From Glaucostegus cemiculus (taxonomy: Eukaryota): DNA of 64,000 nucleotides. A program made the translations under genes and the position numbers. The stretch covers positions 6,510,001-6,574,000 of the forward strand of contig CDPCPM010000017.1 in the NCBI GenBank assembly GCA_976551045.1, given 5' to 3'. Each line of letters starts with the position of its first letter. The stretch's first letter is position 1. The notes under the pieces are model-generated. The model saw nothing but the letters and a program-made list of their open reading frames with translations. It was not told the origin of the DNA and did no database searches. Of this stretch, positions 1-64,000 are shown one piece after another.

Positions 1-2934
1 AACTGACAGGATTACTCATTGGGGAACTATCACAGACTTGTTGGGATATCAAGATTCCATGACCCTATAATGCAAAAGATGAAACACAATCCAAAAGAAA
101 AACACTGCTGACATTAAGAATCTGAATTATAAACAGAAATCCTGTACTCAGTCAATCAAAGACCAATCAGAAACATGAACACAATCCTCTCTCCTCAGAT
201 GCAATATAGTGATGTCATCAGATGCAAAATAAGTCCAAGTTCTTTATCAGCAGACAAATCAATGATGATATATTTTTGGCTACTGAATTTTATAGTAAAT
301 TTAGTTACCCAATCTTGTTAACCTCAAATAAAAAATAGCTTTGTGTTTAGTACTTATTTTTGCCTGCATGAAGCAAAGCATCTGCCTTTGGCTAACATTA
401 TCTCATCTCTACCCAAATGTTGCTGCACAAACTCTTCAGACATATTGGCTGAGCTCTACCTCTTCCTCTCAGGGAATCCCTTGGAATAAAAGATGTGACC
501 CACTTCCACTCAGTTTTCTGAAGTGGATCATGAAGTTATTGATGAATGACTGATGCATTGTTAATAATTTTGTTGATTATTTTACTGATGAATAGCAACA
601 GACCACAAAACATTAACTGGCTAGATTAAATTTATTCCATTTTTTGTGCGGATATCATTTGTGGGCTAGTTTTCACGCTGTCAAGCATATTCAGATATCA
701 TTACCAAGTTAGTACAGTACCATTATGACATTTTCATTTATCTTACAATTTGGAAACTTTCCTGGGTATGATCCACTACTTCCTGAACCAAAATCCAATT
801 TAGCCAGGCCATTATAGTGCAATTAAGTGGGCAGCTGGTTATGGCGTACAGACCTTCTGCACTGCAACTCAGTGGTTGTCAGGGTCCACGACACTTGTGT
901 CCACTGCCATCACACATGCTCAGTATCACATGGAGGGAAGTGAAATGATCAAGTATCAGCATCCTATGTGGGAATCTTTGGAATTATAGAGAAAGCTCAA
1001 ACACAGTACTTTTGGCTGGTGGGATCTGCAAACAGTTCATCCCATGTTCTGCCACGCATTTGTTACATTAAGTCATTCAAGAAATTGTCAATTTGTTCTT
1101 ACTGAGTTAATTATTTAACTGGTCTGATTGAATCACATTGCTTGAAAGTAACACATTGAAGCAATATTCTGAAATTCTGATATATGTTTATCATTTACTA
1201 GATTGTGCAGGTTACACGGAGCGTACAATGATAAGAAAAAGGAAACAGAGCCAAATTCTTCCTTTAATTGAATGGGCAGCGTCAGGATAGCGTACTCAGC
1301 CAGATATTATTATTCTAGAAACAGATGAAAAGAAGCCATTAAAATGGCAAGAATACTGATTAAATGATCATAAAAGGAGAACATTGATTAAACTTGTCAT
1401 TAAGAACAACGCTAACATTTTTTCTGATGAGGAAACACTGATGTAAAGTCATATCAATAGGATCAAATGTGAAAAATTGAAATGCCCAAAGGGCAAGTCT
1501 TAATCTTGCCCATTTTTTATGTGCTATATGTTAGACAAGCCCAGCAAACTGCAAGAGAAAATATGCAAGATGAAGTGCTTAGAGGAGCTTTCGAGAGCTG
1601 CTTATATGCTCGAACATCAATGGCCATCTTAGTCAACCAAAACAAATTCCTCCACTTTCTGTTCCAGCGTGAATATTGCAAAGGTACGGATTATTTTGCC
1701 CAATTATCAAATTGGAACAACTGTAACTAGTGAGCAAGTCTCCTGCTGCAGACAAGTGTCTTGCTTGTGGTAAAACATGCCAATAAATGCAAATGAATGT
1801 GGCAGCTTGCAAGACTAGACCGAACACCTAAAGATTCAATATATGAAGGAAGAGACAGAATTTTCACAAATCCTGAGCTGGCATTGAATGTAGAGAAGGG
1901 TTTGGTGAAGATGTTGAAGTTACCTCAGATAAAAAATTGTCTCCAGAATCCCAAAAAGTGATAACTTCCAGCAGGCAATACACAATTAAAACCCATTCTC
2001 ATTATATATGGAACAAATTTCTTGCATGTGAAGTGACTGGATAAAGTTCTAAAGAGAGGGTCACATTGTAGGTGTTTTCAATGGGTCTTCAAAGCACCTC
2101 AGAGCAAGCCCTCTGCTAGATGTATAGGTATCTGGCCTTCACCAAGTTCCATACTTCAATGAGCCAGCGAGGAAGTCTGATGCAGGCCAGAGAGTGGGTG
2201 GAGAATATCCAGCAACCCCATACATAAACACAAACTAAAGATAAGTACAATCAAACCAGTCACAAAAAAAAAGAGTCAACAGATCTCTTGGGTAGGGTCC
2301 AATTAAAGACTCGGGGCTGGTGAGAAATATACAAAGAACTGGATTTCTGAGCCATGGATGGCAGGCTGGTTCAGAACAGATGATTATTAACTGTGAGAGA
2401 TCATGGTTCAGTGCAGACATAAACATGGAATGATGCATCCAGTGATTTCAACACAAGGTGCAAATGGATTAATGAACTTCTCAAAATAGTCATTTTCTCT
2501 AACGTGTAACAATTTGTAATCACATCCAAATGTAAAACAAATTAAAAGCACAAAATGGTGGAAATACTCAGTTTGGAAGCAGAGACAGAGCCAACATTTC
2601 AGATCACCTGTTATCAGAAGTCCTGACAATCACAAATCAAAACATACCAGATGGAAGATTGAACATCAATGGAGGAAATATGGGAAAGAAGATATCAGGT
2701 GGCATTGAAAAGGGGAGCGTATGATAAGTAGAACTAAAGGTACAAAGCCCCGGTTTGGGATGGGGGGGGGGAAGGGGTGAAACCAATTCACATGCTTATT
2801 TCACTTTATTTTTATTACCAATTGTTTCAATCTCTGTAATTAAAACCTTGAAAAAGTCTACAAATGATCAAGCTCGGGTAAAATTCAGAAAAGCACTAAA
2901 CTGGCCCACATTAATCCATCATGCTGTCTGAAGC

Positions 2935-3035
2935 AAAAAAATGAAGTGCTGGAAGAACTCAGTGGGTCAAGCAACATCTGCAAAAGAAATGGTTGCCATT
3001 TCAGATCTAGACCCTGCATCAAGGCTGAGAGTGCA
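2935..3035 (-). mobile_element. Short interspersed repeat end, likely Penelope-like; related copies near 34361, 38900, 51840, 61555, 63195
   Basis: Recurring motif tgctggaagaactcagtgggtcaagcaacatctg; the family name is inferred. Confidence 0.5.
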
Positions 3036-3134
3036 GGGGTAAGATAGCTAACATATAGAAGTGAGCAGGAAGGGTGAGATCGGGCCTGGTAGATGATAGC
3101 TGGAACCAGGTAGTGGAGGAAGGAATCAAAAATG

Positions 3135-3520
3135 TTTGTTTTGGCTGGACACTGATTAATCAGCCCACCTATATTTTTGTCCAAATAATTTATATATATA
3201 TATATCACAAACAACTGATCCCTGCAGAACACGAGTGGCACAGTTCTCCAGTCAGAATAACACCCCTCCACCACTTTCCTGTGCCATCTGTAGCCAAGCC
3301 AATTTTGAATCCAAGCCAATTTTGAATCCAATCTACCAAGTCACTGTGGATCCTATGTGCCTCATCTTCTGAATCGGCCTACCTTGAGGGATCTTGTCAA
3401 ATGCTTTACTGAAGTCCATGTAGGCAACATCCACTGCCCTATCCTCAGCAATCATCTTTGTCATGTCCTCAAATAACTCAATTAATTTCAGAAGACATAA
3501 CCTCCCCAGCACAAAGCCAT
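3135..3520 (-). mobile_element. CR1 LINE reverse-transcriptase fragment
   Basis: Minus frame reads LAWIQNWL...VVEGCYSDWR; mirrors the copy at 6170-6420. Confidence 0.8.
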
Positions 3521-3589
3521 AAAAGATCTAGCAATCTCAGATTTAAACTTAACAATAAACCCAGGATTAATTACTGTTCGTGGAGAAAA

Positions 3590-4860
3590 GTACCAAATTT
3601 CTGATATCTTCAGCAGGTGGATTTCCTAACTTCCTGGTTCTAATCCTTAGATTATGCTACCCTATACCTTGATTCTTTGTCAACAAAAATGCTTTCCCCC
3701 CGCCCCCATCTAACCTAATGGTTTATCATACTACCTCGAGGGCTTCAATCAAATCGTGCCTTTGCAAGATTCATATAATTCACATGCATATTCTCTTCCA
3801 TGTAACTTACTCTTGAAGTCAAGTTATCACTTCGGTACATCTAACCTTCATGCCCTCCAAAACCAAGTGATCGTTGTAAAGTGCAGTGCCAAGCATTCCA
3901 GGAGTGTTTAACCATGACTATATATAATTAGTTGTAACACTGTCCCACCTCCATTGAACTTGAGCCCTCTAGTTATCAAGGCCATCATTCCTTATGGTTT
4001 TTGATTATTTTCCATCTGCCCATGCCAATTTAAAGACTAATTACATGCAGTTCTGTCTATTTGAACATCCAATGCTTCTAGTTTTCTGTGCTTATCCCTT
4101 TTGGGTGCAGAATGAATAGTTTGTACTTGGCTACATTCAAAGTATTTAGTATCATTGTATCTTATTCATTGTATCCATTAATACTGCTTTCTAATGTAAC
4201 ACGTTCAATACTTTGCCTACAACAGCATCTATATTTTCATCATTAGCAAACTTGATAACATTATATAAATCCTGTCATCTAATTCATTTTTAAGTACTGT
4301 GAGTAGTTCCAACCTCAATACTAATAGGATCCCATGAGCAACATCCTGCCAATTTCTGCAGCTGCCCATTATCCTCAATCTGTTTCATAACCAAGTAAAT
4401 AATTTGTCCTTAATTCTGTAAACTTAACTCATGTGAACAATCTCTTATGAGGCACTTTATTGGAAGTAAAACTAAATAACATCTACTCCCTCTGTACAAA
4501 GGATGTTGCCCATCTTCCTCATAATGAATTACCACATTGGCCTTTCATTCCACCTCCAACATCTGCACATCCCCCTGGGTCATTCTTGCTGCCCTTTCAG
4601 TAATATTCTTATTCCCACAAGTGGCAGATACTTTGTTACTGCTCAAAACGTTTAGTCAGGCATGACTTACCTTTCACAAATCCATAGGGGTCTCTTTGAT
4701 CAACTGCAAGTTAGCAATGAATTCATTCTGTCTCTCCAATACTCAAAATACTGTTGTATTTTGCTGATATCTGTTAAACTAACTAAGCCTAAACTTCCTG
4801 CATTACTTTTCCTAACTTTGTTATCTCGTGCTGCAGTATGTACAGCTTTTCAATCTAAAA
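3590..4860 (-). mobile_element. Old, highly decayed CR1-like remnant
   Basis: Scattered reverse-complement CR1 RT motifs such as aggcatgacttacctttcacaaatccat and tcatcattagcaaactt. Confidence 0.5.
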
Positions 4861-5479
4861 AGACAGTTCCTGAATTGAGAGAACTTGGGAAGAATGGGTG
4901 AAATCAAGCTGGATTCAGTCTGGTGCCTGGGCTCAGCACCAGTAACCCTTATCCTCACCCACCCATACTTACCTGGACTGGATGTTGGGGTCTGGGTGAG
5001 TTGACCATCTACCACAGGGAGCCGAGTGGCTGGGCATCTGCTAGTGCCCCACATCCCCACTCACGAGACATCCTGAAAGCACTTCAAAGGAAATCAATCT
5101 AGGGGCAGGGACTGCAATTACCTCAAAGCCTGTCAAGCTTTGCAAGTTTGCAAACATCAAGAGATTAGCACGGGACTGGTACGGATGGTGCCTGGTGGTT
5201 GGCCCAGGGATCAAAGGTCATATTTCTGTGTTGCATGACTCTATTACTTATTGCTGTGTGATCCACTGAGCATTTTCATGGGAATAAAATGGCAGAATTC
5301 CCCAATTAACACGTGACGCCTTCTAAATGCCAGAAAAAGGTTAACTTAACAGTTAGTCACATGCACATTTGAAAATGGTCATCAAGTGAATGCTCTCAAA
5401 CTTTGGGATATGAGCTTTTAAAGATGAATTTCAGTCACTGAAAGTCCTGAATATGCTCTAATCCTCAAAATCAGCAATA

Positions 5480-7335
5480 GCAAGAGGATTAAGAACGTCA
5501 AAAGGGGCCATGAAGCGTCCTTAGTGAGCAGGATCAAGAAGAATCCCAATGCATTTTATGCTTATATTCAGAAAAAGAGGATAGCTAAAGAGAAGGTAGA
5601 TCCACTCAAGGATAAAGGAGGGAATTTGTGCTTGGAGTCAGAAAGTGAATACTTTGCATTGGTATTTACTGAGGAGAAGGATTTGGAGGATTGTGAAACC
5701 AAAGTGGGGCATGCTAACGTGCTGGGATATTTTGAGATTAAGAAGGAGTTAGTGCTGGGTCTTCTGAAGAGCATTAAGGTGGATACGTCCCCAGGGCCTG
5801 ATGGCATCTATCCCAGAATATTGAAAGAAGCAAGTGAGGAGATTGCTGGGGCTTTGACAACTCACAAGCAACAGACGAGGTCCTGGAGGACTGAGGAGCA
5901 TCAAATGTTGTGGCTTTGTTCAGGGAGAGAAAGAGGGCTAATTCAGGTAATTATAGGCCAGTGAGCCTCACGTCAGTGGTAAGGAAGCTATTGGAGAGGA
6001 TACTGAAGGATAGGATTTATATGCATTTGGAAAGGCTTGGCCTGCTTACAGACAGTCAGCATGGTGTTGTGCAGGACAGGTCGTGCCTTACGAACTTGAT
6101 TGACTTTTCCGAGGAGGTGACAAAGATGTTTGATGAAGGTAAGGCAGTGGACGTTATCTACATGGACTTTAGTAAGGCATTTGATAAGGTCCCTCAAGGT
6201 AGTTTGATTTTAAAGATAAAGATGCATGGGATGCAGGGTGAATTGCAAGTTTGGATTTGGAACTGATTTACCCCTAGAAGACAGAGAGTAGGGATGGAAG
6301 GCTGTTATTCTGGATGGAGGATGGTGATCAATGGTGTTCCACAAGGATCGGTACTGGGGCCTCTGTTGTTTGTGATATCTATAAATAACTTGGGTGAAAA
6401 TGTAGTTAGGTAGATTAGCAAGTTTGAGATGGCACCAAGATTAGGAGTTGTGGACAGGTAAAAGGACTATCAAAGAATACATCAGGATATAGATCAGTTA
6501 CAGATATGGGCAGATAAGTGGCAGATGAAGTTTAACCTGGGCAAGTGTGAGGTGTTGCACTTTAGGTCAAATGAAGAGAGAAAGTGTACAGTGAAAGGTA
6601 GACCCCTCAATAGCACTGAAGTACAGAGAGATCTTGGTGTCCAAGTCCATAGTTTACTTAAAGTGGCTACACAAGTGGATGAGGTGATAAAGAAGGTTTA
6701 TGACACGTTTGCCTTCATTGGTAGGGGTGTTAAGTACAAGAGTAAATAAGTCATGCTGCAGCTATATAAAACTTTAGTCAGACTGCACTCGGAGTATTGT
6801 GTGCAGTTCTGCTCACCCTCTTTTAAGAAGGATATGGAAATTGTGGGAAGGATGAAGAAGAGGTTTACCAGGATGCTGCCTAGAATAGAGGGTATGAGCT
6901 ATAAGGAAAGGTTGGACAAACTTGGGTTGTTCTCCTAAGAGCATTAGAGGCTGAGGGGAGTCCTGATGGAGATTTAAAAAATTATGAGAGCCGTAGATAA
7001 GGTAGACAGTCAGAATCTATTCTCCAGGGTAAAAATGTCAAATACCAGAGGACTTGCTTTTAAGGTTAGAGGAGGTATGTTTAAAGGCGACATGAGGGGC
7101 AAGTTTTTTTATGCAGAGGGTGGTAAGTGCCTGGAATGGGTTACCAGGGGTAATAGTGGAAGCAGGCAGTTTGTTGGAGTTTAAGAGGCTTTTGGATAGA
7201 CACATGAATATGAAAGGAATGGAGGAATATGGGTAATACAGAGGAAGGGAACATTCAGTATAAATTGCCATCAAGATTGGCACAACATTGTGGGCTGAAT
7301 GGCTGTCCAGTGCTGAGCTGTGCTATGTTGTATGA
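5480..7335 (+). mobile_element. 5'-truncated CR1 LINE (ORF2 RT remnant plus 3' UTR), inactive
   Basis: Broken ORFs with SPGPDGIYPRIL, NYRPVSLTS, YMDFSKAFDKVP, MKFNLGKCEVLHF, YKTLVR; frameshifts and stops. Confidence 0.95.
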
Positions 7336-8614
7336 AAAGGATAAACAACAACATCTCTGCAAAGACCAAGAAAAATGACTGGACCAGATACAATAAAGAC
7401 ACATTAGGAAAATAAAAGGAACAAGAATAATGAGAATGAACAGAGGCAGAGTTTAATAGTAGCATATGAGCTACACCCGTGCCACATAGTACTAGGTTCA
7501 AGAGAGAGAAGAGATTCTATCAACATTTTTTTGCTATCTCTTTTTTACATTTTCAACAGATGCCAAACCGCATAAGGAAGTTTTGGACAAGCTGAAAATT
7601 TTTTGCACTCAAGGTACAGAAATGTAATGAATGACAAGGAAGAAGAGATTGAATTTAAGCCCAGAGCTTGTGCGATTGGGTGAGCAATGGTCAGTACCTC
7701 TGTTTGGACCCCTCTGAAGATAAGACCAATTCAGCATTAGGCCTCATTAAGTCGTTGTACCTTACTGTTCAAAGCTCCTGACCTAGGCACCAAGTGCATA
7801 GAAAGTGAAAATCTGCAGAGGGAACTCAGTGTGTCCAAACCAACAGGAAGATGGAAGGACAATTCTACTACTTCTGTCTCTGCAAAATATATAACCTTTA
7901 AAGCCATTTTTCAGCAACCTCTTAGAATGCTTTTTCAGGATACCTGGTTATGTCACTCAAGGACCAGTAAACCAGACTGGAGTCTCCACAGTTTGGGCTT
8001 CATCCATTTGTAACTGAAATTTAACAGCATAAGCCATTGATTTGTATGGCAAGGCAGCCCAGTGCTTTGTTTTAGTGGCTGCACTGCTCACCTGTACACA
8101 GGCCATGAGAATAGGACCAGGCATATCTTAAGTATTTATGAAGCCACTGTCATCCTACCAACTGTGGTGCAGCAGGATCTAAGGGCCAAATGGCCTAATC
8201 CTATTCCTCATTCTTATTTTCCGATGTCCTTATAACCTCTCTACTGCAAAGTGCATCCAAGCTCCACAAGTCCACCCACCAGACATTAAACCAACTTTTC
8301 CCCCCACAAAGCAATTCTGATTAGAGCCAAGTATCCCTTTCACAGATCCCATTGCTCAGCATCAATTCATGCCTTATCATTCAACATATGTGAACTTGCC
8401 AAGCACAAGGAGTAAGCTGAATGACATAGGGTTTTACCTTGTTTTTTCCAACTTTAACTGACTGGAAGGAAGACAATTTTTATCAGGACATGTAGTCAGT
8501 GACTGAATTGTAATGATACGAATTGTCTCCAGATCAATGGCTAAAACTTCCAATGAGGATAGTAATTCTTGTATGCATTCGTGACTGAGCTAAGCCAAAA
8601 TCAAGCTCGTATCA

Positions 8615-8755
8615 ATAGAACAATAGAACAATACAATACAGCACAGAACAGGCCCTTCGGCCCATCAAGCTGTGCCATCCTACAAACAACTCCCAAACTA
8701 ACTCTTTCCACCCTCATATCCTACTATTCCACATTCTTCCATGTGCTTATCTAAC
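8615..8755 (-). mobile_element. CR1/HE1-type 3' tail fragment upstream of the promoter
   Basis: tagaacaatacaatacagcacagaacaggcccttcggccc is the reverse of the CR1 3' tail; same motif near 61625. Confidence 0.7.
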
Positions 8756-8937
8756 AAAATCTTTATTGATTAAGATATATCTTTAAGCCTTTTGGTACAC
8801 AAGGACTCTTAACAAGGAAAGTGTTTATTTCAGCTTCATGATTAATTGACCTGGAGTTAAAATACCCTTAAAGTTTCCCAATTGCTTTTACATTTCCTCA
8901 TTCTTTTCTACTCAGATAGAACTAATGCACATAGGAC

Positions 8938-8943
8938 TATAAA
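8938..8943 (+). promoter_or_regulatory. TATA box of the mucin gene
   Basis: TATAAA starting 54 nt upstream of the signal-peptide ATG; Inr-like TCA near 8966; FOX-like TGTTTAT at 8822-8828 is weak support only. Confidence 0.7.
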
Positions 8944-8991
8944 TGTCTGCAATAAGGAATCCCTCAGAGAGAACACTGGAATGTTACGACA

Positions 8992-9043
8992 ATGAAATAC
9001 TACTCTTCCTTCCTTGCAGTTCTGACCCTTTCCCTGTTCATGG
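8992..9043 (+). CDS. muc19: Exon 1, signal peptide [17 protein letters not shown]
   Basis: ATG with A at -3, hydrophobic core, donor G|gtaaga, phase 1 matching exon 2. Confidence 0.8.
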
Positions 9044-12000
9044 GTAAGAAATGCTTTCCATACATTTGGTTTGCAATAAAGAAAAAAACTATGTCAGAAA
9101 AAATTACATTTGTTTATGAAATATGGAAACAATTTTAACAGTGTATAATATTTTTGTTAAAGTACAAATATCTTGTTTAAGTGCCAAATTATTCAAGGAA
9201 CGTTGATCTTGAACTGAGTTGCATTCAAAAGATGGAAAAAGCTTAAGCTTTATGTTAAAAATCTATTTTGCTTTATTTATTTAGCTATTGTGCTTACATT
9301 TCCCTGTCTGATATATTCAACAGCATGTTAATTTTATTGTGCTGTGTCTGTGTAAAGAGACTCAAAGTACTTAAATATCAAAAATCATGGTTAAAATGTG
9401 CATCAAGGCATCATATAATACCTTTGCAGATCAATAGTGATATTTTGATTGATGTATTTTTATATTCTATGATAGAGAACTTCTCATTTATGGTTTCGTA
9501 ATCAATTGATTTACTTTCATGCTGGTTCCCTACAATTAGAAAATGCAAAGCTTAAAGTATTTTCATTTTTAAGAACATTTCTTATGTTTCCAAAGGACTT
9601 CAAGTGTTGTTAATAATAAAGAAACTTAGCAAAGAAATAGTAATAAAATTTTATATTCTCTGCTTATATTGAAAATGTGCAAAGAAAAGGTGCATTTTGT
9701 AAATAAGGTTGTTAAAATTTGAATGTAAAAGAATTTCTTTTGGGAGTGCTGACTGGTTAACTATTTTATTTGAGCAGGGAAACTCCAGGAGGTATGAGTT
9801 TTAAGACATACAAAAATATTAAGATTGCTGTAAATTTAAAACTCAAAGGACTCATTAAAAAATTCAAAATAAATTAAGTGAAAAAGAAATAATTTGCCTT
9901 TTCCCGTCTATTTTCTATGCCAGGGATTCTCCTTCAGTTAAATAGGATCTCCAGGTCTGGGGCAACTCTCGCCAGTGTGGGATGAGAGAGATGGTTTCCT
10001 CAGCATAATGCTGGAGAATGCCAACAATATTGGGGTTAGAGACTCAGCAAATCCAGAACTTACAGCAGGTGATCGGAAGCAGCTAAAGCAGCTAAATGCT
10101 GGTGGCTCTGTTTGGAACCACCTTTAATGCCAGTACTATTCCACCCAATATCCTCATTTCCAATACCTACTGAATTAGTCTAATAATATTTTAAAGATCT
10201 GTTCATGCCAAGAAATTGGGTCATTAACGAATTAAACTCTTGGACGTTCACATGCTTAAATGTGGGACAATTCGAAGATTTTCACTGAAATAAGTAGCTG
10301 TATGTCCTGCAGTATTTACTGACAGACTTGCACCAGATTTAGATATCTTTAAGCTGTGGGGTTCAGATAAAGCTCTAAAGCAAATCTGAATGTCCACCAC
10401 CAGTTTTGGATAGCCAGCACAACCAGAGGAATGAAAATCTGAGGAATTAAAAATGTTCTTCTTTCTAATTAGGATAAATTTCCACATTGTTCAGAATCAA
10501 TTCCTTGCAGTTTATAGCTAAAACTGACTATAAATATTGGTTTCAGTGTTCATCTTTTTTTCTCCTGTTCTCAATGCCAGAAATCCTCTTTCAAATGAAT
10601 GGAATCTCCAGTTCTGGACCAAATCAAACTGGTGTGGGTTTACAGAAGTGATATAGTCCTTTTTAAGACAAAATCCCACCTTCACACCAAGGACAACATC
10701 ACGTTGTGTGGCATCACTATCATCCGAAATGAGATAGAGTCAGAATACATCTGGCAACTCAGTACTGGGTATCCATGAGATGTGGACCATAAGCAGCAGC
10801 AGTAATGTACTCCACCGCAATGACCTGGCAGCATACTTACCCTATCATTACTAGTCAAGCCAGGGGGTCAGTCTTGGTTTGAAGGTGTGCCTGATGTTGG
10901 GAGCAGCACTGGGCACGCCTAAAAAATGAAGTGCCAGCCTTGTGAAGCTGCAACACAGATTGCAGAGCTTGTTGCAATCAACATAGCTAAGTAATCCCAC
11001 AAATAACAGGTCAAAGTTCTGCATTTAGTTATTAATGGAGGACAGTTATACATATGGCCAATGAAAGGAGGAGGTTTCAAGAACAGTCCCATCCTCAACA
11101 ATGACAGGAGTCCAGCATGTAAATGCTAAAGGCAAGACTGAAGCATTAGAAATCATCTTCAGCCAGAAGTGCCATTTGGATCGGATACCCGCTGTCGCAG
11201 GGGCCAGTCACAAGCCAATTTGATTCACTTCATGTGATATTCATAAAAAAAAGTGAGAACATTGATAAAGAGAAAGAAATGGGGCCAGACAATCTCACAG
11301 CTGTAATATTGAAGACCTGTGATGCAAACTAGCTGCACCTCCAGACAAGTTGTTCCAGCAGTCAAACTTTGCATTCACCCATTCACGTTGAAAGTTGTCC
11401 AGACAAGTACTATTCACAAAAAGCAAGGCAAATCCAACCTAACTAACTACATTCCAATAAGTCTACTGTGGCAAAGTAGCAGTAGTATCGCCAGATGCAC
11501 TCAGATCTATACCTCATCACAGCCTTGGTCCAATCATGGACTAAGTGAAGTGAGAGTGACTGCCCTTGACAACAAAGTGGAATGTGACTGAATCAAGGAA
11601 CCTAGAAAAACTTCAGTCGATGGGCATCATGGGAAAACACGCCAATCGTTGAAGTCTTAGCTGGAACAAAGGAAGATGACTGTAATTACTGTCAAACATG
11701 TAATGCCAGGACATCACTTCTGGAATACCTCAGGGCTATGTTCTAGTCCCCATCATCTACAGCTGCTTCTTTAAATGTTCTTTCTTCCTTCATGAGATCA
11801 AAAGTGGGGATTTTCATCGATGACTGGACAATGTGCTATTCCACTTACAGCTCCTGAGGAAATGGAGCAGTCCATGCTACATCCAGCAAGATCTAAACAA
11901 CACTCAGGCATGGGTTGGTAGGGTTCAAGTAATATATGCACCTGAAAAGTGCCAGGCAGTGACCATCTCTAACAAAAGATAGTCTAACTACTGACTTTAA

Positions 12001-15000
12001 ATGACATTATTGTCACTGAGTCTCCCACCATCAATATCCTGGCCCCTGACGACAACAAACTCATTTGAACCAGTCATACAAATACTGTGCTACAAGAACA
12101 AGTCAGAGGGTGGATAACCTGCTGTGTGCGACTCACCTCATGACATACAAAGATTTTTCACCATTCTTGAGGCACAAAGGTACCACTTACCTGGACAAAT
12201 GCAATCCCAAACATTTAAGAAACTTGATACCATAGAGAATAAAGTACCCCACCCACACCTAAACACTGAGTCCTTCCACCATCAGCACTCAGTGGCTACA
12301 GTATACACCATCTACGAAATGCACTGCAGTTACTCATCTTGGCCACTTCAACAGCACCTCCCAAATCCACAATTTCTGTTGGTAAAATGGATAAAGGCAG
12401 CAGAGGAGCACTACTACCTGCAGATTGCTCTCCAAGTCACACACTATCCTGCAGTTCTTTCAATGTCTCTGGATCCAAATCTGGAAATTCAACCCAAAAA
12501 TTTTATTAGAGGACTGTTATTGGAAGGTCTGCAGGAGTACAAGGAGGGGGCAGCTTGGGAATGACAATCAATATTGGGTTGCAAGAGGTGCCCACATCCT
12601 ACAAAGTGAATCGAAAAAAGATATTCAGTGGTCAATTAGTGACTAAACAAGTATTTTAGATGTTTAACTAGAGTTAACAATTCAGTACCAATGAAAGGTC
12701 ATAATCTGAAACAACTCCATTTCTCTCTCTTCAGATCCCGTCTCTTCCCTACGTACTTTTATTATCCCAAAGAGACTGATCAAACAAGAATACAATCACT
12801 GATTAACTAAGAATCTGACTCAAAAATGGAGCATTAAGATAATGATGATAGGAAATTAATTTATGTATCAGTAAGGCAATCTCTTTCTGTAATTTTGAAT
12901 ATTTACATCTATAATGCATTGACTTCTGCAGAATCACGCGGATTGCTAGATGAGAATTTCTTGTTAGGTTAAATCTGTAATTGCTGATTTGGTACAGAAA
13001 AAACCATTCTGTGGCTTTCCATATCAAGAGATTCTAAATGTTTGATTGCAAGAGAATTGTATCAAAAGAAAAGCACTGAGATTTCATGGAAGTTAATATC
13101 TGTGTCACTTCTAAGAGAAGACATTGAAGTGCATTTTTGTATTCTATATCCACAAATCCCAATATCTCATTTTCATTTAGGCCTTCATGGCTCTGTGCAT
13201 TCACTGGTCTCCAGCAGTCTGGAGGACACATCACACAACAGCATTGGTAAGTGGATCTTATTCTTTGGTTTAAAATTTCTACATTTTTGATCAAACATCT
13301 TTGAAGAATTGCTGCCACTATACTATCAAGTATTGTTATTTCTCCTCTGCCATCAGGGACCTGTTACACATGGGGGAAAGGAGCATTCCGGACTTTTCAG
13401 GATGATTTTTTCTACTTCACATCAAAGTGCAACTTTGTTCTGAGTCGTCAGTGCAAGGGCCCTGGAGAGGATTTTAACATACAGATTCGCAGAGGATCTA
13501 ATGGCAATCTGGATCATGTACACATGCAAATTGAAGGCATCTCTGTTATTATAGAAAACAAAACAATTACAGTGAAAGATATGATGCAAGTTATATTCAG
13601 ATAATCTATTGTGGGTTTATTTAGCAAATTTTAATTCAGATAGTTTTATTCTTTCATTGGTTATACTAGAATTTCATGTGAACACCAATGTTTAGGGAAT
13701 AACTATAATCAAGGTTGGGTGAGATCTAACTTGCCATTGAAGTACATGTAAAGCTATTTAAATGACACTAAGCCAAAAGCATAAAATGGATGTCCAGTAA
13801 TGCATATCATCCATGTTTATTGCTGAGAATGACTAAGGGAACTTTTTTATTTTAAACTGGATCAGATTCTCTTTCAGATCCAAATTAGTTACTGATTGCA
13901 CACTTTTGTTTTGCAGAATACAATTGCCCTATGATGACAAAATCATCACTGTGCAGAAACATGGAATTTACACGCGCTTTTCAAACAGAAAGCACACAAT
14001 TGCTCTGATCTGGAATCAGCATGATTCATTGTCGGTAAGACAAAAAATGGAATTTTCTGCTTCTGAAATTCTGTAACTTGCAACATTCAACAGGAATTGT
14101 GCATATTATGGTAACCAAATGGCCATTCTTCATGTTTCAAAGCAAAGGCCAAGGTTAGCAGTTATTTGAGAATCGAAGGTCTGGGTTTATTTTCCTCATC
14201 CACAGAAAAGCTGTGTGTAGTGACAACACTCCAGCAAACCACAGAGGAGGTTATTGAGTGATCCACTGTCAACCAGCATTAATGAACGTTAAGCAACTAA
14301 GATTGATTTTAGGCACAGAACTTGTATGTAACTATCCTTCGCTGACTATATTTCGCCTGAAGAAACTATTATGCTTTTATTGAGAAAAATTGCACCAGTT
14401 TCCGTTTCCTCTCCAGACACTTTTTTTTTGAGAAATTGACTATGTTTGCTGTATGACAGACATTTTCTGAGTCACACTCCTCTCTTCATCTCCATGCCAT
14501 GGGTTGATACAGCATTGGCAGAGTATTAACTTCCAAAAAGAAATCTCACAATAATGGAACAACAGCCTGTACTTATGCAGCACCATTAACATAGCAAAAT
14601 TTGAAACCAAGCTTCATAAGGAACTATTAGCCCAATGACATAGGTTTCAAAGAAATAGGTTCAATGGAGGATTTTCAGAGGAGGAGGGAAGGGTACAGAG
14701 GCTGGTTTATAAAGGAAATCCCAGAAATAAGGGACTTTGTAGTTGAAGCATCTGGTATTGATGTTGGAACAAGAAAAATAAGGGAATTATATCCTTTGCT
14801 TCAGTAATTCCAGTGTCTATCATTTTGGATAAACGCGTGAATGCAGCTCAATCATTGTAACGGCACAAATGATTACAGTGATACTTTTCAACTGGGTGAG
14901 GGTTACTTCTACTGGATTTCAATTACTTAAGTAAAGATTTTAATTTCCAAAGCATTGTTCATTGCATTGGGACATCCCAAAGAACTTGCTTTGTGCTTTT

Positions 15001-18000
15001 GAAATGCTGTCACACAAGAAATGGAGACAGTCACTTTGTGCTCAGTCAGCTCTCACAGATGGTAAGGAGTTAATTGTTAGGGAAAGGTATTCCCCACAAA
15101 AAATGTATTTGCTCTTCCTAAAAGTACTGCTGTGGAATCCTTAACACTGCATGAGAGAACAGATGAACCTCAGTTTATTGTTTCATTCGAAGAACTTCTA
15201 ACAGTGCAGCACTGCCTCAGAAGTGGATTGGAGTATCAGCCTGGAATTTAAGCTTACGTCTGTTACATCTGGAAATGACGTTGTCCAGAAGGTTCTTCAA
15301 AGGTCAAAGTCACAGCCGTTTTATTAGATATTCATCAAGGTACAGGTCAGATAGTGTCAGCTTGTACCAGCAAGCAAGGCAAGTAAAACAAAGTAACAAA
15401 GAACCTGCCCCCGTGCTCTCGCTTGTAACTGCAAACTGGTCTAAACTGGTTAGATTAAGGAATCTTCTAGTAACAGCCTGTAAAAAGGTACTGTCTGAGT
15501 TGTACTTCAGTTTTACAGACAAGAAACTCCAGAAGTATAGAGCCAAATATACAACAAATTACTAAAGATTTACAGACAACAGGTAATTCTACCAACAAAT
15601 AAGCAAGCATAAAGAAAGCTTAAACTACAAATCAAACAAGAAAAACAACAATCTGGACCCTAATCCAACACATCTTTGGAGTGGGACTTGAACTCACAAC
15701 CTGATGATTCAGATGCAGAAATACTACTGCTAAGGGACAGCAGTCAATTTTCAGTTCGGTGCACAATTAGTTTTATGATTTAGCTTATCATCAAGCAATT
15801 ATTTGAATTTAAACACATATCACTGGTACGTAAAGTGATGAATACAAATAGTAGTTCATTGACATATTTCCAGAAGGGTATCAGTTACCATAACATATTC
15901 ATAATATATTTAGAGTCTCAACTTTTATCGACAGGTAACCCTGGATACCAAGTACAAAAACAAAACATGTGGCTTATGTGGGAATTTTCAAGAACAAATG
16001 GAAATCAATTCTGGTAATTAAAGCTGTTAAGATGTTAAAGAGTTAAACCACACTTTGGTACTGCACTCAAATCTCCAGTGATGGAATCACAGTGAGCAAT
16101 GGGATAAGCTGTACCGAAGGACTAAGATGCTGCAAAATGTAATGCAGGATGTGTTATTCTGATAAAGTATCAGTGTACAATAGAATTACAAGCAATCAAC
16201 AAGTGGAATTGAAGTCCAGTGGGGGGGACAACAAAAGACAAATTAAAAGTAACATTTGCCTTAAAACTCAAAGAAAAAACAAGGCGGCAAGGAATGTTTT
16301 CAGGAATGGAATTTACTTTTGCACATTGAAAAAACGTGCACGAGCATTCCAGTAAAATAACAATGTGCGTTAACCTGGACAGAACCGATTATGAGCATGG
16401 ATCTAGAATTGATAGTGGCCACAAGCTGATACAATAGTATAACATAGTGACGCTGCTTCGACAGGAAATTATACATTATAATAATATAGCATGGAAGCTG
16501 GCCCTTCAGCCCAACGCAACCATGCTGACTATGGTGCCCACTTGCCATATCCCTCTAAACCCCTCCAATCCATGTACTTATCCAAATGTCTTTTGAACGC
16601 TGTTAGTATACCTGCCTCAATCACTTTCTCTGACAGCTCATTCCATATACGCTCCACCCACTGCACAAAGAGGTTGCCCCTCAGGTCCCATCTTTCACCT
16701 CTCACCTTAAACCTATGCCCTCTAGTTTTTATTTTCCTTTCTGTGGGAAAAACACCATGACCCTCAGGACTTTATACACCTCCAAGGTCATCCCTCAATC
16801 TCCTACACTCTAAGAAATAAAATCATAGTCTGCCCAGCCTCTCCCTATAACTCAGGCCCTCGAGTCCTGGCAGCGTCCTCGCAAATCTTTTATGCGCTCA
16901 TTCTGGTATAATCATGTTCAGCACAGCTTTGTGGGCCGAAGGGCCTGAATTGTGCTGCAGGTTTTCTATGTTTCTATGTCTTTTACACAGGGCCCAACCA
17001 TTCACTGTACAAGTCCTACCCTCATTTGAGTTCTCAAAATGCAACACTTCCTACTTATCCAAATGTTTCATACATAATAAATGATAAAGTGAAAATAATT
17101 GGTTAACATTTCCTCATCTAACAGTGCTTTTCGCATTTTAGAGATTTGTAGCACCTGGCATCTCATAATATATTTCCCTTCTTGGTCCATGCAGATTCTC
17201 CTGATGCTTTAAACAACATTATTGTTGCCAATCAGCTGGATGTTCTGGGCCATGTTTGTGTTAATGATAATCCTACACTTTCAACATGCACAGCAGCTAT
17301 GGTAAGGTTTGAAAATCAAAAACGCTACTAAACAATTGCTTCCAGAAATGATAAACATTTTTTTCATTTCTGACTCTGTTTCTAATGATGAATATATTAG
17401 AGTGAATAGTCAAGCAACATCTTTATCCCAGATTGGAGATGTCTGGATGTGAATGAGTCAACTGGAAAGTAATAACAATCCGATAACTTTCATGGTCATT
17501 CTGTCTGATGCTTGTCAATCTTCAAAGAGTCAATAAACATTTTGTAGGAGAATCCATTGCTGGAAGGTTCAACAGCACACAAGGCTCAAGGCATCATGCT
17601 TTGGTACCTTGCACACTCACATGCTTTCCTTTGCATGTTTAAGCACAGAAGGAGTCAGAGATTGGGGCAAATGAATGGGCAGGGGATCTGTGTTGTGGCT
17701 TTGGTGATCTGGGGTAGAGCATGAAGTTCCGGTCACCAGTTAGGGGTTACAATTGGTGGTCATGATAATGTGGGGCTCATGGCCATTGGATAGATTGGGT
17801 GGGGAGAGTCGTCTGTGCAGGGAGCAAGTGGGCTGTATGGTGCTGGGGGGTCAATTGAGCAGCAGATTGCTGTCTCAGGGTTGTCATGTAAGAATTGCTA
17901 TCTCTGGTCTGAGGTGGGAAATGGGTTGCTTCCCTGGGGTAGTTAGATAAGTTAATTACTGGAAGGGACCGATCCGAGCTGAGTTCCCAGCACCAACCTT

Positions 18001-21000
18001 GGACCTACTTTAAAGAAACACAGAAGTTGGCCAAACAGGTACAGTTAAAGCTTCCCTCAGCATGTGTGACCCATGGATAGCACAGGCCATCAATATATTA
18101 TTTTAAAACCCAGATTGCCATAAAAACATTATATATTGTTGATTTACCACTGCACACAACCAGGTTCCTATGTGTTAGGTGTCATAAATACACAGGACCT
18201 AGGGTGAAAAAAATACAGACTTTGTGAACCACATGACAAGTCTTCAGTTTTTACTGAAACTGAATCATATAGCGCACTAAAAGTGCAGCTGTGCAATCAA
18301 ATCTCTAAGCAATGGTACTCAGGCGTGGCTTGGTAACTTTACACCATGTTAATGCCATCAAAGGGTGCTGCCATAAGGAGAGAACTATGTTTAGATGCAC
18401 AGGAAGCACAAGGAAGTCATCAGTCTGTTCAGTCAGAACTTCTCCACACAAGTGACTCTCAGTTACCACTCCTAAATTCCAAGATGCACTCTCCCAAGTT
18501 TTCCCTATCCCTGAACTACCAGCAAAAGTCCAAAGATTCTCATTAATCCCAAAGCCCTGTCACAAAACCAATACCGTCACTACCTGACAGTCCAAGCACA
18601 ACTCCAAATAAATGCATACCCATGACTAGGTTGTAATTTCCTCAGTACTGTTCAACCTCTTCCATAGTGTCTTGAGGTTTAGCAGGAATCCTGTTTCGCA
18701 TAAAAGAAGTCATCATGATGATGCAGAAAACTTCCGAGGAAATTTCAAGTCTTTTTGTAACAAAAGCTGAATATCAGCAATGTCAACCAGATGCATATCT
18801 GTGTCCCCTGTTCTTTAATTTCATTCTTCTCTTCCTGTGGTAGCCAAACACATCAATCATTGACCACTTTCAGGTAAAACAAAGGTCAAAAACCAGAGGA
18901 ACCATTGAACATTTTACGCCTGGGCAATGAGTATTTTACTCCTGATGACCAGGCCCTTAATCAGCCACATCTCAAAGTTCATTTTAAAATCCAGAGAGAG
19001 ACTGGGAACAAAGCAGTTGGTGAAGCATGAAGTGGGACTCTGTGAAGTAGGTCACTCTGACATTCGCTTAGTGTTGATGTGGGAGCATGGCTGAGGCAGC
19101 TTTTCAGCCCTGTGAACATCCCACTATCCCTGAGCACAGAAAAAGCAGATGTTCTGATACAAACAGACATCTTGGAGCACTGTGGACCACAGACAGTATG
19201 GTTAATTGTAAAAGCATGAATGGACGCCCTTACGATCGTGGACGAGGTAGCTAAGGTGATCATGGAATGGTGTCAGAAAAACTTTGAAGAAACATGCACA
19301 CATAAGGAAACAAGTGGACCTGTAGCCAAACAATTGGTTTTAAAATCAAAGTAATGGCCAGGAAGTGTGCAAGGAAATAGATGAAAAGCTGACTCACAGG
19401 ATAACCAACAGGGACAGCTCCAGAGAATAATCAGCATGGAAAGAATCTCCAAGTCAGGGACTCACAGAAGAACTTGCCTAGTCTAAGCCCGGCTAGGTTC
19501 ATCTAGAGCAGGTAGTATCTAAATATGAGTAGTGAGTTTTGGAAGTTGTGAAACTGAAGGAAAGAGTTGGGTAACTAAAGAGTTAATGAATCTTGCTTGA
19601 AACTACATAGTGAATCTGAGTTTTCTGGAACTAATCACCATTAATAAAGTATAGTTAGTAGTCATTGAATGGTATGTTTTATCATGTGCTGCAATTAATT
19701 GGCATCAACACTCAAGATCCCAAGTTTTTGAGTTTGGATTAGATGAACAGTAACAAATCACAGCAATATAATAAACTAATTTGTTGTATATTACTTTTAA
19801 AGATATGTGTTGGTGAGTTCTTCATTACACTGACTGGAAGGGACCACTTCAATGTCACTAAATGCTGAAACCATAGAATGAAGGACAAGGCAGTGGTTTC
19901 TGATTCTCGCTTATGCTTTTCCATTTTCAGAGCTGCCTGCCTCCCATATCAATGTACTTTTCCATATGTCTTGAGAAACCTTCCCTTACTACAGGGTACC
20001 TAGAATTATGTAAGAAGGATGTCTGTGCTCGTGGAAATAAGCAAGAGTATGCGTGTGCCACTTTCGAAGAGCTATCAAGGCAATGTACAAATCTCCCAGT
20101 AACAAGGTAATTATTTCATTAAATGGTCAATTGTTAGTATGTCAAAGTTGAGAGTGTGATGTTACAATGGCCATCACTTGCATCGAGAAATGTTGTTACT
20201 GTTGCCAGAATTGTTACAATCTTTGATGGCATTGTCATGAGAAAGTTAATTAATTTTCTCCAAAAGTATTTTTTCCTTTCCATCTCTTAAGGTGGTGACT
20301 TGTGTGTTGTTAAGCCCATCTTCCAGAGGCTTAGGATGTCATAGAGTAACATAACACAATACGGTGCTGACAAAGATGCCCATCTAAGCTAGTCCCAAGT
20401 CATATCTGTAATTGATCTGTATCCTGCTATATCCTTTGTCCACAACTCCACCAATTGTTGTGTCACTTACAAACTTACTAACCCACCCATCTACATTTCC
20501 ATCCAAACAGAGGTCCCAGCACTGATCCCTGCAGAACACCACTGGTCACGGACCTCTGGCTAGAATAACACTTTTCCACCACTACCCTCTGTCTTCTATG
20601 AGCAAGCCAATATTGAATTCACTTGCATACATGTCAACATCCATATGTCAGACCCCCTTGCTACTGACCACATGCTAGATGGCGTACAACTACAATCTCA
20701 TGTTAAAAGAAGCCATGCAAGTGTCATCCACTCTGCATCATGATACTCAGGACCTGGAATGGTCAGGAACCCAGATGCTTCGACATTGACATCACAGCCT
20801 TGAAAGAGACACAATGGGCAGGAGTCGGCCAGTGTAAAGAACAAGGTGGTGGGTACATCTTCCATTAGAGGGTCAAATCTGAAGACGATCACTGTCTTCA
20901 CAGGGTGGTTTTTACTATCAAGAATGACGTAGACTAGGTCTCAATAATTATCCCGTAAGATAAGTGAGCTCTTCTTCAAACTCCAGTTCATTTCTTGAAT

Positions 21001-24000
21001 GGAACTGGCACATGGGCTCATCAGTACTGAAGCCCCACCCAGCAAAAGGACTTCCATACCAATGTTAGAATAAAAATCCTGGGCCTTATCCCAGAACGAG
21101 ACAAAGTGTTCCTCCTGGATAGCCTCAAAACTCGTGTCAGAAAGGACACAAAGCTTTTGAAATTGCAGTGGGACCAGTCCTGAAACCTGTGCAATAATCA
21201 TTTCCTTAAAACCTTTGAGAAACAATGAAATGATCATGTATAAATGATAGAAATAACAAAGTTCACATAAAGAAAAATCACTTTTGTTATGTGACTCATT
21301 TATTAAAAGTCCTTAATTGTTTATAGTGATCCTGAAATCAGCTTGCAGGAAATTTGGAAACAATGGAGATCAAAAGTTACCTGTGGTAAGAGATAAATCA
21401 ATAAACATGTAATGAAAATGTTGAAAAATCTAATCCCATTCTTGAATTATTCTGAGATTTACACTAATGCTTAACTTGTTTAATCAGTAAACCCTGGTTG
21501 TCCTGAAAATCAACTCTACAAGGAATGTGGTGCTCTGTGCGTCCCCTCCTGCTCTGACCCAGAAACACAACAACAATGTGATAAGTGTGTGAATACATGC
21601 GAATGCCCTGAAGGTAACTACTGTATATAAGCAAATCAGTATGCAGTCGTTCATTATGACACACAAATCAAGTACCCTGTTGAAGGAATATTCCAATTTT
21701 ACAGATCTTGTCCTTTCATTAAACTATGGTCCATTGGTCTGTTTTGTTGAATAGTCAGGTCTGTCAGAAGGACATTATCACTCAAAATAGACTGCACTGT
21801 TGCCAAGTATACACTGAATTTAACTAAAGTACAGCCAACACCACTTATGTTGAGCCAATTGGTATCAACATCACATTCTCTTTGAAGACAGCAGACAATC
21901 CAACCGGGAAATCACATGAAAATTGGTATGGTGATTAAAGACAGGACGAGAGAATACAGTCTGTGATTTCAAAAAAAGGTTCAGAAAACTTACCTTTGGG
22001 GTCAGTCCCCACTTTTACTTCATACTATAAGTTTTAAGTTCAGCACAAAAACAGTGTTGCAACTTATCAAAAATTGATGGGCGTATTAACTATAAAATAG
22101 TCTTGAAGCTTTGATAAATTGTAAATTCATTCAAATCTGCTCTCTATCGCAATAACAACTGTCACAATCATTGTTATTCTAAGTGAAAGCCACATTCTTT
22201 GTTCTGCAAAGATGCACTTAGTTACTTATTTTTATCCTACCTCAGGGACTGTCCTCGATGACATAAGAGGCACAGGTCGGTGCATCAACAAAAAGGCATG
22301 TCCTTGTGAATACGATGGAAAGATTTATGAACCTGGGAAAATAAGAAACACTTCTTGTCATATATGGTAATGATTTCAACTCTCAGCCTTTTGATATAAA
22401 ATTTTTGAATTATTTAGCTATCTTTCTGATGGTTGCATTTTTCTTGTCAGTATTTGTCGGAGTGGAATGTGGAACTGCTCAGATGTCAGCTGCCCTGGAA
22501 GATGCAAAATTGAAGAAGGATCTCACTTTACAACATTTGATAATAAATATTACACAATGAAAGGAGATTGCTCTTACTATGCTGCTGTTGTACGTAGATC
22601 TCATTGCACGTACTATTAGGGAGAGACTAGAATAAATCAAGAGTGTGATGTGTCCAAAATTAGGTTTTCTGTGTAATTTTGCACAGTTTTGATTATTGAG
22701 GGGAGCTGGGGCATACCCTTTAAGCAACAAAAGGGGGTAGCTTTATTATTTCTGAATTTTCAGTGCTGACAGGGATTTAAAAAAATCACATCTCCAGTCC
22801 ATTTGTATTTAACAACTGAAAACTTAAAGTATGCATTAAGTTATTCTAAATTAATCACGTACAATTGCACTAAAATGCATTTTATAAAAGCAAGGTAAAA
22901 GTGATTTATAAGCTAAATCATATAAATTCAACTAAGCTGTTGGAATTCAGGTTAGTTCAGATTCTGGCATCAATAATATATCAATTCACGTGTCAGTTTC
23001 ACAGACTACAGATTTGTGTGTTCTATTGTTTTATCCACAGACAAATGCATGGATTATCATGATTGAAGTGAGGCCATGTCAAATTGCATTGAAAGAGACA
23101 TGTTTACACCATGTGGTACTCACCAACCAGCAGGTGAGAATGTATAATGTTACTTATTCATATCCTTTCTGTTTGTGATGTATTTAAACCAGAAATTACA
23201 CTAGAAATGTTCCTTTCTTTTCTGTTTTGTGTAGATTCATTATACATTCACTAGTGATGGTAACGTTTACTCTGAAGGGAATAAAGTTGGACTTCCCCTG
23301 AGAAAAGGTAAAAAAAAATCTTGTTCCATTTACTAAATAAATAACAACAAAACTAACAAAATTATTTTTCTTTTTACAGATGATATAATAATATTTCAAC
23401 AGTCTTCCATGTTCCTCCAAGTGGCAACTAAATTTGGGCTGAAAATGCAAGTGCAAACATCTCCCATCATGCAGCTTTACATCTCACTGCCTGAAGCTTT
23501 GCAGGGTCACACAAGAGGTGATGCATTTAATTCTTGCAAAATATATCTGCCTGCTAAATCAATTTATAAAATTAATGCTGATGGAATACATGGAAAGAGC
23601 CTTGGGCTGTGCTCTAGATGTATGCTATTCATTCTTCCCTTTGGATTGTGCATTTATGCAACATGATATTTAAGAGTCAGTTCTGTCACATTCTCTCACT
23701 CTTGCTTCCCCCCACCTCCCTCACTACTTTCAGGCACCTGTTAGTTTTCTTATACTTTGGATTAATTTGTGCAATGTGTAAAATAATTATTAATTTGGTG
23801 ATACAAATGCAATGATTATTTAATGCATACTGTATGAACAGTAAATTGCTGTGTTTTAATGTATTACATGTTAAAATTTCATATAAACTTGAATTATTAA
23901 ACATCTGACAAAAACCAGAAGGTACCAGAAAAAAAGCAAATATATTTTATTAATCAGTAAAACAGGTGGAAATTTTGCATAAGGCCTCACAAACACCTCA

Positions 24001-27000
24001 TAGATAATGACCAGGTTACTTCTTTTACTTTATTATATTGTTGGCTGAAGAATAAATTTTGCCCAGGATGGTTATAACCTGCTCTCCTCTTCTTTGAAAA
24101 AGAACCATGAAATTGTTTGCTTTTACCCCAGACCCTTGGTTTCAATGTCTCAGTTAAACACATTATGTTTGATGGTAAGGTCTTGTATTGATACAGTAGC
24201 ACAATGGAAGACATTTTAAAAGTTGGATTAGAATCTGTAACCTTTCAACCCAACGGCAAGTGTCCTATGAACTAAAGCCTGGTTGAAATCAGAGCCAACA
24301 GCAAGTGGTACAAGTTAATGTTGTGATCACTTTAGCATGGAATCAGATTAAAAGACATGTTAATATTTTATTCTAATAATGCATATTTTCTACTTCACAG
24401 GTCTATGTGGCACCTTTAATGGCAATGCAAATGATGACTACTTATCTGCATATAACATTGTGGAAGATGCTCCTCTTACTTTTGCTAATTCTTGGGCTGC
24501 TGAAAACAACTGCCCTCCATCAAGCATACCTGATCCATGTATTAGTTCAGAAAATGGTAATATAACAAAGGATATTGCCTTTTAAATCATAGAAAAATAT
24601 TTATTCAGTTGCATTATTTTAAAAAAGATCTTGGCCAATTTCTCTCCCACACTGAAATTAAAGCATTCTACTGACACCTTGAGGTCTGAATAGGTAGTGA
24701 CAAGCCTTGCCTGTCTTACTTAAATTTGTCATCCTTCAATATTTAGTTCATAAAATTCTCTCCCACTATCTTATTTGCATAAACTTTTTCATTCAAATTA
24801 TTTCCTGTCTGATTAATTTGATACAAAAGATGAGATTAGTTATATCCCAGTTTCCTAGCTTTCCTCAGCAAATATGTAACTGGCTGGTCAAACAGAAAAT
24901 TCTTAGTGTCATTATCCATAAGTTATTGCACGTAAGGAATTTCATCATCATCTTAAGTTGCATTACATCAATTTATCACAAAATATACAAGTATTTCCAA
25001 TACTTGAAAATTAGCAAATAATGTTTTCAGATTACCAATTAATTTTGTCACCAAAATCTGAAGGAAATTAAACAAACGTGAAGATTTTAAAAGAAAAATA
25101 GTTTTTGCTTGACAAATTTTAGGTGGTAGCTGTCTTTAGTTTTGCTAATTCTTTAAAGCATACTTGACCCATGCATGAGTTCAGAAAACAGTAATATAAC
25201 AAAGGGTATTACTATTATTTTAAAAAAAAATTTTTTACAGCGTGGTAACAGGCCCTTTCGGCCCAACAAGTCCACGCCGCCCATTTTAAACCCCCAAATT
25301 AACCTACCCGTACGTCTTTTGGAATGTGGGAGGCAACTGGAGCACCCAGAGGAAACCCACACAGACACGGGAGAAAGTACAAACTCCTTACAGTCAGCGA
25401 AAGGAATCAAACCCCGATTCCTAGCGCTGTAACAGTGTTGTGCTAACCGCTACGCTATCATGCCGCCCTTCAACAATATTGCCTTTCAACAATAGAAACA
25501 AAGGAATTTATTTGTTTCTATTGAAGACAGAATTTCTGGCTTTAAATTATGAACTTGTCTGCGTGCCACGACAAGCTCTCTATCATTGGCTAATCTGATG
25601 TCATCTGAAGGATACATCTGATTCTGACTCTCCATGAGTCAGGCCAAAGGATATTGACTGCCCTGGGAATTTCATTTAATTCTGTCCAAGGAGAAATCTA
25701 ACCAGCACACTCCCAAAGTAAAAGAAATGAACCCAAAGCAGACATAGCAATTTCAGCAAAAGTCTCACAACCCGCATTGGACCCATAAAGGTAAATTTGA
25801 TGGCCTCTCCAAGACCCACCTCTCAATTGTTAAAACAACATGGAAATATTCTGGCACCCCAATCTGCTGGGCAGTACAGGGTAGGAGCTACTTTGTCTCA
25901 GTTTTATGCAAGTGACGCCATCAAGGAAACATGGCCCAAGTTTTCCCATTTCTCCTGCCTCTGTGATGACCTCATTGAAATTTCAGACTCTGAGCTGTTG
26001 TCCATGACATTGTTCAAAACTAAAAATAAATAGAAAAAAAGTACAAAGATGTTGGGAAATCCAGGCGGTTAGAAGTGGTAGAGTAACCGCTGGACATGTG
26101 ACATTCTGAAATAGGTTTGAGAACAGGTGCTGAATTTGGTAGAATGAGTGTTGCCACTGAACAATTCAGTTATCTGGGAAGGAACGTTGGTTTTGATGTG
26201 CAAGTTGTGCTGCTTGTTTGTGTTGTCTTTTGCCTGCAACACTGCAGAATGAAAAAGTGGGATGGGTGTACAGGGCAAAAGAAACAAGAAGCTTACTGGA
26301 GATTATAGAAAGGAGAAAAACTAAGGGCAATCATTGCAGGACATTGTGGAAGTGTGTGATGAGAACCGTAGGCAGGAAAAATCCTGGAAAAGAGACGAAA
26401 CTCAGGTGGCAGTCATTAACGGGAAGAGAAAAGAAACATTAGAGTTCAGAAGGGAGGAGCAAATTGAGTAGAACGTTTTATTACTGGAGATGGCACTCGT
26501 GAGCTTAGGGAGAAAGAAGTAAGAGCACAGCTCGGGAAGTTTTGAGAGATCAGTATCAACATGTGAAATACAGAGTGGGTGTCAAGTCATGCTTGGGATC
26601 AGAGACGAGGTCGTCTTAAGATGTGGGGTTAGAGGGAAATAGATGTATGCTCCTTATGTCCCCAAATTCTCCATTCTCTGCTTTATGATTTTGAAAAGTC
26701 CTTTTGTGTCTAATTAAATCAACATCTGTCCAATCACAAACTTTAGTTATTATTCACAGAAGAAATTATGATTTGCAAGCGGACATTTCTTCTTCACATT
26801 TCTAGGGGTTTTCTATGGAAAGAGAAAATTTCACATCATAACTTGCATTGCAAATGGGAGCTGGAACTAAACAGATCCTTTAAAGTCTGTGAAGCCAAGT
26901 CCATTGTGTTACAGGCCAATTTCTATAATAAACGTTAGCATGAACATTTAGAAGGGAAAGTAACTAACCAAAAATTGTGCCAAAAGCACAACACCAGAAA

Positions 27001-30000
27001 GTCAAATGGTGCAGTGAGAATGGGCATGAGGATTATGAGTTTTTATTAGATTAAAAATAATATAGAGTTATTTTATTTGGATTAATACTTAAAAGACACA
27101 GATAAAAAATATTTGTTAATGAATTTGATTTGCAGAACACTACGCCAAACTGCACTGTTCCTTTCTAATGGATCCAGCAGGTGCCTTCTCAGTATGTCAC
27201 TCCACAGTGGATTACATGAAATATTACCAGGTAAGAATCCTGTATGAGAGTTAGTATTAGGGAAACAGCATAAAGTCAGAACATGCGAGTGTGAAACCAG
27301 TAATCAAACCCCAACTCCCTATACACCAGGAGTCCCATACCCACCCACCATCTGTCACTAAGCATCACTGGTCACAAAGGGAAAATAAAAGCCATCAGAA
27401 AAGAAAGATTCCAAACCAAATTTACAAATTAAACTTGGCAAAAGCCAACTACTTGTTTTTTTTATGTTCGTGCTTGGTGCTTGCCTTTTGTGCACCTTGG
27501 CTTATCCAAGTATTCCTGTGTGTATTATCATCTATGCCTCCAGCATGAATGGTGGAAGATTGCTTTACTTGCAATGCGAGAAGCTGCAGATGGTTTTGGA
27601 GGATGACCTAGTGGGATTCTGGGTTAGAGAAGCCAGGAAGCATTCTGTACCTTCAGCTTGGGCGAGAGTACTCCACCATGGCTGTCAACCAGCAACAGCA
27701 ATTACCATTTACTAGGAGGCTCAAGATGTGTTTCTTCATAAAATTTAGTTTATTTAGTGATCGCTATATTTATTTATCAACCAATGAGCAATAACGCAGC
27801 CGCAAGGAACAACAGTGAATCATTTATTAAGCACTGTTTTTGACACTTTTACGTGTATATGTGAATTGTACAGCAATGAGAACAGCGAGATTAATTAGGC
27901 TAACTTACATTTTTCCAGATGTGTGTGGCTGCGACCTGTGCCTGTGAGAATATCAACGACTGCCTGTGTGCAGGATTGGGGGCATATGCCCACGAGTGTG
28001 CTGCTAATGGTGTCGTCGTGAGAAACTGGAGAAGGGACATTTGCAGTACGTTACAGTGAAGATTCGGCACTTGTTCAGACAGTCTTAATGTCCCTAAACC
28101 TAATCTGGCCCCACTGAAGTTTATTTATTATCCCAGAAGTATTCTAATATTTGTCCTTAATCTTATTTGATTTCACCCAGAGTGTGCAAAAATCACCCAG
28201 TTTCTCCCCAGAAAGAATTCAAACAATGAGTTGGAAAAGAGAATGACATCCTCGAGTATGGGGAGCCAAGGGGCCTTGCAGACACTACTTACTTCTATGT
28301 CTGTGCTTAGTGCTCGCCTTTCAAGCACCTTGGCTTGTCCTCATACTTCTATGTGATAGATTTTGTAGATGGTAGACACTGTAGCCATCATGCACCATTT
28401 CTCTCTCTTATCAGGCAACTAGACTGTTAAGGTTCAGTTTGGCAGTACTAGCATTAAGTCAACTTATAGCAAGGCTAACATCACAATCTAAGTATTGCAA
28501 GTTCTATTACACTTTTAAAAATAGCAGATGGCTCAATGACACTCAAACATTTGCAGACACTGCAAGAAATCCTGTTCATATCAGCAGCTCCCAAATAATG
28601 GGTGCTACAGAGACCAATTTTGAGGCCTACACTTTGTGACATGATGTAAAGGATAATCTTTACAGCAAAGCATCATTCTTAATAAGGAAGGCTAAAATTA
28701 TAAGACGCATGCAATGACTGGATTTGGAAAGAAACTCTCTATCCTACCTATACCCATTTTCCAAATTATTAGCCCTATTGTGCCACATATCTACACTGTG
28801 TGCAAGTAGTAAAGGAACCGCACATCAAGATGATGATACAAAATGATTTTAAAACAATAAAAAAAATTAAAACAAATTCTTAAACTATAATGGACAAAAA
28901 TCCTTCAAAAAGACAAAGGCCAAGATTTCTTAAGATACCTTCTTTGCGTCAGTATTATACATATGTTTACTTAAATTATTATCAAATTCAAATATACTTG
29001 TAAAGTTTCATAAACATCATATTATATCTAGAAAGAATGCAGTGGAGAACTCAAGTGCAATGGGATAATTTGGCCTCAAAAGTCATAACCTTTAGAAGCC
29101 AGCGCATACAATATGCAAAGTCCATTACTTCTTTTCAATGATCTTTAGCTGGATGATTGCTTAACTATTATCTGGTTTTAGATATATCATGCAGTAGCTC
29201 TCAGGTTTACCAGAATGACATGAGAGCCTGCAACCGGACCTGCAGGTCACTATCAGAATATGATTACACCTGCGAAATTAAGGATGTTCCAGTTTATGGA
29301 TGTGGCTGTTCTGAACATAAGTATATGGATGAAAATGGATTGTGTGTGGAACAGCCAGACTGTTTGTGCTATTATGAAGGGAGACTTATAGAAAAAGGAC
29401 AGAGTGTTAGGAAAAGTGGCAGCCTCTGGTAAGCATTTTCTAATTATTTAACAATTATGGAAAATAACCATTAAATACAGCTGAAGCTTAATTCAACTAT
29501 TATTTTATCTGCAGCATTTGCCAAAATGGAAATCTTCATTGCTTGAAAGCACCAGACCCAACACCTGCAGGTATCCAATGTTACATCATCTCTCTACTTC
29601 ATCAGTCACAACTTGTGTAACATACTAAATTAATGAACAACCATTTTACAAGTTCTTTTTAACTCTTGTTTTCTTTAGGATGCCAGAATGGGAAAGTAAT
29701 GTTTGACTGTATGAATGAAACTGTTTCTTCATCTGAAGACTTGTGTAAAAAGACATGTCGAACTCTAAACATTCCATGCGTAAGTGACTTTCACATGGAT
29801 AATTTACTGAACCTACTAAATTTATGAATGATTACACAAAATGTTTCACATTGGTCATTACAATTACATAAATTACTGTCGTAAAACAAAATTATGGTCA
29901 TCTTGTATTTTGTTCTGATGCCTCATGAATTCTAGCTTCATCAGAGAAGCTTATAACTAAAAGCTGTACAAGCCAAACATGATACAGGGCAACAATTTAT

Positions 30001-33000
30001 TCTATTAGCCACTGATATGGTTGTGAAAATACCTTCTTTCAACCAAACGCTCATTTTAATCTGTTATAACAGCAGAGTTCATGTGTCCATGAATGTGTCT
30101 GTCCCCATGGCCTTGTGGAAGATGACAGTGGAAACTGTATTGCACCTGAAAATTGCCCTTGTATATATCACGGTGAACTTTACAGTAATGGAAGAATGAT
30201 TCAAAGGGACTGCAATAAATGGTAAGATTACACAAACAGCAGAAGGATTGAAATCCATGTCACTTGCTGTATGTCACGACTCATCCTGGCTCTGCACTCT
30301 TCATATTGCAGCACATGCCAGGGAGGCTCATGGAGCTGTACCAATGAAACATGCCCAAAGACCTGTGAAGTTTATGGTGATGGCCACTATATAACCTTTG
30401 ATGGGAAAAGATACGTCTATGATGGAAATTGTGAATATACTTTTGTTGAGGTACTTAAGATTCATAATGTTATTTACATAATTAACTAGGGGGATGACTT
30501 TATACACATCAGTGGAATTACTACCAAATGAGTAAACACTATCAAAATCAGTTCAGTTTCTATGATTTTCTTGAAGGACTAATAATGAGGATGCAAAAGA
30601 AGTTTCCATTAAAATTCTTGGAATTTAGAGAGCAGAAAATAATTCAAGTGATTTGTAGCATATTCTAATGAGATCACATTGCACATGACATGTGCACTTC
30701 GTTTATTTACACTGCATTAAAATTATTATACAAGCTAAGATACAAAGTAGAAAACAGATGATTTGGATGTTTTGGCAAGGCAACACATTTCTGTTGTATA
30801 AGGAAACATATGTAAAAGATACATGCGACAAATCACCTGGGGGAGGTAAAGCAAATATCTGTGCCAAGGCTGATTCACTGCTTGTTAGCAGTATAATGCT
30901 TCAAACTGAATATCAATACTAAAAATATAATTACTATTGAATCATGGTGCTAAGTAACTTGTGCCTTATCCACTTTTGATTGCTGCAATGAGAGACAGTT
31001 AATAGGCTTTTATGATTTATGAACATAGTTTCACCAGCTGCTGTGTGTGTCATGAGACTTTAGGCTAAAGGTCTAAATGCAAACTTCATTAGTCTCAGGC
31101 CCAATTAAGGGCATTGTTTTTTAATTCCTATTCTGGATTTATTGTTTTATTCTTAGGACCAATGTAATCGCCAAGAAGGCACTCTCCAAATTCTCACAGA
31201 GAGTGTTCCCTGCTGTGAAAGGGGAATGACGTGCTCAAGAAACATCAGAATATTACTTGAGGTGTTATTTCTCTTTCTCTATGATCATACATTTTCTGAA
31301 TTGGAACAATTTTTTTAAAAAAAATCTTACAATACTTGAACTTGAACCATACATCACTGGACACTGATATTGTATTCTTTTTTACAGGGTAAAGAATTTG
31401 TTCTCACTGATAACCGAGTGGTGACAGCTGAGAAGTTTACAAATCAAACCCAGTGCACAGTCAATTCTTACTCACTCCACACTGTTGGACTCTATTTAAT
31501 CCTCACCTTTTCCAATGGGATCACTGTGATATGGGATAAAAACACAAGACTTTCAATCACACTGGACTCGAGATGGAAAGTAAGTATGGATTAAAAACTA
31601 AAATATTATTTTTTTGTTCTTGTTGATCATGGCAGGAAACAAACTGAGAAAATGAGTTGTTAAACTACCAAAGAATTTCCTCATAAGCACACTTTTCACT
31701 TGTGGGTTTCTATCCAGGATTATACTTTAAAACATTTTTTAAAAATGTCATTGAGAATTATGAACACATACGTTTCTGTAGACAATATAGAGAGAGAGGG
31801 AGGAAATTCCAATCATTTGTTTTTGAAATCAAGATACTAAAATGCTCTTCAAGATCATCAGAAGACGATAGTTCACTCAGGACATTTAACACAGCTATAA
31901 TGATTATTTAACTAATGATCATCAACTTCCAACAATATATTTGCAAAGCCATTGTTACCACAAGCTTTCTCAATCACAATTGCCAAATTAACAACTAGCT
32001 AAAACTATAAATAAATGCCTACAGCAGCTAATCTGTACTATCGGAGAGATGTAAATAAATATGCAAAATGTTAATGGCCAGAATTTATTTTCATAACTTC
32101 ATATTTCTATTAAAGAATAAAGTGTGTGGTCTGTGTGGGAACTTCAACGATGATGTCTCAGATGATCTGACAACAAAAGGGAATTCCTTGGTGTCTAACA
32201 CGGTGGTGTTTGGAAACAGCTGGAAGTCCATGACCTGCTCAGATACAGTCAATCAAACATCGCCATGTGAGAGAAATCCATATTGTTTAACATGGGCTTT
32301 AAGGAAGTGTGACATAATTAAACACAACATGTTTCAATCATGCCACAGCAAGGTACGTCTGCTGAAAAAATCTGCATTATTTGAGATGGGGATCCAAGAA
32401 GATGATCTCAAACATTAATTCAAACATGGAGACAAAGTTCCTTTGAGATAGAGTTTTTTCATAAAGAAAGGGGAAAAAAGATGCACGTCTATTGATCTGT
32501 TCACATTGTCAGAACATCTTAAAGTATCGTAACATCTTTAAGAAGTACTTTAGAAGTATAGATCATGTTTGAATATAGGGAAATAGCTTTACTATTTATG
32601 TTCATCGTGATTAAACAGGAAGAAATAACTAACTACGAGGTCTTCTGTTTTCTTTAGTGATGTTGCTCGAAAAATAATTATAAGCTGGCACTCCAAGAGA
32701 ATCTTTTTTTCCAAATAATGCCAGCAGGTCTTTTATTTCCTCCCAAAAAGGAAGGCGGAGTCTGAATGTATATGTCAAGTCAAAGGGCTGGTTTACCAGC
32801 AGTGTAGTAGCACCACCTCACCACACAAGCACCCTCAACCCACATGCAAACATACATCCCTTCCCCTCCTATCCCCCAATACATAATCCCCATACCATCC
32901 CACAATAAAACACTGGAATTTCACCCAATCTTATGCACTCAAGAGACTGAAGTTGGTTTTGAACTTTTACTCACTGAGAGACAAGGCTATTTAACAATGA

Positions 33001-36000
33001 GATCAAACTGGCACCACACAAATAACGTTATCCATGTTTAATTGTATTTGTTCTTTAAAAAAAGATAAGCAGCATTTCTTTGGATTTTACCTCGTCGTCC
33101 TTTTAAATATTACAATTCTTATGCTTATTTGCCTGTTCAGGTTGATGCAACCCCATACTATGATGCTTGTATTGAGGAAGCTTGTGCCTGTGACTTGGAA
33201 GGGAGATACCTGGGATTCTGTACTGCTGTAGCAGTGTATGCAGAGGCTTGTAATAAGGCTGGTGTTTGTGTTGACTGGAGAACACCCGATCGATGTCGTA
33301 AGTCTGAAGTGTTGTTATAATAAAGGGGCCATTTTTCACATTTTTAAAAAATAACAGCTTAACTGCGAGCGAGTGTATCAGATGAGTTTTAGTACAATAG
33401 ATTATCTTAAAGTAATCAACTGTACTTGTTGGCTGCTCCAGCTTTTAAAAAAAATCTGTATGATTATGTTACATGACTTTATTAGATGGTTACATTTATA
33501 CTTTAATCAATTACTGGTGATAAAATATTAACCAGAAGGTATTTTATATTGCAGCTGTGTACTGTGACTATTATAACTCTCCTGGTGAATGCAGCTGGCA
33601 CTATAAACCATGTGGAACATTAACAGTGAGAACATGCTCCAACCACGAAATTAGAAAGAAGTATTCAGCAGTTCTTGAAGGTTATATACAAATTCTAACT
33701 TATTTGTTGTTCATCGTTTGTGTGTGAAGATATTTACTAAAATAATTTAAAAATATCTGAAGTTCAGAACACTTTGTCTCTTTTAAGTAATCACAACCCA
33801 GCTCCAAACGTAAAAAAACCTCGGACTAAACCAATAGAGCATTAAAGACGATTTATCGGGGCAAGACCTGCATTGCTGAGCAATCAGAAATTAATGAAAT
33901 TAGGGAGAGATCACTTAATCTGCAAGCCCTCAGGTAGTGTCCATTTTATGCAGCAAGTTATAAACTGTGGTGTAGGTGCCAGACTAGCAAGGCTCTTGGA
34001 CATATCTTGTAAATTCTTGAGGGAGTTCCTTAAAGGTCCTCACGTTGAATCCTGAGCTGATATTCATAACTGTCAGACATTGATTGATCTATCAATTTTC
34101 ATTGGGCACCAAGCAGAGACATTTGCAAAATCCTGGATATGGAACTACAGCAGGTATTGGCTGAAAGCTGAATATTTTTGCTCCCTTATAATTTTGTTTA
34201 AAAATCTTTGTTATTAGGGATTCCCAGAATATTTCTACATACAAATAAAACAAAATTTAGATGTAAACTGGTTCCATTTAAACTACTGAGGTCTAAACAA
34301 ATACCCGAGATGCCTATTTCTAACCAAGCAAGTTGCTCAAATAATCAAGTCTGTGTAAAACCAGAAAATGCAGGGATTACTCAGCAGGTCAGGCAACATC
34401 TGTGTTAAGAAAAGAGAGTTAAGTTTTTAGGTCAAAGATCCTTCATCAGAACTAGGAAGGAAACGAAAGAAGTCTGTTAAGCTACAAAGGGGAGAAGGTG
34501 TCTCTTATAGGGGAAAACCAAAGTGGCCACTGGGGTAAGCCACCCTCTCTGCAGTTTGACAAGTTTCTTTTGTCTCCTTCCCAGTTCTGACGAAGGGTCT
34601 TCGAGCTGATACGATAACTGTTCCTCTTCCCAAACATACAGCCTGGCCTGCTGAGTGTTTCCAGCATTTTCCATTTTAATTTTAGATTGCCAGCACCTGC
34701 AGTTTTTGATTTTCAATCAGATCCACATATCTTGCTGTTTTTCAAGATACGTATTCCACACCATCCCGTAGATGTGTAGTCTTTCTACAGGTTGTAGTAC
34801 CTTGAAAGTCTTTTTTCTCCATGTTTGAAATAATGAACTGAAGCTAATATTCTCTGGCTCTCTTGCAGAAAGATCAATGAAACCAGTTTTGAAAGATTTA
34901 TTTTATGTTTCAGTGGGGCTTTATGCCAAGGTTTTTAATTGCCATACTATGCATGATCAAGATTTTGACTGAAGGATCTTTTAGTGATACAAAACAATTA
35001 AATTTCCAGACATTTTTATCTGTCAATTATTTATCCATTTATAACTCTAACTAAGGCAAGGAAGAATTTCTTCTCTCATTGGACTGGAATTCTCTACTCT
35101 GGGTGATTTTTGGAGGCTGAATCTGAAATATATTCAAGCTGAGAGAAATAATTTCTTAAAATTTAGAGGAATTGAGAGTTTCAGGAAGGAAGGTGGAGTT
35201 GCAGCCAGGATCAAGTCAACTTTATTGAATGGTGGAACACGTTGGAGGGACCATATGGGCTGTGTGTGCTCCTGTATACTGAGGCAAATCCTGGCTTGTC
35301 TTGAGAACCGTGCATCTTATTTGGCACAATTAACTACCTTGTGGAGTAGGATCCTTCCATCTCAGAGAAACCAGAACATTAAAACAACCATTCAACAATT
35401 ATAGATGCAAAAAGATCAGTAACAGCAAACTAAATTAAAAGTGGCAGTACACGGATAAACAGCAGGAGGTACAGATCTGATCATTTGAGCAACTTGCTTG
35501 GTTAGAAGCAGAGGTCTTGGGAAACCTCAGTAGTTTGATGGAACTGGTATTTTTAAATTAGGATGTAACATAATCACTTATGATCTTTTAAAAGGGGTTC
35601 AGTCAGATTTAATAGCCGTCAATGCATACATCTCAAGCGGTCCAATTCTTTGTGTGTTGTGTGAAGGACTTTCCAAATGTTGGAATGATGTTAGAAAAGT
35701 TATGTCGGAAAATATTTGAGAACGATTCCAACTTTTTGAATATCATTTATGGCATCCAGTAGGAGCATTTAACTCATGTCTTTGACAGTCTCAGAGTGTG
35801 CTCAAGTACTTCACAGCCAAAAGATTACTTTTGAGCAAGAGCCACTGATGTACTACAAGAAACAGCAGCATATTTGCACAGCAAACTCCCACAAACAGCA
35901 ATGTGATAACAAGCAGAGAATTGGTTTCTTTGAATTTGATTGAGTTTAAAAATAAGTTCCATGCAATTAATAGATACAATTCAAACATAAAAGTACAAAA

Positions 36001-39000
36001 TCAAATCATAAAGGTACAGCAGGTCAGGCAGAATCTGATGGAGAAAAAGGTTCACAATTCAGTTCCTATCCTTTCCTCAACTTTGGTTCAAGTTTCTAAC
36101 ATTTACAAGTTTTTGTTTGCTTTTTGATATGATTGATTTGGGACAATGTAACAGGAGAGTTAGTGGATCATATAGACCTCGTTACTCTCTATTTAATGTA
36201 GGTTGTTATGCAAAATGCCCCGAGTCTCTTCCTTACCTGGATGAAAACAAAATGAAGTGTGTGAAGTTGTCCGAATGTTCTTGTTATTATAATGGGGAGA
36301 TACTGGAACCTGGTGAAAAAAGAAGTGACTGCAGAAACTGGTTAAGTATTAATTTACTGATATTTTGGGGAATAAATTAATATTTCTTATTAACAATAAT
36401 ACAATATTAGAACTGTAACAGACATAAATATAAATAAGAAGATGAAGTTTAGAACGGTTCAATATTTTAAGTTGCCAAACTTTATGAAGTGAAATGTCAG
36501 GGAAATAATTTATCAAACGCTCTTTACGAGGAAAATAATTTATCATATGCTCTTTATCTTCTAACTTGATTACATGAAGCAGCTTTAAAATAAGGCTTCA
36601 TACAGAAACAACAGTTTTTCTGAATATTGCCACATCCTTATATGGAAGTCCTATCAATGAACTCTGACCTATGGTAGGTACTACTGTTCCATACAAAGCA
36701 AGAAAGTTATTGTGCAAAGTCAAAGATGCTCCAGACAACGAGTAGTGAAGTTTTTATTTGTTATTTATATTTGTCTGAAAGCACCCATCTTCTCAAATGG
36801 AACCCTTGTTCCCAAGTGAGCCCTTGTATTTTCCTTCAAGAGGTTTTCTCAGTTGGGAGCAACAAACTCCAAATTATGGAAATATTTTAGCTTCTTAGTA
36901 ATTATTCTGCTGTTAATTTGTTGAAGCTGTAATCATGACACAAACCTTTTTCTGTTCCAGTATCTGCATTGAAGGAAACATGAACTGTACAGGTATTTTT
37001 TTTAAATAAGTGCAAGTGAAGTTAGAGTGGTTATACAATGATAATATTGTCCTTCAATCTGTTAATTGTTCTTAACCATACACAAGGAGATTGCTGACAC
37101 TGCACAGGGCTTAAGCTCTATGGGAAATCGTAAATCAACACAGTATTGTCGGTGTAACCACGGCTGATTCAGCAGGTTTAAGCAAAGAACAGGCAAGCTA
37201 TCGGGTTAAATTACCTAAATAGAAGTATCATGGCACTAAAGCAGGCTGCCCCACCCTTGGGAAAGAAAATTAGGATCCTCCTACAAACGTTGCTGGACCT
37301 GCTTGCATGTGCTTATACCAAGTATCCTCACTTGGTAAAAGCACATGCGGGTTTGCTCAGCAAACGTTTATGAGAGGATCTTCACTGACCAGTATTTCAT
37401 AAAATGCAAGTCTAACAACGTGTAGGAAACTTCAATGAGACAAAAGGGAATGGAAATATTGAACAACCTTTTTTCTTCCAAAGTCTGAAATATAAGAATT
37501 CTTAGCCCAGAACTAAGTGAAGGCACAGTGCTCACTATCTTTTCTATCCTATGTGTTTAAGGTGCCATGAATATCTGCATTTCAAGAGAGTTATATTTTT
37601 AGATGTAATGGCAGCAGAAGAGATTGTTCCATCTTGTACTTGGTCAGGTTTTTTTCCCCTGGGATGGCAAGTAAAATTACTGACTCCAGCTGGAAACTTC
37701 GGTCTGGTATCCTGTCTGGTGCCATGATGCAGTGACCCTTCCTGAAATGTACAGGTGTTCAGGTATTATTCTAAAACTAATGATCATCAAATGTCAGCTT
37801 AATGTTTAACTCTTACTTAGAGGCAGATGCAGCATTCCAATAAATAATAATTAACATGATTATATCTCCAAAACCACATCAATAAAATTGACTTATGTTG
37901 ACGTTACCTAGGCAGTGCAAACATTTTGGTCTACCTTTCCACCCCAACCAACACATACTGTAACACACCAAAGTGATACTGCAGCAAAACCTCAAATTCT
38001 GTTAAGATAATCTTCAGGATCAGCAAATAAACATTAGATTAATGATTTTATTTCTACTGGAACATCTCCAATCAACATGCAGCCCTGGGGTCAAACAATC
38101 CTTTCAATTAGAATTAATTTCAATACTGGGTGGTGGGAAGGTGGAATTAGCATTCTGGTTGAACTGATAAGGTCAACAGCAATGATATTGCACCATGTTT
38201 AAAAGCAAAAGTAAACAAAGAAATTGCCCTATTTCCAGCTTCAGTACAATTTTCAAGTGGGTATTTTGAGTGAGAGTATTTGTGAGACAACTTCAGTATG
38301 TTACAAACAATACAGGGAATTATGTAGAGTTGCCTTGACATCAAAAAGCAGGAAGTGTCAATAATTTTCATTCTGTAAACATGGATGAAATTAGGTGTGG
38401 CAACAATTTCAGCAGATAAACTCTTTGGCTGAAACTGGTGCAGAGACTAAGGGGCCAGGAGTTGGTAATCTACAAACACCTGAATTAGTTGACGTCCAGT
38501 GTGTTCACTCGACTGCTTCCTTATCATCTGGCAATCCATTGCAGATGCTCAGCATGACATAGCATTCATAAAAGGGAAATACAGTTGGTGGTCTTAAAGT
38601 GGTTAAATAGCATAATGATAACACATAATAGCCACACTCAGCCTCAATCAAAAGCTCAGATTAATAACTTTAATTAACAAATGCTATTTTATATCTCAAG
38701 ATTCTGATGGAACATAGCCTACTCTTGACCTATTAGAGTATCAAATAATGTAACATCAACACTTAGGCAATCTGTAATCCTGTTTTAAGAGGTGTTCAGT
38801 CTTATTCACAAAAATTATTGCTAATATTCTTGAAACCTTACTCTTGTAATCTTCAAAATTTAGTTACTTAAATACAAGTTTCATAATGCATAATAAAAAC
38901 AGGAAATGCTGAAAGTACTCCGTAGATCAGGTAGTATCTATGGAGAAAGAATAAGAGTTGATCTTGCATCAGGACTAGGTAGAGTTAGAAACAAACATAT

Positions 39001-42000
39001 TTTATGTAACAGAGATGGATAGAACAATGTCTCTGATAGACTAGAGACCAAGAAAAACTGAACAAGACAAGTGGTGCTGGTGCAGGCTAAGAGATTGACA
39101 AAATATTGTCTTGTTGCTGTTTAGACATTCCTACTACAACCAAAGTGTCAACAACCACGAGTCTTCCTACGACAGCAACTGGAGTGTCAACAACCACGAG
39201 TCTTCCTACAACAACAACCAAGACATCAATAGCCACAAGTTTTCCTACTACAACCAGAGTATCAACAACCATGAGTCTTCCTACGACAACAACCGGAGTG
39301 TCAACAACCACAAGTCTTCCTATGACAACAACCAGAGTGTCAACAACCACAAGTCTTCCTACGACAACAACCAGAGTGTCAACAACCACAAGTCTTCCTA
39401 CGACAACAACCACAACATCAATGGCCACAAGTCTTCCTACAACAACAACCGGAATGTCAACAACCACAAGTCTTCCTACGACAACAACCGGAGTGTCAAC
39501 AACCACAAGTCTTCCTACGACAACAACCAGAGTGTCAACAACCACAAGTCTTCCTACAACAACAACCGGAGTGTCAACAACCACAAGTCTTCCTACGACA
39601 ACAACCACAACATCAATAGCCACAAGTCTTCCTACAACAACAACCGGAGTGTCAACAACCACAAGTCTTCCTACGACAACAACCGGAGTGTCAACAACCA
39701 CAAGTCTTCCTACGACAACAACCGGAGTGTCAACAACCACAAGTCTTCCTACGACAACAACCGGAGTGTCAACAACCACAAGTCTTCCTACGACAACAAC
39801 CGGAGTGTCAACAACCACAAGTCTTCCTATGACAACAACCACAACATCAATAGCCACAAGTCTTCCTACGACAACAACCGGAGTGTCAACAACCACAAGT
39901 CTTCCTACGACAACAACCGAAGTGTCAACAACCACAAGTCTTCCTACGACAACAACCGGAGTGTCAACAACCACAAGTCTTCCTACGACAACAACCGAAG
40001 TGTCAACAACCACAAGTCTTCCTACGACAACAACCGGAGTGTCAACAACCACAAGTCTTCCTACGACAACAACCGAAGTGTCAACAACCACAAGTCTTCC
40101 TACAACAACAACCACAACATCAATAGCCACAAGTCTTCCTACGACAACAACCGGAGTGTCAACAACCACAAGTCTTCCTACAACAACAACCACAACATCA
40201 ATAGCCACAAGTCTTCCTACGACAACAACCAAGACATCAATAGCCACAAGTTTTCCTACTACAACCAGAGTGTCAACAACCACAAGTCTTCCTACGACAA
40301 CAACCGGAGTGTCAACAACCACAAGTCTTCCTACGACAACAACCGGAGTGTCAACAACCACAAGTCTTCCTACGACAACAACCGGAGTGTCAACAACCAC
40401 AAGTCTTCCTACAACAACAACCACAACATCAATAGCCACAAGTCTTCCTACGACAACAACCAAGACATCAATAGGCACAAGTTTTCCTACTACAACCAGA
40501 GTGTCAACAACCACGAGTCTTCCCACGACAACAACCAGTGTGTCAACAACCACGAGTCTTCCTACGACAAGAACCGGCATGTCAACAGCCACAAGTTTTC
40601 CTACAACAACCAAAATGTCAACAACCACAATTTTTCCTACTACAACAACCGAGACATCAACAGCCACGAGTTTTCCTACTACAACCTCTGGTAAATAGAT
40701 ACATTTTACTGTTTGAAAACGTCATGCTATGACTCTGATGCATATCTGCAAAAGCACAGGTAATTCTCCCAAGCATTTTATGAACATTACCTTCAGGTAT
40801 GGATACAGAGTATGATATTCCACAACCTCCTGTGCCCATTCTAACTAATGTTTACCTCTAGCACAAACACTATGAAAAGAATCCACACCGCTAAATGTCT
40901 TTGAATGGTTTAACCTAATTTACCATTTAAATGTCAAAACTACCAACAAGTTTATAAATTGTATGGCTAAATCAAATGAAGTACTTAGCAGTAGTATCTG
41001 AGAAAAAATTCTTTAGAGCCAATTAAGTACTCTTAATCTATGTTGTCATTGAAACATGGGAAAAGGCAGCAATCTGCTTGTATAAAACAATATCCTATGA
41101 ATGACAGCAAAAGGCAAGAACAAATCATGTACTTTCAGATGTTAGCTGAGGGACAAATATTTGCCAGGACACAAATTGATCTATTTTTCTTAAAGAAAAG
41201 GCATGGAATCATTTGCATCCACTTGAATCAGAATCAGATTTATTGTCACAACAATATACATACATAGTATGCATAGGAGCGAGATACCATCCTCCTCAGG
41301 TGCTCGTCCCATTAAATAACAAACAACAGAGACACACAGACACACTGAACATAAAAAAACATTAAAAACTACGGAAGTTTAAATTAAATTAAATACGCAG
41401 ATTAAATTAAAAACGACCGGTAAATAAATAAATAGTTATTAAAGTGAACGGGCTGGTGGCGGGCATTTAAAGTGCTGGTGCATTTCTGTGCACCTAGCAT
41501 CCCTTAGTGTTAACACGAAAGATGGAGGGATAGAGAGTTCGCAGTTCTGATGGCTTGCGGAAAGAAGCTATTGTTCAGCCTGGTCGTTCTTGCCCTGATA
41601 CATTTGAGCCTCCTCCCAGATGGCAAAATTGTAAAGAGGTGACGGGAGGGGTGAGAAGGGTCGGCCATTATGTTTTTGGTCTTCCTCACACAACGGTCCT
41701 TGTATATGTCTGCGAGGGATGGAAGAGAGACACCTATGATCCTCTCCGCAGCCCTAACTATCCTCTGGAGGGACTTCCGCCCAGCAGCTGAGCAGCTTCC
41801 AAACCAAACAGTGATACATTGGGTTAAGATGCTCTCAATGGTCCCTCTATAAAAACAAAGCCACACTTTATGATATTTTAAAGACCGCAACTTCAGCTTA
41901 CATCCTTGTCACTCATGTGGATTTAATGCATAGCCTTCAGACTTGGGGATAGAAGTATGGCCAGTGGCTCAAAACTACCTGGGTTCCTGTGAGTAGCTTC

Positions 42001-45000
42001 ATTTCTCTTATGAAATATGACTGTCCAGTTTGCAAGCTAGTGGTTTATTCACCCAAGAGACCAGGCAATTTCAGTCAACCTCAGGGACAGACAATTGCAA
42101 TCAACTCCAGGGGCCATACAATCACAGTCGACCTGCATCAATACAAAAATCTCAACAGAGACAAGTCCCAGAACTGTCTCTTTTCACAGATGCTGCCTGA
42201 CATGCTGTGTGTTTCCAGCATTTCTTATTTCAGATTTCCCACATCTGCAGGTTTTTTCTTTACTTTCAGGACAAAAGTTACAGTCAGCTCCAGAAACAGG
42301 GCAATGGCAGTCCATAGCAGTGACTGGGCATTGGCTGTCCACTCCAGGGACTGGGCAATGACTCTGCCCAATTCTGCTATCTGAACAAGCAAAAGAGCAA
42401 CACCTGGTATGCATGGAATGCAGCTACTTGCAGTTACCCTCCAGTTCACACAGCATCCTAACTTGGAAATATTTCACCATTCCTTTACTTTTGCTCAGTT
42501 TAAATCTTAATTTCCTACTCAAGGACATTATGGGATTACCCACAGCAGAAGGTACCTTCTTTCTCAAGGGCATTTAGACTTGGGCAATAAATCTTGGTCT
42601 TGCTAATGACTTCCTTCAATCAAAAGATGAATTTAAAATACCCCCGAGGTTAGGCAATCATAATCGACCTTAATCCCACAAATAGTCGTCCCACAATGAG
42701 GGTGCTTGCCTAGCCTGGGTTGAGAGTTACATCGTGATTGAAGTACATAGCAACGACACATGACTACCTTCCTCTTCTTCAGATGAAATTTTAGGATTAA
42801 TCACGTTGACTGATAGCCGGCAGCTGGCTGTCAGCCAGTTTTGCTTCCCAGACTGTCAGAGAGCTGACAAGTTGTCAAAGACCATTCCAGGGGTAGGGTC
42901 TCATGATACAAAACTGGGAGCCTCAAGATATGACAACTCAGAGTCCTCTCTATTTTGTCAAGTAGCTAACTGGAGCCAAGCTCTAGTGCATCCAGCCCTC
43001 CTCATCCAAACAGGTAAATGTAGGTGGATAAGACCATGGGCAACGAATCCAGGCAGTGGGCCAGGTCCATTATTATCCAGCCAATTAAATTGGAAAATTA
43101 GAAGTTAATATTATGGAAGCTTACAATTAAGTGAGTCTTAGAACATAGTTCATCCAAAAAGTTCCCAATGTGGGTTAGAATGGGCTAAAAATTTGTTCTG
43201 ATCATTATGCTCGTTGACAGAAAATTGTAGGTTGCAGAACCAGAATGTCCTTGTGACCTCTTTGCTTCTGTTTTATGTGTTTTACATACTCGCTTCATTT
43301 GAAAATTTAAATTTTCTATGATGGAAAGATAAACCAAAATACAACCTGCACCAGGACTGATATGTCACAGTTAATTTTCTTTCTCTTCAATAATGAGAAA
43401 GAAGGTAATTTAAGAACAACCACAATGTCAAACCTAACTAAGTTTATCCAAAAGCTCAAGAGGTTACTGAACTATGGAAAAGATCTTTCAAACTGAATCT
43501 TCGGACATCAGGTGTGCCAGGCATGCACAGCTTAAATTCAGGCACAAACGCCAATGCAGCACTCATTACAATGTTCCTGAATGAAAAGGCTGCAACGTGT
43601 GCTGACTTGATGGCTGAGTTTTCAACATGTGCCTCAGCTCCAGTAAAATAATACACGTGTTTAAGGTCATCGCCTATCTTCATAAATTAGTTGGAAACAT
43701 GCTGCCATTTAATATTTAAGAGGAAAAAAGTCAATAATTTGGGTGTAGAACTTGCAGATTTCTCTTTGTAGATGCCAAATGGGTCTTTATAGCTGTTATT
43801 TAACAACTTCAGCCATAATGGTGCATCTATTTATTACAAACCCTTTGTATGCATTTCACGTCTTACAATGGCAGCATTCCTAAAACTATGCCAAGAGTAT
43901 TTTAGCTGCATAGTTGTAGCTCTGGAATGGAAACCCAGAGTTTTCTGGGTTCCAACTTGTGCAAGTGAACTGGAACTCAACAAACCTGCAAAAGTTAGTA
44001 ACTCTAATAATGAATCACCTCTGTAGTCCAGCTCAGAAAAGGATATCTTTGTCTAAAGTATGCAAAATATAAATGAGGGACTGACTTAGAAAATGATGAC
44101 TATAAAGCAAAACTGTTGGCCTCGAGCTCAGGGACTGCCTCAGAATTTACCCTCCCCCATTTGTTCCGTTGACTCTTCACTGATGATCTTAATGTCACCA
44201 AAAAAAGAACATGCAGATTTTGTATTTATTAATTCTCCAGGATCAAAGTATTGCTGTCAATAATAAAATGCAGGGAAATCAAAGCAAAAAGTTTTATTAG
44301 GGTTAGGTGTGATGCTGTAGTTGTTCTTAAATAGTGCTTAAAAACGCACTATCTGTGAAGAGTTAACATTTCAGGTCAATGTCTATTCATGAGAATTCAG
44401 ATTTAAAACCACTTTCTCTCTAGCATCTTCCTGCTCACGAGTGCCCTCTTGCTATTGAGTGGCCCTCACTTTGGAGCAGATATACAAAACCTGTATGAGA
44501 AGGCAAATGCTATCCAATTACTAGGGAAACTAACCAGTTCAGAGAATGCACAAACACTTAGTGAAAGACCTATTGTCTGTCAACTTGCCAGATTTAACAG
44601 ACAATGCGGTAAGCATTTTGATATAGCAAATATATAAGGTAAGAACTTGGTAAGCTTGTTATTTACAAAGCTATCAGGATATCTAAGGATCAAAGATTTA
44701 AAGAAAATTGTGCATTGCAATATAATTTACAATTTTTCCTAAATAACTTCAGACGGCCCAAAATATTTGATATTCAACCCACCCTATGAAAGGTAATAAA
44801 GTGATCTTTCCATAAAGTGCAAAAGAATTGTTTGCTTGCATTTTCAAGAGAGAGAATTATTGATGTAGCTTTTCTAACTTTGGTGTTATATTTCCAGTCT
44901 TTGGTGATAAGCATTTTTATGAAGGAGGATAAAGCTAATATCAACCACCATCTACCGAGGCAAAGCCTTGAATCTATGGACAACATTAGGATTATTCAGC

Positions 45001-48000
45001 TCCAACAGGAAGACACATGTAGACATCACAGTGGGATATAAGACTCCTCAGGTTACAAGCTCCAAGCTTTCTGCCATAATATCCAAGGAAAAATCTGGTT
45101 TGGTATTAACGGCTCTGGTCTGTTTGACTGGCATAAGAGCTACTCGAACTTGAGGAATCCCCTTATTGCTGAAGTACAAAAAATATTCACATTTCTACAT
45201 TTATGGGCAAGGGTGGAACAATACCCAAAGCAATAATTATGGCACCTTCACATGCCTAAGACAGTTGAGGTGCGGGATAACCAAATCAATTCTCTACTAC
45301 ATGATTTGCTTTGTGCAGGGCCTCTGTGCAGGAATGGAAGACAACACATCTATAATCACTCAAAGACATTTTCAATTCTAACCATCAGGACAAGTCAAAT
45401 GTTACCATTTGGTGAAAATGAATTTACACAAACTAAATTGGTAGAAAGTTTGAAATTTTCAGCTAAATCTCAGAAAGGCATTTTGTAATAATTTCTTCTT
45501 CTAATTATGTTTTCCTTTTCTCAAATCTTACTTCACCAGAATGTTTAACATGGTCGAAATGGTACAATGAAAATACACCTACTCTTCAAAACAGATCAGA
45601 CATTGAATTATTGAAGCAAATGCCTAAGCCGTTGTGTCCTTATCCTGGTTATCAAATTATCGACATCCAATGTGAAGCTGTCAAATTTCCCCAGCGTCCA
45701 TTAAGTGAGATGAAGGATAACGTGACATGCCATAAAGAGATAGGCCTTGTTTGTATTTATAATCCACAGACATCCGAAGGTCTGATGTGTTTGGATTATA
45801 GGATAAGAGTTTGCTGTCACCCTTATACACCTAGCACCAGTAGTGTAGCACCCACAACAGTCTCGACCACACCAGCCACTTCTTTCCTGACAACAGAATC
45901 CACCTCCGTCCTGACCTCACCGACCCCCTCCATCCCGATGACAGAATCCACCTCCGTCCCGCCAACATGCGTAGCAGAACCTCAACCCATGTGTCAGAGA
46001 TCTTCAATAATTCTCAGTGAAAACGGCTGTGAGAAATGGGATTGTTATTGTGAGTATCTTTTACATTTTGTACTGATTACTTTTAAATTAAAATACTTTC
46101 TGAATTACTAACTAGTCTGTTGTTACCCAAACTGTTTTTTGCTTCCAGGTCAATGCTTGATTTGGGGAGATCCTCACTATCTCACATTTGGCGGTACACA
46201 GTACGATTTCTTTGAGAACTGCACTTACACTCTTGTGGAAGAACGGGTTCCAAAATACAATTTTTCCATTCTAGTCAATAATTATTTTTGTTTTCCTGGC
46301 ATCGCCTTATCTTGTGCAAGAGCATTAATCATCTTTTATAATGCAAGTTCTGTAATCATCTGGACTAATGAGGATAGGCATGTAAGTGAATTACTACTGA
46401 ACAACAAATGCTTATACATCCTCTGTCGTTAAATTGGTTTATGGCTTATCATAAACAGTCTAGTGATAAACAAGAAAGGGGTTGAAGATCAAAAGCTTAG
46501 TAAATGATGCAGGTTTTAATAATGAAATATAGATGAAATACAGAGAACTGGAAGAAGATAATAGATAAACTATGCGAGATCCAGGCATAGTGTTGTTTGG
46601 GGTAAGTAACCAAAAGGGGTGATACACAAGATACAGAGACATAGGAGCATCACTTTCTTGGCGGATGGTATTATTTGGGCTTTCGGGTGGGGTGGGGGAA
46701 TGTAGAGACAAGCCACAGAATTCATTAAAGAAGTTGTCAAGTATTTTATTTTGTAAACCTATATAAAGAACAATGGGAAAGTCGAACTTAGAGCAAGGTC
46801 ACATCTATTCAGCAGTTCAATGACCAGAAACCATTACATAGTGAAATATGTCAGATATTTAAGGATTTTGATGTTGTTCATCTTTACAGATAACTTTTGA
46901 TGAAAAAATTGTGACTGCTCCCTACAGTTTGAATGGAATTAACATACGGTCAGAGAATGAACGAATATTTATTACTATTCCCGACATCCTTGTAAACATA
47001 ATGTCCTCTGGAGATACCTTTCAAATTAGATTATCACAAAAATACTTTCTGAACAATACTCAAGGACAGTGTGGTAGGTCTGATTTGCATAATGGAAAAT
47101 TAAATGAGATTTGTGTTTGTCAAAATATTTATTTAGTGAGGTTGTTGATAGCATGCAGTTGCTCTCAGACTGACAAAAGCACACCTTCTTCCCCAAAGGC
47201 TCTTGCTTGGATAATGCAGTTGATGAGTGCAAGAGAAGGAATGGGGAAATAATGCCCACAGATTGCTGCCACATTACTGCAAATGACTGGAAGGTTTCTG
47301 ATCCAAATAAGCCATATTGTGAATCTGCTCCTATAAATCTACCCTGTACCAGTCCTCCACCTCCCCCTCCACCCTGCAAACCAGAATCGACAATTTGCAA
47401 CCAACTTTTAGAAAAGTATGTGAACTACTTCCTTGTTTGTTTACTCAATGGAAATAAGGAAAATAAGATGTCTAGATGAATTTATCTACTAAAGGTTAAC
47501 ATACAGATGAATTTAATGTTATTGTAGCAACTACCGTATGTCTAACAACTTCTGAATGGATGCATTAAAGCAGAAAACTACTTCCAACCAATGCTAAAAA
47601 AATTTTTGCAGTTGTGTAGCTTGATATTTTTCTTATCACAAAGGGACAATTGGTGGAGTGCTAATTTTCAATGCTTGATCATTTACAGAGTACTTGATGT
47701 TTCAATTTAAACCAACATTGCAAACGATCTGGGGACAAATTTCAGTTTTACATTAAATGCTCTTCTGCTGCTCCTAATAAATCTTGTGGAGCTCAGCACC
47801 AGGATTTTGGACTGTATACCATAGCTAACATCAGCACGTATCAGCTGTTAAGTAACATCTGGCAATAGGCCCGTGACTGAAATGTTTCTATTTTTTTTCC
47901 AATTCCCTTGCTTCATTGTTTCCTATGTTTATTAAATGTATCCTTTTTAAAATCACATCTGAGTGTCCTAGTCATCAAGATGACTGAACTCCAGATCTTT

Positions 48001-51000
48001 TCAAGTTGGCCTAATTTGGTCAAAGGTTCTTTTATTTTAATATCTTGTCCACATTAATGAATAGTTGATAAATAATTTTAGATCAGCAGAAATATGAAAA
48101 TTATGAACCTCTTCATCAATAACATTGTTTTTAAACAAGGTTTTGATAATCCATTTGGTAATCGCAGTAACGCCAAATTTCTTAATCTTGTTTTTACAAA
48201 CTGGTTATAATGACTAGTTGACAAAAATGTTTTTCAACCAATAAGTGATTTTGTTTAAAGGGCAGAATATATTTATTCAAGTCATATTATCCCTCTTTTT
48301 ATCATCAGCAATGATTTGAAAATGCCTGTTCTTTTGAACAATATTTGCTCTGCCAAAAGTTCAGCTGATAAAGATAGTCTTTAACCGAATCACATAATCC
48401 ATAAGGATGCGATTTGCTCTCTGTGTTAATACAGTTGACCTTGAGAGACATGGTGTTGTACAGCACAAAAATGGGTTCTTCAGTCCACCAAAACCAAGTC
48501 ATCCGTTGTGCCCATCCACACTACTCCCATTTACCCATATTAGGTCTGTAGCTTTCTATGCCTGGGGAGTTCAAGTATTTGATTAAATACTTCTTATATG
48601 TTGTGAGAGCATCCACTGGTGTCACTCTTCTGGCAGCACACTCCAACCACCTTGTGCAAAAGAAATTACCCCTCAGATCCCTTTAAACCTTTTACCTCTT
48701 ACCTTAAAACTATGCCCTCTTGATTTTGATACCCCTACAATGGGTACAAGATTTTTACTATCTATCCCCTCAAAATTTATGTACATCTATCAGATCACCC
48801 CTCAGCCTTCTTCACTCCATGAAAAACAAACCCAGCCTATCCAGTCACTCAATGTAATTCAATAAATCGGGCAACATCCTGGTAAATCTCCTCTGTACCC
48901 TCTCCAGCACAATCACATCCTTCCTATAGTGTGATGACCAAAAATGCATAGTACTCCATGTGTGCCTAGCTAATATTTTATATAGTTGTAACATGACATC
49001 CCAGCTATCTATGCCACATGCAATGAAGGCATGCATCCCATCTTCTTCAACACCTTGTTCACCTGTGCTGCCACTTTCAGGGATCTATAGACTTATACTC
49101 CAAGGTCCCTCTGTTCATAAGCACTCCCTAGAACCCTACTGTTCACTGTGTACATCCTATCTTTTCCTTCTGATGGGCTGTTAATAGGGTTCCATTATTT
49201 ATCCATTGATTCCTTACACTAGAGGGGCAAGTCCAACTAGAGATCATGTCAACTATTAAATCAGGAGTGACTCCCACAATATACCATATAAGTGCAAGAT
49301 AGAATTGCATTTTGCTGAGATGTGCCCACTTGAGTCTGATTGTTCTTGAACCAGCCCAGCAATTGCACTTGCTGCCCACGCAATACCCATGGCCAGACAT
49401 TTCACCCTTATCCTCTAACATGCTTGTTTGAGTATCTATCTTCCTCTGCCTTACTAATATTCAAAGATGTTGCTTCACTGCCCTTTGAGGAAGAGAATTC
49501 CAACAACTCACAGCAACCTGGAGAGAACTGGTTTAACATCAATCTGGAGAACAGTCTGGCTTAACTGGGTAACCCTTTCTTTTCAAACAGTGACACATAA
49601 TTCAGGATTCTCTCAAAAGAGGAAAAACCTTTTCCACATTTACCCTGTGAAGACCCATCAGGTTTTTATATATTTCAATCATTCACTCTTCTAAATGCCA
49701 GTGGATACAAGCCTAGCCTGTTCAATCTTCCCTCATAATGGTTTAAGAGTGGCAACCAGGCAGGTAGTGAATTATTCTGTGAAGCTCAGTGCCGTCAAAG
49801 GCCTTTGAACCACTGTTAAATGTCTCTGATGAATGGAAATATTTGAAAGATCCATAAGTACTTAAATAGCAAAAAAACGAAAGCTATTAAAATAATTTAC
49901 TCAAAACACACTGAAGTGATAGAAATTAAAACTCTAAGATTAATTAAAATGAGGAAATTTCCACTTGCCTGCACTTAACTCTCCAGTCAAGATGGGCGAC
50001 GTGATCCAAATGAACGGGGTCGAGCCGCACCTACTGATGAGGAATTGGGTGCCAGGTGCGTCCGTCCCTCCAGCTCGGGACACCTGCGGCGGAGCAGGAG
50101 GGCGAGTGCGGAGGGAGCTGACGCCCATTCAGTGCGCAGGTGCAGAGGCCAGGAAGGCGCTGCAGTTAGCGCTGGGTGAGACTGCCCGCTGCAACAGCGG
50201 ATGGGCGTCTGAGGGTCTCCGCTGGTTTAGACGGTGTGTGAAGAGGGCATAACTCAACCGGGTGAGGACAAATGAGGAACACCCGATGGTGTCTCCCTGG
50301 ATGTGCCGGGTGAAGAACTGGAAAGAATAAATTATGCCTGGAGTCTCGTTCTCTGCAAAAGCGCACGATATATTTAAATAGAATAGACTTAACGGTGTTT
50401 AAATCTCATCCCCATTCACTGGGCAAGAGGCTACTTTCTCCTTTAGTATAGAACTGTATGTTGCGAAGCTCACCCAGCTGGGAGCAAGACAGTGGTGAGT
50501 AGCATCCATGTGAGATGGGTCACACAATTGATCGTTATGTTTACCAATGAACAAAAAGAAATTTAGCCTGTTAGGTTAAGTATTTTAAATTATTTATTAT
50601 TATAAAGAACAATTACCCTTATGTTGTTTCTTTTTTTGTTTACATCGTAGACCATTTGAAAAATGCAGAAATCTTATTCCCCAGGAAGTTTACCAGTATT
50701 ACAACTCCTGTCTCTTTGACCAGTGCAACACAAATTCCACGCAAATTGTCTGTTCCAGTTTACAAGCTTGTGCCCTGGCTTGTAGCAGCGTAGACATATG
50801 TGTGGACTGGCGAACATTAACAAATGGCTACTGCAGTAAGTATGAAATAATTGGAGTCTATAATCCAGATGTGATAGATGATATTTATCAAGAAAGAATC
50901 AAAGGTATGGGGCTCTTTATCCAGAGGGAGTTAATAATTTGATATGGGGGATATGTTCATATAATGATATCAAAATGAAGCTTAAAACGTATAGACTCTG

Positions 51001-54000
51001 TGTTCTTTGAACTGCAGAATATTAAGCAATTCTAATGTTCACCGCATTTACATTGCAAATGAAACTGATCTCATTTTGGATAGGGATTTTTGTAAATTTG
51101 CCATCCTCTAGGAAATACTGCATTGTGGTGACTGGCAGATGAACTCTTAAAATTTGTATTTAAAGGGTTTATTATTCCTGACATTTCTTAAAGTTTGAGG
51201 GTCAGATACAGCGGTTTGTATCCTCCTGCATTGCCAATAGGTGCATGGAGCTGTGAGGCAGCAGTGCTAGCTGCACCACTGCTGCATCACCATTTCATAA
51301 CTAGCTCTCATTTCTTAATTGCTTGTTGATATTTATCAGAGTACTTTAATGCTAAACATGCCACATCTTTGTGTTTTTCCAGATTACAGCTGCCCCGACT
51401 GGTTAATTTACAAGCCTTGTGCAAGTCAGGACAATAATCACTTTGACAATAAGTAAGTATTAACCATTGTCAGGAATGCATTGAGGGAACTTTCTGATGA
51501 AGCTAATAATCAAAACTAATTGGCAATCAGGCATTATAAAAACTTAAATTTATTTATTTTATGGAAAAATGTCTTCTAAACTGTGTTGAACAATAGTACA
51601 TATAACCACACCTTTGTTACCATAGTTAAGGAATTTAGCACCAAACTAGTTCTCAGAAAAAACATTCACAAAACAAATCTTTATTTTTAACTTATTATAA
51701 CAACCTCCAATGGAATATTCCAGATTTTGCTCACCAATGAGGAAATTCATCAGTGGTGCGCAGAATACAATTGTGACTTTATAGAAGTATTTTGGAGGCA
51801 ATGAAATCAAATGGCCCGGTTGAACAATCTGCCCAAATATAGAAAAGTCTGGAAACAATCAGCAACTCTGTGGACAGAGAAACAGAATTAACATTTCAAG
51901 CCAATGATTCTTTTTCAGAACTGGAAAAATGGTAAAACCAATGTGCAAAATGCAGCAAAAAATGGAGTGCCTGACCTTCTGAGTATCTAAGTAACTTTTT
52001 GTTTTGTTTCAAATTTCCAGCATCTGCAATTTTTTTTTATTTTGAATCTGGTTAAACAGTATTGCACAGCTCTGGATGGAGCATTGTGATAGCTGGATAG
52101 ATTTTGTTATAGCAGGAGAATACATTGGACAGAATCCTGCTGATCAATGACAGCATTTCATCAGCAAACTGCCATTAGGTACAATTAATTTAAGATGACA
52201 TGTTCAGGGCTTTGATGTAAATATAACTAATTACTTAAATCCAGAATCTGCTAACATATTTCAGTTGCCAAATCCATCCGTATACTGTGCCGCTAGACTC
52301 TGCATGGAATCTAATAGTGAAGCATAAACTTGCTGAGACACCCAAATGTTTACACTGGGGAATCTACTCATTGCTCCTGTACCAGGGCAAAGAGCCAGTC
52401 TAAAATATTCTGGCCTGGCTCATGATCTCCAATCCATTCATTTCCAAAGAAGTTTTGCGGTTTTGAGTCAGAAACGTCAGAATGAGTTACATTTTTTTAA
52501 AAAAAAACATTTAACTTAATTAAAACATTATGACAAAGGTTTTAGTTGATTTCATTATATTTGAATATTTTGTTTAACTTTTTGTTTCATTTTTAATAAT
52601 TGTTGAAAGGTTCTGAATGCATCCAAATTTTAGCAGCCTCGTCTGACAGTAAAGTCGAGGGGGTGAGGTTTGGGTGGGGTGGGGGGGGGCACCTTGCTGT
52701 ATGCCAAAGGATTCCAACAGTCTTGTTGGGAGGCTTGTTCTTTCCCATCCATATGTTGCAGAGTAAGAGAATCACCCACTCAAACAGTTTTCGGTTCAGA
52801 TAGATACATATTTGTTTGATAACTCTATCATCTCGAGTAAGGAGAAAGACACTGATTACCAGTACAGTGCACAATCTCTCTCATTGTACATAATATGGCA
52901 CTTTTATATGCATTGAGCGATAAGGTAAAGCATCTCCACAAACACACAGACTTTCACTGCTGGCCAACCCAGGATGGGAAGCTGTATGATCATTCACTTC
53001 TGACAACATCTTGCCCACATGATCATCGTGTGTTTACAGACACCTAGTCAGGTAATCTCATGTCTGAGGTATCTTTTAGTTCATTTGACACCTTGATTAC
53101 CGTGGTGATGGTACTAGAATTAGATCTGTTACCTCCATTTACCACATTCTTTTCTGTGCCTTTTGAGTATCTCTTATTTCATGCTGCCGTGCAAGATCAG
53201 GTCACGCTACAGGTTTGACTTGCCCTATGCTTTAATAATGTAATATGCAAGTGAACCCCACAGTCTGGTTCCCTGCATCCATTGTCATGTACCACATCAT
53301 ATAACCCAACAATGTTATGCAAAATCCTGGGTCTACGCATGGCATCACTGATCAGGAGAGGACGCTCAGTCAGCATCTTGGGTTGAACTAAGAAAGGCAG
53401 GACAGCGGGGAGTGTAATGTGGTGAGTGCTGCAGTGGGTCCCACTGAGCAATTTCCAGGCCATTTATTCCTACAGTAGGGAAGGAAAGATCTCTCTTTAC
53501 CTTCCCAGCGATCCACATCAGCACTTCAATGAGCCAACATCACCAAGTCTTTCACCAGTACTTTCATGGTGAAGTGCCTTCTCTCTGACCCTAACTCACT
53601 AGTATAACGCTGCCCCCACCATTACATTTGCTGGTTTAATCGGTTTTTGCTGTTTTCAATTCTTTTAAATAAACCTGTTTTTCAGCATGCTGAGCCGCAG
53701 CTGGAAATTGCCCCCCCTGTCAGAAGGCTGCTTTTGTCCAAAAGGAATGATTCTTTCTGAAAACGGGACTACATGCATTGACTCAAGTGAGTTGCCTTAT
53801 TTCTTTAAGTTAAATATAGCACAAGCTGCTTGATCAATAGTAAACCTTAAATAAATGCATATTTAATTAATAATTAAATCGATTTGTTATTCGTGGAAAT
53901 ATAATGAAGGCAATGATATTGTACTCGATTCCACAGGTTGCACAGACAGCTCGGGAAATATAAAATATGTAAGTGTTCTTTTCCTTCAAACCACAACATA

Positions 54001-57000
54001 ACTAAAGGTCCTCATTTATTGTATTACACTGCATTTATGAGTAGAAGTTACTTTGCATCCAAAAGGCCTGAAAAGTGTAAAGACCAATAAAATGTTATAA
54101 CTTTCATTAAATCTGCTCTCCATCATGTGCATGTGACAGGCCAAAATTCACCATACTACCTTAACCTACCTTCCCTCTTATAATTGCAAAAAAGACCACA
54201 GGAAACAATTCCTTCCCTTCTTTGGACACAGTCATATTGACTTTACGAATGTGGTGAATAAATCTGTTATTTTACAAAATGCTTCATGCTTCAGCTTCAA
54301 AAAACAGCATTGTACCATGCACAAAAACCAAGCTGTGTATGGAAGAATTCCCTCCAATGGGGAGAGTGCAGAGAAGTATGGGGAGCAGTTGAGCATCAGA
54401 GAAAGAATGCAACCAGGATGGAGTAGCCTGAGTCCTGGGAGAAATGTGGAGGCAGAATCAAGATCTGGAGTGGGGGTGATGGGGAAGAGAGAGGATCAGG
54501 ACTTGGGGTCAAGGAATGCTGGGACGGAGACTTGGAAGAGATGCAGAGAGAGAATTGCAACCTCATTTGGGAATTGTGGAAATGAAGAGGGATTGATACC
54601 TAGAGATAGAGTTATAGGAGGAGGGAGAGCTCAGAAAGAGGACAGGCTTCAATGGTGTGGAAGATCAAGGAGAAAGAGAAGGGAATAAGATGTGGAGAGT
54701 GAATTGGGATCTAAAGTCAGCTGGGGAAGTGAGTCAGAGAAAGGATTGAGATCCGTCCAGGGATGGGTGTATCCTTGGGAGTTTTGAGACATGAGGATTT
54801 GGGAGAGGTGGTGATCAGAATGAAGGTTAGGATCTGGGGATGGGGGAGCAGAAGGGTTCTGAGAGAAAATCAAAACTCATACATCTTTTCCTGCATGTTT
54901 CATTCCAAGGAAGGAGAAATATGGCGAGATTCTACTGATCAGTGCACCTTCCGGAAATGCATTAAATCTCAGGTTGGTATCACATTTTATTTAAATGTGC
55001 CGCACTTTTGAAGATTGTTAACAAATGCATATCAATGGGTTGATAAATCTATTTAAAATCTAATTAACAGAAACATCATGATTTGATGAATAAACATAAT
55101 ATTTAGAATCAAATAAATGTGGCAGCACGATAGCGTAGCGGTTAGCACGACGCTGTTACAATGCCAGCGATCAGGGTTCGATTCCCATTGCTGTCTGTAA
55201 GGAGTTTGTACGTTCTCCCGTGTCTGCGTGGGTTTCCTCCAGGTGCTCTGTTGTCCTCCCACATTCTGAAAGATGTACGGGTAGGTTAATTTGGGGGTTT
55301 AAAATGGGCGGTGTGGACTCGGAGGGCCAAAAGGGCCTGTTACCGTGCTGTAAATAAAAATTTTTTAAAAATTTTAAAATGCAAAAGGAACTGAAGTACT
55401 GTGGTGACACAAAGGTTCAATTCCCAGACTAGTAATTCAGAAAACTGGATGAATAATCTAGCAACCAAAGTTCAAATCCCACCATAGCAGCTGTGGAATT
55501 TAAATTCAGTTCTTAATATGAAATTTGTGCCACTGATGATGATGAAAACAACTGGACTTTCACAAAAACCTATTTGGTTCACTGATATTGTTTGTGGAGG
55601 AGAACTGTTATCTTTCCCCAATCCTTACCCAAATACACACCACATGGCTGACTCTTAAATGCCCTTTGAAATAACTGAGCAAGCCACTCAGTTATACCAT
55701 TACCATTATGTTCAAACAAAGAAGAAATTAATCCAGTCAAACCACTTGGCATCCAATGGGGCATATTAAATGATTTGGGCATTTTGGTTAATGACCTGCA
55801 ACTGTAACATTGGGTAGGGACCAAGGCCCACATCTTTGTGTGCCACTGAACAGGTTGCACTGAAGACTTATCCTTTTGTGTATTTTGCAATGGCAGAGGC
55901 AATTTGGACATGGCAAGTTACTTCCTGACCCTCATAAGCCCCTCATAAAGTCCTCACAAACATCTGGGACTGCCTGACATAGATGTACTCACAGAATCAT
56001 ACTTTGCCGACAATATACCAGACTCCCAAATAACAATCGCGTCAGCAAGACTAACCCACTAGAGTTGGCGGCATAGTGGCATACAAGAGGGAGTGGTCCT
56101 TGGAGTTATCACTGTTGACTCTAGCCCCCTGGAAGTATTATGGTATCAGGTCAAACATAGGCAAGGAAACATCCTTCTGATTACCACCCACCATCCTCCC
56201 TCTGCTGATGAATTGCTGCTTGTCCATTTTGAACAACTGGAAGAAGCACTGAAAGAAGAACGGGCACAGAACGTACTCTGTCTGGGGAACTTCAATGTCT
56301 GCCATCACGAGTGGCCTAATAGCACTACCACAGAGCAAACTTGAACAACACAGTTGTCAGACTGGGTCTGTGGCAATTACTGAAGCAACAGGAGGATAAA
56401 CCAATGTGACCTCATCCCCACCAATCTACCTGTGGCAGATGCATCTGTTCATTATAGTATTGTAGAAGTGAGTGGCAGGCAGCCCTTGTGGAGACAAAAT
56501 TCCATTTTCACGCATCTTCCCTGTATCACTAAATGGGAGAGACGCAGAAGCAGCTCAAAACTGGGCACCCATGAGGTGCTGTGGACTATCAGTAGCAATG
56601 TCCACCCACCACAATTTGTAACCTTATGGCCTGGCATATCCCTCACTACCACTACTATCGAGCAATGGAACCAACCCTGGTTCAATGCGTGCAAAGGGCA
56701 CGCTGCCAGCAGCAGCAGTATATCTGAAAGTGAAGTGCCATCCCCGTGAGGCTGCAGTACAGCACTACGTGGTCGTTGAACAGCAAAATAAGTATATAAT
56801 GGACCCAGGTATACTGCAGCTTACACATTTGGACTGAGACAAAGTGATGGAGGGATTTGAGATGGGTAAGATTCTCAAGGCCATGAGATTTTGTTTGGGG
56901 GGGGGGGGGAGGTGTTGTGGATCATGAGACCATTTATAGTTTTCAGGAATAAGGGTTATGCCAATGAAATCATATTTTAACTGAAAATTACATAACTGTA

Positions 57001-60000
57001 ATTGATTTATGAGTATTCCTGTGTTTCTGTGTGATTCCAGTGCTAGTCATACTCCAATAACATTTATATCGTCAACTAATTGTAAGATTTCTGTGTGTTT
57101 AGACGAGAACAATTTGGACTGAAGATCACTGCTGCCACTCATGTTTATTAAAAGAAGGTATTCATGTGACTTCTTTAGTCCCAGTTACATTTAGATCATT
57201 CTTAGTGACGGTTTAAAGCAATTGTAGACTTTGAAGGTGGTGGGGTGGGGTGGGGTGTGGGAAGAACGTGGAGTGACTAGAAAATAGAATATTTTAAAAA
57301 TAGAATTGGTCTGGTGGCTAATTATTTTGTCCAGCTTCACATTGACAAAAAGCACAGGGACAGTCTCATGTGTTTCAGCTGGAGCAGAGGAGTACCACTA
57401 ATGGCCTTGTAACTGTGAGGAGAAAAATCAGTAGCAAAAATATGTGCAATACAACCAAAAACATTACTGGTCTCTAGGATATGAATCCTTCTACATCTGA
57501 TTGCATTTGTTCTCATTTCTTCTGATGATATTTTACACAGACTGCAGATTTCAACGTCTGGCTTTTGGAACTGTTAACCTAAGTTCACACGTAAAGCCAA
57601 GGAATTCCTTTTTACTTCATGGTGGAATGTTCCTCAATTTCACTCCAGCAAACAACTCACCTTCACCCCAATCACAGATCATTTAAAATAAGTAGGGTGG
57701 GCACAACATGCAAGTGAATAAAAATATTTCAATTGAACTACCCTGGCTACTGGAATTTAACTACTATGGTACCTCTCCAGTGACAGAAAGGAAATACTGA
57801 AAACCCCTCAAAAAATAGGGAAAATATGAGAGGAAAATTAACTCAAATCCTACCATCAGGCGAGCAATTCTGTGGGTCTCCCGGGGCCAGATTGGAATTT
57901 TAGTGTTCACATGTCCAATGTACCTGAAGAGATTAATCATGCAAAGCATTAACCAAATGTATCTGGTTGGTTCATATACTATTTCTAAATTATAAGCAAG
58001 TAAAAATCCAGTTATTTCCTGGTTGATTTATTTGTTTTTTATAATTTGGACATACAGCTAAAATTTTCCTCTCAAGACCAATACACTTACTGGTAGCATC
58101 ACTGAGCTGAATTGCCAATCCATAGCTAGGGTTTTTCTGTTCAGTAAAGTGCACTACCATATTGTACAAGGTTCATTTATTCAGGGCATCTGAGGGTGTA
58201 AGTGAATTAAAAATCACAAGTTACTTCAGTACTATAATTCCAAGCAAACTCCTAGACCACTCAACACCTCACTTTTCAATTGGGCCCTTGACTTCCTGAC
58301 CAACATAGCACAATCAGTAAGGATAGGCAACAACACCTCCGCCACAATTCTTCTCAACACTGGTGCCCCACAAGACTGTGTCCTCAGCCTCTTACTTCCT
58401 AGATGCTCACGACTGCATGGCCAGACTCTGCTCTACTTCCATCTACAAGTTTGCAGATGACACCACCATAGTGGGCCAAATCTCAAATAACAATGAGTGA
58501 GTAAAGGAAGGAGATAGAGAGTCTAGTGGCATGGGGTCATGTAAACAACCTTACCCTCAATGTCAGCAAAACAGAAGAACTTATCATTGACTTCAGGAAG
58601 GTGGGGCGGTGGGGTTCACATGTTCCTCTTTACATCAACCCCACTGAAGTCAAGAGGTTTGAGAGCCTCCTAGGAGTAAACATCACTAATAGCCTTCCTG
58701 GTCCAACCACGTAGATGCCATGGCTAAGAAAGCACACCAGCACCTCGAATTCCTCAAGAGGTTAAAGAAATTTGGCATGTTCCCTTTGGACCTCACCAAT
58801 TTTTATAGATGCACCTCAGAAGACATCCTTTCAGGATGCATCATGGCTTGGTATGGCAACTGCTGTGCCAGAGACTACAAGAAGTTGCAGAGAGTTGTTG
58901 ACTCAGTTCAGCACATCATGGAAACCATGGAGTTTGTATACACTTCTTGCTTTCTTGGTGAAGCAACCAATGTAGTCAAAGACCCCATCCACCCTGAGCA
59001 TTCTCTCTTCTCCACCCTCCCACAGGGCAGAAGATCAAAAGCCTGAAAGCACATACCACCAGTCTCAAGGACAGCTTCTATCCTGCTGTTATAAAGCTAT
59101 TGAATGGTCCTCTAGTACGATAAAATGGGCTCTTGACCTCACAATCTACCTTGTCATGGCTTTGCACCTTATTGTCTACCTGCACTGCACTTTCTCTGTG
59201 ACTATAACACTTTATTCTTGTTAAACTTATTCTGCATTCTGTTATTGTTTTTCCCTTGTACCACCTCAATGCATCGATGTGATAAAATGATCTGTATGGA
59301 TGGCATGCAAAACAAAGTTTTTCACTGTACCTCAGTACATGTGACAGTAATAAACCAATTTACCAATTTCCCTCTGAATTTGATTTTCTTTTCTCCCCAC
59401 TTTGAAATGTCTGCAGGAATTACAAGGCTTCATATTGGTCATCCAATTCTGTTATTAATTATCCTCCATCAAAGTTGTCACCCATAACATTTGATGTCTT
59501 AATGTTTTAGTCAGTTGCTCCTCAGGAATCTAACCAACCAAATGATTTCCTTACCCCTTCTAGTTATGTTCTGCTAGGGATGACACTTATACAAGTTCTA
59601 TAGTAGTAGTTGTCTTGCTGCAAGTAGAAATATTTTGTTTATCTTTTTCCTATTTTTAAATGCTGGATTGTTTTTCATTATCTTTTCATAGATGCTTGTC
59701 AGATGTTGGTTTATTCCAAAATTGTCACACAAGCAAATTCAAGCTGCTGGGCAGAAATTGACATGGCAAAATGTCAAGGTAGCTGCCCTGGAAAATTTGA
59801 GTAAGTACTTCTTCAGAATAAGTGTAGGAGGCTAGAGATTTCAGAGAGGAAAATGCCCGGGAGGATGTAAAGGAGAGCTGCAAAAGATGGCACTGCATGA
59901 AATCTTTCAGCATGAAAGAACTGGAGGACAGAAAGAGAGCCCAACCATATCTTGCTAAGATTGCCCCTCTGACAATGTAATAGTCTGAGTGGATGACATA

Positions 60001-61260
60001 ATGTAGTGTGATACTAGATGGGCAACTAATTAGAGGCCAGGGATCATCAGTGAGAGCAGAGTTCATATAGGCCAAGGATGTCAACCAGAACTTCCAAGAT
60101 TAAAGCAATATTTCAACTTAATTTGCCAGTGACCAATCCAACTTAGTTATCTTTCTGACATATTTAGAACTTTTTCCAGCCAAAGGAAAGAACATAAGAA
60201 GGAGGAGTAGACCTCTATGTGTGGCTCCTTGAGTTTGCTCTGCCACTGATTTGATCTTAACTTTAGCTACACTTCCCTATTTGTTTCTCATAAACCACAG
60301 TTACTCTGTAAACCAAAGAGCTATCTCAGCCTTTATTAAATGATTCATCATACAGGAGGGCAGGGTAAATATGTTGAGTTAGATCTGTCTTTCTGAATGC
60401 AGGAAGGAAAAATCCCTTTGGTTGGAGTATCAAAATCTCTCGCTGTTCAATATAAAATATGTAATTTTACACAGCAGAAAACGAAATCACTGTGCTAACT
60501 CATGTTAAACCTGTATCAGACTGCTGATATGCAGGGTGAGAGAGGAAAGGTGCTACAAATCCCAGTTATTTAGTCTTATCATTTAATTATTCTGGTGTGC
60601 TTTGTGTATTTTGGTGGGGGAATCCAGGACTAGAGGGCACAACCTTAGAATTAGAGGAAGCAGGTTCAAAACAGAGATAAGGAGGAATTTCTTTAGCCAG
60701 AGGGGGTGAACCTGTGGAACTCCTTACCACAGAAAAGAGTGGAGGCCAGATCATTGGGGATATTCAAGAAGGAAATAGATAGATATCTAATTGGTCGAGG
60801 TATCAAGGGATATGGAGATAAGGTGGGAATTTGGAGTTAGAATAGGTTTTTTTCATTCTTTTTCATCCTCTTTTCCCCCCTTTTTCCCCCACCCTCCCTT
60901 CCCTTTGGAGCAGACTCGATGGGCCGAGTGGCCTGCTTCTGCTCCATTATCTTGTGATCTTATTTTAAGGTGTTTCTTAATTCAGCTGGCATCCAATCTA
61001 TGCTGAGATTCTTACCATAATATGTGGTCGCTATTGATTGATTTTTATTTGAACTGATACACAATTTGCATCCCTCTTCCAGATTTGACACTGTTACTAA
61101 CAGCATGATAAAAGAGTGTAGCTGTTGCCAAGCTACCAGGACTGAAAACAGGACAGTGAATCTCGATTGTGGAAATGGAGACAGTGTGCCTTACAACTAC
61201 ACCTACATAACAGCATGCAAGTGCAACAGTAACAACTGTTATAATAATACACCAGCTTAA
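8992..61260 (+). CDS. muc19: Gel-forming mucin, MUC19-like; spliced gene of 42 coding exons, about 2378 aa (SP-D1-D2-D'D3-PTS-CysD-D4-C8-TIL-VWC-CK)
   Basis: Exons joined by hand through GT-AG (one GC-AG) sites with all phases consistent; lengths sum to 7137 nt with no internal stop. VWD CGLCG motifs, C8/TIL cysteine patterns, PTS array and cystine knot are present. D3 text [28 protein letters not shown]...[13 protein letters not shown] matches the MUC19 subfamily as recalled. Confidence 0.88.
10670..12620 (+). mobile_element. Decayed CR1/L2-clade LINE in intron 1
   Basis: Remnant peptides [17 protein letters not shown] and [18 protein letters not shown]; A-rich end near 12615. Confidence 0.75.
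13181..13246 (+). CDS. muc19: Exon 2 ([22 protein letters not shown])
   Basis: tttcatttag acceptor, G|gtaagt donor, phase 1-1. Confidence 0.8.
13357..13585 (+). CDS. muc19: Exon 3, VWD1 start ([33 protein letters not shown]...)
   Basis: catcag acceptor; VWD C-x-TWG-x3-F-x-TF pattern; ends at GC donor AT|gcaagt, phase 2. Confidence 0.88.
13917..14034 (+). CDS. muc19: Exon 4, VWD1 ([18 protein letters not shown]...[10 protein letters not shown])
   Basis: ttttgcag acceptor, gtaaga donor, phase 2-0. Confidence 0.88.
14965..15735 (-). mobile_element. Old tRNA-derived SINE (Deu-domain-like) split by an LTR; related copies near 32500-33000 and 62560-62800
   Basis: Reverse B-box-like ggagtgggacttgaactcacaacc at about 15679; body motif cagtgcagcactgcctcag before the insertion. 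Confidence 0.55.
15261..15670 (-). mobile_element. Putative solo LTR
   Basis: TGTT...AACA ends, near-TSD cgtc/catc, minus-strand AATAAA near 15322; interrupts a SINE. Confidence 0.65.
15935..16013 (+). CDS. muc19: Exon 5, VWD1 CGLCG ([19 protein letters not shown]...)
   Basis: acag acceptor, G|gtaatt donor, CGLCGNF motif. Confidence 0.92.
16485..17060 (-). mobile_element. CR1 3' fragment, with a short opposite-strand tail at about 16912-16980
   Basis: Reverse complement of CR1 ORF2 end and UTR (ccttaaacctatgccctctagttt). Confidence 0.85.
17195..17301 (+). CDS. muc19: Exon 6, VWD1/C8-1 linker
   Basis: catgcag acceptor, ATG|gtaagg donor, phase 1-0, open frame with two Cys. Confidence 0.82.
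19207..19693 (+). mobile_element. Possible solo LTR
   Basis: TG...CA ends, flanks gttaat/attaat, AATAAA at 19643. Confidence 0.35.
19931..20106 (+). CDS. muc19: Exon 7, C8-1 ([13 protein letters not shown]...[11 protein letters not shown])
   Basis: ttttcag acceptor, AG|gtaatt donor; C8 motif CxTFxELSRQC. Confidence 0.9.
20340..20620 (-). mobile_element. CR1 fragments
   Basis: actgatccctgcagaacaccactggtcac matches the minus CR1 copy at about 3214-3240. Confidence 0.7.
21327..21385 (+). CDS. muc19: Exon 8, end of C8-1 (...[10 protein letters not shown])
   Basis: ttatag acceptor, G|gtaaga donor, phase 2-1, WR-x4-C motif. Confidence 0.85.
21488..21613 (+). CDS. muc19: Exon 9, TIL1 ([21 protein letters not shown]...CECPEG)
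   Basis: TIL cysteine pattern; canonical splice sites, phase 1-1. Confidence 0.93.
22246..22366 (+). CDS. muc19: Exon 10, TIL1/E1 ([30 protein letters not shown])
   Basis: ctcag acceptor, TG|gtaatg donor, phase 1-2. Confidence 0.93.
22451..22589 (+). CDS. muc19: Exon 11, E1/VWD2 start ([10 protein letters not shown]...[21 protein letters not shown])
   Basis: gtcag acceptor, gtacgt donor; CPGRC and HFTTFD motifs. Confidence 0.92.
23041..23133 (+). CDS. muc19: Exon 12, VWD2 ([14 protein letters not shown]...TCLHHVVL)
   Basis: ccacag acceptor, CAG|gtgaga donor, phase 0-0. Confidence 0.9.
23235..23307 (+). CDS. muc19: Exon 13, VWD2 ([15 protein letters not shown]...)
   Basis: gtgtag acceptor, G|gtaaaa donor, phase 0-1. 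Confidence 0.85.
23380..23517 (+). CDS. muc19: Exon 14, VWD2 ([33 protein letters not shown])
   Basis: tttttacag acceptor after a 72-nt intron; PxMQLY motif. Confidence 0.92.
24401..24556 (+). CDS. muc19: Exon 15, VWD2 end ([15 protein letters not shown]...FANSW...PDPCISSEN)
   Basis: GLCG-x-FN and FANSW motifs; phase 1-1. Confidence 0.94.
25123..25215 (+). pseudogene. Decayed partial duplicate of exon 15 and its donor site
   Basis: ttttgctaattctt and aagcatacttgacccatgcatgagttcagaaaacagtaatataacaaagg match 24480-24493 and 24522-24571 with an internal deletion. Confidence 0.85.
25232..25467 (-). mobile_element. V-SINE (HE1-like), young
   Basis: tRNA-like head, V-domain core and CR1-like tail; close inverted match to 55121-55360. 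Confidence 0.9.
27136..27230 (+). CDS. muc19: Exon 16, C8-2 ([27 protein letters not shown])
   Basis: ttgcag acceptor, CAG|gtaaga donor. Confidence 0.92.
27919..28045 (+). CDS. muc19: Exon 17, C8-2 ([31 protein letters not shown]...NWRRDIC)
   Basis: C8 cysteine pattern; ttccag acceptor, gtacgt donor. Confidence 0.93.
29182..29428 (+). CDS. muc19: Exon 18, TIL2/E2 ([28 protein letters not shown]...)
   Basis: Inside ORF 29157..29432; TIL pattern; phase 1-2. Confidence 0.94.
29515..29570 (+). CDS. muc19: Exon 19, E2 ([10 protein letters not shown]...)
   Basis: ctgcag acceptor, G|gtatcc donor. Confidence 0.9.
29679..29779 (+). CDS. muc19: Exon 20, D' TIL ([11 protein letters not shown]...[12 protein letters not shown])
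   Basis: ctttag acceptor, gtaagt donor, phase 1-0. Confidence 0.92.
30073..30221 (+). CDS. muc19: Exon 21, D' ([30 protein letters not shown]...)
   Basis: CAGCAG tandem acceptor (start 30073 or 30076), TG|gtaaga donor. Confidence 0.92.
30312..30450 (+). CDS. muc19: Exon 22, E'/VWD3 start ([10 protein letters not shown]...[17 protein letters not shown])
   Basis: YGDGHY-x-TFDG motif; canonical sites. Confidence 0.95.
31157..31261 (+). CDS. muc19: Exon 23, VWD3 ([30 protein letters not shown])
   Basis: MUC19-type ILTESVPCC; phase 0-0. Confidence 0.93.
31388..31579 (+). CDS. muc19: Exon 24, VWD3 (...[33 protein letters not shown])
   Basis: Inside ORF 31370..31594; GLYL and IWDK motifs. Confidence 0.95.
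32116..32352 (+). CDS. muc19: Exon 25, VWD3 end/C8-3 ([12 protein letters not shown]...FGNSWK...[16 protein letters not shown])
   Basis: CGLCGNF motif; AAG acceptor; AAG|gtacgt donor. Confidence 0.95.
33141..33297 (+). CDS. muc19: Exon 26, C8-3 ([37 protein letters not shown])
   Basis: C8 pattern with the MUC19-type EG[RK]YLGFC; canonical sites. Confidence 0.95.
33555..33680 (+). CDS. muc19: Exon 27, TIL3 ([21 protein letters not shown])
   Basis: CDYYN..GEC.WHY.PCG motif; phase 1-1. Confidence 0.95.
34268..35548. repeat. Inverted-repeat element with nested insertions (possible non-autonomous DNA transposon)
   Basis: 34318-34342 is the exact reverse complement of 35483-35507; similarity extends over about 90 nt; second inverted pair at 34361-34475 and 34560-34672. 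Confidence 0.75.
36202..36340 (+). CDS. muc19: Exon 28, TIL3/E3 ([32 protein letters not shown])
   Basis: Inside ORF 36117..36380; phase 1-2. Confidence 0.93.
36961..36992 (+). CDS. muc19: Exon 29, E3 end ([11 protein letters not shown])
   Basis: 32-nt exon; ttccag acceptor, G|gtattt donor, phase 2-1. Confidence 0.88.
39125..40690 (+). CDS. muc19: Exon 30, PTS mucin domain, 522 codons
   Basis: tttag acceptor, G|gtaaat donor, phase 1-1; Thr/Ser/Pro-rich frame of ORF 39106..40698. Confidence 0.93.
39130..40685 (+). repeat. Coding VNTR, 39-nt unit ACGACAACAACCGGAGTGTCAACAACCACAAGTCTTCCT ([13 protein letters not shown]), about 40 copies with variants
   Basis: Directly visible tandem array; variant units carry TTSIATS, EVS, RVS and [10 protein letters not shown]. 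Confidence 0.97.
41226..41852 (-). mobile_element. Rex1/Babar LINE 3' fragment
   Basis: Open frame [19 protein letters not shown]...LPSGRRL...[15 protein letters not shown]; tail caataaatctgattctgatt on the minus strand. Confidence 0.9.
45540..46049 (+). CDS. muc19: Exon 31, CysD domain (CLTWSKWYN...IQCEA...GLVC...[10 protein letters not shown]) plus short PTS and pre-D4 Cys segment
   Basis: WxxW C-mannosylation motif at 45551-45562, C-x-DY-x-IRV-CC end; phase 1-1. Confidence 0.92.
46149..46381 (+). CDS. muc19: Exon 32, VWD4 start with GDPH ([30 protein letters not shown])
   Basis: WGDPHY motif at 46163-46180; canonical sites. Confidence 0.95.
46890..47073 (+). CDS. muc19: Exon 33, VWD4 (...[18 protein letters not shown])
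   Basis: NNT-x-GQCG motif typical of MUC2/MUC5 D4; phase 0-1. Confidence 0.92.
47199..47415 (+). CDS. muc19: Exon 34, VWD4 end and Pro-rich linker ([16 protein letters not shown]...[15 protein letters not shown])
   Basis: AAG acceptor, AA|gtatgt donor, phase 1-2. Confidence 0.88.
48445..49160 (-). mobile_element. CR1 3' fragment
   Basis: Minus [11 protein letters not shown]...[25 protein letters not shown]. Confidence 0.88.
50651..50835 (+). CDS. muc19: Exon 35, C8-4 ([10 protein letters not shown]...CLFDQC...CSSLQAC...[13 protein letters not shown])
   Basis: C8 pattern with CVDWR-x2-TNG-x-C; canonical sites. Confidence 0.93.
51383..51452 (+). CDS. muc19: Exon 36, TIL4 first half ([22 protein letters not shown])
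   Basis: ttttccag acceptor, gtaagt donor, phase 1-2. Confidence 0.88.
53686..53786 (+). CDS. muc19: Exon 37, TIL4 second half (...[22 protein letters not shown])
   Basis: EGCFCP motif; ttttcag acceptor, gtgagt donor. Confidence 0.9.
53937..53968 (+). CDS. muc19: Exon 38, VWC start ([11 protein letters not shown])
   Basis: 32-nt exon; ccacag acceptor, gtaagt donor, phase 1-0. Confidence 0.85.
54910..54972 (+). CDS. muc19: Exon 39, VWC ([21 protein letters not shown]); 3' boundary uncertain
   Basis: GE-x-W...C-x4-C pattern; AAG acceptor; CAG|gttggt is the only nearby donor giving phase 0. Confidence 0.72.
55121..55360 (+). mobile_element. V-SINE (HE1-like), young
   Basis: A-box-like tagcgtagcgg at 55131, B-box ggttcgattcc at 55175, V-domain ggagtttgtacgttctcccgtgtctgcgtgggtttcctcc, A-rich tail. 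Confidence 0.9.
55400..56780 (+). mobile_element. Decayed LINE 5' part with APE endonuclease remnant
   Basis: [24 protein letters not shown]...[10 protein letters not shown] resembles YRPP...GDFN of APE domains; its 3' part resembles 10670-10950. Confidence 0.7.
57103..57157 (+). CDS. muc19: Exon 40, VWC end ([18 protein letters not shown])
   Basis: CC-x2-C motif; branch-like ctaat then tgtttag acceptor; G|gtattc donor, phase 0-1. Confidence 0.78.
58230..59370 (+). mobile_element. Rex1/Babar LINE 3' half, inactive
   Basis: YKFADDTT codons at 58444-58467, [34 protein letters not shown]; aataaa plus ccaattt tail. Confidence 0.92.
59692..59800 (+). CDS. muc19: Exon 41, cystine knot first half (DACQM...[17 protein letters not shown])
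   Basis: C-x-G-x-C knot motif; ttcatag acceptor, gtaagt donor. Confidence 0.92.
60615..60960 (+). mobile_element. CR1 3' fragment
   Basis: ggactagagggcacaacctt...tgtggaactccttaccacag...gggccgagtggcctgcttctgctcc. Confidence 0.8.
61083..61260 (+). CDS. muc19: Exon 42, cystine knot end (KECSCCQ...LDCGNG...[14 protein letters not shown]) and stop
   Basis: CSCC and CxC knot motifs; TAA at 61258-61260. Confidence 0.95.
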
Positions 61261-61466
61261 CTGAGCACAATTCTTGCCATCTGTTGATCCTGAAATCTAA
61301 AATTGTAACCAATCTGCAGATATCTTTTTAATGATTTTCCTCATGTAGCATTTGGCTGGTAAAGCCTCTTTAAAAATAAGGTATTTTCAATTAATTTTTA
61401 TAAAGAATCGTGGGATCTTCTTAATAATTTTAACAAGATAATTCAAACCTGTCAATTATTAAAATT

Positions 61467-61472
61467 AATAAA
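61467..61472 (+). terminator. Polyadenylation signal AATAAA
   Basis: About 200 nt after the stop, followed by a GT-rich element (gtgtgatgtatattgttctt). Confidence 0.75.
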
Positions 61473-62145
61473 TGCATGGAAAGAAATACTGTGTGATGTA
61501 TATTGTTCTTAAATTCATTTAGACTATCAACTTATTGAAGCTCAGTCCACTAAAACAGAAAATACTGGAAACGCTCAGTGGGTCAGGCAGCATCTGTGGA
61601 AAGATAAACTAACTTGGAATATTAGAACATAGAACAATACAGCACAGAACAGGCCCTTCAGCCCACAATGTCATGCCGACATAGCTAATCCCTTCTACCT
61701 ACAGAATGCCCATATCCCTCCATTTTCCATTCCGTTTCTTTTTGCACAGTGTTAAAAACTTTGCCAATTTCATAATCATAGCAGGGTAGAAGGATTTGGT
61801 TTATTGCCTGCACACGACTTTTCAGTTTGTGACAAACTCTTCATGACATAACCTGGGATCGCCATTATTACCTTTGATTTATAGCAGTGGGTCTGATGTA
61901 ATCTCCAAATAGAAACATCTGTTCTACGATTGCAGTGCTTTTGTATCTTGTCTCCAGACGCACATGAAATTTGTTACTCTATTAGAACAATGGACAGAAA
62001 TGAAATAGGAAGGTGCCGATAAATGTTCAACTTTAGTTCATCAGCAGGAGCTGCTTGGGCTAATAACCAGGCAACACCTGGAATATTGCATCACAAACCA
62101 CATTATCTGCTGAAAGTCTAAGACTTTGCCAAGAATTCTTTAGCG

Positions 62146-62345
62146 TCACAGAGTCAGAGCACAGAAGCAGCCCTTCAGCCCTCCAGGTCCCTGCCAACCT
62201 TTATGCTCAGCTCCACTAATCCCATTGCCTGCATTAGCATCGTATCCTTCCATGCCTTGCCAATTTAAGTGTCTATCTAAATGCCTCTTAAACATAGTAA
62301 TTGTATCTGATTTCACCACCTCCTCTGGCAGCATGTTCCAGAACT
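62146..62345 (-). mobile_element. CR1 3' fragment
   Basis: Minus ORF WNMLPEEVV...FKRHLDRHL. Confidence 0.8.
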
Positions 62346-63689
62346 TTTCTAACACTTTGCCTACAGTTCAACAATGAAAAATTTTATATTTGTTGAACTT
62401 CAGAACAATTCTTTTAAATAAAGTTGATGGATCAATCACTTTTCTGCTTGTTCACTTCCATGAATTCAATTTCATGAAGTAGGAGAGCTAGAAATTTTTG
62501 TTGACTATCACAAGTGTTATCTAACATCTTGTGGACAGTGAAAACATACCACAGCAAACTACTTGTTTTGTGACAGACTATGTGCTGCGTTTGTACATAA
62601 GGGTTGTTGAATAGAGCAGTATAATTACTCTTGTATCTGGCTCATAGACTAGTGAAGTGGTTCAATATCTCTTCTGAAAGACACCAGCCTCGACAATTCA
62701 GTCCTCACTCAGCACTGGACAGTTGAGTCAATTTAGGTTTTGAGCTCAACTTTCTGAAGTGGATCTTGAACCTACAGCCTTTGTCTGTAATTCTATTGAA
62801 TTGTACTTGGCATCAATTGGTAAATTACAATTACTCTATACCTTCTCCTTTATACAAGCTTTCAAAGCAATATTGTGAAGCCCAGTTGCAGCAATTTTTT
62901 GGCATCAGGTTTATTTTGCAGAATTCTGTAACCTCTAAGAGAACTAGGTTAAATGGCCAATGGTGGGAGTTGATGAGAAAATGGGGATTTACGTTAACAT
63001 ATGCTTAATGTAAATGGTGGTTGATGATCAGTGTGGACTTTCTGTCCTGTGATAGGTTCTCTCTATAATCACTGTCAAGATTAAGCCAATGGACACTCCA
63101 AAAATGAGATTTACTTGTTATAATTCTCTCATTAATTGCTCAGATTTGAATTGTTTCAGCAACAAGCCAACAAATGCTCTGTTGATGAAAATACAAACTG
63201 CTGGAGGAATTCAGAGGGTTAAGCTGCATCTGTGGAGGATAAAGGATGGGCGACATTTTGGTTGAGATCCTGCTGTCACTTGACACTGCCACAAGTCACA
63301 GTACCCTAACCCTGCAATAGGTTGAAATGGTAAACAGGGTTACTCCAACTTTACATCTCCGCAGCTGCACAATGGACAACTTAGAGTATTCACCATGTGG
63401 AGAAAGGAGGATCAATAGGAAAAGCATTGAACTGATTGAGTATATAAAGGTGATAACAGCAATGAGGGGATGGGCAGAACGACATAGAATGGAAACAAAA
63501 GCAGACAGACAGTCTCAATTGGGATTGAAATAATATGTTTGAAACACAGTTCAGGATGCCAAAGTTGCATGTGGTTTTACTGAAAGATAGTGGACAGGGA
63601 GGGATGTGGCTGAGCAAACAGTCTATTTATCTATCCGCAATAGTCTGTCTGGAATTTTGACCTTAGAGAGGAAGCCAACTTTGACAAAC

Positions 63690-64000
63690 AATATTTGGAA
63701 TCAAAATTGGTTATGTATACATGAAAAACTTGTCTTGCACATCATTCATACCAATCAATTAATTACACAGTGCATCGAGATAGTTTAAGGGAAAACAATA
63801 ACAGAATGCAGAATATAGTGTGACAGTTACAGAGAAAGTGAAGTGCAGGCAGACAATAACAGGGTAGGTTGTGAGGACAAGAGTCCATCTTATCATATGA
63901 AGGAACTATTCAACAGCCTAATAACAACAGGATAGAAGTTTTCCTGGAGCCTGGTTGTACATGGATTCAGGCATTTGTATCTTCGGCCCAATGGGAGAGG
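63690..64000 (-). mobile_element. Rex1/Babar 3' end, same family as 58230-59370; runs off the window
   Basis: Reverse complement of 59010-59350 (gggaaaacaataacagaatgcagaat, gagaaagtg...gtgcagg). Confidence 0.85.

Follow-up and report, generated by a model that had tools for sequence, protein, structure and literature searches.

A MUC19-family gel-forming mucin gene in a ray that probably keeps an ancestral layout with CysD and D4 modules

GENE STRUCTURE AND MODULE ORDER

The window analysed here is a 64,000-nucleotide stretch of the Glaucostegus cemiculus genome (contig CDPCPM010000017.1, positions 6,510,001 to 6,574,000 of the forward strand), within which a mucin gene runs on the + strand from an ATG at 8992 to a TAA that ends at 61260. 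The gene was rebuilt from the DNA with related proteins as guides, which yielded 42 exons, 7,137 nt and 2,378 aa, with a single, terminal stop codon and none inside the frame. Forty introns have GT-AG ends. The remaining one, intron 3 within D1 (13586-13916), is of the GC-AG type, and its GC donor is needed for the frame and for agreement with the reading of the Mobula protein P0011. A TATA-like box (8938-8944, 54 nt 5ʹ of the ATG) and two polyadenylation-type hexamers at 61458 and 61467 (61458-61472), all on the same strand, are putative signals recognized by pattern match.

The encoded modules follow one another in the order signal-like leader, D1-D2-D'D3, PTS, CysD, a short PTS with a 5-Cys linker, GDPH-D4-C8-TIL, a reduced VWC and a cystine knot (CK). 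Gel-forming mucins are recognized by three N-terminal VWD-C8-TIL units, a PTS region and a C-terminal cystine knot, all of which are present. Exon 1 (8992-9043) holds the start codon and a hydrophobic segment that, judged by eye, resembles a signal peptide; it matches the N-termini of Mobula P0011 and P0016 and of Leucoraja P0022. The leader continues into exons 2-10 (13181-22366), which encode the D1 assembly (VWD1 with CGLCG, C8, TIL and E; VWD E = 1.9e-8 on exon 3). Exons 11-19 (22451-29570) encode the D2 assembly and exons 20-29 (29679-36992) D' and a D3 assembly of the MUC19 type, with C8-3 in exon 26 (33141-33297). The D' (TIL-E) region lies at 29679-30450, and a matching region is visible in mammalian MUC19 models; one review describes MUC19 as lacking D' (PMC11207715).

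Exon 30 (39125-40690, phase 1-1) is the PTS mucin domain, an array of 40 units of 39 bp (13 aa) that amounts to 522 codons with ~52% Thr. Exon 31 (45540-46049, also phase 1-1) carries a single CysD (45542-45820, with a WSKW motif and 8 Cys), the short PTS and the 5-Cys linker into D4. The D4 assembly (VWD4, C8 and TIL) occupies exons 32-37 (46149-53786), with GDPH codons at 46166-46177, and is followed by one reduced VWC-like module in exons 38-40 (53937-57157). Exons 41-42 (59692-61260) encode a C-terminal cystine knot with 11 Cys and CQGSC and CSCC motifs, and end in the stop codon (61258-61260). Pfam searches with single exons recovered Mucin2_WxxW (PF13330) in exon 31 (E = 1.3e-16), VWD in exon 32 (2.6e-12), C8 in exon 35 (1.2e-10), and DAN (9e-5) and Cys_knot (4e-4) in exon 42; TIL in exon 37 fell below the cut-off (0.003), and exon 39 gave no match. 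Among database proteins, that of the sawfish Pristis pectinata (P0001) is the nearest, with 93-97% identity per module.

All of the modules listed in an earlier note on this DNA were found, except that its 'VWC' is a remnant: 60 aa with 7 Cys lie between D4 and CK, versus ~260 aa with mostly 36 Cys in MUC2/5. By eye, the remnant can be aligned with more complete modules in paralogues from Pristiophorus and Pristis. Cysteines have been lost from this module in the ray orthologues, which have 7, versus 9-10 in shark orthologues and paralogues.

No other gene was seen in the flanks, and a tblastn search of the flanks and large introns with 123 mucins as queries revealed no additional mucin exons. 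An Rfam search over the window gave no match. The 5ʹ flank contains a broken LINE-type reverse transcriptase (5428-6746; RVT_1 E = 2e-12 at 5895-6263), and two intronic ORF remnants, at 58693-59043 (+) and 41513-41908 (-), resemble LINE 3ʹ ends; the first matches PF09004 (E = 2e-6), which we take to be a LINE-associated model. Repeats of high copy number, covered very deeply by reads from both strands, lie at 42177-42225 and 48870-48930. The end of the Hypanus P0014 model matches 42196-42300 on the minus strand, and the last exon of that model is probably a false exon derived from a repeat.

CONTINUITY OF THE GENE

The earlier note described one frame-consistent gene from D1 to CK. This description holds, in that the 42 exons are free of internal stops and both the PTS-CysD and the CysD-D4 connections are spliced in a relative. 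The RNA evidence comes from four public runs (two assembled into contigs, both from one study, and two raw) of a relative whose sequence is ~95% alike, placed on 40600-51500. Junctions 30-31, 31-32, 32-33, 33-34, 34-35 and 35-36 are present in both contig runs. Five of these joints (46049-46149, 46381-46890, 47072-47198, 47415-50651 and 50835-51383) agree with the model and have GT..AG ends. The exon 30-31 joint runs from 40691 to 45541 in both contig runs, one base off the 40690/45540 of the model, an offset that we infer to reflect a different first base of exon 31 in the relative (Gly in Pristis versus Glu in the window). Raw reads crossed the six joints 1, 6, 0, 2, 2 and 7 times in one of the two raw runs; the second had no reads on them, and run X3 had no exon coverage. 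No single contig reaches from exon 30 to D4; exon 31 is interrupted by a gap of 41 nt. Where the PTS exon ends (40603-40686), five of the relative's RNA reads loop back and contain 30 additional letters, so the PTS array of the relative differs in its number of units.

A different reading of the locus would be that two adjacent genes, or a misassembly, have been joined at the PTS array. Some database models are indeed split at the PTS exon (Leucoraja P0022 and P0005, and Mobula hypostoma P0016), and the exon 29-30 junction lies outside the stretch covered by RNA. Against this, frame and phase are continuous across exons 29-31, the PTS-to-CysD splice is seen in RNA, and the interval 36345-45500 contains neither a signal peptide exon nor a second D1-D3. 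Single models that cover the full length also exist for Mobula birostris, Hypanus, Heterodontus, two catsharks, zebra shark and bamboo shark. We therefore give next to no credence to two genes or a misassembly and treat the locus as one gene.

THE N-TERMINAL HALF IS OF THE MUC19 TYPE

The modules of the window gene were compared with a set of 409 proteins, which are automatic gene models and in several cases isoforms of one gene. Trees were built on subsets chosen by hand for taxon spread (63, 56, 75, 55, 50, 51, 63, 66, 34 and 30 rows) from this set, which is without shark MUC2/MUC5 and without complete amphibian, reptile or coelacanth MUC19.

The motifs that the earlier note quoted as MUC19 signatures are all present in the gene model. 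In residue numbers, TWGKGA lies at 44, ILTESVPCC at 894, HTVGLYLIL at 948, NPYC..WA.RKC at 1035, EG[KR]YLGFCTAVA at 1080, GCYAKCP at 1155 and PYLDEN.MKCV at 1165, with GDPH at 1910. Among 123 proteins, the seven N-terminal motifs occur only in rows that are named MUC19, come from sharks, rays or bichir, or are unnamed, and in none named MUC2 or MUC5.

In the D3 tree, mammalian MUC19 and the bichir, gar, teleost and lungfish rows form one group with the window versus MUC2/MUC5 (support 100/100), and the same support was obtained after adding MUC6, lamprey, amphioxus, Ciona, VWF and otogelin-like rows. The D1-D2 tree likewise places the window in MUC19 (100/99). Identity of the window D3 to mammalian MUC19 is 61-63%. 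MUC6 forms a separate branch in both the D3 and the D1-D2 trees, with the window outside it, and the D3 of the window is outside the MUC2/5 clades and without their D-C-x-C interface motif. The earlier note had named a D3 grouping with MUC2/5 as evidence against its MUC19 assignment of the N-terminus; the D3 tree shows the opposite. A pair of lamprey proteins is sister to MUC19 in the D3 tree (94/84). The lamprey proteins P0295, P0321 and P0406 keep the D-C-x-C motif and have no CysD, and P0406 has two tandem D4 units.

The missing interface motif bears on how the chains might be linked. In Javitt et al. (PMC6739602), MUC19 is said to be without the cysteines equivalent to MUC2 C1088 and C1090; in MUC2, C1082 is the partner of C1090, and C1088 forms the link between chains. 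By alignment, Y1083 and G1085 of the window occupy the C1088 and C1090 positions, so that both cysteines are absent, as for a MUC19 N-terminus. The equivalent of C1082 is C1077 (codon 33189-33191, in exon 26), whose MUC2 partner is absent. This orphaned cysteine is kept in 170/170 MUC19-type D3 segments, versus replacement of the C1130 equivalent in 28/162 (rows in both counts include isoforms). Because MUC19-type D3 modules are without the C1088 and C1090 equivalents, the orphaned C1077, together with C1125 (MUC2 C1130), would be the likeliest interchain disulfide, a proposal to which we give slightly better than even odds. The orphaned cysteine may be the constant interchain link of MUC19-type chains. 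Among solved structures matched, MUC2, MUC5AC and MUC5B are the best templates, and no MUC19 is among the matches.

THE TAIL GROUPS WITH BONY-FISH MUC19 MODULES

The earlier note had labelled the C-terminus MUC2/MUC5-type and considered a chimera. In its lineage-specific form, this would be a MUC19 head that in cartilaginous fish became joined to a CysD-D4-CK tail derived from MUC2 or MUC5. Database names (mucin-2-like or mucin-5AC-like) speak for it, as does the raw identity of the window D4, which is 35-41% to MUC5/MUC2 and equal to that for bichir MUC19 (38%). Raw identity was rejected as a test of D4, D1 or D2 origin: it is uninformative, with the same range for MUC2/5 and bony-fish MUC19.

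The D4 trees and topology tests argue against such a fusion. In the unrooted tree, the window D4 groups with bony-fish MUC19-type rows, bichir and paddlefish versus MUC2/5 (100/100). In the rooted tree, 21 MUC19 D4s form one clade (100/97), within which chondrichthyans, lungfish and ray-finned fish appear in species order, and two lamprey D4s, from the pair that is sister to MUC19 in the D3 tree, are sister to it (99/97). AU tests rejected placing the shark D4 with MUC2 (p = 1.6e-4), MUC5 (3.3e-5) or both (4e-5). A mixture model on 30 D4 rows again united MUC19 and lamprey (100/99) and, less strongly, jawed-vertebrate MUC19 alone (93/85), with the root inside MUC5 (95/89). The deep D4 root is unstable, since lamprey sequences cannot have split off after tetrapod and ray-finned MUC5.

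The remainder of the tail points the same way. The CK tree (95 columns) groups the window with mammalian and bony-fish MUC19 versus MUC2/5 (100/98). Between D4 and CK, MUC19-type proteins have a spacer of 59-142 aa (10 aa in one), versus 190-408 aa, mostly ~260, in MUC2/5. The D4 and CK of the window thus fall outside the MUC2/5 clades, and the multi-VWC tail is absent. The D3 and D4 trees also show the same paralogue groups. The fusion is therefore refuted for D4 within this sample, and we regard it as highly improbable overall. On these comparisons of sequence, the tail is best classed as MUC19-type, not MUC2/5-type, and the earlier label is to be dropped: D4, CK and, in the best trees described below, CysD group with bony-fish MUC19 modules, apart from those of MUC2/5. 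By eye, the VWC-VWC-CK tail of mammals can be aligned with the post-D4 stretch of lungfish and carp MUC19, as is expected if D4-C8-TIL was deleted.

DISTRIBUTION AND ELASMOBRANCH PARALOGUES

The layout is widespread in elasmobranchs. Of 62 shark and ray rows (the window and isoforms included), 34 span D3 to CK; D4 is present in 33/34, and CysD together with D4 in 32/34. D3, CysD and D4 are combined in 16 elasmobranch species besides the window, and in bichir. Querying with the CysD-D4-CK region of bichir recovered another 58 MUC19-type rows (55 named teleosts, gar, lungfish and one unnamed), which have D4 in all cases (by selection), GDPH in 56/58 and CysD in 0/58. The layout thus extends beyond cartilaginous fish, with both CysD and D4 in bichir MUC19 and D4 in teleost, gar and lungfish MUC19. 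Neither module was found in any of 28 mammalian MUC19-named rows (7 of which reach CK), in agreement with what the earlier note had stated of mammalian MUC19. In the Bagarius (catfish) model P0164, SLCO1C1 is joined to a MUC19-type mucin, which hints at the gene neighbourhood, and the Brachyhypopomus (knifefish) protein P0146, named 'mucin 5e', is MUC19-type.

A quick D3 tree of 60 shark and ray rows gave five paralogue lineages, four of which include both sharks and rays. The elasmobranch MUC19-type rows have 0-11 CysDs per model and are mostly named mucin-2-like, mucin-5AC-like or mucin-6-like; GDPH is kept in 31/39 of their D4s (rows P0001-P0063, P0082, P0108 and P0245). The available models suggest that the paralogues of one species lie mostly on one chromosome, not necessarily as a tandem array. 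The lineage of the window gene has one CysD, whose distance from D3 is 6-51 aa in seven shark rows and 454-742 aa in four ray rows. The long PTS precedes the CysD in rays (P0001, P0011, P0014 and the window) and follows it in sharks (P0003, P0004, P0006, P0008-P0010 and P0013), which shows that different exons were expanded in each group.

ORIGIN OF THE CysD

The window CysD matches solved CysDs of MUC5B, MUC5AC and MUC2 (E = 5e-11 to 3e-8), and an ESM Atlas search returned the CysD family at 0.91, a match of low recognition value that serves only as a lead. Whole-protein Pfam scans missed the CysD in P0011, P0006, P0033, P0053 and P0086, so CysDs were counted with a profile built from 149 CysD segments. 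Single CysDs after a MUC19-type D3 were found in the bichir proteins P0086 and P0125 (D3-CysD-D4-CK) and in Polypterus P0264 (D3-CysD), and paddlefish P0124 has 13 CysDs followed by a MUC19-type D4 and CK. The copy number in MUC19-type proteins thus ranges from 0 to 13. The presence of the same layout in bichir is a further argument against a fusion specific to cartilaginous fish.

In the CysD tree, the MUC19 CysDs of sharks and rays, bichir and paddlefish are separated from all 48 MUC2/5 CysDs (100/99), with support of 85/95 once invertebrate rows are included (98 columns). An AU test that forces the shark CysD together with MUC2/5 is not significant (p = 0.20), a result that the fusion hypothesis would accommodate. 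The common ancestor of shark MUC19 and bichir MUC19 very probably had a CysD.

The source of the CysD before that ancestor is a separate matter. We think it probable, with less assurance, that it was inherited from an earlier mucin and not inserted. Amphioxus mucins carry CysD and D4-like units, and both amphioxus and Ciona mucins have a CysD after D3, which makes presence the likely starting state. No CysD was found in the lamprey MUC19-sister proteins (P0295, P0321 and P0406), in both lungfish MUC19 models or in MUC6, and inheritance from the first vertebrate mucin therefore needs several losses.

Alternatively, D4 and CK were inherited and the CysD was inserted once, on the jawed-vertebrate MUC19 stem, from another CysD-bearing gene and later multiplied in elasmobranchs and paddlefish. 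Such a shuffle, before the split between sharks and bony vertebrates, would date to over 420 million years ago, and it differs from the preferred explanation only in the CysD source before that split. The CysD-less lamprey sisters and MUC6 fit this scheme, as do the spread in copy number and the position of MUC19 CysDs outside a group formed by MUC2, MUC5, lamprey P0341, amphioxus and Ciona CysDs (97/86). A possible donor type exists in the free-standing CysD-only family that PMC11765562 describes for fish, skate included; this family is also the second feature match in the ESM Atlas (0.89), a lead only. However, a long branch alone would also place the MUC19 CysD outside, the lamprey models may be incomplete, and amphioxus and Ciona mucins already have a CysD after D3. 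CysD loss is also frequent, to judge from the named teleost MUC19 rows (0/55 with CysD) and from 15/26 frog mucins in PMC4948705. We consider the insertion possible but rather unlikely, and inheritance remains our preferred account. The earlier note's suggestion that a phase 1 intron before the CysD exon would permit shuffling adds no weight, given that 19/41 introns are phase 1 and seven exons are symmetric 1-1. Exon 31 is, moreover, not a clean CysD cassette, because it includes PTS and a portion of the linker to D4 as well.

A PROBABLE ANCESTRAL MUC19 LAYOUT AND ITS PROPOSED WORKING

The explanation that best accommodates these findings, at a probability of roughly 85%, is that the window gene is an intact batoid MUC19-family gel mucin that keeps the layout of the common ancestor of sharks and bony vertebrates, D1-D2-D'D3-PTS/CysD-D4-VWC-CK, and is one of several elasmobranch MUC19 paralogues. 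Of the two readings offered in the earlier note, this corresponds to an ancestral architecture trimmed in mammals, which is favoured by each module grouping with MUC19 and by the same layout in bichir; the chimera loses to the D4 topology tests (p ≤ 1.6e-4) and to the bony-fish affinities of D4, CK and, less firmly, CysD. The CysD would later have been lost in gar and teleosts and in lungfish, and on the way to mammals D4 would have been lost too, with VWC-CK kept.

By analogy with other gel-forming mucins, the product is predicted to be secreted, to dimerize tail to tail via the 11-Cys cystine knot and to be linked head to head through D3. Its Thr-rich repeat would be densely O-glycosylated, and the polymer would form a gel. 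The GDPH sequence could be a self-cleavage site, as in MUC2 and MUC5AC. The CysD may serve as a non-covalent cross-link, in the ray gene more likely near the tail. In MUC2, filament formation requires CysD1, which follows D3 at a distance of ~40 aa (PMC7599080); the shark orthologues have a comparable spacing, the ray gene does not. Because 526 aa separate D3 and CysD in the window, a clamp on the neighbouring head in the style of MUC2 CysD1 is less likely than in the shark orthologues with their 6-51 aa.

If these assignments are right, the textbook division in which CysD marks MUC2/MUC5 and is absent in MUC19 is corrected: CysD and D4 belong to early MUC19, and mammalian MUC19 is a trimmed form for which an order of losses can be proposed. 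Numerous elasmobranch proteins that carry the names mucin-2-like or mucin-5AC-like are MUC19 paralogues, which bears on how shark mucus proteomics is interpreted. The natural variants (CysD near or far from D3, C1130 present or absent) are suited to studying MUC19 polymerization without the MUC2 interface cysteine. The window gene itself is an evolutionary correction, not a new kind of system. A bolder reading, which we consider doubtful, is that MUC19 acquired a CysD of its own, separately from MUC2/5, along the jawed-vertebrate stem and that elasmobranchs built a parallel MUC5-like repertoire (five lineages, 1-11 CysDs) polymerizing via the orphaned C1082 equivalent. On that reading, a large part of the annotated shark mucin-2/5AC would represent a convergent MUC19 system.

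COMPARISON WITH KNOWN MUCINS

Parts of this layout are already in print. Lang et al. (2016, PMC4948705) state that the fourth VWD is missing from Muc6 and from mammalian Muc19, that PTS occurs together with a fourth VWD in some spiggins, that CysD is characteristic of MUC2/MUC5 and that there are three Muc19 paralogues in C. milii; since the missing D4 is limited there to mammalian Muc19, the absence of D4 and CysD defines the mammalian form, not the family. Four vWD are given for spiggin B in Seear et al. (PMC4989455), and the orthology of spiggin and Muc19 was established by synteny in Kawahara and Nishida (PMC2180178). For seabream, published work describes a muc19 with a 'very similar structure' to other secreted mucins (PMC11035888) and Muc19 expression in the oesophagus (PMC3680472). 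One review gives CYS domains for MUC2, MUC5B and MUC5AC only (PMC11207715). Shark skin mucins are named mucin-2/5B-like in PMC10707392, and the main text of the catshark genome paper (PMC11979771) does not contain the word 'mucin'.

The earlier note had allowed that the architecture might already be documented for non-mammalian MUC19. This is so for D4 in fish Muc19 and spiggin in PMC4948705 and PMC4989455, but not for CysD: no description of a CysD in MUC19 was found in the literature searched, although subscription papers, the rest of the supplement to PMC4948705 and its authors' web figures could hold one. Within a search that covered few subscription papers, no elasmobranch MUC19 expansion was found described beyond the three C. 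milii paralogues in PMC4948705. In the searched literature we found no account of CysD retention, of the elasmobranch paralogue set or of the orphan-cysteine hypothesis, whereas D4 retention was already known.

Compared with mammalian MUC19 and submaxillary mucins, the window gene shares D1-D2-D'D3 orthology, the missing C1088 and C1090 equivalents and the CK clade, but it has CysD and D4-C8-TIL, one large Thr-rich PTS exon and a single reduced VWC in place of two. Teleost Muc19 and stickleback spiggin B share the four VWD units and have D4 in the same clade; the window differs in having a CysD and a D4-to-CK spacer of 60 aa versus their 136-142 aa. The bichir and paddlefish models named 'mucin-19-like' or 'mucin-2-like', which are database models only, have CysD, D4 and CK in the clades of the window, and bichir has the full D3-PTS-CysD-D4-CK. 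Bichir P0086 is, however, without the C1130 equivalent, and paddlefish P0124 carries its 13 CysDs in place of one.

MUC2, MUC5AC and MUC5B resemble the window gene in overall domain order, WxxW CysD fold, GDPH-D4 and CK dimer motif. They differ in forming a separate clade in each module tree, in the D-C-x-C of C8-3, in a multi-VWC tail of ~260 aa and in having at least two CysDs. The closest known relatives are elasmobranch proteins annotated as MUC2-like: the 'mucin-2-like' proteins of Pristis (P0001), Mobula (P0011), Hypanus (P0014), Heterodontus (P0006) and Scyliorhinus (P0008) are direct orthologues with one CysD each, and those of sharks differ from the window gene in that the long PTS follows the CysD.
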